Below, in pieces: positions 1 through 64,000 of a DNA stretch of 64,000 nucleotides. The notes beneath the pieces are model-generated. The model was not told the DNA's origin and searched no databases. It was given only the letters and a program-made list of their open reading frames with translations. The stretch is from Macrostomum hystrix (taxonomy: Eukaryota > Animalia > Platyhelminthes), in NCBI GenBank assembly GCA_950097015.1, contig CATNEN010000003.1, positions 11,966,001-12,030,000 on the forward strand, read 5' to 3'. Position 1 is the stretch's first letter, and every line of letters begins with the position of its first letter. The position numbers and the translations under genes are program-made.

Positions 1-358
1 AAACTCATCGTCTTCTAATCAACACATTGTCTTCTAATAAACACATCGTCTTCTACTAAACACATCGTCTTCTAACAAACACATCGTCTTCTAATAAACA
101 CATCGTCTTCTAATAAACACATCGTCTTCTAATAAACACATCGTCTTCTACTAAACACATCGTCTTCTAATAAACACATCGTCTTCTACTAAACACATCG
201 TCTTCTAATAAACACATCGTCTTCTAATAAACACATCGTCTTCTAATAAACACATCGTCTTCTACTAAACACATCGTCTTCTAATAAACACATCGTCTTC
301 TAATAAACACATCGTCTTCTACTAAACACATCGTCTTCTAATAAACACATCGTCTTCT
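1..358. repeat. 19-bp minisatellite (aaacacatcgtcttctaat)n in a PMCA intron
   Basis: About 18 visible tandem copies. Confidence 0.95.
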
Positions 359-432
359 AGAGACATGGTTTTCTGCACTAGAATACTTTGTCACCACTAT
401 CATTATTCTCGCACTTTTTTTAAATCCGTCAG

Positions 433-3400
433 TCCGCGAAAAGAAGCCAGGAGAGCATCATGATGAAAGCGAAGAGCAGGCTGGTTACATCGAAGGCTTG
501 GCCATCGCCGTGGCCGTCATTGTTGTCGTCCTGGTGACGGCATTCAACGACTGGAGCAAGGAGTGCCAGTTCCGCGGCCTGCAGGCCAAGCTGGAGCAGG
601 AGCACCTGTTCGATGTGATTCGGGAAGGCGCCGTTTCCAAGGTGCTAGTTAGCGAGATCGTTGTCGGCGACATCTGCCAGGTGAAGTACGGCGACGCCCT
701 ACCAGCCGACGGTATCATCATCCAGAGCAACGATCTCAAAGTGGACGAGAGCAGCCTGACTGGAGAGAGCGACCACGTCAAGAAGGGCGAGGACAGAGAC
801 CCCTGCCTGCTGTCTGGTGAGAAACACCAGTTGATCTCAGTGATGTCACAACAAATCTTCGATATGCGCAGTCTTTTGGCCTAAAACTCTCTCGACTCAT
901 TCTTTGACGATTGTTTCTTCTCTGCAGGCACTAACGTCATGGAAGGCTCGGGTCGCATGGTGGTGACAGCTGTTGGGCTAAACTCCCAGGCTGGCATCAT
1001 CTTCGGTCTTCTGGGTGCCAGCGGCGAATCTGACGAGACTGAGGAGAGCGAAAAAAATGAGAAAGATAAGAAGAAGCAGAGCGGCAATTCTTCCAAGGCA
1101 GGTAAGATACTGCGAGACATGCTAACTAATTGGCTGTCCAGTATTAAACCAAGATGCTTGGTAAAACTGAAAAATGTCACGAAGTCATTGCTTCAAAATC
1201 TTTTAATTGAAATCATCGACTTCATTACAAGTAGGTAAAGACGAGATCCGGGTTCTAAGTAAAATGTTAGCTAAAATCATCTAAGTTAGTCAACTTTCGA
1301 TCATTGAGAAAGTCTACCGGTTTTATATTGATAACGTTACTTGCTGTTTTCAAGATAAGCTTTGAAACCTTCAATTGAAATCCAATTTCGTGCAGGAAAA
1401 TATTCGACGTTCTCTAGAAACACCAAAGTCCATCAAGGTACTCTTTAGCTTTTTTAATTAAACATTTTCTTCATATCACAGTTTAGTAATCACAACGAAC
1501 TCATATACACGAAAGAATTGGGTTTTGAATAGTCTATTTGTAAACTCAACGAAAACATCTCATTGTTGCTGTCACATTATGAGAAAATATCACTAAATCA
1601 CATTGATTAAGCATACAGTATCACGCAGTGTTTTGTTCATTCTGCATTATAGTTTCTTAGATATCTTTTGCAAAGTTCGTTTATCTTTCATTCGCCGGTG
1701 CACGAGGATGCAATAGTTTCAAGAAATCTCAATCACGATGAGCTATATATTCTAAATCTAATGACTATGAGCCGTCAGAGGCTATGGGGTGGCTTCTCTT
1801 GACCACGCCCAAACCGCTACACTCGCGCATTGATCAGTGAGTTCACATTGTCGAGCGATAGCTAGAATTACATGCGCGCGCTAGAATTACAAAGAAATCC
1901 GAAAACTTGAACTCGAGCAGCAAGATGATATACTATGCTAAAGCGCTGTCTAAATCCCAGTCGTCGACGAAGTTCACGCGCTCTCGAAATTCCCTTGGAC
2001 GCGGCCCGGGTTCCTCTTCGAGCAAATTAAGGGCGTCGTATATAGGCATGGATGAATGAATAGAATGGATTGCTATTCTGGCTCTGGCTATTTTCTTCGT
2101 TTTTGACTCTTTTGCATCCGGTTCCCCCCGTGCCTTTTCATTGGTTGATGATTGCCATAGACAATTTTCGGCCTTCGCCCCTTGAAATCTTTCGATGCAC
2201 AAGCGCAAAGAACTGAGAATGTCGGTTCTCAGTTCTCGGGCGAAGTGCTCGGCTCAGTGCTTGGCTTCGCCTCGGCCAATAAACGAGTCCTCAGCCGTTC
2301 CCGGCCAAAATAAAAAAAAAAAGTGGGTGATAACTTATACTTATTAGCCACCTAAGAAGGATGCTAAGTTTTAACCGTGGAAAATGTGGTTACTTTAGCA
2401 GCTCTGGTATGCTCCTGAAACCAACCGTTACCAGCCCCCGAGAACACCCTACTTTGAGCCATAGACATATACGTTCAAGCAGCCTCAGTTTTACCAGCCA
2501 ATTCGTGAAACCACAGCTTACCAGACTGCTAATATAGGCAGATAATATAATATAGTTAATAATATAGATATAGATAATATAGTTAGCAGCTGCTAAAGTT
2601 CGCCATGAAACCAAACTTCAAGTAGCTGCGGTTATTTACCAGTTACCAGTTGCTCATGAAATTGGTCCCTGGGGGGATTTCGAAAAACCACATTTTCTTT
2701 TTTTTCTGTGTCTCCCAAAACAGTCAACCAATCGCAATGAAAATCTGAAACACGGGCCAAAATTTTCAGGTCTATCCGATGAAACAACTTTCAGAATCAC
2801 AAAGCATCGACATCGTCGATAACTTGACGATGCTGGCTCGTACGGTTTTGATTAAAAAACTATAGTTTTTCTCTATCCTCTTCACTTCAATCCGCTCGCT
2901 GACAGGCACGGACCAAATCCAGCTATCGAATGTTGCCACCGCCAGCTCTGTAGCGGCCTCTTCAAATGAAGGCTCGGATGCCAACTTGGAAGGCGGCGAT
3001 GGGGAGAACAAGCCAAAGAAGAAGAGTTCCAAGAAGGAGAAGAGCATCCTGCAGGCCAAACTGACTAGCCTGGCCATTCGCATCGGCAATGTCGGGTCGG
3101 CCATCGGCGCGCTGACTCTGGTTGTGCTCATCATCAGGTACTGCATAGAAACCTACGCTCAGGCCCCGACTGGTTCCGGCGAGCCATTTGAATTTACTCG
3201 AGATTTCAAAAAGCTTGTTGACTTCATTGTGATCTCTGTCACAGTCATTGTCGTGGCCGTGCCAGAGGGTCTGCCGCTGGCTGTCACAATATCGTTAGCC
3301 TATTCCGTCAAGAAGATGATGAACGACAATAATTTGGTCAGACATCTGGATGCCTGCGAGACCATGGGCAATGCGACAGCCATCTGTTCCGACAAGACTG

Positions 3401-6400
3401 GCACTCTGACTACAAACAGAATGACAGTGGTTCAGGCCTTCATTGCCGGTGAGTACTTCTAAACAATGGCAGTTGCTAAAAAACGTTTTCAAACCTTTCT
3501 TCCCTATTGCTTAGGGTTGAAAGCACTCAAATGGTCTTACCTAGCAACATGCCTAGCAATAGATGCGCGCTTCTAAGTCCTTGTTCTCCACCTTGGGGAC
3601 GTCACACAGGCAGACAACAAACAAGATGGTAGTTAGGCATAGTGATTAGCGTCATCCGACTCTAAGTCAGAACTGCGAATGCTCTGGTGCACTGGATGCA
3701 GCTTATTATTTCCTGTTCTATTCAGTGCGCTACATCGCTCTTGTGACAAGGGCATTGGGGACTTTGAAGAGCTTCTCCACGCCAAGACTCTTGTTACTAA
3801 AAATGGCATCTATTTTTCATTTGTCCGGTATGAGCTGGTATGAGCCGAAGCCTAGTCCATTGTTGCGGCAAAGACAAACCTTACTGTCTACTCTGAGAGT
3901 AGCGATGAGAGAAATAGCTTTAATCCTCACAAAACTTGTATGAAAAAACGTTTCTCCTCAGGCATCCACGAGAAGATAATCACCAAGAAATACAATGATT
4001 ATCCGGAGTCGCTGAGCGACATTCTCTGTCGGGCCATTTCTTTGAATAGCGGCTACACGTCCAGGCTTCTGGTGAGTGACTATGAAATAAAATCTAAGTA
4101 GATTGATTGTGCGAGAGAATCGACAATGGATTCATTGCAATTAAACCACATTTTACTGTATTCTCAGCTTGCCGATAAGCCCAACGAGCTAGCCAAGCAG
4201 GTTGGCAACAAAACAGAGTGCGCAATGCTCGGCCTCGTGGTAGAAATGGGTCGCAACTACGATGATTATCGAAGGGAAGTGCCGGAAGAGGCCATTCACA
4301 AGATCTACACGTTTAACTCGGTGCGAAAGTCAATGTCGACTGTGGTTAAGAGAAAGTCCGGAAGCGGCTACACCCTGTTCACCAAGGGCGCATCCGAGAT
4401 GGTCCTCGGCAAGTGTACCTACATTCTGGACGAGCGCGGTCAACCGAAGCCGTTTTCGCGAGAGGATCAGGTGAGTGCTTCAAGTTCTCTAATTTCGATA
4501 ACATTTGACGACCTAAGAATCAAAGAATTGATTTCATTAGAAGCGTTGGTGTCATAAGGAGGATGCAGCCTTGTGGTTAGAGCGTCGGACTCACGACGTG
4601 ATGGTCGGGGGTTCGATTCTCGAATCCAGGACACTTAATTCTGCATTGCTTCAGTTCACCAAGCTAGTAAATGGCTACCAGCATTGACTAGGGTAATTGA
4701 GGGCGGGTGTGGCGTCCCTCCAGTTCATGGACTTCTGATGCGTGGCACGATAGCTGCGACTGTGCTGTCGGCTGCTCATCTGGTCCAATTGGGGCAGTTG
4801 TAATCAATTATTATTATTATTATTGGTGTCGCGAGCAAAGTGAGGTCTTAAGGAAAAGAATTCTAAATATTTGTGTATAGTCGGCTTTAAAGACGCACTA
4901 CGCGACGGTACAAAAATTGAGTGCAGATGTTACCGCGATTGAACCGTAATTTAGCGTGGCGTTGGGCGAAAGGGATACGGGAAATTATATGCAAACATCG
5001 GTCTCTACTCGCTGCTAAGCTCTTACCACTGAGCTACAATTTCAATTTACTCAGGATCGCATTGTGTCGAGCGTTATCGAGCCTATGGCCAGCGATGGTC
5101 TTCGTACCATCTGCATCGCCTACAAAGACTTCGTCCCAGCCGGAGCCAATCCCGGCCCCAGCGACACCGCCTTCAAAGAGGAGCCCAACTGGGACGACGA
5201 GGACTACATTGTCTGCAAGCTGGTGTGCATCGCCATTGTCGGCATCGAGGATCCGGTCAGGCCGGAGGTGCCGGCCGCTATTCGACAGTGCCAGAGCGCC
5301 GGCATCTGCGTCCGGATGGTCACCGGCGACAACGTCAACACGGCCAGGTCCATCGCATCCAAGTGCGGCATTCTGAAGCCCGGAGAAGACTTCCTGGTGC
5401 TGGAGGGCAAGGAGTTCAACAAGCGAATTCGCAACCCGGCCACTGGCCAGGTGTCTCAGGATCTGTTCGATAGGGTGAGAATCCGTTATATAAAAAAGTT
5501 ATTGAATTTACGATGCGACGTACCTTTCTCAACGTCCGACACTCGAAGGTGTGGCCGAAGCTGCGCGTGCTGGCTCGCTCCTCGCCGCAAGACAAGTACA
5601 CCCTGGTCTCCGGAATCATCGCATCGAAGATCACAGTCGGTCGAGAGGTTGTCGCCGTCACAGGAGACGGCACCAACGATGGACCGGCTCTGAAGAAGGC
5701 GGATGTCGGCTTCGCCATGGGCATCCAGGGCACGGATGTGGCCAAAGAGGCTTCTGACATCATCCTGACTGACGATAACTTCTCTAGCATTGTCAAGGCC
5801 GTTAGATGGGGTCGCAATGTCTACGATTCTATCGCAAAGTTCTTGCAGTTTCAACTCACCGTCAACGTTGTCGCGGTGGTCGTGGCCGTCTTCAGCTCCT
5901 GTGTCATCACCGTGAGCCCTTGAATTTATTTGTTTTAGTGTCTTTAGAGGTTATAAGTTTCCCTTAACCAGAATTTACAGTTAACCAACCAAAAATCTCT
6001 AGGACACACCTCTGCGAGCTATTCAGATGCTGTGGGTGAACCTCATCATGGACACCCTGGCCTCCTTGGCTTTGGCCACCGAACTGCCCAGCGATGAGCT
6101 GCTGCAGCGCAAGCCGTACGGTCGAACTAAGCCACTGATTGACATCCGCATGCTGAGGAATATTGTTGGCAATTCCATTTATCAGCTGGTAATCACGTTC
6201 ATTTTGCTCTTCGCCGGTAAGTGCCCCAAATACCGAGTAGTGCCCCTTGGAATTTGTAACTAAAGACAAACAGATGTGAGCCAAAGCAGAAAAAATATAC
6301 TGCAGGTGACAGGATCATGGACACGCCAATCAAGTTTGGCAGCGCGGTGCCAACTCAGCACTTCACAGCGATCTTCAACGCCTTCGTTATAATGACCCTG

Positions 6401-9400
6401 TTTAACGAGATTAACGCCAGAAAGATTCACGACCAGAGGAATGTGTTCTCCGGCTTGGAAAGGAATGTTCTATTTATTATTATTTGGATTGCCACCTTTT
6501 TTCTGCAGGTAATTAACGACATTACATTTTTTGTTCTTGTGCTATTTTAAGGATGAAAAACACGAAGTTTACAAATAACAGTTCTTCTCATCCAGGTGCT
6601 CATCGTTCAATTCGGAGGCTTGGTGTTTCGAACCAGGGGCCTGGACTTGAGCCACTGGCTCTGGTGCCTCTGCTTTGGCGCCGGGTCGCTAATCTGGCAT
6701 CAGGTAGGTAGTGATTATTACCTTGCTGACATCTGAAATACTTCTTTCATAATTTACTTAAAATTTTCGGGCCCGATGTGCAGCCGGCAGCACAGCCGCA
6801 GCTATTTCGCATCTGAAGGCTGCGTCCGGGCTGTTCAGTCCATGGACTGGGGGGACGCCACATCCACCCTCAATTAACCCAGCTGATCCTATTAAACATT
6901 TAACATGTTTAATAGTTAAAAATGAGGACTCAAAAAGTTTTCAGTTGAGTCTGGAATCGAACCCCCGACCTTCAAGTCGTGAATCCGGCGCTCTGACCTC
7001 TAGGCTACAACCACGCCAATACCTAATAGTATATTCAAGTATAGTAACTATAAAATTTGAACTAATTTATAACGTAACAAATAATCAGAAGAGACTTCTC
7101 TAGTATGTTGTTGCTCTTTTCAATCAAACTTTATCATCATCATCCCATACTCCTAGTTGGTCATCAGTGTTCCCATCAGCATCCTCCCATCGTGCCTTGA
7201 GATTGGCGGCAGTACAGAGGAAGAAATCGATCAGATTCTCGACGAAGAGGAAGCCGATCAGCCTGGCGATCCGATTGCTGAGCAGAACAGGCGCAGCCAG
7301 GTGCTGTGGATTCGCGGACTCGCTCGACTCAGAACTCAGGTAAGTCCCCTCAATATTGTGCAGTTCGAGTTTACTAGGAATTTTAAAATATATATCTGCT
7401 TGGTTGTAAAAATATCCGGTTAATTTTTCTTGCACAAATTTTGTTGTTGCAGCATAAAATAAAAAGCTTTCTATTATCGGTTATCGCTCAAAATTTCAAA
7501 ACCAGCTTGCATAGTTTTTAGGATCTGAAATAATACGTGAGGCGGTTAATTTAACTTAAACTTTTAAATCATTTAAAATTACTGAATTCGTTTTAAATAT
7601 ATGCGTGTCTGTCTACGAAATTATCGTTAGATCTTTATGTGACGAAATAACTGGCAACAGAGTCAGGCGGAACTCAATCCCAATTGTAGTTAAAATCCTT
7701 GTAAGTCAATGTAGCGGTAGCACTTTTAGACTGATCTCGTTTATTCGCACTGGGACACACGACAAGCAGGATGATTCGATCAGGCGTAGGAGCTCAATGG
7801 TAACAATGCGACAGGTGCAATAACTAGTAGTGGAGACGAAATTGACAGGACGAATAACAGTGCAAATAACAGTGGCCGGGACGAGAGGAGTAGACAGGTC
7901 GTGAAAAGGCAGGTCGGGTAAAAGGAGCAGTGAGGCGCGAGCGGGCTCAGGAGCCCTACTTAAATAAACTCGCCCGCAGGATAAACAAAGCGATCGATAA
8001 ATCTAGTCAGAAAGAGCTCGCACGCTCATTGGCCGGGGTAGTTAACATTGAAACACGCGTAGAAAACAAGCTAGGGTGGCGTAATGTACATTGGCGTCTA
8101 CTTACAGTAGTACTCTAACAATTTTAAATAATCATACGAAACCGCAGAAGTTGGTGATAGTTAAATGACATTAGTTCAACGGCCCAAGTAAGTACCACAG
8201 TTAGACGCCCCTATGGTACCATAAGAATAAAAACTAAAGGTAATTTTATTTTCATAATTAAAATGTAATATTTCTAAGCGCTTTCATGACAATGCTATTG
8301 ATTTTGTGTGCTAAGTTTTTATGGCAACAATATTTTTATTGGGGTAATTCAACTTTGAAAATCGATTATATAATGAGTTCACGATGCCAAAACTGTGGCA
8401 AAATCAAGAAGAAATAAATGCCAAGATGACTGAGCTATTAATGCACTATTCTGCGTCGTCAAAGAACCAGGACTTCAGGCTACAAAGTGTGAGTACAATT
8501 ATGCTTGTTTTGCTTGTTTATATTATTTACACTGATTTCTGTCGTCCGTAAATACATAAAAAATTGTAAACAGAGTTTTTGTTGTTGGATTGCACGTGTA
8601 AATGTATCAACAGTTCTGGTTAATCGTAGTTCAGTTGGAATTTTTGGATAAGACTTGCTTATTTATAACTGCTGGGGTAGAACAGGTAGCCAAGCAGAAA
8701 CGCTTAGGTAAGATAGCTGGGCTATGCTAGCAGGGTAGAATGGCTGGGGTAGAATTGCTGGGGGTAGAATGGCTGGGGTAGAATGGCTAGGGGTAGAATG
8801 GCTGGGGTAGAATGGCTGGGGGTAATTGGCTGGGGGTAGAATGGCTAGGGGTAGAATGGCTGGGGTAGAATGGCTGGCGTGGAATGGCTGGGGGTAGAAT
8901 GGCTGGGGGTAGAATGGCTGGGGGTAGAATTTCTGGGGTAGAATTTCTGGGGTAGAATTTCTGGGGTAGAATGGCTGGGGATAGAATGGCTGGCGTGGAA
9001 TGGCTGGCGTGGAATGGCTGGCGTGGAATGGCTGGGGGTAGAATGGCTGGGGGTAGAATGGCTGGGGGTAGAATGGCTGGCGTGGAATGGCTGGGGGTAG
9101 AATGGCTGGGGTAGAATGGCTGGCGTGGAATGGCTGGGGGTAGAATTGCTGGGGTAGAATGGCTGGGGTAGAATGGCTTGGGTAGAATGGCTGGGGTAGA
9201 ATGGCTGGGGTAGCACGGGGAGCTTAGAATATTTGGGGTAGAGTTAAGGCATTAGACAGGTAGTGAGTTGCAGTTGAATGAAATCTATTTTGTGCTTCAC
9301 TATTTCAGCATCCTACGGTTAACGACATGCGCTCCATTGAGACTTGGATTTTGGCCACCAAAAGGAGGCTGGAATTTTCAAGATTTTGACACTGTTTTGC

Positions 9401-12400
9401 GTTGCCATGGCAATCACGCAATCACGGACGGACGAGGTCAAAGAAACGACTGAAGAAAGTATAACTATAAAAAAGAGACGATTTTGATAGTCTAGCTAAT
9501 ATTTGCTGGACAAATTAGTTTAGTCATTCTTGCTTACTTAGCTAAAATGCTAATAAAATAACCGGTTTTAGGTAATCAAATAGAATAAAAGTCTAGATAC
9601 ACTTCGTTTTCTCACAGTAAATTCTAGCGTGTACCAATTGCTAGGCTTGTCACTGCTTCACGCCCTAATTTAGCTTAAGTTAACGTAACTTAGACCCCAG
9701 GCCTCAGTTGAAAAAGAAATAAACTGAATTATTCTCATTGGCTGGCACGGTATCAGCCAATCAGTGCGAAGCAAAGAAACTCCGGGTGTTTCGGAGATGC
9801 GGCCGTTGTCCTATCAGAAGTATTTTATTTCTAACATAAATTTTACCACACTGAGTGTAAATCTGCCACTGGGACCTGCTCTCTCCTGTCTCATCTCTCC
9901 CGTGTCTCATCTCTCCCGTGTCTCATCTCTCTCCTGTCTCATCTCTCCCGTGTCTCATCTCTCCCGTGTCTCATCTCTCCCGTGTCTCATCTCTCCCGTG
10001 TCTCATCTCTCTCCTGTCTCATCTCTCCCGTGTCTCATCTCTCTCCTGTCTCATCTCTCCCGTGTCTCATCTCTCCCGTGTCTCATCTCTCCCGTGTCTC
10101 ATCTCTCTCCTGTCTCATCTCTCCCGTGTCTCATCTCTCTCCTGTCTCATCTCTCCCGTGTCTCATCTCTCCCGCGTCTCATCTCTCCCGTGTCTCATCT
10201 CTCCTGTGTCTCATCTCTGTCCTGTCTCATCTCTCCCGTGTCTCATGTCTCCCGTGTCTCATCTCTCCCGTGTCTCATCTCTCTCCTGTCTCATCTCTCC
10301 CGTCTCTCATCTCTCCCGTGTCTCATCTCTCCCGTGTCTCATCTCTCCCGTGTCTCATCTCTCTCCTGTCTCATCTCTCCCGTGTCTCATCTCTCTCCTG
10401 TCTCATCTCTCCCGTGTCTCATCTCTCCCGTGTCTCATCTCTCCCGTGTCTCATCTCTCTCCTGTCTCATCTCTCCCGTGTCTCATCTCTCTCCTGTCTC
10501 ATCTCTCCCGTGTCTCATCTCTCCCGCGTCTCATCTCTCCCGTGTCTCATCTCTCCTGTGTCTCATCTCTGTCCTGTCTCATCTCTCCCGTGTCTCATGT
10601 CTCCCGTGTCTCATCTCTCCCGTGTCTCATCTCTCTCCTGTCTCATCTCTCCCGTGTCTCATCTCTCCCGCGTCTCATCTCTCCCGTGTCTCATCTCTCC
10701 TGTGTCTCATCTCTGTCCTGTCTCATCTCTCCCGTGTCTCATGTCTCCCGTGTCTCATCTCTCCCGTGTCTCATCTCTCTCCTGTCTCATCTCTCCCGTG
10801 TCTCATCTCTCTCCTGTCTCATCTCTCCCGTGTCTCATCTCTCCCGTGTCTCATCTCTCCCGTGTCTCATCTCTCCAATGTCTCATCTCTCCCGCGTCTC
10901 ATCTCTCCTGTCTCATCTCTCCTGTCTCATCTCTGTCCTGTCTCATCTCTCCCGTGTCTCATGTCTCCCGTGTCTCATCTCTCCCGTGTCTCATCTCTCC
11001 CGTGTCTAATCTCTCTCCTGTCTCATCTCTCCCGTGTCTCATCTCTCCCGTGTCTCATCTCTCCCGTGTCTCATCTCTCCCGTGTCTCATCTCTCCCGTG
11101 TCTCATCTCTCCCGTGTCTCATCTCTCCCGTGTCTCATCTCTCCCGTGACTCATCTATTCTTGTCTCACCTCTGTTTTGTCTCATATCTCCCTTTGTCTC
11201 ATCTCTTCTATTTCTTATCTCTTCCTTGTCTTATCTCTCCCAATTCTTATCTCTCGCCTGTCTCATCTCTCCCCTTGTCTTATCTCTCCCCTGTCTTATC
11301 TCTCCCCTTGTCTTATCTCTCTCCTGTCTCATCTCTCCCGTGTCTCATCTCTCTCCTGTCTCATCTCTCCCGTGTCTCATCTCTCCCGTGTCTCATCTCT
11401 CCCGTGTCTCATCTCTCCCGTGTCTCATCTCTCTCCTGTCTCATCTCTCCCGTGTCTCATCTCTCTCCTGTCTCATCTCTCCCGTGTCTCATCTCTCCCG
11501 TGTCTCATCTCTCCCGTGTCTCATCTCTCTCCTGTCTCATCTCTCCCGTGTCTCATCTCTCTCCTGTCTCATCTCTCCCGTGTCTCATCTCTCTCCTGTC
11601 TCATCTCTCCCGTGTCTCATCTCTCCCGCGTCTCATCTCTCCCGTGTCTCATCTCTCCTGTGTCTCATCTCTGTCCTGTCTCATCTCTCCCGTGTCTCAT
11701 GTCTCCCGTGTCTCATCTCTCCCGTGTCTCATCTCTCTCCTGTCTCATCTCTCCCGTGTCTCATCTCTCCCGCGTCTCATCTCTCCCGTGTCTCATCTCT
11801 CCTGTGTCTCATCTCTGTCCTGTCTCATCTCTCCCGTGTCTCATGTCTCCCGTGTCTCATCTCTCCCGTGTCTCATCTCTCTCCTGTCTCATCTCTCCCG
11901 TGTCTCATCTCTCTCCTGTCTCATCTCTCCCGTGTCTCATCTCTCCCGTGTCTCATCTCTCCCGTGTCTCATCTCTCCAATGTCTCATCTCTCCCGCGTC
12001 TCATCTCTCCTGTCTCATCTCTCCTGTCTCATCTCTGTCCTGTCTCATCTCTCCCGTGTCTCATGTCTCCCGTGTCTCATCTCTCCCGTGTCTCATCTCT
12101 CCCGTGTCTAATCTCTCTCCTGTCTCATCTCTCCCGTGTCTCATCTCTCCCGTGTCTCATCTCTCCCGTGTCTCATCTCTCCCGTGTCTCATCTCTCCCG
12201 TGTCTCATCTCTCCCGTGTCTCATCTCTCCCGTGACTCATCTATTCTTGTCTCACCTCTGTTTTGTCTCATATCTCCCTTTGTCTCATCTCTTCTATTTC
12301 TTATCTCTTCCTTGTCTTATCTCTCCCAATTCTTATCTCTCGCCTGTCTCATCTCTCCCCTTGTCTTATCTCTCCCCTGTCTTATCTCTCCCCTTGTCTT

Positions 12401-13796
12401 ATCTCTCCCCTGTCTTATCTCTCCCCTGTCTTATCTCTCCCCTGTCTTATCTCTCCCCTTGTCTTATCTCTCCCCTGTCTTATCTCTCCCCTGTCTTATC
12501 TCTCCCCTGTCTTATCTCTCCCCTGTCTTATCTCTCCCCTGTCTTATCTCTCCCCTGTCTTATTTCTCCCCTGTCTTATCTCTCCCCTGTCTTATCTCTC
12601 CCCTTGTCTTATCTCTCCCCTGTCTTATCTCTCCCCTGTCTTATTTCTCCCCTGTCTTATCTCTCCCCTGTCTTATCTCTCCCCTTGTCTTATCTCTCCC
12701 CTGTCTTGACTGTCTCGCGCAAAAAAATATTTTCGAAACGATTTCTGTTTACGTTATTTTTTGCAGTTTTGATTACGAGCGTAGCCCTTTGCGGAGCAAA
12801 GCAATTTGTAACAAAACCAGGCATGCATTACAGTCCGCCTCTAACCCAAACTAATCACAACCCAGCTGCGCGTGGTGCAGGTATTTAGAAGCACCTTGGA
12901 TAGTTTGGAACAAATCAAACAGAGCGAGCTGTTGAATCCAAAGCTGAACAAGCTGGCCCAGAGGAACCAACGTTCCAACACGCATCCGGAGGTATATGTT
13001 ATCGACTATAACAAAGAAGCTAGCCGTGTGCTGGCAGCCTCATCAGGTTTTTGAAGCTTTTTCCATCATCATGCAATAAGCAAACACTGTTGTGGAACCA
13101 CACACTATTGATGTAACCATATAGATTACACGGTGTTAAATAAGTCCTTATATCCACCTGTATTTAGAATTCGTCTTGCTTGTTTGAACTCTGGACTGGT
13201 CGATAAACTTATCTAGAAAGTTTCAAGACGGAAAGTGGTTTTTTAGGACATAATATGCTTCCAGCTAGCTCGCACATCATTGACGCACAAAGCAACCAAA
13301 AGTCAACAAAAGCACCACAGAAATCGGTCATTCAGTTTGGAAGATATCCCGAAGTAGCTAGGCAATGGGTATTTGAAATATCCCTGTGGTCTTTCTACTG
13401 TTAACAGTAGCTAACTAGATTTTTTGTAACCAAAATCGTCCCTTATTCGAGTTGCAAACACTGTCCGAGAAAAGACACGCTCATTTGTGACCTGCCTGAT
13501 GAAGTTTTGAATTAGTATATTAATGTGCAAACCGTCTATAATACCCAATAATCTTAACATGCACATTTTTTTAATTTACTATGCAAAAATGCTATCATGA
13601 GTCTCCATGACAACCTGCACCCAATCAGATGCGAGTTGCCAACGTTTTCCGTATGGGCCTGGTTGACGAAGACTTCGATAGACGCTCAACAACTGGCAGT
13701 GTGTCCTCGGCGCGACTGAACAACTTTCTGCGCAGCAACCCGTCGCTAAAGAACCTCGACGACAAGGAAGAAAAGAACTTCAATGATCGATTGTAA
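433..13796 (+). CDS. ATP2B: Plasma membrane Ca2+-transporting ATPase (P2B, PMCA); 5' exons lie upstream of the window. Exons ~433-816, 928-1101, 2906-3448, 3962-4071, 4168-4470, 5055-5474, 5549-5911, 6003-6216, 6306-6508, 6596-6703, 7157-7339, then 12866-12991 and/or 13629-13796
   Basis: P-type motifs [47 protein letters not shown]; PMCA-typical [24 protein letters not shown] and calmodulin-binding [13 protein letters not shown]; exons join in frame at GT-AG sites. Confidence 0.96.
1396..1437 (+). CDS. Candidate 42-nt cassette exon at PMCA splice site A
   Basis: gtgcag|...|gtactc, phase 1-1, open frame ([14 protein letters not shown]), first cytosolic loop. Confidence 0.45.
4554..4822 (+). 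mobile_element. tRNA-derived SINE family A (CORE-like)
   Basis: A-box-like gccttgtggttagagcg, B-box ggttcgattc, (ATT)n tail, flanking direct repeat ttggtgtc (4546-4553 and 4823-4830). Confidence 0.88.
6770..7012 (-). mobile_element. SINE family A, reverse, internally rearranged copy
   Basis: Reverse complement matches the head (tgtagcc...agagcgccggattcacgacttgaaggtcgggggttcgattcc) and body (gggtaattgagggtggatgtggcgtccccccagtccatggactg). Confidence 0.85.
8730..9213. repeat. 14/15-bp G-rich minisatellite (ggctgggg(g)tagaat)n
   Basis: Visible tandem array. Confidence 0.95.
9879..12707. repeat. 16-bp pyrimidine-rich satellite (tctcatctctcccgtg)n with a ~1.09-kb higher-order duplication
   Basis: Tandem array; degenerate block tgactcatctattcttgtctcacc occurs at ~11147 and ~12233. 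Confidence 0.97.
12866..13054 (+). CDS. PMCA alternative site-C exon ([11 protein letters not shown]...); internal donor after 12991 or read-through to stop at 13054
   Basis: cccag acceptor, phase 0, starts with xRVVxxFR, the second half of the CaM-binding domain. Confidence 0.75.
   Translation: MRVVQVFRSTLDSLEQIKQSELLNPKLNKLAQRNQRSNTHPEVYVIDYNKEASRVLAASSGF
13629..13796 (+). CDS. PMCA terminal site-C exon ([11 protein letters not shown]...FNDRL*)
   Basis: aatcag acceptor, phase 0, xRVxNxFR motif, 55 codons then TAA. Confidence 0.75.
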   Translation: MRVANVFRMGLVDEDFDRRSTTGSVSSARLNNFLRSNPSLKNLDDKEEKNFNDRL

Positions 13797-13935
13797 ACAT
13801 TGTGGAAAACTTTTTTCCTGCTGTTTATTGGCTGTGCTGAGGCTGTTTCACCAGAGTGCTTTTTTAAAGAAAATGTCGGCTTCTATAAAAATGTAAGTTT
13901 TTTTAATTGAAACACAACTTGAAGTAGATCTAGCT

Positions 13936-14583
13936 CAGGGGTAGGCAAACTTATTTGCTGGCGGGCCAAAGAGAGAACCAAAAAGACGACAGCGGGCCGC
14001 ATTAACTGTATAAATATGAGATAGGGGAGAGATGAGATTAGACACGGGAGAGATTAGACACGGGAGAGATTAGACACGGGAGAGATTAGACACGGGAGAG
14101 ATTAGACACGGGAGAGATTAGACACGGGAGAGATAAGACATGGGAGAAATTAGACACGGGAGAGATTAGACACGGGAGAAATTAGACACGGGAGAGATTA
14201 GACACGGGAGAGATTAGACACGGGAGAGATTAGACACGGGAGATATTAGACACGGGAGATATTAGACACGGGAGAGATTAGACACGGGAGATATTAGACA
14301 CGGGAGATATTAGACACGGGAGAGATTAGACACGGGAGAGATTAGACACGGGAGATATTAGACACGGGAGATATTAGACACGGGAGAGATTAGACACGGG
14401 AGAAATTAGACACGGGAGAGATTAGGCACGGGAGAGATTAGACACGGGAGAGATTAGACACGGGAGAGATTAGACACGGGAGAGATGAAACAGGACTCTG
14501 TAGATGTCAGAAGGGGCAACGGGCCGGATTTGGGAGCTTCGAGGGCCGCATCTGGCTCGCGGGCCGGAGTTTGCCGACCCCTG
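13936..14583. mobile_element. Non-autonomous hAT (Charlie-like) MITE with internal 16-bp tandem array
   Basis: TIRs caggggtaggcaaact / agtttgccgacccctg; 8-bp TSD atctagct / ctctagct; internal (gagattagacacggga)n ~14035-14487. Confidence 0.88.
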
Positions 14584-15719
14584 CTCTAGCTAAACTAATT
14601 GACTTTTATTTCTATCCACAATAAGTTTGAAACCAAACATGCATGCCATGATGCTGTAGAATTCAAAATTGCTGGTCATTTAAAGTTATGTGACCCAATA
14701 TTTTTTGAAAACGTGTTTCCAATAAAAAAGCAGCCCTTGTTTTAATTTCCTCGTTCCTGTATAATGTAAGAAATGCGTCTATTAAAAGCTATCATGAAAC
14801 CTGGATTGAAATTCTTCATTTCCTTTAATTAGAACCTCTGTGTTACCGAAACCAATATCTTTGTTTTGTCAACACCTGCGACTGTAGCACATCTTAGATA
14901 TGCGATTATTTTTAGCACCCTATATATATCCCATAACCATTGTCTGGTGATTTTTTCATGCAAAAACAACTATTTTTTTATTCTTTTTGTTGCGAACTCT
15001 GAATTTGAAAGGATTAAATAACTAGCCGAGATCATAGGGCCGAAAAAATTCCTTCGATTTTTAAGCTGAGTTAAGAAAATTACTTCGTGAAACTAAATAT
15101 TAATTAGTATTAGTATAGTGAGGCATTTTTCAATAGCATATCTCTACAATTTTCCTTAGATTTAGCATACTTGTCGGCCCCGATTGTTGTTTTTTGTTTC
15201 TGTCCTATTTTTCTGCGCAGAAAAATTAGACAAAAAACCTATTTTTTGTCAAACATGATTCGCTCCGTAGAGTTATACCCTCTTATGTAGTTTTTTCGTA
15301 GTTCTACTTCTAGAATTCTGGCCACAATTTTTTGTTCTTTGTTATTTTTCAATTATTTTTAAAATAAAACAACTCAAAAACCTGTCGAAATTCGATATTT
15401 AAGCCGTATTTTTCTGTAGCAATATGCTTGTCTTTCAGGTTTCTTTTATTCCTTTTTATTTCAAAGATAATAACAAACAGGACAGACGATTTGAAAATAA
15501 TTCAGCCGACAGTAAGGCAGAGTTTACTATTTTTTAAACAATAAAACACAATTTAAAACGAATTATATCTTTAAAGAACATTATACTTTGTGAAGACGGT
15601 GTTTTATATCTTCTCTCCTCTCTACCCCATTTTGTATGTTCGTGTTTCACGCGACTTTTAAGCTCTAACAGTATTTTTTCCTCTCCACCCCTGACTATTT
15701 ACCTTCTTAGCCAGCCTTG

Positions 15720-15902
15720 CCTCTGATTGGCTCAAAAAACCCACTGTCCTTCCTTACCCCTTCGGCCTCTGATTGGCTCATAAATCCCACTGTCCTTCCT
15801 TACCCCTTCGGCCTCTGATTGGCTCATAAATCCCACTGTCCTTCCTTACCCCTTCGGCCTCTGATTGGCTCATAAATCCCACTGTCCTTCCTTACCCCTT
15901 CG
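15720..15902. repeat. 46-bp tandem repeat x4, each with an inverted CCAAT (ctgattggct)
   Basis: Four visible units cctctgattggctcataaatcccactgtccttccttaccccttcgg. Confidence 0.92.
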
Positions 15903-16138
15903 TTATCTCTCGTTATCACTCGCTATAGCGAAGCCGATCTCTACTTTATGATGGGTTGTATGGCTAGGCTTGCTCAGACTGAGTAAATAATGCATGGTTT
16001 TTTAGGTCATATGCATTAATGCTCATGAAAAGCATGCTCTATTGGTATTATTATAAGGTTTAGCGGAAATCATTAATGACCACTATAAGTGTGTAATAAT
16101 ACAATGAAATTACTCGTTTTTGGTGTACATTTATTAGA

Positions 16139-16280
16139 TAATAATAATACGAGTACTAATAATAGCTGTAGGGCTGCGGGCAATGGTACATCATTTGGTG
16201 ACATTAGACCCGCAGCCAGTGGCGAAGCAATTCTGCCCATTTCGCTGACTCCTGAGCACACGCGCACACAGGCACACACT
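16139..16280 (-). mobile_element. SINE family B, 5'-truncated
   Basis: Tail plus the 3' ~120 bp match the other family B copies. Confidence 0.85.
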
Positions 16281-16653
16281 CTGTGCAGCTCTTATGCTCT
16301 ACTTGGCTCTTCCAAAGTCTGCGTACAGCTGTTCAGGCAATACGAATAGAACAAGTTTAATCTTTAGTAGCATTTTCAGCCAGCGATTGTATACAAAACT
16401 ATATATATTTGTTATTTGCGTTGTGAAGCAAGAGTACAAAGTAAATATTAAAATACGTAATACACTTCCTTGTGTACTAATAGTAGTTAGAGATAAATAT
16501 TTCTGTTGTATAAAGATCGACAAAAGACAGCGAAAAATCCGCCAATTTTCATTCTAGCTAAAAAGTTAAAAAATAATTCCTGCAGAGAAAGTAAATGATT
16601 CGGAGCAAGAATTACATCTGAAAATATCAAAGTGAAAAATCTACATTAATCAA

Positions 16654-19600
16654 TCAATCAAAATCATCCCTGTCATCATATCCCCGCCTGCTGAGCTGTG
16701 AGCCTCTCTTCTGTCTGCGAACGCTGCCTGCAATTTTCGGGTTTACAAGATCCCCAAGCTTAGGAGTTTTGTTTTACAAGATCTCAGTTTTGGATTTTCG
16801 AATTTACAAGATCCCAACTTGGGATTTCCAAATGTACAAATCCCTTGTTAGTGTTTTCGAATCTACAAAACCCTACGTTAATAATAATAATAATTGCAGG
16901 AGGGCTGCGGGCAATGGCACATCATTTAGTGACGCTAGACCCGCAGCCAGCGAGGAGGCAGTTCTGCCCATTTCGCTGACTCCTGAGCACACACGCACAC
17001 ATTCACTCACACAGGTGTGTACATCTGCCCTGACTTTCTCATCGTCCGACAGTGTACACTTCACTGTGCCTTGGAGGTTGGCCCTCAAGGGCGTAAATTG
17101 CACAAGCCCCCAGGCCTTCTCTCCGCGGCTGCGCCCCAAATAAATGTGGAATCGAACTTAGGGACCTTGGTGCGAGAGGCAAACGCGTTAGCCGCTCTGC
17201 CATCGAACCCCAAACCCATGTTTGTGCTTTCAAATCTGCAAAATCCCATGTTTATGTTTTCGAATGTGCAAAATCCCATGTTTATGTTTTCGAATGTGCA
17301 AAATCCCATGTTGGGGTTTCTCTGTCTATAAAAATCTAAATTTGTTAAAAATTGCTCAGAAATCTCACCTCTGGACTCCTCGACCATGCTCACAAAGTCT
17401 ACAGTCATCTTTCGCGTGAGCTTCTTGTCCATGCCGGCGGATTTGCCGGCCTTGTCAACCATGTCTTTAATCTCCTCCTGGCTCAAGTCGGTTAGCGCCA
17501 CCAGCTTGCCAAACAGTTGCTTTCGCTGCTCCTATCAATCAAATGAATAATTTTGGTGAATGTCCAGCATTGTCGAGATATTCAGCGATCCTTGTCGAAG
17601 ACCTCAGTGACAAGAACAATATTTCGGGAGATACAGAAAAAAAGCGTAATGGGGGGTATCTCAGTACCCCGTTGTCTCTCTACTGATTATAGAAACGAAA
17701 CCAGACTCACCTCTAGATCGGCCTGCAGCTCATCTTCCATCTCTCTGTCTAGAACCTCCTGCTTTTTGCGCAGCTCCATTCGCATCTCCTCGTTAATGTC
17801 CATCATGGAGTTCCTATACTTGGTGTCTAGCACTGAGTCCATGACGAACTTAGCCATGCGGCTGTGTTTGAGAAAAAGTTACATGAGTGTTTTATGAGCA
17901 TGAGCAAGAATGCGTAACGGAATGCCTGCATGAAAGGCTCGGTGGAAATGCTTTGCAGGCTTGTCTCACCCGTGCCCGCTGGCCCGCAGCGCCCTGGCGG
18001 CCTTCTCCTCTTCCTCGTCCACCTCCTCCTGCACTCTGTCGCGTTTGTCCAGCTTCCTGCGCTGCAGCTCCTCTGTCAGCTGCCTCTCCTGGTGACGCCG
18101 TTCGTGATCCAACTGTCTAGACATGGCCGCCACCTGGTTGTCGTAGGCCTGAAGCACTTGGTCCAGACCCTGGGCATCGCCAGGTCGCACGCGACCCTCA
18201 GTGTGCTTCTGCAGCTGAGACTCCAGCTCTTTGAGCATTTTCTCCTGGGCTGTGAGCACTCCGCGACGTCTAGCCCGGCCAGTCTGCAGCCGGCCAATCA
18301 CGGCGCTCATTTGGGCCTCCTGGGCGAGCAGGGCCACCTCAGTCTCGCGTGCCATCTCGTCGCGCAGTCTAGCCAAACCTTCGCGTTGTTCAACTTCGGC
18401 TTGTTTTTCATTTTCGTCCAGTTTTCTGGCCAGCTCGCCGTCCAGTTTGTCGATGTCGGCGCGCTTGTCATCGTCTATGGCTAGTCTGGCATCGTGTGCC
18501 TCTTTTTTTAGACGGGCGGCGTTCGCACGACGCTCGGCTAGCTTGGCTTCAAAGGTGGCTTCCTGCCTTCGACGGGTCAACTGTTTCAGGAGGGTTCGGG
18601 TGTGATTGAACCTGTGTGCTTTTAGATTAATTGCTACCTATTTTAGACACCAAGCAGATTTGGTTATTAGTTAAAAGTTTCTTCTGCAACACCTTTTTAA
18701 AATACTTTACAATTATTTAGTCCTTCATTTCCGGAAACCGCTCCTCGTTTCCTGACACCGTTCCTCTCTTCCTGACACTGTTCCTCATTTTCTGACACAT
18801 TCCTTTCTTCCTGACACAGTTCTTCATTTTCTGACACATTCCTTTCTTCCTGACACAGTTCCTCATTTTCTGACACATTCCTTTCTTCCTGACACTGTTC
18901 CTCATTTCCTGACACTGTAACTCATTTTCTGACACCGTTCCTCATTTACTAACACGTTCCTCAGTTCCTGACACCTTTCCACACTTTCTGACTACGTTCT
19001 TCTACGTGACAACGTGACACCTTTCCTAATTATCTGGCACTTCCTGATTTTCTGACACCGTTCCGCATTTTCTGATACCTGTCTTCAGTAGTTTATTACT
19101 AAAAGCGAGTTTTCAAGCATTGTAACGTACCTGCAGATTGTTCGCCACAGCCAGCATGTTCCTTTCGTACTCTTCGATAATCTGTCGTTTAGTGTTCTCG
19201 TCCAAATCGACCTGAAATACTAGCGCCTTGCGCAGCACAACCTCTTGGCCTTTCTTCAAACTGGCCAGCTCGGCCTCTTGAGCTTCGAGTGACGCTTCTG
19301 CTCGAGCTTGCCTCTCGCGCAGTTTCTCCTCCAGCCGCATGGCCTGTTGCTTATGCTCATTGCGCTTCTGTCCTGCGGCAATGCAGGCGAGTTTTAGGAT
19401 CGATTATTGCAAAAAAAGCACTTAAAAATAAGAATCTATTGATCAAAAAATTATCTCACTTCTAAACCGATCTGTTTGGCTTCGATGATCGGACAAGAGC
19501 CTCCTTAGTTCATCCTCAGAGGCAGCGACGCCCAGCTGTTTCAGCGTCTCCTCGTCCAGTTTGGCCTCCGCGTCGTCTTTCTCGCGTGCCAGTTCCCGTC

Positions 19601-22600
19601 TCAACTGGTCCAACTGTCTGCACTCTCCCTCGTCCAGCTCGTTAGTTGCGTCGTTGTTAACTCGATCGGTTTCAGCCAGCGCTCGCTCAAATTCTTCTAG
19701 AAAGTTGTCCGGATCAGTGACGGTGCCGGCGTCGACTTTGGCGGCCAGTTGACGCTGCGGCTGAGCGGATTCGGCGTTCGTCTCCGCGAGTTTTTTGCGT
19801 CGCTCTTCGAGTAGACGCAATCGCAGAGCTTCTCGTTGAGCCAGGTAGCCTGGTTTGAAAATGTAGACGTTGATTGGTGATTATTTTTAGATTGATACTT
19901 CGGGTGTCCCGAGGGTGAATGGCAGAGCGGGGGGTCTATCGCGTTTCCCTTTCGCAGCAAAGTCCCTGAACTCGATTCCGCAGTGAGGGTACATTTATGC
20001 TCTTAAGTGCCAGCCTCCACGGCACAGTGTACACTGCCTGAGATGGGAAAGTCAACACTGATGTTGACGTCAGCGGAATGGGCAGAACTGCCTCCTCGCT
20101 GGGTGCGGTTCAGGTGTCACCAAATGAAGTGCCATTGCGCACAGCCTTACTGCTAGTATTTTAAGTTATTTTCATTTTAATAATAAATTAATGTAATAAC
20201 TGTTGTTTTCATTATTATTAGGGTGTCCCACAATTGACCCAAAACGACTCACCAAGAGCTGAGATCTTAAAAAAGATCGTACGCACATCAAAACTAAGTG
20301 AACTCACTCTTCTCAAACGCTTCCTTCTGTTTGAGCAGCTCTCGTCTGTAATTGGCCAACGCCTGTTGGGCCTGGGCCTCCCCAAGCCGTTTGTCCGCCA
20401 CCATCTCGGCCAACTGTTTTCGTCGAGCCTCCAGTCGGGGCTCAAGATCGTAGACAACGTCGTCGTCGGCGTTTTTCTGATCAGCCAATCGACGTCGACG
20501 AGTCGCCAGCTTGTCCTGCAGCTGCTGAGCGGCTCGCCGACGTTGGTCGGCCAGTTTAGCTTCCAGGCGTGCTTCACAGTCTCGCAGTTCGGCCAGCAAT
20601 CTAGCATTGTCAGGGTGTGATTTTTTTCGACTAATACACCGCTCACTACGAGGCGTAGCTAGCTCACCTACCAGTACCAGTGATAATAAGCTACAAAGAC
20701 CACAAATAGTTAGCAGTACGTAACAATCGGCTTTCGTGGAACTTTGTCAGCTGATTTTCGCAGAAAAGTACAGTAGCGAAGTTTAAATATTTCACGATAT
20801 TAATCTTACTCGTAACTATCTTGCTCAAACTTATTGCAGCCTTGGTGTAAGGAAAAAACAGCAGAAACTTATTAAAAAGACATAGTACATGTTCAAGTTC
20901 ATACCTGTCGACATCTTCAGGTGCGATGCCCTCCTGTTTTCTGATGTCCTTCTCGAAGGCCACAAGCTCCTCCTGCAGCTTCTCGCCTAGTCGGGGTCCG
21001 TACTCAGCGTCGATAGCGTCAGTGGCCGTCTGCTTCTGCTCGGTTGTCAGCGCGTTGTTCTCAGCTACGGCGTCTCGCCTAGTCTTGAACTCGGCGTCAA
21101 CCAACGCCTTGGCCTCCTTGAGTCGGTTGGTCTGGCGCTGGCGAAGCTCGTCCCGTTTTCGATCGTCGATCAGGCGTTGCGAGAGCAGCAGATTCAACAG
21201 ACTGCCGCAGAGACCGGCCAGGCCGATGAGCCGATTGCGCCACAATTGAAGCTGGTCCAGCTGGGCTGCGCGCATCTCTTGACGGGCCAGTTGGAGCTCA
21301 CCGTCGGCTCTGCGATAAAAAATGTGCCGGTTTTAATTTCGAGTCCTTGCGTTTTCGGTTTCAACACAAGCGCTCACAGACAGCCCAAACAAGATATGAT
21401 ATTAGGGCTTCATAGAGAGGGGCGCCTCCTTTGATTTCTCATTGCGGAAGCCAACTTAAATTGGGGAGAGGAAAATTGGATTTTAGGAGATGGGAAATTG
21501 GATTTCAGAGAAACTTGGATTTGGGGAAACTTAGATTTCAAGGTGAGGGGAAACTTGCATTTTAAGGAAACTTGGATTTTGGGGGAACTTGGATTTTGGG
21601 GGAAATTTGGATTTGGGTTGAGGGAAACTTGGATTTCGGGTGAAGGAAGCTCGGATTTGGGAAGAATGAAACTTGGATTTGGGGTGATGGAAACTTGGAT
21701 TTGGGGTGATGGAAACTTGGATTTGGGGTGATGGAAACTTGGATTTGGGGTGATGGAAACTTGGATTTGGGGGGATGGAAACTTGGATTTGGGGTGATGG
21801 AAACTTGGATTTGGGGTGATGGAAACTTGGATTTGGGGTGATGGAAACTTGGATTTGGGGGGATGGAAACTTGGATTTGGGGTGATGGAAACTTGGATTT
21901 GGGGTGATGGAAACTTGGATTTGGGGTGAGGGAAACTTGGATTTGGGGTGATGGAAACTTGGATTTGGGGGGATGGAAACTTGGATTTGGGGGGATGGAA
22001 ACTTGGATTTGGGGTGATGGAAACTTGGATTTGGGGTGAGGGAAACTTGGATTTCGGGTGAGGGAAACTTGGATTTGGGGTGAGGGAAACTTGGATTTCG
22101 GGTGGGGGAAGCTCGGATTTGGGAAGAATGAAACTTGGATTTGGGGTGAGGGAAACTTGGATTTGGGGTGAGGGAAACTAATTGGATTTGGGGAGAAGGA
22201 AACTTGGATTTGGGGAGAAGGAAACTTGGATTTGGGGAGAATGAAACTTGGACTTCGGGTAAATTTGGATGACGGCGAAACTTGGATTTTGGGGCTTAAT
22301 TTTTTGGGATTTTTGATTTGTGGAGGCCTTAGATTTGGGAGGGGCAAACTCTTTATTTGTGTACAGCAGAAACTTAGATTCCCTCGCCCCTAGAAATAAA
22401 CTTGGAAACATGGATGTATTGAGGAGGACTTGGGTTTGGGGGAAGCTAACTCGGACTTGGCGGGATTGCACCTTGGCCACATGACTAAGCCTGTGCTACC
22501 CTAATACACATTTAAATGCAACTACTAAGGTAGTTTATCCTTACTCTGTTGTCTGCGTTATGGCGTCAATTAAAGCTAGTTCATCTCTGCCAACAGTGAA

Positions 22601-23552
22601 ATTGGCACCAGCCTCCAATAATTTGAGCTCAACCAGGATGTTGGCGGGATCGAGGAAGCCGATGCGCCTGCCGCCGCGCTGGCGGGACGAGTTCAAACGA
22701 GCGGAGCCGCGTCGGCGACCGCCGCCTCCTTCGACTTCATCGTCCGATTGCGGTGGTATCGCGCCCGTCTCCGGGTTTGTCTGCAGACAGTTGGTTATCG
22801 TGTCTAATCGTGTCTATCGTGTTTTTTATCGCTATGTACAATCAGTTAATGAATGGACCTACCTCCTTTTTTGCTTTTTCCAGTGGTCCTTTAGGATCTT
22901 CTAGACAGTTTAATCTATGAAATTGCTGCAAGGAATAAATAGAACCCAAATTGAATCCAGTGAACTCAAAATAATACTTCTGTTTGTTTATTGAAGCCAC
23001 GCTGACCTACCTCGAAGCAGCTTATTTCAGCTTGTTCGGAGTGCAATTTTTCCAGGCACATCATGTTGAACGATCTGTTTTTGAACTGTGGGAAGATGAT
23101 AGAGAAACATGTGCTAATTGACACCTGCACTTGCAGGTGTAATGTCATAAAGTCAACGTACCTTCATTTGGTAGTTTTTTTACTGATCATTAATTTAATT
23201 TTCAAGAAATGATTCAAATTAAAGAAGCAGAATTCTGCCATTTTAACATAGAATTATCTTTTTTTAAATGAGCTCAACAAATACAAAATACATATAGATA
23301 TGAAGTTTATCAAACAAAGAAAATCGAAGAAATTGTTGGCTTTATGCTAAGCATTTAGAGCGCTTAATAAAACAAATGCAATATCTTATTTAATATATAA
23401 CTTACACGTCGATAACAGAAGAAGATCCAGAAGCAAATAAAGCATGGTATAAGTGCCACAATAAAGCCAATGAAAAATCCTAGTGCCCCAAGGCCGCCAT
23501 CGACACTTCCAGCCGCGAGAGTCACTGTGTAGAATTCTGTACAGCTAGACAT
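16654..23552 (-). CDS. EVC: EVC-like (Ellis-van Creveld) protein, ~924 aa, N-terminal TM plus coiled coil. Exons 23552-23406, 22925-22863, 22780-22545, 21309-20905, 20600-20308, 19849-19460, 19372-19131, 18580-17970, 17861-17711, 17531-17369, 16727-16654
   Basis: 11 exons splice in frame at canonical sites; signal-anchor LGALGFFIGFIVALIPCFICFWIFFC; E/R/Q/L-rich helical tail visibly paralogous to the neighbour; size, topology and head-to-head position fit EVC. Confidence 0.78.
16880..17210 (-). mobile_element. tRNA-derived SINE family B, inserted in a degenerate 30-bp minisatellite
   Basis: Minus strand: tggcagagcgg (A-box), gttcgattcc (B-box), (ATT)n tail. Confidence 0.9.
18735..19080. repeat. 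19/20-bp (39-bp dimer) minisatellite (tttctgacac..ttcctcat)n
   Basis: Visible tandem array in an EVC intron. Confidence 0.9.
19910..20165 (+). mobile_element. SINE family B, diverged and internally deleted
   Basis: tggcagagcgg...ctcgattccgcagtgagg...aatgggcagaactgcctcctcgctgg. Confidence 0.8.
21465..22295. repeat. 22-bp G-rich minisatellite (ggaaacttggatttggggtgat)n
   Basis: Visible tandem array. Confidence 0.95.
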
Positions 23553-24664
23553 CTCCTATGCCTGCTTTTAAGCCGATTCGGTTTAATTAGTCGTTTTGCA
23601 GCGATAAATAAGTGGCGTGATTAGCGATGTTATTTATTGTCTGCAGCGGACTTAACTCTTCTGCGAACTTTTTTCAACGTAAATCTGCTCAATGGGCACA
23701 AAACCTGAGGAAAGAAAAAAGACAAATTGTTGAACGAGTAACTAGAAACAAAAAAGATTGCACATAACATTTGTCATAACAATAACTATCTGTAATATTT
23801 TAAATAACAAAACTCTGCTTTTAAGTTATTTTAATATAGTTTTTTAATAATCGGCAGGCAATCTTTTTAATGTTTGTTTTAATGGTTGCTATGCTAAAAT
23901 TCATGTAAACATAAAGTCATGAAATTCAAAGCGCATGCGTCATTTCATTTTTTCTAGAAGCTAACCTTGAGCGCTGCTGACAAGTTGCTTATAATACGTA
24001 AAGTGTATCAGTAGCATTTTATATTTGAATTTGGTGTACTTTAATGCGATAAACATAATACTTTCTTGATTAGCAATGTCTTCATCAGCATGATTTATTT
24101 TCGTTTCAATCAGGCTTAGCATCGCAACGTTTTATTGTTCTAATTGAACGAAAGACAGTATGAAACAGAGGCTTTTCAATAACTCAGTTTCCTAGTTTTT
24201 CTGAAAATTGCACAGCTTATCTTTTTATCACAATTATAACAGTTTTATGTTTAACACACTTTATCTCAGCTTATATTGCTTATATTATCAATGCAGTTGA
24301 CCGCAAATTAATTAAGCATAGATAATTATGCGAAACGTAAAGTTGAATTTGTATTTATATGCATGCAAAATAATTTTTTAACTTATCATTACTGATGTTA
24401 CTAGACTAAAATTAAGGCTTTTAACTTTAACTCATAAAAACTATAAAACAAAACTATAAACTATAAAAAGTTTATAATACAAAATTCAAGAAACTAAGTC
24501 CTATGTAACATAAATATTTTAGATTCATAGATTCTAGGTATCGCATAGGCAACTTAAACTATTTTTATTAGTAAACTTCCATATCTTTAAATCCTGATAT
24601 TTCATTTCAGCAATCTTAGTTGTCCATGAGTAAAGATCAATTTCAGCATCCTTGGCAGCTAGCA
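23553..24664. promoter_or_regulatory. Putative bidirectional promoter between EVC-like and EVC2-like genes
   Basis: Divergent start codons ~1.1 kb apart; AT-rich and repeat-free; RFX half-site gttgctatg at 23885. Confidence 0.6.
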
Positions 24665-27600
24665 ATGCCACTAATCCTACCCAGTCTTCTGCTTTTAATA
24701 ATATGTTATCCTGCTAGTAGTCAAGCTCAGACACTTTCAATCAGTCCTTCAACGGTCGACTGGTCCACTAGATTCGCCGCGACCTATTGCTTAGATGGCA
24801 GCTCAGCACAAGTCGGAGGCAGTGTGCAATTAAATCTGGTTGTTGCTAACGAGTTTGTCAGCAATCGAGTGTGCTATCGATGGCTCAATGGCTCTTTGAG
24901 CGGCGTTTGTAGCCAGAGCTACTCAGCATTCTTTGAGTACGCGTTCGGAGCACACAGGGATGGCTATTATACACTGCAGGCTAACGGTGTCACTCTAACA
25001 GCCAGCAGCTACACAATACAGCAGGTGAGTTTGATAGCTTAAAAACATTTCTTCCTATCTTGGGACATGTGCATAATGGATAGGTTTAGCCAAAACTAGT
25101 AATAATTTAAGCATCCTAGACTGGATTCTAAAAACTTTCCTCATAATGAAACCTGTTGTATAGAATCAGTTAGATACAGAATCGAACCTGTTAGATACAG
25201 AATTGAACCTGATAGATACAGAATCGAACCTGTTAGATACAGAATCGAACCTGTTAGATACAGAATCGAACCTGTTAGATACAGAATTGAACCTGATAGA
25301 TACAGAATCCAACCTGTTAGATACAGAATTGAACCTGTAAGATACAGAATCCAACCTGTTAGATACAGAATCCAACCTGTTAGATACTGAATCGAGCCTG
25401 TTAGATACAGAATCCAACCTGTTAGATACAGAATTGAACCTGATAGATACAGAATCGAGCCTGTTAGATACAGAATTGAACCTGTTAGATACAGAATCCA
25501 ACCTGTTAGATACAGAATCCAACCTGTTAGATACTGAATCGAGCCTGTTAGATACAGAATCCAACCTGTTAGATACAGAATTGAACCTGATAGATACAGA
25601 ATCGAGCCTGTTAGATACAGAATCCAACCTGTTAGATACAGAATCCAACCTGTAAGATACAGAATCCAACCTGTTAGATACAGAATTGAACCTGATAGAT
25701 ACAGAATCGAGCCTGTTAGATACAGAATTGAACCTGTTAGATACAGAATCCAACCTGTTAGATACAGAATCCAACCTGTTAGATACTGAATCGAGCCTGT
25801 TAGATGCAGAATCGAGCCTGTAAGATACAGAATCCAACCTGTAAGATACAGAATCCAACCTGTTAGATACAGAATTGAACCTGTTAGATGCAGAATCGAG
25901 CCTGTCAGATACAGAATTGAACCTGTTAGATGCAGAATCGAGCCTGTTAGATACAGAATCGAACCTGATAGATACAGAATCGAGCCTGTTAGATACAAAA
26001 TTGAACCTGATGGATACAGAATCCAACCTGTTAGATACAGAATCCAACCTGTTAGATACAGAATTGAACCTGTAAGATACAGAATCGAGCCTGTTAGATA
26101 CAGAATTGAACCTGTAAGATACAGAATCCAACCTGTTAGATACAGAATCGAGCCTGTTAGATACAGAATTGAACCTGTTAGATACAGAATCCAACCTGTT
26201 AGATACAGAATCGAGCCTGTTAGATACAGAATCCAACCTGTTAGATACAGAATTGAACCTGTAAGATACAGAATCCAACCTGTAAGATACAGAATCCAAC
26301 CTGTTAGATACAGAATTGAACCTGTTAGATACAGAATCGAACCTGTTAGATACAGAATCGAGCCTGTTAGATACAGAATCCAACCTGTTAGATACAGAAT
26401 TGAACCTGATAGATACAGAATCGAGCCTGTTAGATACAGAATTGAACCTGTAAGATACAGAATCCAACCTGTAAGATACAGAATCCAACCTGTTAGATAC
26501 AGAATTGAACCTGTTAGATACAGAATCGAGCCTGTTAGATGCAGAATCGAGCCTGTTAGATACAGAATCGAGCCTGTTAGATACAGAATCCAACCTGTTA
26601 GATGCAGAATCGAACCTGTTAGATACAGAATCCAAACTGTTAGATACAGAATCCAACCTGTTAGATGCAGAATCCAACCTGTTAGATACAGAATCGAGCC
26701 TGTTAGATACAGAATCCAACCTGTTAGATACAGAATTGAACCTGATAGATACAGAATCCAACCTGTTAGATACAGAATCCAACCTGTTAGATGCAGAATC
26801 CAACCTGTTAGATACAGAATTGAACCTGTAAGATACAGAATCCAACCTGTTAGATACAGAATCCAACCTGTTAGATACAGAATCCAACCTGTTAGATACA
26901 GAATCCAACCTGTTAGATACAGAATTGAACCTGTAAGATACAGAATCCAACCTGTTAGATACAGAATCCAACCTGTTAGATACAGAATCCAACCTGTTAG
27001 ATACAGAATTGAACCTGTAAGATACAGAATCCAACCTGTAAGATACAGAATCCAACCTGTAAGATACAGAATCCAACCTGTTAGATACAGAATTGAACCT
27101 GTTAGATGCAGAATCGAGCCTGTTAGATACAGAATTGAACCTGATAGATACAGAATCGAACCTGTTAGATACAGAATCCAACCTGTTAGATACAGAATCC
27201 AACCTGTTAGATACAGAATCCAACCTGTTAGATTCAGAATCGAGCCTGTTAGATACAGAATCGAACCTGTTAGATACAGAATCCAACCTGTTAGATGAAG
27301 AATCAAACCTGTTAGATACAGAATCCAACCTGTTAGATACAGAATCGAACCTGTTAGATACAGAATCCAACCTGTTAGATACAGAATCGAGCCTGTTAGA
27401 TACAGAATCCAACCTGTTAGATACAGAATCGAACCTGTTAGATACAGAATCCAACCTGTTAGATACAGAATCGAACCTGTTAGATACAGAATCCAACCTG
27501 TTAGATACAGAATCGAACCTGTTAGATACAGAATCCAACCTGTTAGATACAGAATCGAGCCTGTTAGATACAGAATCCAACCTGTTAGATACAGAATCCA

Positions 27601-30600
27601 ACCTGTTAGATGCAGAATCGAACCTGTTAGATTCAGAATCAAAGCTGTTAGATACAGAATCGAACCTGTTAGATACAGAATCCAACCTGTTAGATGAAGA
27701 ATCAAACCTGTTAGATACAGAATCCAACCTGTTAGATACAGAATCGAACCTGTTAGATACAGAATCGAACCTGTTAGATACAGAATCCAACCTGTTAGAT
27801 ACAGAATCCAACCTGTTAGATGCAGAATCCAAACTGTTAGATTCAGAATCGAGCCTGTTAGATACAGAATCCAACCTGTTAGATACAGAATCGAGCCTGT
27901 TAGATACAGAATCCAACCTGTTAGATACAGAATCCAACCTGTTAGATGCAGAATCGAACCTGTTAGATTCAGAATCAAAGCTGTTAGATACAGAATCGAA
28001 CCTGTTAGATACAGAATCCAACCTGTTAGATACAGAATCGAACCTGTTAGATACAGAATCGAACCTGTTAGATGCAGAATCCAACCTGTTAGATACAGAA
28101 TCCAACCTGTTAGATACAGAATCGAGCCTGTTAGATACAGAATCGAGCCTGTTAGATACAGAATCCAACCTGTAAGATACAGAATCCAACCTGTTAGATG
28201 CAGAATCGAACCTGTTAGATGCAGAATCCAACCTGTTAGATGCAGAATCGAACCTGTTAGATTCAGAATCAAAGCTGTTAGATACAGAATCGAACCTGTT
28301 AGATTAAAGAATCGAACCTGTTAGATACAGAATCAAACCTGTTAGATACAGAATCCAAACTGTTAGATACAGAATCCAAACTGTTAGATTAAAGAATCGA
28401 ACCTGTTAGATTAAAGAATCGAACCTGTTAGATACAGAATCAAACCTGTTAGATACAGAATCCAAACTGTTAGATACAGAATCGAACCTGTTAGATACAG
28501 AATCCAACCTGTAAGATGCAGAATCGAACCTGTTAGATTCAGAATCAAACCTTTTAGATACAGAATCGAACCTGTTAGATACAGAATCCAACCTGTTAGA
28601 TACAGAATCAAACCTGTTAGATTCAGAATCGAACCTGTTAGATACAGAATCCAACCTGTTAGATACAGAATCAAACCTGTTAGATTCAGAATCCAACCTT
28701 TTAGATACAGAATCGAACCTGTTAGATACAGAATCGAACCTGTTAGATACAGAATCGAGCCTGTTAGATACAGAATCCAACCTGTTAGATACAGAATCGA
28801 GCCTGTTAGATACAGAATCCAACCTGTTAGATGAAGAATCAAACCTGTTAGATACAGAATCCAACCTGTTAGATGAAGAATCCAACCTGTAAGATACAGA
28901 ATCCAACCTGTTAGATACAGAATCCAACCTGTTAGATGAAGAATCCAACCTGTTAGATACAGAATCCAACCTGTTAGATGAAGAATCAAACCTGTTAGAT
29001 ACAGAATCGAACCTGTTAGATACAGAATCGAACCTGTTAGATACAGAATCCAACCTGTTAGATACAGAATCGAACCTGTTAGATTCAGAATCGAGCCTGT
29101 TAGATACAGAATCCAACCTGTTAGATACAGAATCCAACCTGTTAGATACAGAATCCAACCTGTTAGATACAGAATCCAACCTGTTAGATACAGAATCCAA
29201 ACTGTTAGATTCAGAATCAAACCTGTTAGATACAGAATCCAACCTGTTAGATACAGAATCCAAACTGTTAGATACAGAATCCAAACTGTTAGATGAAGAA
29301 TCGAACCTGTTAGATACAGAATCCAAACTGTTAGATGCAGAATCGAACCTGTTAGATTCAGAATCAAACCTGTTAGATACAGAATCGAACCTGTTAGATA
29401 CAGAATCCAACCTGTTAGATACAGAATCCAAACTGTTAGATTCAGAATCAAACCTGTTAGATACAGAATCGAACCTGTTAGATACAGAATCCAACCTGTT
29501 AGATACAGAATCCAACCTGTTAGATACAGAATCGAGCCTGTTAGATACAGAATCGAACCTGTTAGATACAGAATCCAACCTGTTAGATACTGAATCCAAA
29601 CTGTTAGATTCAGAATCAAACCTGTTAGATACAGAATCAAACCTGTTAGATACTGAATCGAACCTGTTAGATACAGAATCGAGCCTGTTAGATACAGAAT
29701 CCAAACTGTTAGATGAAGAATCGAACCTGTTAGATTCAGAATCAAAGCTGTTAGATACAGAATCTATCCTGTAATTTCAGTTTCAAACCTGTTGATTAAA
29801 GAATCGAATTTGTTATACCAAGCATCTAAGCAAACCATGGTGTTCTGTATATATTTGCCAGATAGCCAACACGGACGTCACACCTGGCTACGTTCGCATC
29901 ACCATGCCAGTTACTAGCGCCATAGCTTCAAGCAGCTGTTCAATCCGGGCTGTCTACGACCCTTCGCCGCGAAGTAGCACCTCAGTGAAGTACGTTGGCA
30001 GCGTGCGTACATTCTCGGGTAGTTATCAAATCATTGCGCCCGGAAGCGGGGCTGTGGCCAGCTCCGGAAATTTCCCATCCGCCAACATAACCATCACTGG
30101 GCCGAGGATTTTACTAGCCAGCTCGTCTAGTATTGCATCGCCTGAGGCTGGCGACACGGTGAGAGTCAGCTTAAACGTGACGCGTCATCCGCAGGCTACC
30201 GTGGACGCCATCAATACAATTGTGAGTTTACCTGGAGAGAATATCAAGATTAAGTTTTTTTAAGGAATCTTCTATTCACAACTGAATTACACCAGTGAAC
30301 ATTTTGGGGAATTCCTAACCATTTTGGAGAATCCCTGACAATTTTGGGGAATCCCTTACCACTTTGGGGAATCCCTGACCATTTTGGGGAATCCCTGACC
30401 ATTTTGGGAATCCCTGACCCTCTTGTGGGATGTACGACTATTTTTTGGAATCTCTGACTGTTTTGGGTAATCCCTGACCCCTTTAGTGAATCCCTAAATC
30501 TTTTGCGCGATTCCTGACCATTTTGTGGAATCCATGACCCTTTCAGTGAATCCCTGACCATTTTGGGGAATCCCTGACCATTTTGGGAATCCCTGATCAT

Positions 30601-33600
30601 TTTGGGGAATCCCTGACCATTTTGGGGAATCCCTGACCGTCTTGTGGAATGTACGACTATTTTTTGGAATCTCTGACCGTTTTGGGGAATCCCTGACCCT
30701 TTCTCTTAATGTCGGATCATTTAGGGAATCCCTGATTGATCTTTTCAGAATTCCTAACCATTTTGGAGCATCCCTGACTCTTTTGTGGTCTCCCTGACCA
30801 TTTAGGGAAATCCCAGTCTGGCGTTGAGAATTCTAGACTAATTTGAGAAATAGCATACTATATCGGGAAATCTTATGGCTAAAATTTGGGAAACCCTGAA
30901 TTTAAATTTTTCCTTTATAATTACAGACTTTTGGAGAATCCAGACAAAAAGCTAATTACCGAATATTTCTGGGAAGCAGCACTTTTTCCAGAGAATATCA
31001 GATAATTATGAGAAACGGCAGATAATTTAGGGGAATCCTAGACAATTACTTGAGAACTGCAGACATTTCTGGAGATACCTACTTTTAAAATAAGAAGAAG
31101 AAATTTAGGGAATTTTAGAGTGTTGGGGGGAACTGCTTTTGTGGTTTTAATCTAAATTTAAATTTCCCTGCAACATCACATCTGCAGATCACTCTGTACT
31201 TCGACAATGTCAACATCACCGTCACGGCCACAACCGGACTAACAAGAATGTCTGATGGCAGCTACAGGTCGACAAATATGACAGTCAATAGCGCTGTCAA
31301 CACGTTCGCCACAATGGATATTCGCCTAGAGGACTATATTCAGTTGGGAAGCAGCATCAGAATGAACTACAATGCGACTTACAATTTCGTTAGCGATTTT
31401 AGTGAGTTTAATCTATTTTGCCTTCTTTAGGAACGAAGGAACAAAATAAGGGGAGAAGGAAGGAAGGGAGGAAGGAAGGAAGGAAGGAAGGAAGGAAGGA
31501 AGGAAGGGAGGAAGGAAGGAAGGAAGGAAGGAAGGAAGGAAGGAAGGAAGGAAGGAAGGAAGGAAGGAAGGAAGGAAGGAAGGAAGCAAGGAAGGAAGGA
31601 AGGAAGAAAGGAAGGAAGGAAGGAAGGAAAGAAGGAAGGAAGGAAGGAAGGAAGGAAGGAAGGAAGGAAGGAAGGAAGGAAGGAAGGAAGAAAGGAAGGA
31701 AGGAAGGAAGAAAGGAAGGAAGGAAGGAAGGAAGGGAGGAAGGAAGGAAGCAAGGAAGGAAGGAAGGGAGGAAGGAAGGAAAGAAGGAAGGAAGGAAGGA
31801 AGGAAGGAAGGAAAGGAGGGAGGAAGGGAGGAAGGAAGGAAGGAAGGGAGGAAGGAAAGGAGGGAGGAAGGAAGCAAGGAAGGAAGGAAGGAAGGAAGGA
31901 AGGAAGGGAGGAAGGAAGGAAGGAAGGAAGGAAGAAAGGAAGGAAGGAAGGAAGGGAGGAAGGAAGGAAGGAAGGAAGGGAGGAAGGTAGGAAGCTACTT
32001 CTTGTGTGCTTGGGGCCCCAAAGTGATGTTTGCCGATGCGAACTAAGGCACGTTAATTTCTAGAACAGCCGAGTGCTTAATATTTTTCGTAAATTTGGCA
32101 AGTGTGTCTAACAAATTAACTACGATAACTATGCTAATATTTAACAAGAATCCGACACACTAAAATCCTAACTAGCGCCATCAACAACAACTGGTGCGAC
32201 GATGACAACAGAGTCACCGCTGATAAATTCCTCAGGTAAAAGATGTGTGTTTTAATCAGCCGTTTCATACGAGCTTAACACTCAGTCAGTCGAATGACCA
32301 CTTGAGCTTGTTTCGGCGAGGTATACTCAAAGTTACTGACAACGTTATAAACAAAATTACAGCCGCCAACACGTCAGTTCAACCGGCCTATCCGACCCCA
32401 ATAACCACTACACCAAACAATAATTCAACAGGTATTTATAATAAAAGAGGTTCAGATCATTAGAAGCTATATACGAGCGTAATTTGCATCTTTAATTATT
32501 TAGTAATGTACTCGTGGTTCTTATGTCGGAAGGCATTGATATAGTATGCATGATCCATAGTGTGAGACTATACATTCGTAATGTATTCTCTACTATACTA
32601 TACTATACTACTACTATACTAATATACTACTACTATACTACTACTATACTACTACTATACTATAATACTACTACTATACTACTACTATACTATAATACTA
32701 CTACTATACTACTACTATACTATAATACTACTACTATACTACTACTACTATACTATACTATACTACTACTATACTACTACTATACTACTACTATACTACT
32801 ACTATACTATACTACTACTACTATACTACTACTACTATACTATACTATACTACTACTATACTACTACTACTATACTACTACTACTATACTATACTATACT
32901 ACTACTATACTACTACTATACTACTACTACTATACTACTACTATACTACTACTATACTACTACTACTATACTACTACTATACTACTACTATACTATACTA
33001 CTATACTACTACTATACTATACTACTATACTACTACTATACTACTACTATACTACTACTATACTATACTACTACTATACTATACTACTACTATACTACTA
33101 CTATACTACTATACTACTATACTATACTACTACTATACTACTACTATACTACTATACTATACTATATATTCCAAGTAAAATGCTTCTTCTCTAAAAATGG
33201 CCTAAACTTTTCTGTTTTCTTTAATACAGAGCTATCAAACTCTATTGTCTTTCTAAGAAAGCACCTAGTTTGGATAAATGGACGCACGAGCATGCCCTTG
33301 TCTTCTGTGTATGGGAATGATTATATTTGCTTGCTCTACTATCCTTTCCTAATACAAACATTACGCTATATCTATCTTTAAGCATACACTCGTATATATT
33401 ATACGTGGGTTCTGGATTTTCAAAAGTGAGCACTCTTTGTTTAAGCGACCGAAACCTGTTTACTCCCCGTTCTCGTCTTTGCCACCCATCCCTGACACCA
33501 TCGTGTTACCATCCCTGTGTTACCATCCCTGTGTTACCATCCCTGACACCATCGTGTTACCATCCCTGTGTTACCATCCCTGACACCATCGTGTTACCAT

Positions 33601-36600
33601 CCCTGTGTTACCATCCCTGTGTTACCATCCCTGTGTTACCATCCCTGACACCATCGTGTTACCATCCCTGTGTTACCATCCCTGTGTTACCATCCCTGTG
33701 TTACCATCCCTGTGTTACCATCCCTGACACCATCGTGTTACCATCCCTGTGTTACCATCCCTGTGTTACCATCCCTGTGTTACCATCCCTGTGTTACCAT
33801 CCCTGTGTTACCATCCCTGTGTTACCATCCCTGTGTTACCATCCCTGTGTTACCATCCCTGACACCATCGTGTTACCATCCCTGTGTTACCATCCCTGAC
33901 ACCATCGTGTTACCATCCCTGTGTTACCATCCCTGTGTTACCATCCCTGTGTTACCATCCCTGACACCATCGTGTTATCATCCCTGACACCATCGTGTTA
34001 CCATCCCTGACACCATCGTTTTACCCCGAAATGCTTTCCAAACACACGCTTTTTAATAATAAGATGGTTGATTTTAAAAGTCCTTATTCACATAAACATT
34101 TTGCCAAAACGAATTTACGAAGAAATCGTCAAAATCATAAAAGCAACAGACGATGCGATTCTGGATTCAATCGAGACCACACCGGCCTCCACTGAGGACA
34201 ACGACACTTTGGCGTCAAACAACACCCTGTCCAACGATAACAACCCAACTGAGTCTGTTGCTGTCGGCTTCAATTCACTCAGTTTAGACAGTGGCAGCAG
34301 TGGCGGCAGCGGCGACAAAGACACGTCGGAAAACAGCACTGTTGGAATTGATTCATGCATTAACTGCAATGAGTCAACCACAACTAGCAGTGCTGTTAAT
34401 GCAAGCGATTTAGACAATGTCACTAGTTCAACAGATGGTAACAGTACAGCTGCAGAGTCAACTGATGCTGACGATACCAGCTCTGACGTTTCGTCAACAA
34501 CTGTCGCAACAGATTTGGTCACAACTAGCAATAATATAGACAACGATAATAATTACGGTACACTAAGAGAGCATGTCAATCGGAAAAAACTTACTCTGAT
34601 CACACTCATATATCACCGATGCGACTAGTAAATCACGTAGGTGTCTGATATTGAATGAAAAGTAGGGAAGGAAGGAGTCCTTAATGCGAAAGGAAAAAAA
34701 TTATACTTTATAAGACCAGCGGGAATTGTAATAAGTCACAAAAATGTCAAAGTGCTAAATTTTCTTTGTCAAATTTTCGTTTTTACGCTTTCGTTTCTGT
34801 TGGATTTAAATTTCGCATGTTATGCAATCGATTTTTTCTCACCCGTATTAACAAATGTTGTACTAGACGACACAGGCAACTAAGGCAATCAATAAACTTA
34901 TCAAATTTCAGCTGGCGTACCATACTATTACATCACCGGATCTCTGGAGGCTGTGCAGGTGAAGGCGCCGACTATTCAGTTGCAATTCAACCCTGGCTCC
35001 GTACAGCTGGCTCACGCTGAGGAGCGGACACTGGCACTTTCAGTATCCATGCCCAAGGGCCTGCTGGATGTGATGCTAACTGGACGTAAGTTATATATTG
35101 TTTTTAATTAATAAAGTCTTATTTCAGAGCCAATAATTTATTACTTCAGAACACTGGTAGATGTAAAGCCTGCCCTCTAGAATCTAGTATTCCCTATAGC
35201 GTAATCAGCCAGAATCAATGTGCACATGAATGACGTCATCATCCATCAGTATCAATATACACTAGAATGACGTCATCATCCTGTATTAATGTGCACTTGA
35301 ATGACGTCATCATCCTGTATCAATACACACTAGAATGACGTCATCATCCTGTATCAATGTGCACTTGAATGACGTCATCATCCTGTATCAATACACACTA
35401 GAATGACGTCATCATCCTGTATCAATACAAACTAGAATGACGTCATCATCCTGTATCAATGACGCCATCATCCTGTATCAATGACGTCATCATCCTGTAT
35501 CAATGACGTCATCATCCTGTATCAATGACGTCATCATCCTGTATCAATGACGTCATCATCCTGTATCAATGACGTCATCATGCAGAATTGATGTACTCGA
35601 TTTATAGTAAAATTAAATAGCGTCAAAATTTCTAATAACAAATCAACTTTTTACGCCCTCCAACATTGACAACTTAAATTAATATTTCCTCATAACTTAT
35701 CATGTACATGTTCGTAATGTCACCGATTAAAAGTAGGCCTTCATTTATGACTTTCAAGAGGCACAAACAAAAATGTATAATTGAATGATTGCATCACCAA
35801 TAGACACTTACGCAAAATGTAAGCACGCATTCAACTACAATTCAAAATATTGTCTCTCGACAGAATTCTCGTCGGGTTCCGTCAGCCCGGTGCCGGTCCG
35901 CCTAAAGCAATTCAACGCCGGTTCAAATGGCACGGCCACCGTGACGCCAATCCAGGTAACCGAGACGCAGATGATCAACACTAATAACAACAGAGCTAGG
36001 CGAGCGGTTACTGTCTACCTGACTTCGTCAACGCCGCTGATTACCGTCCGAAATCCCAGCACTGGGACAAGCGGATCTGGAGTAGGGATTACGGTAAATA
36101 TGAGATGCTCTGCCACATGATTTTTCTAGGATCTAAAAAACTATAATTAGTGATTTAGATTGATTTTTCGCAAACATCTGAACCAAAAACTTAGCTGTCT
36201 TTTGGTATCGGCTCTGGAATTACATTCGACGGCACTGGGCCGCTGGATGTATACATTTTGGCTGTATATTCCGGCGGCACTACGGTTGTGCTCACCTCAA
36301 CTACCTATACCATGGTGCGACCGATTCTTAATGTGGTCAATCAGGTTGTGGTGAGTATCCACAATTGCTAATTTTGTGTACATAATAATGTAGAAAAAAT
36401 CATGCGAACGTAAACTTTAAATGTAGATTGGATTGGATGTACATTCCATGTACACTAGATACGCAGCGGATGTACACATAAATGTACGTTCATTTATCTC
36501 ACCTTCAGACTTAGTTTACAGTATGGGGGTGAGTGGCAGACCGGTCTAACGCTTTTGCCTCTCGCACAAAGGTCCCTAAGCTCGATTCCGCAGCGAGACC

Positions 36601-39600
36601 ACTTTTATTTTGGGGCGCAGCCACTGAGAAGAGGCTTAGTGGCTTGTCGTTCAATTCAAGCCTTGAGGGCCAACCTTCAAAGCAAAGTGAGACTGCAGAC
36701 TGCCTGACGATAAGAAATTCAGGGCAGATATACACACCTGTGTAAGTGTGTGCTCGGGAGTCAGCGAAATGGGCAGAATTGCCTCCTCGCTGGCTGTAGG
36801 TCTAGTGTCGCCAAATGGTGTGCCATTGCCCACAGTCCCCTGCAATAAAAAACTTTTTTTTCTTACGATACATCGAGTATACCTGAATATACGTTGAACA
36901 TGCCAGTATGTACATGTAATGTGCAGTGAAGAGGCATGAATGCACTTCTCTCTCTCTATTCACCCCGTCAAGCGTGTTGGAGCTTCGACTTCGTCCAGAG
37001 ACATGCAATTCACCACTAGCATCAGCCACACGTCAATATCAGCTGGCCCGGCCTACTCGATGTACATCGATCTAAGCGTGCTCGGCATGACAGTGACCGG
37101 CACGCCGACGATCACGTACCGATACGGTGACGGGACAACGTTGACCCAGACTGGCAGCGTTTCCGGTTCGTCTGTGATTTATTCAGCAGCCGCCTCAGTC
37201 TCTCCATTGATAAGTAAGATTTTTTACCAAATAAACTTTACATATTAATTTTGCTTTGTTTGTTAATCTATCGAATATGTTATGGTTGAAACGCTGCAGA
37301 CACAACAACCGCCGTGATGGTTACGAATGCTCGAATAACTGATCTGAGCCAGTTTCCTGCAAGCTCGAATACTTACAGAAGAGCCACTGTGTCCTACTAC
37401 ACACACGATACGGTGAGTTTACCTTCGGTGCTTCTTTTTGGTCGGGTTTGAATTTGTCCTCTTACAATAAACACTGCGAAAATTGACACACAGAGCGTTG
37501 CCGGCCGTCAGATGTACAGTTCTACCTGCCTGAATTGCAACGATTGCATCACGCGAACAGACGAGACGAGTTCAGCCTCCATAACTGCCGGCATTGTTGT
37601 ACTATTATTCTTCATCGGCCTGTTGATTGGCGCTGTCGTTGCCTTGCTAATTCTAATCCTGTGGTTCTGCTGTCTGCAGTGCCGATACGATCCCGAAGCC
37701 GTTGCTCTAGTGCACAAAGACGATGTAAGTCATGCGATCAATTTAATATAAATAATTGCAGGAGGGCTGCGGGAAATCCCACAGCGTTTAGTGACACTAG
37801 ACCCGCAGCCAGCGAGGAGGAATTCTGTCCATTTCACTGACTCTTGAGCACACACGCACACAGATACCGTACTGAGGAACACAGGTGTGTACATCTGCCC
37901 TGAATTTCTCATCGTCAGGCAGTGTACACTCTCATTGTGCCTTAGAGGCTGGCCCTCAAGGGTGTAAATTGCACGACAAACTCCCAAGTCTTCTCTCCGC
38001 GGCTGCGCCCCAAATCTCCCAAAAAGAGAGGCAAACGCGTTGACCGCTCTGCCACCGACCCCTCTCCCTAAGTCATACGATGCCATTATCTGTCGAAATA
38101 AACTTAGAAGCTTAACTTCTGAAAATTTCACACTTCTAAAAGTTCACTTTCCTAAAAGTTCGCTTTCCTAAGAGTTCACTTTCCTAAAAGTTCACTTTCC
38201 TAAAAGTTCACTTTCCTAAAAGTTCACTTTCCTAAAAGTTCACTTTCCTAAAATTTCACTTTCCTAAAAGTTCACTTTCAGGTTACTTTCAAGTTTCAAG
38301 TCACTTTTAAGTTCAAGTGACAAAGCTTAACTTAATGGAACGGAGAAATCGTAAATTTGAAGAGGTCGAGCTCAAACTAACTTATTTAAAATGACGTTAA
38401 AAAACGCTTTATTCAATAATTTAAAACTATTTCAGGAGGAGGCCATCAGGGTGGCTGAAGAGAAGCTCGGCATGGGCAAACGAGAGGGCAAAGAAGAATT
38501 CAAATACGAGGACTTAAAGTGAGTGTTCCATTGTGCCTCCGTCAATACTTTAGATCTGCTAAACTACGAGCTACTCTTGAATTCGTTACAAATTTCAAGC
38601 CAAATCAAGAAGGACGACACCGTGATTGTTGCCATGGACAATGAGACTAACGTCCAGGTGATTCGCGAGTTAGACACTCTCGACGTTATCAACGCTCGCC
38701 ACATGGACCAGCAGCTGGAAGAGGAGTTCAATCAGTACCGCATCTTCGGCTGTCGCTGGCTGGTAAACACCATGATCAGTAGCGGAGCCCTGACAGACCA
38801 CAAGGGTCGCGAGCTAACTAGCAAATTCGACAAAGGTGTACAGGCCGACCTGGAGGCGCTTCGAGCTGAGGAGAAGAAGGAGCGCGACTCGCTGCTGGCT
38901 AAGCTGTCCAAGCTGAACAAGGCCGCCCTCATCCTCCTGCTGAATTTGCAGAGGAAGCAGCGCGAAGATCGAGTAGCCGAGTTCAAAGCCAAGGAGCCGA
39001 CAGCTAGCAAAGAACTTGTTGACGACTTTGCCTCCGTGCTAGATCAGCAGTTTGAAATCGAACGCCAGGATAAAGTACACCAACTGCGCCTGGACCAGGA
39101 GACACAGCTGGAACAGCAGCGAGAAAAGTTCGCAGCCAAGCGCAAAGACGCTGTTGTGCGACGAGCCGACGAGCTCAAGAACGACGTTGAGGAAGCTGCG
39201 GCCACTGACGAGCAGGCCAACTGGTACATAAAGGAGCACGAGCGAGTTCAGAAACGCATCGACGAGCTGCACTCCGAGGAGCTGGGACGGCAGAGGCTTA
39301 TTCTCGAGGAGAAGCTTCAACAGCGTCGATTGAGAGCCGAGGCTAGCGAGAATAAAACAGAAAACGACATCGAAATACTGAACAGCATGAGCCAGCAGCA
39401 GATCAGCATGGTGAAGAAGCTCAAGCGGAACTCGGAGATCACACCGGAGAAGATGGAAGACGCCCTGGCCCGCATCAAGGCCGACCTGAAGAAGTGCAAA
39501 GCAGTGTTCGACGAGGACAGAAAATCGCAGAGGAGGGCACTGATTGAGGAGCGCAACAAGCGCAAAGCTCAGGCCTTGAAGGAGCAGGACGAAAAGGCGC

Positions 39601-42600
39601 GTCAACGCTTTGAAGAGGCTCGCGATCAGGTTGAGCGTCAGGCCACGGCGGCACAGACAGACGCTGCGGCTGATGCCGTGTCGTGCATCGAACAGCTGAC
39701 CGATCTCAGAGCACGCCAGCGCGACAAACGTGACGAATTGGAAGGCCAAATCGACGAGGACGACATGCACGCTCTGGATGAGAAAATTGAGGAGGTTACG
39801 AGCAAGGCCAAGGCCGGAGTTGCAGAGGCCAAAGAGGCTCTAGTTAAGGATCTACTTAGCGCCGGTGAGTTGCTGCTTGCTCTTGAAGTAAATCGTAGCC
39901 TTGTGGAGGGGGTTGTAGCCTTGTGGAGCAGGTTGTAGCCGTGTGGAGCAGGTTGTAGCCTTGTGGAGGAGGTTGTAGCCTTGTGGAGGAAGTTGTAGCC
40001 TTCTGGTTAGAGCGTCGGACTTACGACTTGAAGGTCGGGGTTCGATTCCCGACTCTAGTGGAACAATTTTTGTCCTTCAGCAAGACACTTAACTCTGCAT
40101 TGCTTCAGTTCACCCAGCTGTTAAATGGGTACCAGCATTGGCGGGGTAATTGAGGGTGGGTGTAGCGTCCCCCCAGTCCATGGACTGAATAGCTAGCTGT
40201 ACACGCGCTACATATACGTTGAAATAGTTGCATAATCTAGAAAAAGCAAGAGCTAGTCTAGCCAAAAGAAGTGAAAATATTGCTCTTTTTCATCAATTTC
40301 TCCCTTATAGCTGCAGTATGCACTGCATGCTCATTGTTTCCATTGCGGCACTCCCTCAAAAAAGACAATGGCAGTCTCTCTTACCCTTCTACTCTGTTTC
40401 CCAGATTTTCAACAAAAAAGCTGCACTCACTCATTGAGCCTCATCAATTATTTCCTAGGCAACCAAACTAGATGAGGGTGGATGGGAAGGCACAGCAGGC
40501 ATCGGCCCAAATCAATACGAGTAAATTACACTTCACTTCATGCAGCTCAGTGAAGCTGGAGCGGGAAAGCTTAGACAGGCATAGGTAAATTCAGTTGGCG
40601 TTAGATGGACAATGATAGTGCATTAAGAGAAATCCAGGTTTCCCTCTAGCGCACGAATTAACCTATCATTTTGACTGCAGCTACAATTTTAATAGTACAA
40701 AAGTATTTTTACTTACCTATACAATTTTTACCTATACCTTACTTACCTATACTATACAGTCTTTACAATTTTATTTTTCTACTCCTGAATTTAGCTTCAA
40801 AGACTTCAATAATGCATAATACATTTTTTAGATTTTTTGCTTCTACTTTAGCTTTTTAAAGTATTATCTTAGGTTTAGGAACCAGTAAGATTAGCCTAGC
40901 AACTTATGAATCTATCATACCAACCATTCAAATTAGCATAGCAACCAGAAAGATTATCATAGCAACCAGTTAAAAAAGCAAAGCATAGCAACAAATTAAA
41001 GAAGCATAGCAACCAGAGGGATTAGCATGGAAACCAGAAAGATTACCATAGCAACCATTTAAATAGCATAGCTACCATAAAGATGTGCGAGCTACAAAAT
41101 TGTAACCATTCTCTCGAACCATTTCAAAATGTTTCAGAAGCCGACAAGCGTGAGATCGATAAGCTCCTGCGCCTCCACGACAAAGAGTTGGCCAAGCTGC
41201 AAGCTGAGCAGGAGCAGCAGAGGCATCAACAGCGGGAGAGCTTCAATGAGGCCCTGCGAAAGAGACGCGAGGCCCTGGAAAAGCGCCTGGCCGAAGATAA
41301 ACGCGAGAAGGAAGAGCAGCGCGAACAGGAGAAGACTGTTGTGCGCGAAATACTCAACCAGCAGTTGGCGATGTCCGAAGAGGAGCGCGAAAGAATCCTC
41401 AGGGAGCACGAGAGAAACATGTCCATGATGGACCAGAACCTCACCTCTAACCGGATTCGGCAGCAAAGACTGCTTGAGGAGGCCTACGCCAGAAGGAAGG
41501 CGGCCAGTTTGAAGTCGCTGGAAGTCAGGCAGGCAGCCGAGACCGCCAGCAAGGCTAGGAGGCTGCAGGGTGAGGATTTGGGAATTGTGGTATCTGGGAA
41601 GTATGGGATGTGGGAAGTGTGGGATGTGGGAAGAGTGGGATCTGGGAAGTATGGGATGTGAGATGTGTGGGATGTGGGAAGAGTGGGATCTGGGAAGTAT
41701 GGGATATGGGAAGTGTAAGATGTGGGAAGTATGGGATATGGGAAGTGTAAGATGTGGGAAGTATGGGATCTGGGAAGTATGGGATGTGGGAAGTATGGGA
41801 TCTGGGAAGTATGGGATGTGGGAAGTGTGGGATGTGGGAAGAGTGGTATCTGGGAAGTATGGGATATGGGAAGTGTAAGATGTGGGAAGCATGGGATATG
41901 GGAAGTGTAAGATGTGGGAAGTATGGGATCTGGGAAGTATGGGATGTGGGAAGTGTGGTATCTGGGAAGTATGGGATGTGGGAAGTGTGGGATGTGGGAA
42001 GAGTGCGATCTGGGAAGTATGGGATCTCGGAAGTATGGGATTGGGAAGTATGGGATCTGGGAAGTATGGGATCTGGGAAGTATGGGATCTGGGAAGTGTG
42101 GTATGTGGGAAATATTGGATCTGGGAAGTGTGGGATATAGGAAGTGTGGTATGTGGGAATGTGGGATGTGGGAAGTGTGGGAAGTGCGAATGTGGGAAGT
42201 GTGGGATGTGGGAAGTGTGGGATCTGGGAAGTGTGGGATTTGGGAAGTGTGGGATGTGGAAAGTATGGGATATGGGAAGTGTGGGATCTGGGAAGTGTGG
42301 GATTTGGGAAGTTTGGGATGAAGGAAGTGGGATTTGGGAAGTGTGGGATGAAGGAAGTGGGATTTGGGAAGTGTAGGGTTTGGGAAGTGTGGGATTTGGG
42401 AAGTGTGGGATGGGGAAAATGGTGGATATGGGAAGCATGGAGTGTAGGAAGTTTGAAATCTAAGAAATGTGGAATGTGGCAAGTGTTGAATCTGGGATTT
42501 GGAAATTATGGTAAACGTGAAGACCTGAATATGGGAAGTGTGAGATAGGGCATTTGAGGGTTATGCTACGTTTAGCCTGGAAATTGTGTGATATGGGATA

Positions 42601-45600
42601 AAGGGGCTTTAAGCCCGGTGATTTGACCGTCGGACTTCTGACTAAAAGGTCAGGAGTTCGAATGTCAGCCCACGAAGTGTGACAAAAACATTGGATTGAA
42701 CAAAACGCAGAATTCCCGCAAGTGTTCCAGCTCACCCAGCTGAAAGATGACTCCATTTATAATAAAAGCTGCTAACATCCTAACTTGTTGCTTCAGGCTC
42801 GCGCTACAGCGAAGACGAAGACGGTGACGGATCTGGCGACGGTGGCAAAGAGGCTGCTGAAGCACTGCACAAGCAGGCGCTCGCCCGTCTAGACGTGATG
42901 CGTGGCGAGGAGGTTTCACTTGAGGACGAGATGAAGGAGGTTCAGGCGCAGATGCTGGAGGAGAGAGCCCAGCAGCTCAAGGAGCAGGAGGAGCGTCTGG
43001 CTGCCATCATCGCTCAACTGCAGCTGGACAAGGCCAAGGAGGTTGGTGCCTGCTTGTCAAAATGCTGTTGAGTATTTATTAACAGTAGAAAGACCACATA
43101 TTTAAAAGTAATAGTTTAAGAGATACAGGAAAAATAAAAAACTGTTTTTAATCTTTATGAATAAATAAAAATTATTTTATCTTTGAAATGCGCACGCCAG
43201 AGAATGCACGCCACAAGCACAAGCCACAACCAACCCCAAATATGTGGGTATTTGAAACCCTCGTAGATTTTCTACTGTTAACCTGTAATAACTAAGGCCG
43301 AGGCTATTTTTAGTGAGCAGACAAAACTCTCAATCTTTACTGCCACGCTGAGCGCGCGTCCATATATTATTTGCTAGAACTGGGGTGGCGACACCCACCC
43401 CGCTCCGCAACCAATCAAACGACCCAGGTGTACACCTGGGCCTGGCTCACGTGCGTACGCACACTACATCTCTCCCCCTTCGAACAGAAACTGTGGGGAG
43501 ACAAAAAAAGAACGAATTCGAGAAGCAAGATGTCGAAAAGAACGAAAAAGAACTCGACCGAAAAAAAATATGCAGCTATTGGAGGAAATAAAACACTCGA
43601 ATTGATAGTCGCATCGGACTTGCAAAGAAAAGCGTGCATGTGATTGTTAATGTCAGTGGAAAAGTCAGTTCGTTTTCAGTCCTTGGTTTAGTCCTTGTAG
43701 ATCTTCACGCCACCCCGTGCAGCGCGGGGGTGCGGGCGCAGCGCCACCGGGGATTCGGCCGGGTTCCGCGCCGCCTCGCCTGGAGTTTCTGGCGCGGCAG
43801 CCTGCGGCCTGGCACCAGCGTCGTCTGATTCTGGGGTGACGACCTTGACCGCCGTGCAATGCCGCCAGCAGGCCGCGCCGTCACGACGCAGCATCAGCGA
43901 GTTGCCGGCCACCCGCTGGACTGTCCAGGCGCCGCTCTCGAATGGCGTTTGCGTCTTGCTGGCACCGACTCGCCGTCGCAGCACCGAATCGCCGACCTGG
44001 ATTTCGTGCCGCCGTGGCCGCCTCCTGGCGTCCGCTCGCTGCTTCATCGCGGCCTTGGCGCTCGCATCCATCTCTCGCAGCCGCTGCTCGTTGATGCGGA
44101 CGCGCTGGGATGGCCGGGCGGCGGGGATGACATCATTTGGTCGCCGGCCCATCAGCAGCTCGGCTGGCGCGCGGCCCGTGGCTGTGTGCGGCGTGTTCCT
44201 GTAGGCCAGCAGCCACTCGTCCAGAGCAGCCCTCCAGTCGCGCCGCTCCTCGATTGCCGCCCGCACGACCTTGTTGATTGAGCGGTTCAGCCGCTCTGTC
44301 ATGCCGTTGGCGGCTGGGTAGTAAGGCGTGATGAGGCGGTGCTTGATGCCGTAGCTTTCTAGGAAACGGCCAAACTCCTTGGATGAAAATGGCGGCCCGT
44401 TGTCAGTTACGAGCTCCTGCGGGATGCCAAATCGCGCGAACATTTCTCGCAGGCGCGGGACCAGTGCCTCGGCCGTCGTTGTCTGCATGAGCTGCACCTC
44501 TGGGAATCTCGAGTATCTGTCCACGCACACCAGCAGCATGTTGTTGTTGATCGGGCCCACAAAGTCAGCCCCAATCGACAACCAGGCGCCCTTAGGGATA
44601 GGCGTCGGCTGTAGAGGCGTAGCCCGGACGGCTGGCGTGTGAGACGTGATGGCACAGCTGCGGCACCGACTGACGAACTCCTCCGCTTGTGTTGCCATTC
44701 TCGGCCACCAGACCTTGCTGCTGAGCCTTGCGGTCGTCTTCTGCGAGCACTGGTGTCCTTGGTGCGCCAGCTCGAGCATCTGCTGCCGTAGAGCTGCTGG
44801 CACGACAATCCGCTGATGCCGAAGAAGAACTCCGTCTACCGCCGACAGCTCCTCTCGCAGCGCGTGGAGTGACCGCATCTCAGCGCTAGAGCGGTCCCAT
44901 TGGCCGCCTTGCATCGCTGCTATCGCTGCCCGGATAACTGGGTCGCTGGCTGAGCTCTTGCGGATGTCTTCGAGCGTGAGCGCCTTCGGGACAGCCGCCT
45001 GCGCTACCTCGTTTATGTAGGCCTCTCTCAGCTGCTCGCTGGTCCTACTTCCTTCAGCGTTTAGAGGCTGCCTGCTGAGTATGTCTGCAGCATTGGACGC
45101 TCCTGGCTGGTATTCGACCTTGAATACCAGGTGCTGGATACGCAGCGCCATACGCTCGACTCGTGGAGGCGGCCGTGACCCTGGCGCATACATGGCTGTC
45201 AGCGGCTTGTGGTCGGAGATCACCGTGAATTCGGGCGATCCATACAAGTAGTACTCAAACTTCAGGCAGCCGAACTTCACGGCGAGCGCCTCTTTTTCGG
45301 TCTGCGAATATCGCCGCTCTACGTCGGAGAGGGTCCGGCTCGCGTATGCGACTGGCCGCGAACTGCCGTCGTGCTGTACTTGCGCCAGGATTGCGCCGAG
45401 TCCGGTTGGTCCCGCGTCCACAATCAGCTGTGTCCGTAGCCGCTTGTCGTAGAATGCCAGCGTTGTCGGCTCCGCAATGCTGCGCTTTAGCTGCGCAAAG
45501 GCGCTGGCCTGGTCGGCGCCCCACTGCCAGTCGGTGCTCTTCCGGGTCAGGCGTCGCAGCGGCTCCGCCACCTTGGCCAGCTGTGGCGTGAATACTGCGA

Positions 45601-48600
45601 GATAATTCACGAGGCCCAAGAACGATCGAAGTTGGCTTATCGTCTCTGGCTCCTTGAATTCTTGAACGGCGGCGACCTTGCTTTCTGTGGCTTGGACTCC
45701 TTCGGCCGTCAGTCGCATTCCCATAAACTCAATGCTGCTGCGTGCCAACCTGCATTTAGCGTGATGCCGTGTTGCGCCAGGCGGGCCAGGCAGGCCTCGA
45801 GGCTGCTGTTGTGCTCCGCCATCGTGCGGCCGAACACGACCACGTCGTCGTGGATCCATTTTACGTTGGGCAGGCCTGCCAGCACTCTGCACATCACGCT
45901 CTGTAGGATCTCCTGTGAGGTGGACAGGCCCATGCACAGCCGAGTGAGACGACGAAGTCCTCGGGGTGTCGAGAATGTCAGCAGATTGCGGCATTCTTCT
46001 GCTACAGGCACCTGGTAGAACGCCTTCGCGATGTCCAGTTCCGAGAAGACGGTGCTGCCGGCCATGTCTCCCGTCACCTCTTCAAAAGTCGGAATCTGGT
46101 GACGCTCGCGGATGACATAGCGATTGACATCGCGGAGGTCCTGTGTGATCCGCACTTCGCCTGGCTCCTTCTTGGGCACAACGACCATCCGCGCGACCCA
46201 CGGAACTGGTCCGTCGACGGGCTCGATGATTCCGAGCTGCTCCAGTAGCTGCAGCTCCTTGTCCACTGCCTCGGCCAGGTGAATCGGTACCTTAGACGGT
46301 GCGTGACAAACCGGTCGGGCGTTGTCGGTCAGGTGGATGCTGACTGGCGGCCCGGTGAAGCAGCCGATGCCGCTGAGCACGCTGGAGTACTTGCGCAGTA
46401 TCCTGCCAAGGGCATCTTGGGGCATTCCACTGGATCTCGTGTTGCCGAGGAGGCTGTCGACAGCCGCCTCCGCTTCCGCGACCTGCAGCACCTGATGATC
46501 GACCGTCGGTGGTGGTCCGATCCGCAGGATTTCCATTTGAGTGGCCGTCTGCCTGCCGATGATGGTGATGCCTCTGCCTTCGACAACGTGAAATGTGGCG
46601 ACCGCCCGTCGGCCGAATAAGCGGATGGACATCGCCGCCTTGCCGATGAGTTGCATCGGCCGGTCCGAGCCGTACGCGAACAACCTGTCAGAGGCTGCTT
46701 GCAGACGCGGCCGCTGTTTAAGGCTCTCAAACGTTGCGCGGTTGATCACATTGCGAGCCGCCCCGCTGTCGATCAGCACTGACAGTCTGGTGCCGTTGAT
46801 CTCAGCTACTGTGTGGGCGGATTGCTCCTCCTGGTCGACCTTGAATATGCCGGTGTCCGGGTCGTCCACCCTCTCGTAGCTGGTCTCACCTTGCAGCATC
46901 GCGACAGCATTCGAATTGCTTTGGGGCGCCTCCTGCCTGGACCTGCAAGCTCGGGCGAAGTGGCCTGGCTTTCCGCACTTTCTGCAGCTCTTGCCTTGCG
47001 CCGCGGCGCACGTGGAGTGCCCTGGCCTGCCGCACCGATTGCAGCGCACCTGCGGCCCTGGTGGCTGCTCGGCTCTCCGGATGGCTGCGAGTTGCTGCTG
47101 CGGCTCACCTGGCCTGCCGTTCTCCATCGCGCTGGCCTGCTGCTCCGCCGCTTCTTTGGCTCTCGCCTTCCTCAGCACATCTGTCAGGGTGATATCTTTG
47201 CTCTGTAGGAAGTCTCTCCTCAGCCTCTCGGAGTCACAGTAGGCGACGATTTTGTCTCGGATCAGCGAGTCCTTGATCGCTCCAAACTCGCACGGCTCCG
47301 CCGCCTTGCGCAGGCGCTGGTACCACTGGTCGATTGTCTCGCCTTGCTGTTGTCTGCAGGTCTCGAACTTGAAGCGGAGGAACACGATGCTGTTCTTGCC
47401 GTCCCAGAATTCCTGGATATTCTTTGCGAGGCTGCTGTAGTCTTCCCCAGCGTCAATTTCATTCTCTTCGACGATGGTCTGCAGCTCCTCTCCCGCGGCG
47501 TACAACAGCAGGTGCTGCCCTCGCTTTGCGTCATGGATCCCAGCTGCGTTAATGTATGTGGCGAACCGGCGAGCCCATGCAGTCCAGCGCTGTGCAGTTG
47601 AGTGGCAATCGCTATCGATAACAAACTGGCCGGGAGGCGCGAGAGAAATTTGCTCAGTCATGGTGCACTAGGGGTTCGGTGCTTGCGATGCCATTGTAAT
47701 AACTAAGGCCGAGGCTATTTTTAGTGAGCAGACAAAACTCTCAATCTTTACTGCCACGCTGAGCGCGCGTCCATATATTATTTGCTAGAACTGGGGTGGC
47801 GACACCCACCCCGCTCCGCAACCAATCAAACGACCCAGGTGTACACCTGGGCCTGGCTCACGTGCGTACGCACACTACATAACCGATATCTAATTTTCCA
47901 ATTTACCCCCTTGCAGATGGCTAAAATTGAAGAGCAACAACAGGCGATTGCACAGCTGAAGCTCAGCCTGCTGGACGATCTCACTGATCGGCACATTCTT
48001 AGCGATGACCGGTGCAAACAGATTCTGCAGGATCACGAGGAACAGTTGGAAGTGCTGCTAACTAAAAAGGAGAAGGAGAGGGAGCGCCAGCAAAGGGTTA
48101 GCTGACTTTATATGCACATGATATTATCTTTCGGGGGTTTATTGAAAATGTACATTTCACTAGCCGCAACCAACCCCAAATATAATATCTTTAGAATGCG
48201 CACGCAAGAGAATGTACATTCCTCGAGCCGCAACCAACCCCAAATATAATATCTTTAGAATGCGCACGCAAGAGAATGTACATTCCTCGAGCCACAACCA
48301 ACCCCAAATATCTTATCTTTAAAATCTCGCAGTATGCTGTTTTTAGAATCAAAGTTGAATGAACGAAGGGGTGAGAAAGTATTGCTTAAGGAGCCTTAAG
48401 GGTCCTTCCAGCTCCAACCCCTCAGTAGGCTATTTTTAGAATAAAGCTAGGACGAGTGGGAAAGAAAAGATGTACATTTAACCTTTTAAAGAGGTTCACA
48501 AGTACTTTCATAAAGTTTGGTTCAGTGTGTTGTATGAATGGCGACACAATCATAAACAAAAAATATATTGAAAAAACTTTAGAAAATGCAAGAAGCAATG

Positions 48601-51440
48601 GAGCGCCGAATTACAAAGAAGCAGGACCAGTTGATGCGTGAGCAACGGGCTGTCTTGGAGGAATCTATAGCCGGCCTTAGTCGTCACGATCGGGTTGCTG
48701 CTCAACTAAGGCGCGCCATGATTGAGACGCGACAGGCAGCCGAGGCTGAGAAGTTTCGCAAACAATTGGAATGGGAGATGGATCAGAATCTGCAGGAGAG
48801 TCGGCGAAAGTACAAGCAGAGGATACAGGAGATACTGCAGGAGCAGGAGTTTAAGTGAGTCATTTTGGACTCATTGCGGGAGAAAAGGATTGAAATCGAG
48901 ACAAAATATAAGAATGCCTAGGGCAAAATACATTTTAGGTAGAAAGTCAGCTAATTAGGGTAGAAAGATTGACAGTGGGGTAGAAAGACTGACTGTTGGG
49001 GATAGAAAGACAGACAGTGGGGATAGAAAGTCAGCCAATTTGTAGAAAGACAGACGGTGGGGGTAGAAAGACGGACAGTAGGGGTAGAAAGACGGACAGT
49101 AGGGATAGAAAGACGGACGGTGGGGGTAGAAAGACGGACGGTGGGGGTAGAAAGACGGACGGTGGGGGTAGAAAGACGGACGGTGGGGGTAGAAAGACGG
49201 ACGGTGGGGGTAGAAAGACGGACGGTGGGGGTAGAAAGACGGACGGTGGGGGTAGAAAGACCAGAAAGCGTCAGCCTCAGGCACCCGCCCCACTCCGCTC
49301 AGGTTTATCGGCATGCTGGCAGAGCTGGGTCGGTTCTCGCACAAGCAGCTGCTGGATCTGGTGTGCGCTCTGTTCCCTAGCCGAAGCCGCGATGATCTTG
49401 AACAGATAGTCAGCAAGATGCTTCCCAAGGAGGCTGCGGGCACCGCGCCAGGCAAGCGGCCGGCACGCGCAGGAGAAGAAGCTTCAGCTCAGGAGTCAGA
49501 GGAGCGCGCCCAGCTCATGCTGGAGAAGAGTTTGAAATTCCGCAGCGCAATGATGGGCGGCGCCGCCGACGCGCTGTTGGCCATCCAAAAGTTCAAGTTG
49601 TCACCGAAGAGGTAAAACAAAGCATCAGCTGACGTATTTTCTGTATTTTTTGTAAATAATAATAATAATAATAATAATATTAATAATAATAATAGTAATT
49701 GCAGGAGGGCTGCGGGCAATGGCACATCATTTAGTGACACTAGACCCGCAGCCAGCGATGAGGCAATTCCGCCCATTTCGCTGACTCCTGAGCACACACG
49801 CACACAGATACTGTACGCATGCATACGCTCACACAGGTGTGTACATCTGCCCTGTCTTTCTTATCGTCAGGCAGTGTACATTTGACTGTGCCTTGGAGGT
49901 TGGCCCTCAAGGGCGCGAATTGCACGACAAGCCCCCATGCCTTTTCTCCGCGGCTGCGCCCCAAATAAATGTGGCCTCGCCGTGGAATCGAACTTAGGGA
50001 CCTTGGTGCGAGAGGCAAACGCGATAACCGCTCTGCCACCGACCCCCTACGTTATGCGAGTATGTTAGGATTCACCTTATTTTTAAAGTTAATCGCTTAC
50101 GAATTTCCCTGATTGACGTGGGGATAGTCCACTGGGATATTTCAATACCCACTGCCTACTTCACCATAGCTCCCAAGCTGAGTGACCGATTTTCGTGAAC
50201 AGTAATTTGGGTACTTTACGAAAAACTAACTTTCTAAGACGTCCGGTGTCAGCATCGTGTTATATGATAAAACTTGACAATATAATTAATAAAATGTAAT
50301 TAATTACATTAACTTTTAAAGATTGTTGGCGAGAATTGTTGAATATCTCGACGATGCCGATGTCCTGTGATTCTAGAAGTTGTTTGATCAGACAGAGTGA
50401 AAAGTTTTCGTCCGTGTTCTAGATTTTCTTGGGGACGGTTTGAATATTTTAGGAGATCTAGAAAATGATAAAATGTGGTTATTTGAAATATAACCCTCAG
50501 TCTTTCTACCGTTAAGAAATCTTTGCGATTTTTTATAAACTTAAAATTTCAATCAATAGCAAAAAAGATTCAATTCAGCTCGCATATAATTGTTTTATTG
50601 CTTAAATTGTTTCCACTCTAGAATTTCCCTGTAAATTGATTTCCTATCAAGGGCCTTCCCGGATTTATGATTTCCCCAGTAGATCCAAGATCCAAAAGTA
50701 GAGGATTTCCCTGACGAGATTTACCTTCTTGGATTTCCCTGACCTTGGATTTCCCTGACCTTGGATTTCCCTGGCCTTGGATTTCCCTGGCCTTGGATTT
50801 CCGTAACCGTGGATTTCCCTGACCTTGGATTTCACTGGCCTTGCTTTTCCCTGACCAAAGATTTCCTTAGCCATGGATTCCCTTGGCCTTTAATTTTCCC
50901 TGACCTTGGATTTCCCGACCTTGGATTTCCTTGACCTTGGATTTCCATGACCTTGGATTTCCCTGTCCTTAGATTTTCATGTCCTTAGATTTCCCTTAGA
51001 TTTTCCTAGACAGAAATTTCCGATCTAGTGAGTTTTTAAGATCAAGAACTTTCATTTATCGAAAGCAATAAGTCCTCAGCATCTCTGAGCTCTTAGTTGT
51101 TGATCGCATTTCCAGGAAAGCCGCTCGAAATGAGGCTGGCGAGCTGAAGTCGATTCCGGCCAGCTACAACTCGGAGTCGCTGACGCCAATCGATGGCTCC
51201 TACGATAGGAGCGCCAACGGTAAACAGCGAGCCGCTTCCAACTCGCTGGACTATCCGCCCTCGAGTCGGCAGCCGCATCCGCCGCCAGTCGGTCGCGGCG
51301 GGGATCTTCCTCCTCTGGATGCCGACTTTGGCACCGGCTCAAAGAAGTCCGGCAGCAAAAAGAAGAACCACATGCCGCCGCCCTTGAAGCCGGCTGTGCG
51401 TCGCGTCGACGAGACCTTGTCCGAGGAAGAGTCCGTCTGA
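24665..51440 (+). CDS. EVC2: EVC2/limbin-like type I membrane protein, ~1900 aa. Exons 24665-25024, 29862-30221, 31188-31401, 32176-32235, 32363-32431, 34123-34557, 34912-35085, 35864-36093, 36195-36350, 36973-37213, 37300-37412, 37494-37724, 38436-38518, 38600-39864, 41138-41569, 42797-43041, 47917-48096, 48583-48854, 49303-49611, 51116-51440 (alternative in-frame ATG at 24626)
   Basis: Signal peptide [21 protein letters not shown]; beta-rich ectodomain; [29 protein letters not shown]; juxtamembrane [22 protein letters not shown]...[12 protein letters not shown] resembles (from memory) the EVC2_like domain; long coiled coil; junction phases are compatible. Confidence 0.82.
25150..29810. repeat. 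~4.6-kb 21-bp satellite (tagatacagaatcsaacctgt)n, ~220 units, EVC2 intron 1
   Basis: Visible tandem array with variant units. Confidence 0.98.
30300..30815. repeat. Degenerate 19/20-bp minisatellite (attttggggaatccctgacc)n
   Basis: Visible tandem array. Confidence 0.9.
31455..31994. repeat. (GGAA)n purine microsatellite
   Basis: Direct. Confidence 0.98.
32590..33166. repeat. (TAC)n/(TACTA)n compound microsatellite
   Basis: Direct. Confidence 0.97.
33485..34020. repeat. 13-bp-based minisatellite (ccatccctgtgtta-like)
   Basis: Direct. Confidence 0.95.
35215..35581. repeat. Minisatellite (22- and 35-bp units) containing aTGACGTCAt
   Basis: About 12 copies of atgacgtcatcatcctgtatca. Confidence 0.95.
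36525..36848 (+). mobile_element. SINE family B
   Basis: tRNA-like head and body match the other copies. Confidence 0.88.
37745..38062 (-). mobile_element. SINE family B, B-box region deleted
   Basis: Matches family B; lacks the ggaatcgaac segment. Confidence 0.88.
38125..38280. repeat. 16-bp minisatellite (aaaagttcactttcct)n
   Basis: Direct. Confidence 0.93.
39895..40192 (+). mobile_element. SINE family A (CORE-like) with tandemly amplified 5' end, 3'-truncated
   Basis: Several ~20-bp units ggaggaggttgtagccttgt, then tRNA head, then ccttcagcaagacacttaactctgcattgcttcagttcacccagctgttaaatggg. Confidence 0.88.
40890..41080. repeat. Degenerate ~20-bp array of (tagcatagcaacca)-like units
   Basis: About 7-9 units containing tagcaac or a close variant. 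Confidence 0.75.
41575..42545. repeat. 8/16-bp G-rich minisatellite (tgggaagtatgggatc)n
   Basis: Direct. Confidence 0.95.
43284..43468 (-). repeat. 3' LTR (185 bp)
   Basis: Identical by eye to 47695-47879. Confidence 0.96.
43688..47661 (-). pseudogene. gag-pol polyprotein broken by one frameshift at ~45755 inside RT
   Basis: Zn knuckles CNRCGRPGH and [14 protein letters not shown], protease LIDSGA, RT WIHDDVV, RNase H VDAG...[10 protein letters not shown], integrase HQGH...CRSC and ADF/TDNG/TER; frame switches at HGITL / [13 protein letters not shown]. Confidence 0.92.
47695..47879 (-). repeat. 5' LTR (185 bp)
   Basis: Identical by eye to 43284-43468. Confidence 0.96.
48145..48322. repeat. 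63-bp tandem units related to 43178-43243
   Basis: atcttt.gaatgcgcacgc.agagaatg...agccacaaccaaccccaaatat occurs in both introns. Confidence 0.85.
48957..49262. repeat. 21-bp G-rich minisatellite (gggggtagaaagacggacggt)n
   Basis: Direct. Confidence 0.94.
49655..50046 (-). mobile_element. SINE family B, full length
   Basis: Minus: ggggtcggtggcagagcgg...gttcgattccacggcgaggcc...tgcaatt plus (ATT)n tail. Confidence 0.92.
50700..51010. repeat. 16-bp minisatellite (ccttggatttccctga)n
   Basis: Direct. Confidence 0.92.
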
Positions 51441-53219
51441 TATGGATCTGTATCCGTGCACAGACTAGCTCACTTCAGGGAAACTATCGCTAATGTATCT
51501 TACGAAAAATTGAGCAACTCTGACAGAAGAATCTTTGTTTATAATATTTCACAACGAATTACACATTTGAATAAATAATAATTTGCGTTGCTACCATAAT
51601 AGTTTGAAACTAGTTTTGGGGAGCCCCACTGCTATTTTTAGAACAAGAACAATTTCAACGGGAATTCCATTGCTATTTTTAGAACGGACAGTTCCGCGAG
51701 AATCCATATAATATATTTATAAAAACATCTAGGGGAGTCTACGAGCTGCTTTTTTGCACAGTATACGAACAAGTTGAGGAAATCCTTGCGTGTTTCAGAA
51801 AAAAACTAAATTACCGTCAGTTTTTTTATCTCAAATAGACGTTTTCGGCAATCTTAAGTTTAAGATTTAAGATCTCAAGTTTAAACGGTATTGTGAAGAA
51901 CTCTATAGAAGTTATTGTCAAAAAAACTATAGGGCCTACAACTGTTGTAGTTGCCATTGTCGAATAAAAATACTTTTTTCACCTTTGTTTGTTCAGGTTG
52001 TCTCGTGCCTTTTCTACAAAGTTATTTGTTTTAGTTGTCTATGAATTTGCCTTCAAAACGTCTGAGCTGAGAGAACACAGATGATTATTAATAACTCGTG
52101 AATTTCACACTCTCTTCCTCAGATTTACTTTACGCCCACTTTCAGGCTTGTTTATTAATGCTACTAAATTTTTTGTTATTTTATTTCTGGCCTTATGTTT
52201 TTTGTAGCATACAGTTTGGTTCAGTTATTGCTGTCTCTGTGATATGTTGTTAATTGATTTGACAAATCAGTGCTTTGCTACTGTCACTCTCTTGGTTAAA
52301 TTGTATCACATGTGCCACTCTGACTTTGTACTAAAAATAGTAATTGCTAACATTTAATTGGCGAGTTCATTTATTCTTAGATAAAATCTTTGTTTCTAAA
52401 TTTAGAACCGTTTGGAATCCCCGCGGAATCCTAGGGATACTCGCGGCTATAATTAGAAAATTCTGGAATTCCTAGTTAAATCAAAATTTAATAAGGAAAT
52501 TTATTTAACAATATTGGTGTTTATTTAATAAAAAATTATTAAGTTTGTTATTTATTTTTTAAAATTAAATTATAGCCAGTTTCGAAGAATTTGAGGTTAA
52601 AATAGTTCTTCAGAGTAGTTAAAATTGGAGTTAAAGTTTTTCCAATGATTCTGGTTTAAGTATTTTAAATTTTAAAAGATTTACTAATTATTGAACTCTT
52701 CTACTCGAGGCATTGATTTGAGATTCGAGGTGCGTTGAAATGTTTTGTTTGAATGGTATGTACTCAGTCTCTCGTGCTTTACATATATTAATCTATATAT
52801 GAATAGAGTTCTATTCATTACTAATATTTCCTTTATTTTTTCTCCTCACGCACTTAAATACCAGATTTGATTTTATTTGCTTTAATTTACTAATAACTCT
52901 AAACACAAGATTACTTGAATGCAGAATAGAGTTCTGTTGTTATTTTTATCTAGAAAATAAATTTATTTATAAATTGCTTATTTATATTTACCAAAGAAGA
53001 TTCGGTGGTAACTCAAGATTGACACAATTTAACGATTCAACTGCACCTGCAGAATGCAGATTCTCCCGTGTTCGATTTTTTACGGGGCTGACAAAGTAGT
53101 GAAGGTTTGAAACTAAAGAGCGAGGCAGATTGGGAGATTTGGAGGGAGTGGGAGAGAGGGGAGGGGATAGAAAAGGGAGAGTTTAGAAGGGGGAAAGAGG
53201 GAGAGAGAAGAATGATAAG

Positions 53220-55790
53220 GAGAGAGTGAGAGTGGAGTTAGAGCGACAGTAAGAGGGGAGGCAGTGAGAGTGGAGTCAGAGTCAGAGTGACAGTGGACTC
53301 AGAATGAGAGTGGAGTCAGAATCAGAGTGCAGTTAGAGTCAGAGTGAGTTGAGTCAGAGTCGAAGTCAGAGTGGAGTCAGACTCAGAGTCAGAGTGACAG
53401 TGGACTCAGAGTGACAGTGGACTCAGAGTGAGAGTGAGAGTCAGACTCAGAGTCAGAGTGGAGTCAGAGTCAGAGTAACAGTGGAGTCAGACTCAGAGTC
53501 AGAGTGGAGTCAGAGTGACAGTGGAGTCAGAGTGACAGTGGAGTCAGAGTGACAGTGGAGTCAGAGTGACAGTGGACTCAGAGTTAGAGTGGAGTCAGAA
53601 TCAGAGTGGAGTTAGAGTCAGAGTGAGTTGGTTAAATTGTGACTCTGAGTCAGAGTCGAAGTCAGAGTGACAGTGGACTCAGAGTGAGAGTGGAGTCAGA
53701 GTAACAGTGGAGTCAGAGTGTGAGTGAGAGTGAGAGTGGAGTCAGAGTGACAGTGGAGTCAGAGTGTGAGTGAGAGTGAGAGTGGAGTCAGAGTGAGAGT
53801 GGAGTCAGAGTGGAGTCAGAGTCAGAGTGAGAGTGGAGTCAGAGTGGAGTCAGAGTCAGAGTCAGAGTGGAGTCAGAGTGAGAGTGAGAGTGAGAGTCAG
53901 ACTCAGAGTCAGAGTGGAGTCAGAGTCAGAGTAACAGTGGAGTCAGACTCAGAGTCAGAGTGGAGTCAGAGTGACAGTGGAGTCAGAGTGACAGTGGAGT
54001 CAGAGTGACAGTGGACTCAGAGTTAGAGTGGAGTCAGAATCAGAGTGGAGTTAGAGTCAGAGTGAGTTGGTTAAATTGTGACTCTGAGTCAGAGTCGAAG
54101 TCAGAGTGACAGTGGACTCAGAGTGAGAGTGGAGTCAGAGTAACAGTGGAGTCAGAGTGTGAGTGAGAGTGAGAGTGGAGTCAGAGTGACAGTGGAGTCA
54201 GAGTGTGAGTGAGAGTGAGAGTGGAGTCAGAGTGAGAGTGGAGTCAGAGTGGAGTCAGAGTCAGAGTGAGAGTGGAGTCAGAGTGGAGTCAGAGTCAGAG
54301 TCAGAGTGGAGTCAGAGTGAGAGTGAGAGTGAGAGTCAGACTCAGAGTCAGAGTGGAGTCAGAGTCAGAGTAACAGTGGAGTCAGACTCAGAGTCAGAGT
54401 GGAGTCAGAGTGACAGTGGAGTCAGAGTGACAGTGGAGTCAGAGTGACAGTGGACTCAGAGTTAGAGTGGAGTCAGAATCAGAGTGGAGTTAGAGTCAGA
54501 GTGAGTTGGTTAAATTGTGACTCTGAGTCAGAGTCGAAGTCAGAGTGACAGTGGAGTCAGAGTGACAGTGGACTCAGAGTTAGAGTGGAGTCAGAATCAG
54601 AGTGGAGTTAGAGTCAGAGTGAGTTGGTTAAATTGTGACTCTGAGTCAGAGTCGAAGTCAGAGTGACAGTGGACTCAGAGTGAGAGTGGAGTCAGAGTAA
54701 CAGTGGAGTCAGAGTGTGAGTGAGAGTGAGAGTGGAGTCAGAGTGACAGTGGAGTCAGAGTGTGAGTGAGAGTGAGAGTGGAGTCAGAGTGAGAGTGGAG
54801 TCAGAGTGGAGTCAGAGTCAGAGTGAGAGTGGAGTCAGAGTGGAGTCAGAGTCAGAGTCAGAGTGGAGTCAGAGTGAGAGTGAGAGTGAGAGTCAGACTC
54901 AGAGTCAGAGTGGAGTCAGAGTCAGAGTAACAGTGGAGTCAGACTCAGAGTCAGAGTGGAGTCAGAGTGACAGTGGAGTCAGAGTGACAGTGGAGTCAGA
55001 GTGACAGTGGACTCAGAGTTAGAGTGGAGTCAGAATCAGAGTGGAGTTAGAGTCAGAGTGAGTTGGTTAAATTGTGACTCTGAGTCAGAGTCGAAGTCAG
55101 AGTGACAGTGGACTCAGAGTGAGAGTGGAGTCAGAGTAACAGTGGAGTCAGAGTGTGAGTGAGAGTGAGAGTGGAGTCAGAGTGACAGTGGAGTCAGAGT
55201 GTGAGTGAGAGTGAGAGTGGAGTCAGAGTGAGAGTGGAGTCAGAGTGGAGTCAGAGTCAGAGTGAGAGTGGAGTCAGAGTGGAGTCAGAGTCAGAGTCAG
55301 AGTGGAGTCAGAGTGAGAGTGAGAGTGAGAGTCAGACTCAGAGTCAGAGTGGAGTCACAGTCAGAGTAACAGTGGAGTCAGAGTGAGAGTGGAGTCAGAG
55401 TGAGAGTGGAGTCTGAGTGAGAGTAAAGTCTGAGTCAGAGTGAGAGTGGAGTCAGACTCAGAGTCAGAGTGACAGTGGAGTCAGAGTGAGAGTGAGAGCG
55501 AGAGTGAGAGTGGAGTCAGAGTGAGAGTGAGAGTGAGAGTGGAGTCAGAGTGGAGTCAGAGTCAGAGTGAGAGTGGAGTCAGAGTGAGAGTGAGAGTGAG
55601 AGTGGAGTCAGACTCAGAGTCAGAGTGACAGTGGAGTCAGAGTGAGAGTGGAGTCAGACTCAGAGTCAGAGTGGAGTCAGAGTGACAGTGGAGTCAGAGT
55701 GAGAGTGAGAGTGAGAGTCAGACTCAGAGTGAGAGTGGAGTCAGAGTCAGAGTGGAGTCAGACTCAGAGTGAGAGTGGAGGCCGAGTGAG
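53220..55790. repeat. Hexamer-based satellite (gagtca/gagtga/cagtgg) with a 439-bp higher-order repeat
   Basis: Matching blocks start at 53766, 54205, 54762 and 55201; marker gttggttaaattgtgactc recurs. Confidence 0.96.
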
Positions 55791-56505
55791 GGTTTCTCAT
55801 GCCTCACATCAAACAGGAAATCCGAGAGCAAAAAAACTATTTTCTGCCTCACAATTTTTGTCTACCCCACAAAACCGACTCCTCGAATCCAAGCTGAATT
55901 GGTTACAACTGAAGAAAAATTCTAAATTAAGCCTAAAGTTGCAACGCTATTGCAAGTGCTACGCAGAATTAAATTGCTCGGCTAACTTTTGAGAAATTTA
56001 CGACTTAAAAAGCCAGCCCTTAAAGTTGCAATTGGCCGAAAATCTAAGCTATTTTATGTCTGCGACTCTGCGTACTCTCTCTCTCTCTCACTCTCTCTCA
56101 CTCTTCTTGCCTTTGATTCTGGTTGGCTGAGAGATCTGAGGCCGAAATTCTTAGAAAGCTTATTATAGAATGTAAATTCTCTCGATTAGCTAAACACTGT
56201 GCCCACTATTTTTGGTGTTGTGCATTAATAAATTGCGCAACCTACGAGCTACTTGAGCAAATTTCTGTATTTAAAGAGAAAGAAATTTTGCAAGTATGTC
56301 TTTTGAAAAGAAAATTTAGGATAGAAAAATAAAAGCATTCCGATTGTGTCAAAACTGTAGAAAAGACCAAAAAGGCAGTTTAAAGACACTGAAAATTTAT
56401 AAGCACAGAAAGCCAAAAGCATCTCGAAAGAATAATTCACTTGACTGAATTCTAATTTTCTGTTGATTAAAGAACTTTATACAGGTAAGTCTTGTAAGTT
56501 TTCTG

Positions 56506-56885
56506 CTAACAGGTAACAGGTGAACAGTCCGTGTCTAACAGGTGAACAGTCCGTGTCTAACAGGTGAACAGTCCGTGTCTAACAGGTGAACAGTCCGTGT
56601 CTAACAGGTGAACAGTCCGTGTCTAACAGGTGAACAATCCGTGTCTAACAGGTGAACAATCCGTGTCTAACAGGTGAACAATCCGTGTCTAACAGGTGAA
56701 CAGCCCTTGTCTAACAGGTGAACAGCCCTTGTCTAACAGGTGAACAGCCCTTGTCTAACAGGTGAACAGCCCTTGTCTAACAGGTGAACAGCCCTTGTCT
56801 AACAGGTTAACAGTTCTTGTATAACAGGTGAACAGTCCGTGTCTAACAGGTGACGCAGTCTTTGTCTAACAGGTGGACAGTCCTT
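56506..56885. repeat. 22-bp minisatellite (ctaacaggtgaacagtccgtgt)n
   Basis: Direct. Confidence 0.95.
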
Positions 56886-57454
56886 AAACAAGTTCTAATC
56901 AAACAAGATTTCTTTCAAGCACTCGTATAGCTGGTTAATTTAACAAATTTCTAGATAATTTCTAGTTAATAAGGCAGAATGTTAATTTTCCTACGCCAAA
57001 TGATCAGCAGATCATTTCTAAATACTTCCTACGTAATTGGTGTGTCCTTAATTCGAGATGAATCATCCCAGTGCACAACTCTATACTTTATCGATAATCC
57101 TTAATTACTGCAGTATAGCTTAAATCACTATGTCAAACTAAAAAGACAGATTAAAGACTTTAGCGGGATATTTGGTAGATTGGTATTAACGAATCTATGA
57201 GCTCATAAATTAATGCGATATCTTCCACAAGGAGAAAGCCATTTTTATCCTTAACTGACCCTGTGTGTTGTAGAATCCAGCAGGAGTTGGTAGTTAATCA
57301 CTACAGGGGAATTGGGGTATCTAGCCTTGCTACTTAATCATACATCTATATGTATGAGACTTAGCGTAGCCTCTTAATGAATCATTGCAGAATAATCCAA
57401 AATACATGCGTATCTTGCTTAGCTAAATGTCAATAAACACGGATCTACCATGGC

Positions 57455-57530
57455 AGGCTAAGGTCCCTGACCTCGATTCCGCGGTGAGGCCACACTCTAT
57501 AGGGGCGCAGCCGCGGAGAGAAGGCTTTGG
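57455..57530 (+). mobile_element. SINE family B head fragment
   Basis: aaggtccctgacctcgattccgcggtgaggccaca...ggggcgcagccgcggagagaagg. Confidence 0.75.
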
Positions 57531-57713
57531 GGTATTTCAAATACCCACTTTTTTATTCTGTGTGTCCAAAAATATTCAATATTCAATATTGGATCAATTG
57601 CCAATAAAATCCAGAACACGGACTAAAGCGGTCGTGTTCGTTATAAAATTAAACAGCTGAATTTCATAAATTTATCTCACATTAAAACGAAACACTACTC
57701 TACAGCCCACAGA

Positions 57714-59188
57714 ATGTTACTTACACCATCTCTGCTTCTACTGCTGCTGCTGATGCTGTCTGTCCACACAGCCTCCGGAGTCCAGGCAGTGTCAAGCCAG
57801 TTGGCTAACGACGTCTTCAACTTTGATTTCACTTGGCAGCCTTTGAGACCGTTGGAAAATGACACGGTACATTTCAGAGCCATCGGCATCAGTGAGTCGT
57901 ATTTAAACGAGTTGAACAATGTCAGCTTCCGTTGGTATCGACAGATGCCATCGGCTGATTTTCGTCTGTTACACATTGGAAAGAGATATAGTCTGAATGC
58001 TTCTGACTACTTTGAAGGCCGGTACAAACTTAGCGTGAAGATGTAAGTTTCACCAGCACTCCAGTATCCGTTTAGTTTAACTCCTATCCCTTAACAGGAT
58101 TTCAGGAGCTTGTTTACGCTGACGTGTTTAATAATAATAATAATATTTGCAGTAGGGCTGCAGGCAATGGCACATCATTTGGTGACACTAGACCCGCAGC
58201 CAGCGAGGAAGCAATTCTGTCCATTTCGCTGACTCCTGAGCACACATGCACATAGATACTGTACACAGGCACACTCACGCGAGGTGTCTACATCTGCCCT
58301 GACTTTCTCAGCGTCGTTAGGCAGGCACTGTGCTTTGGAGGCTGGCCTTCAAGGGCGAAAATTGCACGACAAGCCCCCAAGCCTTCTCTCCGCGGCTGCG
58401 CCCCGAATGAATGGGGCCTCGGAATCGAGATCTGCAGAGACCTTGGTGCGAGAGGCAAATGCATATTAACCGCTCTGCCACTGACCCCCTTTACTCTGAG
58501 GTTAGATCTTAGGATTTTTTAACGTGAGGTCAGTGTCAACGGAAGCTATTTGTGTTCTTGAGATAGACACAAAATAATGTAATTTCGATCTCTGAACCGG
58601 CATCTGAAAGTTCATTTCGTCCCATGCGCTCGTACAAGGTCGTCAGCAGCTCGGGAGGTCGAATATCAATCTAGCTGGTCTCAAATAGACATTGTGAAGT
58701 ACATCGGTCTGCAACGCCGCATTCGTTCGGCTCTGATTGTACAGAATCTAACAGGCAGTCGGCCTAGTCGTCGGATAATCTGTCGCTACTGGGGCTATCC
58801 TCTGGTTGAGTCTTTGAAATTCGTCGCTCCCAAGCCAGAAGTTTGCCAGCGTTCTGGCCACTTCGAAACTGTGGAGTCGGAGCCCTACATTGATCTGGTG
58901 TCTGTCTGCTCAACAGATCGCTTGCCAGCCGGCGAGTATAGTTGCTACGGACGCAATTCAATCGGCGATAGCAGATTAAAGTGTCGCTTGACTGACAGTC
59001 AAGCACAATTGCTGGGTTATATCGCTGATTGTCCAGAAGTTGAGGCCACCGATTTTGATGCACCGAGTCGACAGATTGCTCGCAGTCAGGTGAACACTGC
59101 CGTGGCCACTAACGGGGCCGCGATGACTGCTCGGGTTGCCATGGGAACGGTTCTTAGTTGCCTAGTACTTGCGATGATGCTGGGGTAG
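57714..59188 (+). CDS. Secreted, probably GPI-anchored protein with two Ig-like domains, ~292 aa; exons 57714-58042 and 58639-59188
   Basis: Leu-rich signal peptide; FRWYRQ...EGRYKLSV (Cys-less Ig-like); ICRYWGYP...AGEYSCYGRNSIG (I-set-like); hydrophobic C-terminus with no cytosolic tail; phase-2 GT-AG intron. Confidence 0.8.
58128..58488 (-). mobile_element. SINE family B in the Ig-gene intron
   Basis: Matches family B from head to tail. Confidence 0.9.
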
Positions 59189-59234
59189 ATGTGTACTTCA
59201 AAACAGCAAATCCTCTTGTTAACGGGTTGGCGGC

Positions 59235-60092
59235 CTTTAAAAGCAGGTGGACTCCCTTCAAAAAAAGATGGACTCCCTTCAAAAACAGGTGGACTCCCTT
59301 CAAAAACAGGTGGACTCCCTTCAAAAACAGGTGGACTCCCTTCAAAAACAGGTGGACTCCATTCAAAAACAGATGGACTCCATTCAAAAACAGGTGGACT
59401 CCCTTCAAAAACAGGTGGACTCCCTCCGTTCAATAGCAGTCAGAGTCCATCTTAAAAATCGATAGAATCCCTTTAAAACAGGTGGACTCTTTTCAAAACA
59501 GATTGGCTCCCTTCAAAACCGGTGGAATCCCTTCAAAACCGGTTGAATCCCTTCAAAACCGGTTGAATCCCTTCAAAACAGGTTGAATCCCTTCAAAACC
59601 GGTTGAATCCCTTCAAAACCGGTTGAATCCCTTAAAAAACAGGTGGACTCCCTCCGTTCAATAGCAGTCAGAGTCCATCTTAAAAATCGATAGAATCCCT
59701 TCAAAACCGGTGGACTCTTTTCAAAACAGATTGGCTCCCTTCAAAACCGGTTGAATCCCTTCAAAACCGGTTGAATCCCTTCAAAACCGGTTGAATCCCT
59801 TCAAAACAGGTTGAATACCTTCAATACAGGTTGAATCCCTTCAAAACCGGTTGAATACCTTCAATACAGGTTGAATCCCTTCAAAACAGGTTGAATACCT
59901 TCAATACAGGTTGAATCCCTTCAAAACAGGTTGAATCCCTTCAAAACCGGTTGAATACCTTCAAAACAGGTTGAATCCCTTCAATACAGGTTGAATCCCT
60001 TCAAAACAGGTTGAATCCCTTCAAAACAGGTTGAATCCCTTCAAAACCGGTTGAATCCCTTCAAAACAGGTGCATGGAGTCCCTTCAAAACA
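59235..60092. repeat. 20/21-bp minisatellite (ccttcaaaacmggttgaatc)n
   Basis: Direct; internal block duplication ~59405 and ~59635. Confidence 0.95.
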
Positions 60093-60566
60093 TGTGTTAA
60101 AGTCAAGCAAAGGTAATATATTCTTTGAAGAATGAATAAGTGAGAATTATGTTACGTTTACCAGGCAAGAATCCATCTTTAACTGACAGTATTTGAAAGA
60201 AAAGCGTTTGAAAGTTTCTAAACATTATGTGCATGTACAGTATAATATCATATCAACGTAATTAAAAAACTGATTATCTAATACCATTTGCTTGCTTTTT
60301 ATATACACTTTTCTTACGAGAACGTTACAACTCTTGTCTAAAGAAACAAGTGCGTTCAAACTAGCGATATAATAAAAAGAAGCTGTCAATCATGTGTCTC
60401 TCTGTTATCTAATAAATATACACGGCACGTGCAGCGACAAAGCCAAACAAAGCTTACCATTGTTCATTTCTTCCAATCTTCTCAAATTGATAAAGATATT
60501 TTCCGAGGTGCAAGCTAAATTTCGCTCGTACGATCAAAATAAAATTTAGATTGAGCTAGTGTCAAG

Positions 60567-60795
60567 GGTTGGGGTTGTTGGTGTGAGGGGATGGGTTTGC
60601 TGTTGTGAAGGGGATGGGGTTGCTGGTGTGAAGGGGATGGGGTTGCTGGTGTGAAGGGGATGGGGTTGCTGGTGTGAAGGGGATGGGGTTGCTGGGGTGG
60701 ATGGGTGGTTTTTTTGTTAAGAAGGGATCATGGATCATGGGGTTGTTGGTTTGGATGGATGGGGTTGTTATTGTGATGGTGGTGGGGTTTATGGG
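60567..60795. repeat. 23-bp G-rich repeat (ggggatggggttgctggtgtgaa)n
   Basis: Direct. Confidence 0.85.
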
Positions 60796-61113
60796 TATTA
60801 AGTTTGGACCTAATCGGTTTTTAAGTTAACTAGAGTTTTTCCAATTTTACAATTTAATGTTCATATGATGTAATTCTACTTGGAGTAGACAGTCGGGTTA
60901 CAACTTCACAAATGTGAAGATAGACGAATCAAGAATTTAACCATGCAAAAAGACAGCTTTATAACGCATTACTATAGGCTTCAGTACAATCGGTCATAAA
61001 GGTGTAAAAATTACCGTTCATGACTTATTTGTTTTTTTACTAGCTCATTCTAATTTTTTTAAGTTGCTTGTTGTCTCGGATAGACACAGGCCTTTGACAA
61101 ACATTTCGTTGGC

Positions 61114-61186
61114 GGCCTAGTGGCCTAATGGATAAGGCGTCTGACTTCGGATCAGAAGATTGCAGGTTCGAGTCCTGCCTGGGTCG
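61114..61186 (+). tRNA. trnR-TCG: tRNA-Arg(TCG)
   Basis: 73-nt cloverleaf GGCCTAG...CTGGGTCG; anticodon arm TCTGA-CTTCGGA-TCAGA; T-arm GCAGG-TTCGAGT-CCTGC; oligo-T terminator just downstream. Confidence 0.97.
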
Positions 61187-61499
61187 ATAATTTTTACTCA
61201 TTTTTAAAACTACCTATTAAGACTTTTATATACTTTTAGTCCTTCAAAACAGGTAAAAATGTTTTTTTTTAATTCTTTTGACTTCATATTATGTCTTTGT
61301 AAAGAGATTTACTTATATACGTGATATGCGCTATACAAATGCTTGCTAACTATTGTAAGTAGTAACATGAAACTTTAAAAATTCCAAAAAAAATTTCTAC
61401 AAAAACTTATGCCTCTAATGAATTACCATAAGAATAAATATGCGATTTTTTCATTTCTTTAAAGCTACTATTCTCAAAATCGGCCATTCAAAACATTCT

Positions 61500-62190
61500 A
61501 CAAATCTCATAAATTGACAATTTTCATAAATATACGATTTTCATAAATATGCGATCCTCGTAAATCAACGAATGTCGCAAATTTACAATTCTCACAAATC
61601 AATGATTGGCGCATTATTGACGATTCTGATATATCGACGATTTTCAGATATCAACGATTCTCGTATTATCGACGATTCTCACAAATAGCCGATTCTCATA
61701 TATCGATGACTCTCACATATAGACTATTGTCACAAATCAACGATTCTCATATTATCTAAGATTCTCAAATATAGACGATTTTCAGATATCAAGGATTCTA
61801 ACATTATCGACGATTCTTACATATCGACGATTCTCTCATATCGACGATTCTCTCATATCGACGATTCTCTCATATCGACGATTCTCTCATATCGACGATT
61901 CTCTCATATCGACGATTTTTCACAAATAAATGATTCTCACACATTGACGATTCTCACATTATCGACGATTCTCTCATATCGACGATTCTCTCATATCGAC
62001 GATTCTCTCATATCGACGATTCTCTCATATCGACGATTCTCTCATATCGACGATTCTCTCATATCGACGATTTTCACAAATCGACGATTTTCACAAATAA
62101 ATGATTCTCACACATTGACGATTTTCACATATCGACGATTCTCACATTATCGATGATTCTCACACTAGTGACGTTTCTCACATTATAGAC
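61500..62190. repeat. 17-bp minisatellite (atcgacgattctctcat)n
   Basis: Direct, with degenerate edges. Confidence 0.93.
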
Positions 62191-62775
62191 AATTTTTTTT
62201 CATAAATCTTCGAGCGTTTCTTTTAAATCGACAACTATTTTAAATAGGTCATTTCTATGAAACAAAAATTCTCAGAAATCGACGGGTGTCTTTGATTGAT
62301 GACTCTATCACCAATTTTCCTCCTCAAGGTCAGTTCTAATTTAGCTGGTACAATGGTCTGCATTATCTGGGCCCCCAAATGTAAATATAGGCTTAAAAGC
62401 TAATGGACTATGATTGGGCAATATGTTTTTAGGTACCTCAGTTGCGTTACCTGCACACAATTAGCTGCATGGGCTTTACATTCCCATCAAGTTTATCTGT
62501 CTAAACAGAATAAACGGAAAGCTAAATACTCGAATTCTCAACTTTTAACGCATTTAGTGCTTAAAACTTGTTAAAATTGGCTAAGTCGACAATTTAAATG
62601 TAACTTTTAGCTAGAATCCCCGTGACTTTGAGAAACGAAAGTTGACGAATCAATTAGTTTAAGAGCTGTAATATAGGCTATTATCCGATATTCATACACT
62701 GAAAAGCTACACGAAAGCATAAATAGGATCAAGGCTGGAGTTAAAACGTAATTTTTTCTCGCATACTTAGTCAGA

Positions 62776-63564
62776 ATGCAACTCTTCGCTCTCAGCCTAT
62801 TGTTAGCGTCTCCAGCGATCGCTAATCACGTCAGCAGCAATGGAATTCTCGAATTCGCCGAGATCCAGGGCCGTCTCTGCATCAACCCAAGCTTCACGGA
62901 GCTGCTGGAGAGCAGCACAGGTGCCAGAATGTCTGTCCTGGACTGCGCCAGAAAGTGCAGCGTCAAGCCCAACTGTCAGGCCTTTGCAATGTCCGCACAG
63001 ACGATAACGCAGTGCACTCTCTTTGTGTTTGACAGGTGCAGCAAGGCGGTGACTCAGTGCGGCTGCAATCAAACTGGCCAGGTGTTTGTCAGGAAGCAGC
63101 CAGGATTGCCAACGGGTCTGCTGTGTCCCCAGGACTATGTAAAGTCTGAGTGCGGAGCCAGCTACAGGGTGTATCCTGGTACGAATACATGGGAGACCAA
63201 CTGGCAGAAGTGCCAGTCAGAGCCAGGTCTGACCATCATGGCCGACATTGAGAATTCGGAGGAGATGAAAAACGCCTCATTGCTGGCAAAGCAGTCCGGC
63301 ATCGTGTACGTGTTTGTTTCTGGCGTCCAGGAGCCGAACAGCTCGGAGCCTACTGGCGGTTGGTTCTGGCGCAGTTGCAATTTCATTGTGGACACCAGAC
63401 TGTGGAGCGACGGCGAGCCTAACAATGACGGCGGGTCGAGTGTAGTCAACGAGAACTACACGTTTGTCAGAACAGATCATCCTGGCATTGGTGATATGCC
63501 AAATGGGGTCACTGCTGCTGGCTCTAGCTTTGGTGTGCTCTGCGAGTGCGTGTCGCCATTTTGA
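62776..63564 (+). CDS. Secreted PAN/apple + C-type lectin domain protein, 262 aa, intronless CDS
   Basis: Signal peptide; SVLDCARKC...CQAF...C (PAN); CP..Y...C..SY..Y...TW......C, WSDGEPNN, NEN, VLCE (CTLD). Confidence 0.88.
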   Translation: MQLFALSLLLASPAIANHVSSNGILEFAEIQGRLCINPSFTELLESSTGARMSVLDCARKCSVKPNCQAFAMSAQTITQCTLFVFDRCSKAVTQCGCNQTGQVFVRKQPGLPTGLLCPQDYVKSECGASYRVYPGTNTWETNWQKCQSEPGLTIMADIENSEEMKNASLLAKQSGIVYVFVSGVQEPNSSEPTGGWFWRSCNFIVDTRLWSDGEPNNDGGSSVVNENYTFVRTDHPGIGDMPNGVTAAGSSFGVLCECVSPF

Positions 63565-63877
63565 GCTTGTCGTCTGTCAGTTTTCAGTCGTCTGTTGCCC
63601 AGACGGGAAGCAGATTTTAACAATTAAACTGAATTCAGCCTTTAATTCCATATTTGATATTCAAGATTTGCAGCCAAGCAAATATCAATTTGAATCCGGA
63701 TGACAAACTTTAAAATAAACTGCATTACCCAGCACCATACGCATAATCCCAAAATGTGCGTAACATGTGTTCCACACTGTGTTCTCACTCTGGCTCATTG
63801 TCTATTTATAACGATAGCAGCGAATTGTACCATGGCAAATTTGAGATATGGCGTTAGGCTGGATTGATAAAGGAGCG

Positions 63878-64000
63878 ATGAGATACGGGAGAGATGAGAC
63901 ACTGGAGAGATGAGACAGTGAAGATATGAGACACTGGAGAGATGAGACAGTGAAGATATGAGACACTGGAGAGATGAGACAGTGAAGATATGAGACACTG
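63878..64000. repeat. 16-bp satellite (gagatgagacactgga)n, related to 9879-12707 and the MITE array
   Basis: Starts gatgagatacgggagagatgagac; runs off the window. Confidence 0.88.

Follow-up and report, generated by a model that had tools for sequence, protein, structure and literature searches.

The window, a stretch of 64,000 nucleotides from the flatworm Macrostomum hystrix, holds two genes that point away from each other (Table 1). Gene A is read from the reverse strand and gene B from the forward strand. Their start codons, taken from the sequence, lie at 23552 (-) and 24626 (+) with 1,073 bp between them, in agreement with an earlier note on this DNA, which had placed the starts of two divergent genes about 1.1 kb apart. 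The ends which that note had given for the pair coincide exactly with both stop codons: 16654-16656 (-) in gene A and 51438-51440 (+) in gene B, where the open frame 51072-51437 is closed. About 280 bp of the intergenic region are probably taken up by the 5'UTR of gene A. An X-box (RFX) motif with at most one mismatch was not found in this region, where 0.6 are expected by chance. All searches described below were made exon by exon, and protein lengths are sums of exon parts.

Table 1. Features of the divergent gene pair, in window coordinates.
Feature	Position	Strand	Evidence
Gene A, last exon: 23 codons, stop codon, 3'UTR	16400..16727	-	Spliced contigs, 4 runs; frame
Gene A, exon e8 (EQRKQLFGKLVALTDLSQEEIKDMV...)	17369..17531	-	Spliced contigs; colinear profile place, not significant
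Gene A, exon e7	17711..17861	-	Spliced contigs, frame
Gene A, exon e6, 203 aa (LRDEMARETEVALLAQEAQMSAVIGRLQ...)	17970..18580	-	Spliced contigs; profile 844-1041, E 1e-5; hhalign 95.1%, E 3e-8
Gene A, exon e5 (...QIIEEYERNMLAVANNLQ)	19131..19372	-	Spliced contigs; profile 758-839, E 5e-5; hhalign 96.5%, E 7e-10
Gene A, exon e4	19460..19849	-	Spliced contigs; profile 630-760, E 3e-7
Gene A, exon e3, start of EVC2-shared region	20308..20600	-	Spliced contigs; profile 527-626, E 2e-3
Gene A, exon e2, post-membrane region	20905..21309	-	Spliced contigs, frame
Gene A, exon e1b, inferred	22545..22780	-	AG acceptor, GTAAGG donor, correct phases
Gene A, first coding exon: ATG 23552, 19-residue N-terminus, TM, GTAAGT donor	23406..23552	-	Sequence; profile TM 249-284, E 7e-4
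Divergent intergenic region, 1,073 bp	23553..24625	.	Spliced contigs and start-codon reading
Gene B, exon 1: ATG, signal peptide (MSKDQF...)	24626..25027 (3' end approximate)	+	tblastn block, 72% identity to M. lignano orthologue
Gene B, ectodomain exons (approximate tblastn blocks)	29835-30230, 31188-31403, 34896-35084	+	M. lignano orthologue
Gene B, ectodomain exons, continued (approximate tblastn blocks)	35854-36096, 36195-36350, 36958-37212	+	M. lignano orthologue
Gene B, TM exon block, TM at about 37581-37676	37302..37724	+	tblastn; profile 227-291, E 2e-7
Gene B, large cytoplasmic exon	38436..39863; 471-aa open frame 38523-39935	+	phmmer; profile 207 bits
Gene B, exon with ILREHERNM motif	41134-41562	+	tblastn; profile E 2e-34
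Gene B, exon	42847-43044	+	tblastn; profile E 2e-20
Gene B, exon	47914-48096	+	tblastn; profile E 1e-16
Gene B, exon	48583-48855	+	tblastn; profile E 3e-10
Gene B, exon	49301-49612	+	tblastn; profile E 4e-8
Gene B, last exon: DLPPL tail, stop codon	51078..51440	+	tblastn; sequence

Transcription and splicing of gene A are shown by contigs of 3.1-3.4 kb from four RNA-type runs, which match it with 0 mismatches. Seven of its introns have GT..AG ends, and the reading frame stays open as far as the stop codon. Its exon joins, including the junction between AVANNLQ and LTRRRQ used in the earlier note, are borne out by these contigs in the four runs, and the length of the inferred exon e1b agrees with the approximately 660 nt of contig upstream of 21309. 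At the 3' end, one contig extends about 158 nt past 16400. The protein of about 903 aa begins with 19 residues ahead of a signal-anchor TM segment (approximately 23412-23495, residues 20-47), which is followed by YRR and a cytoplasmic coiled-coil tail.

The product of gene B is a type I membrane protein, about 1,700 aa long, in which a signal peptide, some 660 aa of ectodomain and one TM segment are followed by a long coiled-coil cytoplasmic tail; read from the sequence, this is the architecture of EVC2. The gene is colinear in 15 tblastn blocks with a 1,716-aa protein of Macrostomum lignano (A0A1I8ID62 / PAA82292.1), which is its orthologue and has its TM segment at residues 661-695. This orthologue is annotated as 'REJ domain-containing protein' or 'hypothetical protein', not as EVC2 or limbin. 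The introns between the ectodomain exons (29835..37212) are filled with satellite arrays; in the gene as a whole, introns are enlarged by satellites and an LTR element. In both genes a single TM segment precedes a long charged helical tail, as had been described before.

Only 35 among 1.84 billion proteins match the 471-aa exon of gene B in a phmmer search. Long matches make up 17 of these, namely the M. lignano orthologue (74% identity over the large exon) and 16 non-flatworm proteins with E from 6e-37 to 1e-7. The latter are limbin/EVC2 proteins of molluscs, brachiopods, echinoderms, hemichordates and amphioxus; limbin, limbin-like or EVC2 are the source names of the matches in Haliotis, Saccoglossus, Mizuhopecten, Strongylocentrotus and Branchiostoma. 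All 15 of the non-flatworm long matches that were scanned, that is, those other than Strongylocentrotus, contain Pfam EVC2_like (PF12297), and the large cytoplasmic exon of gene B is the counterpart of this region. Among planarian and parasitic flatworm proteins no EVC2 was detectable by the same search.

Further, the tblastn matches of gene B are colinear across six cytoplasmic exons, and against a custom EVC2 profile its exons score 207, 116, 69, 56, 35 and 28 bits. Similarity also reaches the ectodomain, where the block 36940-37245 matches the ectodomains of other EVC2s (E 2.7e-5), and the end of the tail, where an LPPL/poly-K motif is common to gene B, M. lignano, six molluscs and amphioxus EVC2. 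In vertebrates the C-terminus bears a tethering 'W' peptide, which binds EFCAB7-IQCE and to which this motif might correspond. The earlier note had proposed an EVC/EVC2-like pair, and the best non-flatworm matches of gene B are indeed bona fide EVC2 orthologues. Judged by sequence similarity, gene B is clearly an EVC2/limbin orthologue.

Pfam itself gives a different picture. A match to EVC2_like had been named as a check on the pair, and there is none, neither on the exons in the window nor on the full-length M. lignano orthologue. The model finds nothing at E <=1 in the gene B exons taken singly and nothing at E <=0.01 in the M. lignano protein; in the gene A exons there is only a weak TM match in exon 1 (E 0.19). 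A six-frame genome search with PF12297 found nothing either, but its controls were equally silent. In our reading the model is not sensitive enough for divergent flatworm sequence. EVC2_like apparently overlooks divergent family members, and both genes, which it misses, had to be identified by direct search and by a custom profile.

The custom profile was built from 17 non-flatworm EVC2 proteins and run on all 1,925 open frames of the window and of 50 kb of contig C38. Its only matches are gene B, gene A and A', another EVC-like gene that lies on C38 and is unlinked to the pair. The gene A exons follow the order of the profile (TM 249-284, then 527-626, 630-760, 758-839 and 844-1041), with E from 3e-7 to 2e-3 in the tail exons. 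Exon e6 is the block best conserved with EVC2; hhalign gives probabilities of 95.1% for e6 and 96.5% for e5. Exon e2 shows no detectable similarity to the EVC2 profile and no family match, and the TM exon is conserved in A'. The span shared by gene A and EVC2, about 515 positions, agrees with the approximately 550 aa published for EVC versus EVC2 (EVC 339-889, EVC2 469-1018).

It should be noted that this relationship is significant only through the profile of outside EVC2 orthologues. The earlier note had called A and B paralogs on the window sequence alone, and this does not hold: BLASTP between the exons of A and B gives non-colinear matches of 13-22 bit, which shuffled exons equal. Since the direct comparison is at noise level, paralogy is not demonstrable from the window alone. 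The six peptides quoted in support are all encoded where implied, three contiguously and three across exon junctions. As aligned pairs they fare unevenly: the first two occupy the same profile columns, while the third has a colinear place but a score below zero.

Gene A also resembles EVC in its general build. It carries a signal anchor at its N-terminus, lacks an ectodomain, and has a coiled-coil tail and a length within the approximately 900-1,000 aa typical of EVC; the tail is homologous to EVC2 and colinear over profile 527-1041; and the gene lies head-to-head with EVC2, as EVC does. The proposal of an EVC/EVC2-like pair is upheld for gene B as EVC2 orthologue and for gene A as a family member by the EVC2 profile; what failed is the Pfam check. 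On these sequence comparisons gene A is an EVC/EVC2-family paralogue of EVC-type architecture in the EVC position, and we infer that it is the orthologue of EVC; the comparisons were all made with EVC2 sequences. A PDB sequence search with two queries returned no EVC or EVC2 chain. The ESM Atlas gave no useful cluster for exon e6 (best score 0.75), and a search with the 223-aa frame of gene A found no homologue among proteins of 123-390 aa.

The age of the split between A and B can be judged from the conserved block. Here the identity between flatworm EVC2 and other EVC2s is 32-43%. For A and A' it is 18-32% with any EVC2 and just 22% with flatworm EVC2. That gene A shows no special affinity to flatworm EVC2 among the EVC2s fits an ancient EVC/EVC2 split. 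In maximum likelihood (ML) trees A and A' group together (100/100) and fall outside all EVC2s, and the identity pattern and the trees favour a split older than the bilaterian radiation; the AU tests given below leave the alternative standing.

We consider it probable that the window contains the M. hystrix EVC2 (limbin) gene and a head-to-head EVC-type paralogue. The opposite view, that A and B are unrelated generic coiled-coil membrane proteins, neighbours by chance and alike only in composition, would explain why direct BLASTP does no better than shuffled controls. It is, however, exceedingly improbable and is refuted by three lines of evidence: the phmmer matches of gene B to limbin proteins at E 6e-37, the EVC2 profile, which picks only these genes among 1,925 frames in colinear order with the TM exon included, and the hhalign probabilities of 95-96%. 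A more specific alternative is that gene A, together with A', is an inverted duplicate of EVC2 that arose in the flatworm lineage, lost its ectodomain and evolved fast, while true EVC was lost. In AU tests a tree that unites A and A' with flatworm EVC2 is not rejected (p 0.17 and 0.39), and all three are long branches. Further, EVC was not found in two EVC2-bearing annelid transcriptomes (PMC9695228), which indicates that EVC may be lost in a lineage or escape detection. Nevertheless we regard such a duplication as very unlikely: A and A' resemble flatworm EVC2 no more than they do mollusc or deuterostome EVC2, the ML trees set them outside all EVC2s, and A and B have no intron positions in common, whereas A and A' share theirs. 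The signal anchor, the size and the head-to-head position are also exactly those of EVC elsewhere.

The second gene raises another question, namely whether the unlinked A' is the main EVC subunit and the linked gene A a diverging copy whose role has changed or been reduced. A' has the shorter branch (0.5 versus 1.56) and the better profile match in exon e5 (E 6e-10 versus 5e-5), and it retains NSLQLSRLR. Against this, gene A is intact and spliced, has full-length transcripts in four runs and keeps the ancestral linkage, and we find this reading unlikely. A' might also be the working partner of gene B in place of A, which we count against our preferred explanation.

If the pair is EVC and EVC2, its function can be sketched by homology with the vertebrate proteins. 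The tails of A and B would pair into a heterodimer, placed in the membrane at the ciliary base, which would link activated Smoothened to SUFU/GLI in the Hedgehog pathway. The short common upstream region would keep both genes co-expressed. The binding of A to B, the ciliary location and the link to Hedgehog are all carried over from the vertebrate system in this sketch.

Cilia are reportedly dispensable for Hedgehog signalling in planarians. The earlier note had proposed a search for Smoothened, and it came back empty: the genome yielded 11 Frizzled-family loci, none of them Smoothened-like, by which the absence of Smoothened is not shown. Seven of these 11 were compared with the PDB and all seven are Frizzled-like; two further ones share 74-79% identity with a Frizzled-4-like locus. 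The twelfth match, a weak one, is a class B/adhesion GPCR. According to a 2026 preprint most flatworms have a single Smoothened and M. cliftonense has none, and planarian Hedgehog has been studied in relation to cilia, going by the citation of Rink 2009 in PMC9695228. We count the lack of a Smoothened-like locus among these 11, the lack of an X-box and the planarian Hedgehog work against our preferred explanation. It is conceivable, if rather doubtful, that the Macrostomum module works apart from Smoothened and Hedgehog, as a cilium-base receptor whose large, lineage-diverged ectodomain senses an extracellular cue and in which A and A' are alternative subunits of two complexes. If so, retention of the module in early-branching Macrostomum, set against the lack of EVC2 matches among planarian and parasitic flatworm proteins, would date the uncoupling of cilia and Hedgehog in flatworms.

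EVC and EVC2 are the human disease genes of the Ellis-van Creveld and Weyers syndromes and act in a cilium-specific step of vertebrate Hedgehog signalling. To our knowledge they are missing from flies and nematodes, and in flatworms doubts have been raised about the link between cilia and Hedgehog. RNAi and transgenesis are possible in the sister species M. lignano. The Macrostomum pair, if confirmed and expressed, would be a handle on whether the cilium-base Hedgehog step is ancestral in Spiralia.

The conserved, ancient linkage is not new in itself: Blair et al. 2011 (PMC3052239) described an EVC/EVC2 duplication in early metazoans and reported the genes head-to-head in vertebrates, amphioxus, sea urchin and the snail Lottia. 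M. hystrix adds one phylum to this known pattern. In the literature we found no report of the pair for Platyhelminthes or Macrostomorpha, and none naming EVC2 together with flatworms. What is new is the flatworm case, the second, unlinked EVC-like gene and the conserved LPPL/poly-K tail, a motif shared among EVC2 tails.

In general the locus resembles the vertebrate EVC-EVC2 pair: the genes are divergent, one has the signal peptide, ectodomain, TM and coiled coil of EVC2 and the other the signal anchor and coiled coil of EVC, and the tails are homologous over about 500-550 residues. In contrast to vertebrates, the flatworm EVC2 has an ectodomain of about 660 aa versus about 200 aa in mouse, large EVC2 ectodomains being common across invertebrates; it is not recognised by Pfam EVC2_like; and there is a second, unlinked EVC-like gene. 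With the pairs of amphioxus, sea urchin and Lottia, from whose lineages the closest non-flatworm relatives of gene B come, the locus shares the 5'-to-5' two-gene layout, here with about 1.07 kb between start codons. It differs from them in belonging to another phylum and in the enlarged gene B introns with their satellites and LTR element.

The earlier note had read two divergent genes as an EVC/EVC2 pair. The pair is real and was correctly read: gene A, on the minus strand, is of the EVC type, and gene B, on the plus strand, of the EVC2/limbin type. A stretch of 1,073 bp separates their start codons, and the outer limits set in that note coincide with both stop codons (16654-16656 for gene A, 51438-51440 for gene B). 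All six peptides quoted from the two genes are encoded in the window, three contiguously and three across exon junctions. However, the claim that the window alone shows the genes to be paralogs did not hold: when exons of the two genes are compared directly by BLASTP, their scores do not exceed those of shuffled controls, so their paralogy cannot be demonstrated in this way.

Gene B opens with a signal peptide, its start codon being at 24626, has its TM segment at about 37581-37676, and follows a 1,716-residue M. lignano protein in 15 colinear tblastn blocks as far as the stop codon. This protein is its closest database relative (74% identity), and the flatworm host supposed in the earlier note is correct. 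All protein searches were made with single exons. An exhaustive phmmer search of 1.84 billion representative proteins with the 471-residue exon returned only 35 matches. The long ones are M. lignano and 16 proteins of 724-1,686 residues (E 6e-37 to 1e-7) from molluscs, a brachiopod, a hemichordate, echinoderms and amphioxus, named limbin, limbin-like or EVC2 by their sources. Pfam EVC2_like is passed by all 15 scanned of these 16 (Strongylocentrotus was left out), and six cytoplasmic exons of gene B are colinear with the same proteins. These matches, the EVC2_like domain in the scanned ones and the colinear exons identify gene B, by its sequence, as an EVC2/limbin orthologue. The Pfam check proposed earlier found nothing on the gene B exons; the EVC2_like model also fails on the full-length M. 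lignano protein. The large exon occurs only once in the genome.

Ectodomain size differs among EVC2s: the TM segment lies at about 170-280 in molluscs, whereas echinoderms have it at about 505-540, and amphioxus, Lingula and Macrostomum at about 660-710. The flatworm is thus not alone in having a large ectodomain. One block of the Macrostomum ectodomain (36940-37245) resembles other EVC2s (E 2.7e-5), and the rest has no detectable similarity to their ectodomains. The ectodomain exon 35854-36096 contains a 13-residue segment with a dibasic RARR site, identical in the M. lignano orthologue. In molluscs, amphioxus and Macrostomum, an LPPL motif adjoins a lysine run near the C-terminus of the EVC2 tail; it may correspond, in invertebrates, to the tethering peptide of vertebrates.

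Gene A is covered by one transcript contig of 3.1-3.4 kb in each of four public runs of one study, with zero mismatches to the window in every run. The contigs leave out seven intervals, all GT..AG on the minus strand; the exons have AG/GT flanks throughout, and with continuous phases the frame closes at the stop codon. The comparison with the window reached 21400, and about 660 nt per contig lie upstream of there. Two putative upstream exons fit this length, with about 280 nt remaining as 5'UTR. Summed over its exon parts, the protein has about 903 residues, beginning with 19 residues, a TM segment at 20-47, YRR and then charged helical sequence.

Coordinates of features in the window and of related loci
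Feature	Position	Strand	Remarks
Gene A, putative exon	22545-22780	-	canonical signals, phases right
Gene A, putative first coding exon	23406-23552	-	ATG at 23552, GTAAGT donor
A' (loci L007, L009)	contig C38, about 3,790,450-3,800,097	-	full gene A paralogue, including TM exon
LPPL/lysine tails	window 51078-51440; C-termini of P0001 (M. lignano gene B orthologue), P0041, P0004, P0048, P0009, P0011, P0012, P0064 (mollusc and amphioxus EVC2)		
Ty3/Gypsy-type LTR retrotransposon	43317-48102	-	within a gene B intron
Dispersed repeat, ~340 bp	16154-16279, 16860-17220, 20069-20170, 36521-36846, 37744-38062, 49684-50047, 58132-58489		
Satellite arrays, gene B introns	25169-29815, 31455-31994, 32590-33168, 33486-34025, 41574-42497		
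22/44-bp array, gene A	21465-22260		
tRNA-Arg gene (anticodon TCG)	61113-61187	+	
Frizzled-type and Hedgehog loci	L013-L032; C1:1308700-1309011		

A profile of 17 non-flatworm EVC2 proteins was run on every open frame of 30 residues or more (1,925 in all) from the window plus 50 kb of contig C38. All matches are in gene B, gene A or A', a second gene A-like gene on C38. The gene A exons follow the profile order: TM at 249-284 (E 7e-4), 527-626 (E 2e-3), 630-760 (E 3e-7), 758-839 (E 5e-5) and 844-1041 (E 1e-5). Profile-profile comparison gave a probability of 96.5% for exon e5 (E 7e-10) and 95.1% for exon e6 (E 3e-8). The common span, about 515 profile positions, is in line with the roughly 550 residues published as common to EVC and EVC2. 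Among the A-B peptide pairs quoted earlier, the first two occupy the same profile columns; the third has no score of its own, its place being colinear.

Gene A is probably the EVC orthologue, judging indirectly from its comparison with EVC2 sequences and from trees, introns and architecture. In architecture, size and position it corresponds to EVC. Alternatively, gene A, A' and flatworm EVC2 could form a flatworm-specific clade, which AU tests do not reject (p 0.17 and 0.39). However, ML trees place gene A and A' together (100/100) outside all EVC2s, with flatworm EVC2 among protostome sequences. In the best conserved block, identity between flatworm EVC2 and other EVC2s is 32-43%, compared with 18-32% between gene A or A' and any EVC2 and only 22% between them and the flatworm one; this also speaks against such a clade, as does the lack of any intron position common to gene A and gene B. 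Gene A and A' share theirs.

A' shares 45-55% identity with gene A in its TM and tail exons. In 50 kb of C38 (3,776,001-3,826,000), a span reaching about 14 kb past one end of A' and 26 kb or so past the other, no EVC2-like exon was found; within these 50 kb A' is unlinked to EVC2.

Both genes contain repeats. In the Ty3/Gypsy element one open frame (45712-47667) encodes zinc knuckle, aspartyl protease and RT, and an overlapping one (43691-46081) RNase H and integrase. The segments 43317-43640 and 47728-48102 each begin with the same short open frame, identical over its first 51 residues, and look like the two LTRs of the element. Several copies of the ~340 bp repeat lie within introns of both genes; at the 16901-17234 copy, contig depth exceeds that of gene A exons by a factor of 50-200, and ARAGORN found no tRNA-like part. 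Satellite arrays fill the gene B introns; in the largest, in intron 1, a 21-bp unit is repeated 221 times over 4.6 kb.

The genome has one Hedgehog signalling-domain locus and at least 11 Frizzled-family loci by six-frame Pfam search. None of these 11 is Smoothened-like, which is no proof of absence; a 2026 preprint, which reports a single Smoothened for most flatworms but none for M. cliftonense and Stenostomum, implies its presence in M. hystrix.

A literature search for EVC2 with flatworm terms found no report. In annelids, a survey found EVC2, IQCE and EFCAB7 and did not find EVC (PMC9695228). The ancient head-to-head linkage proposed earlier stands as to early-metazoan duplication and layout but was already published: EVC and EVC2 are the product of such a duplication, amphioxus, sea urchin and Lottia have them head to head, and flies and nematodes have lost both (Blair et al. 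2011, PMC3052239). What is new is the phylum of the pair; the kind of system was already known.
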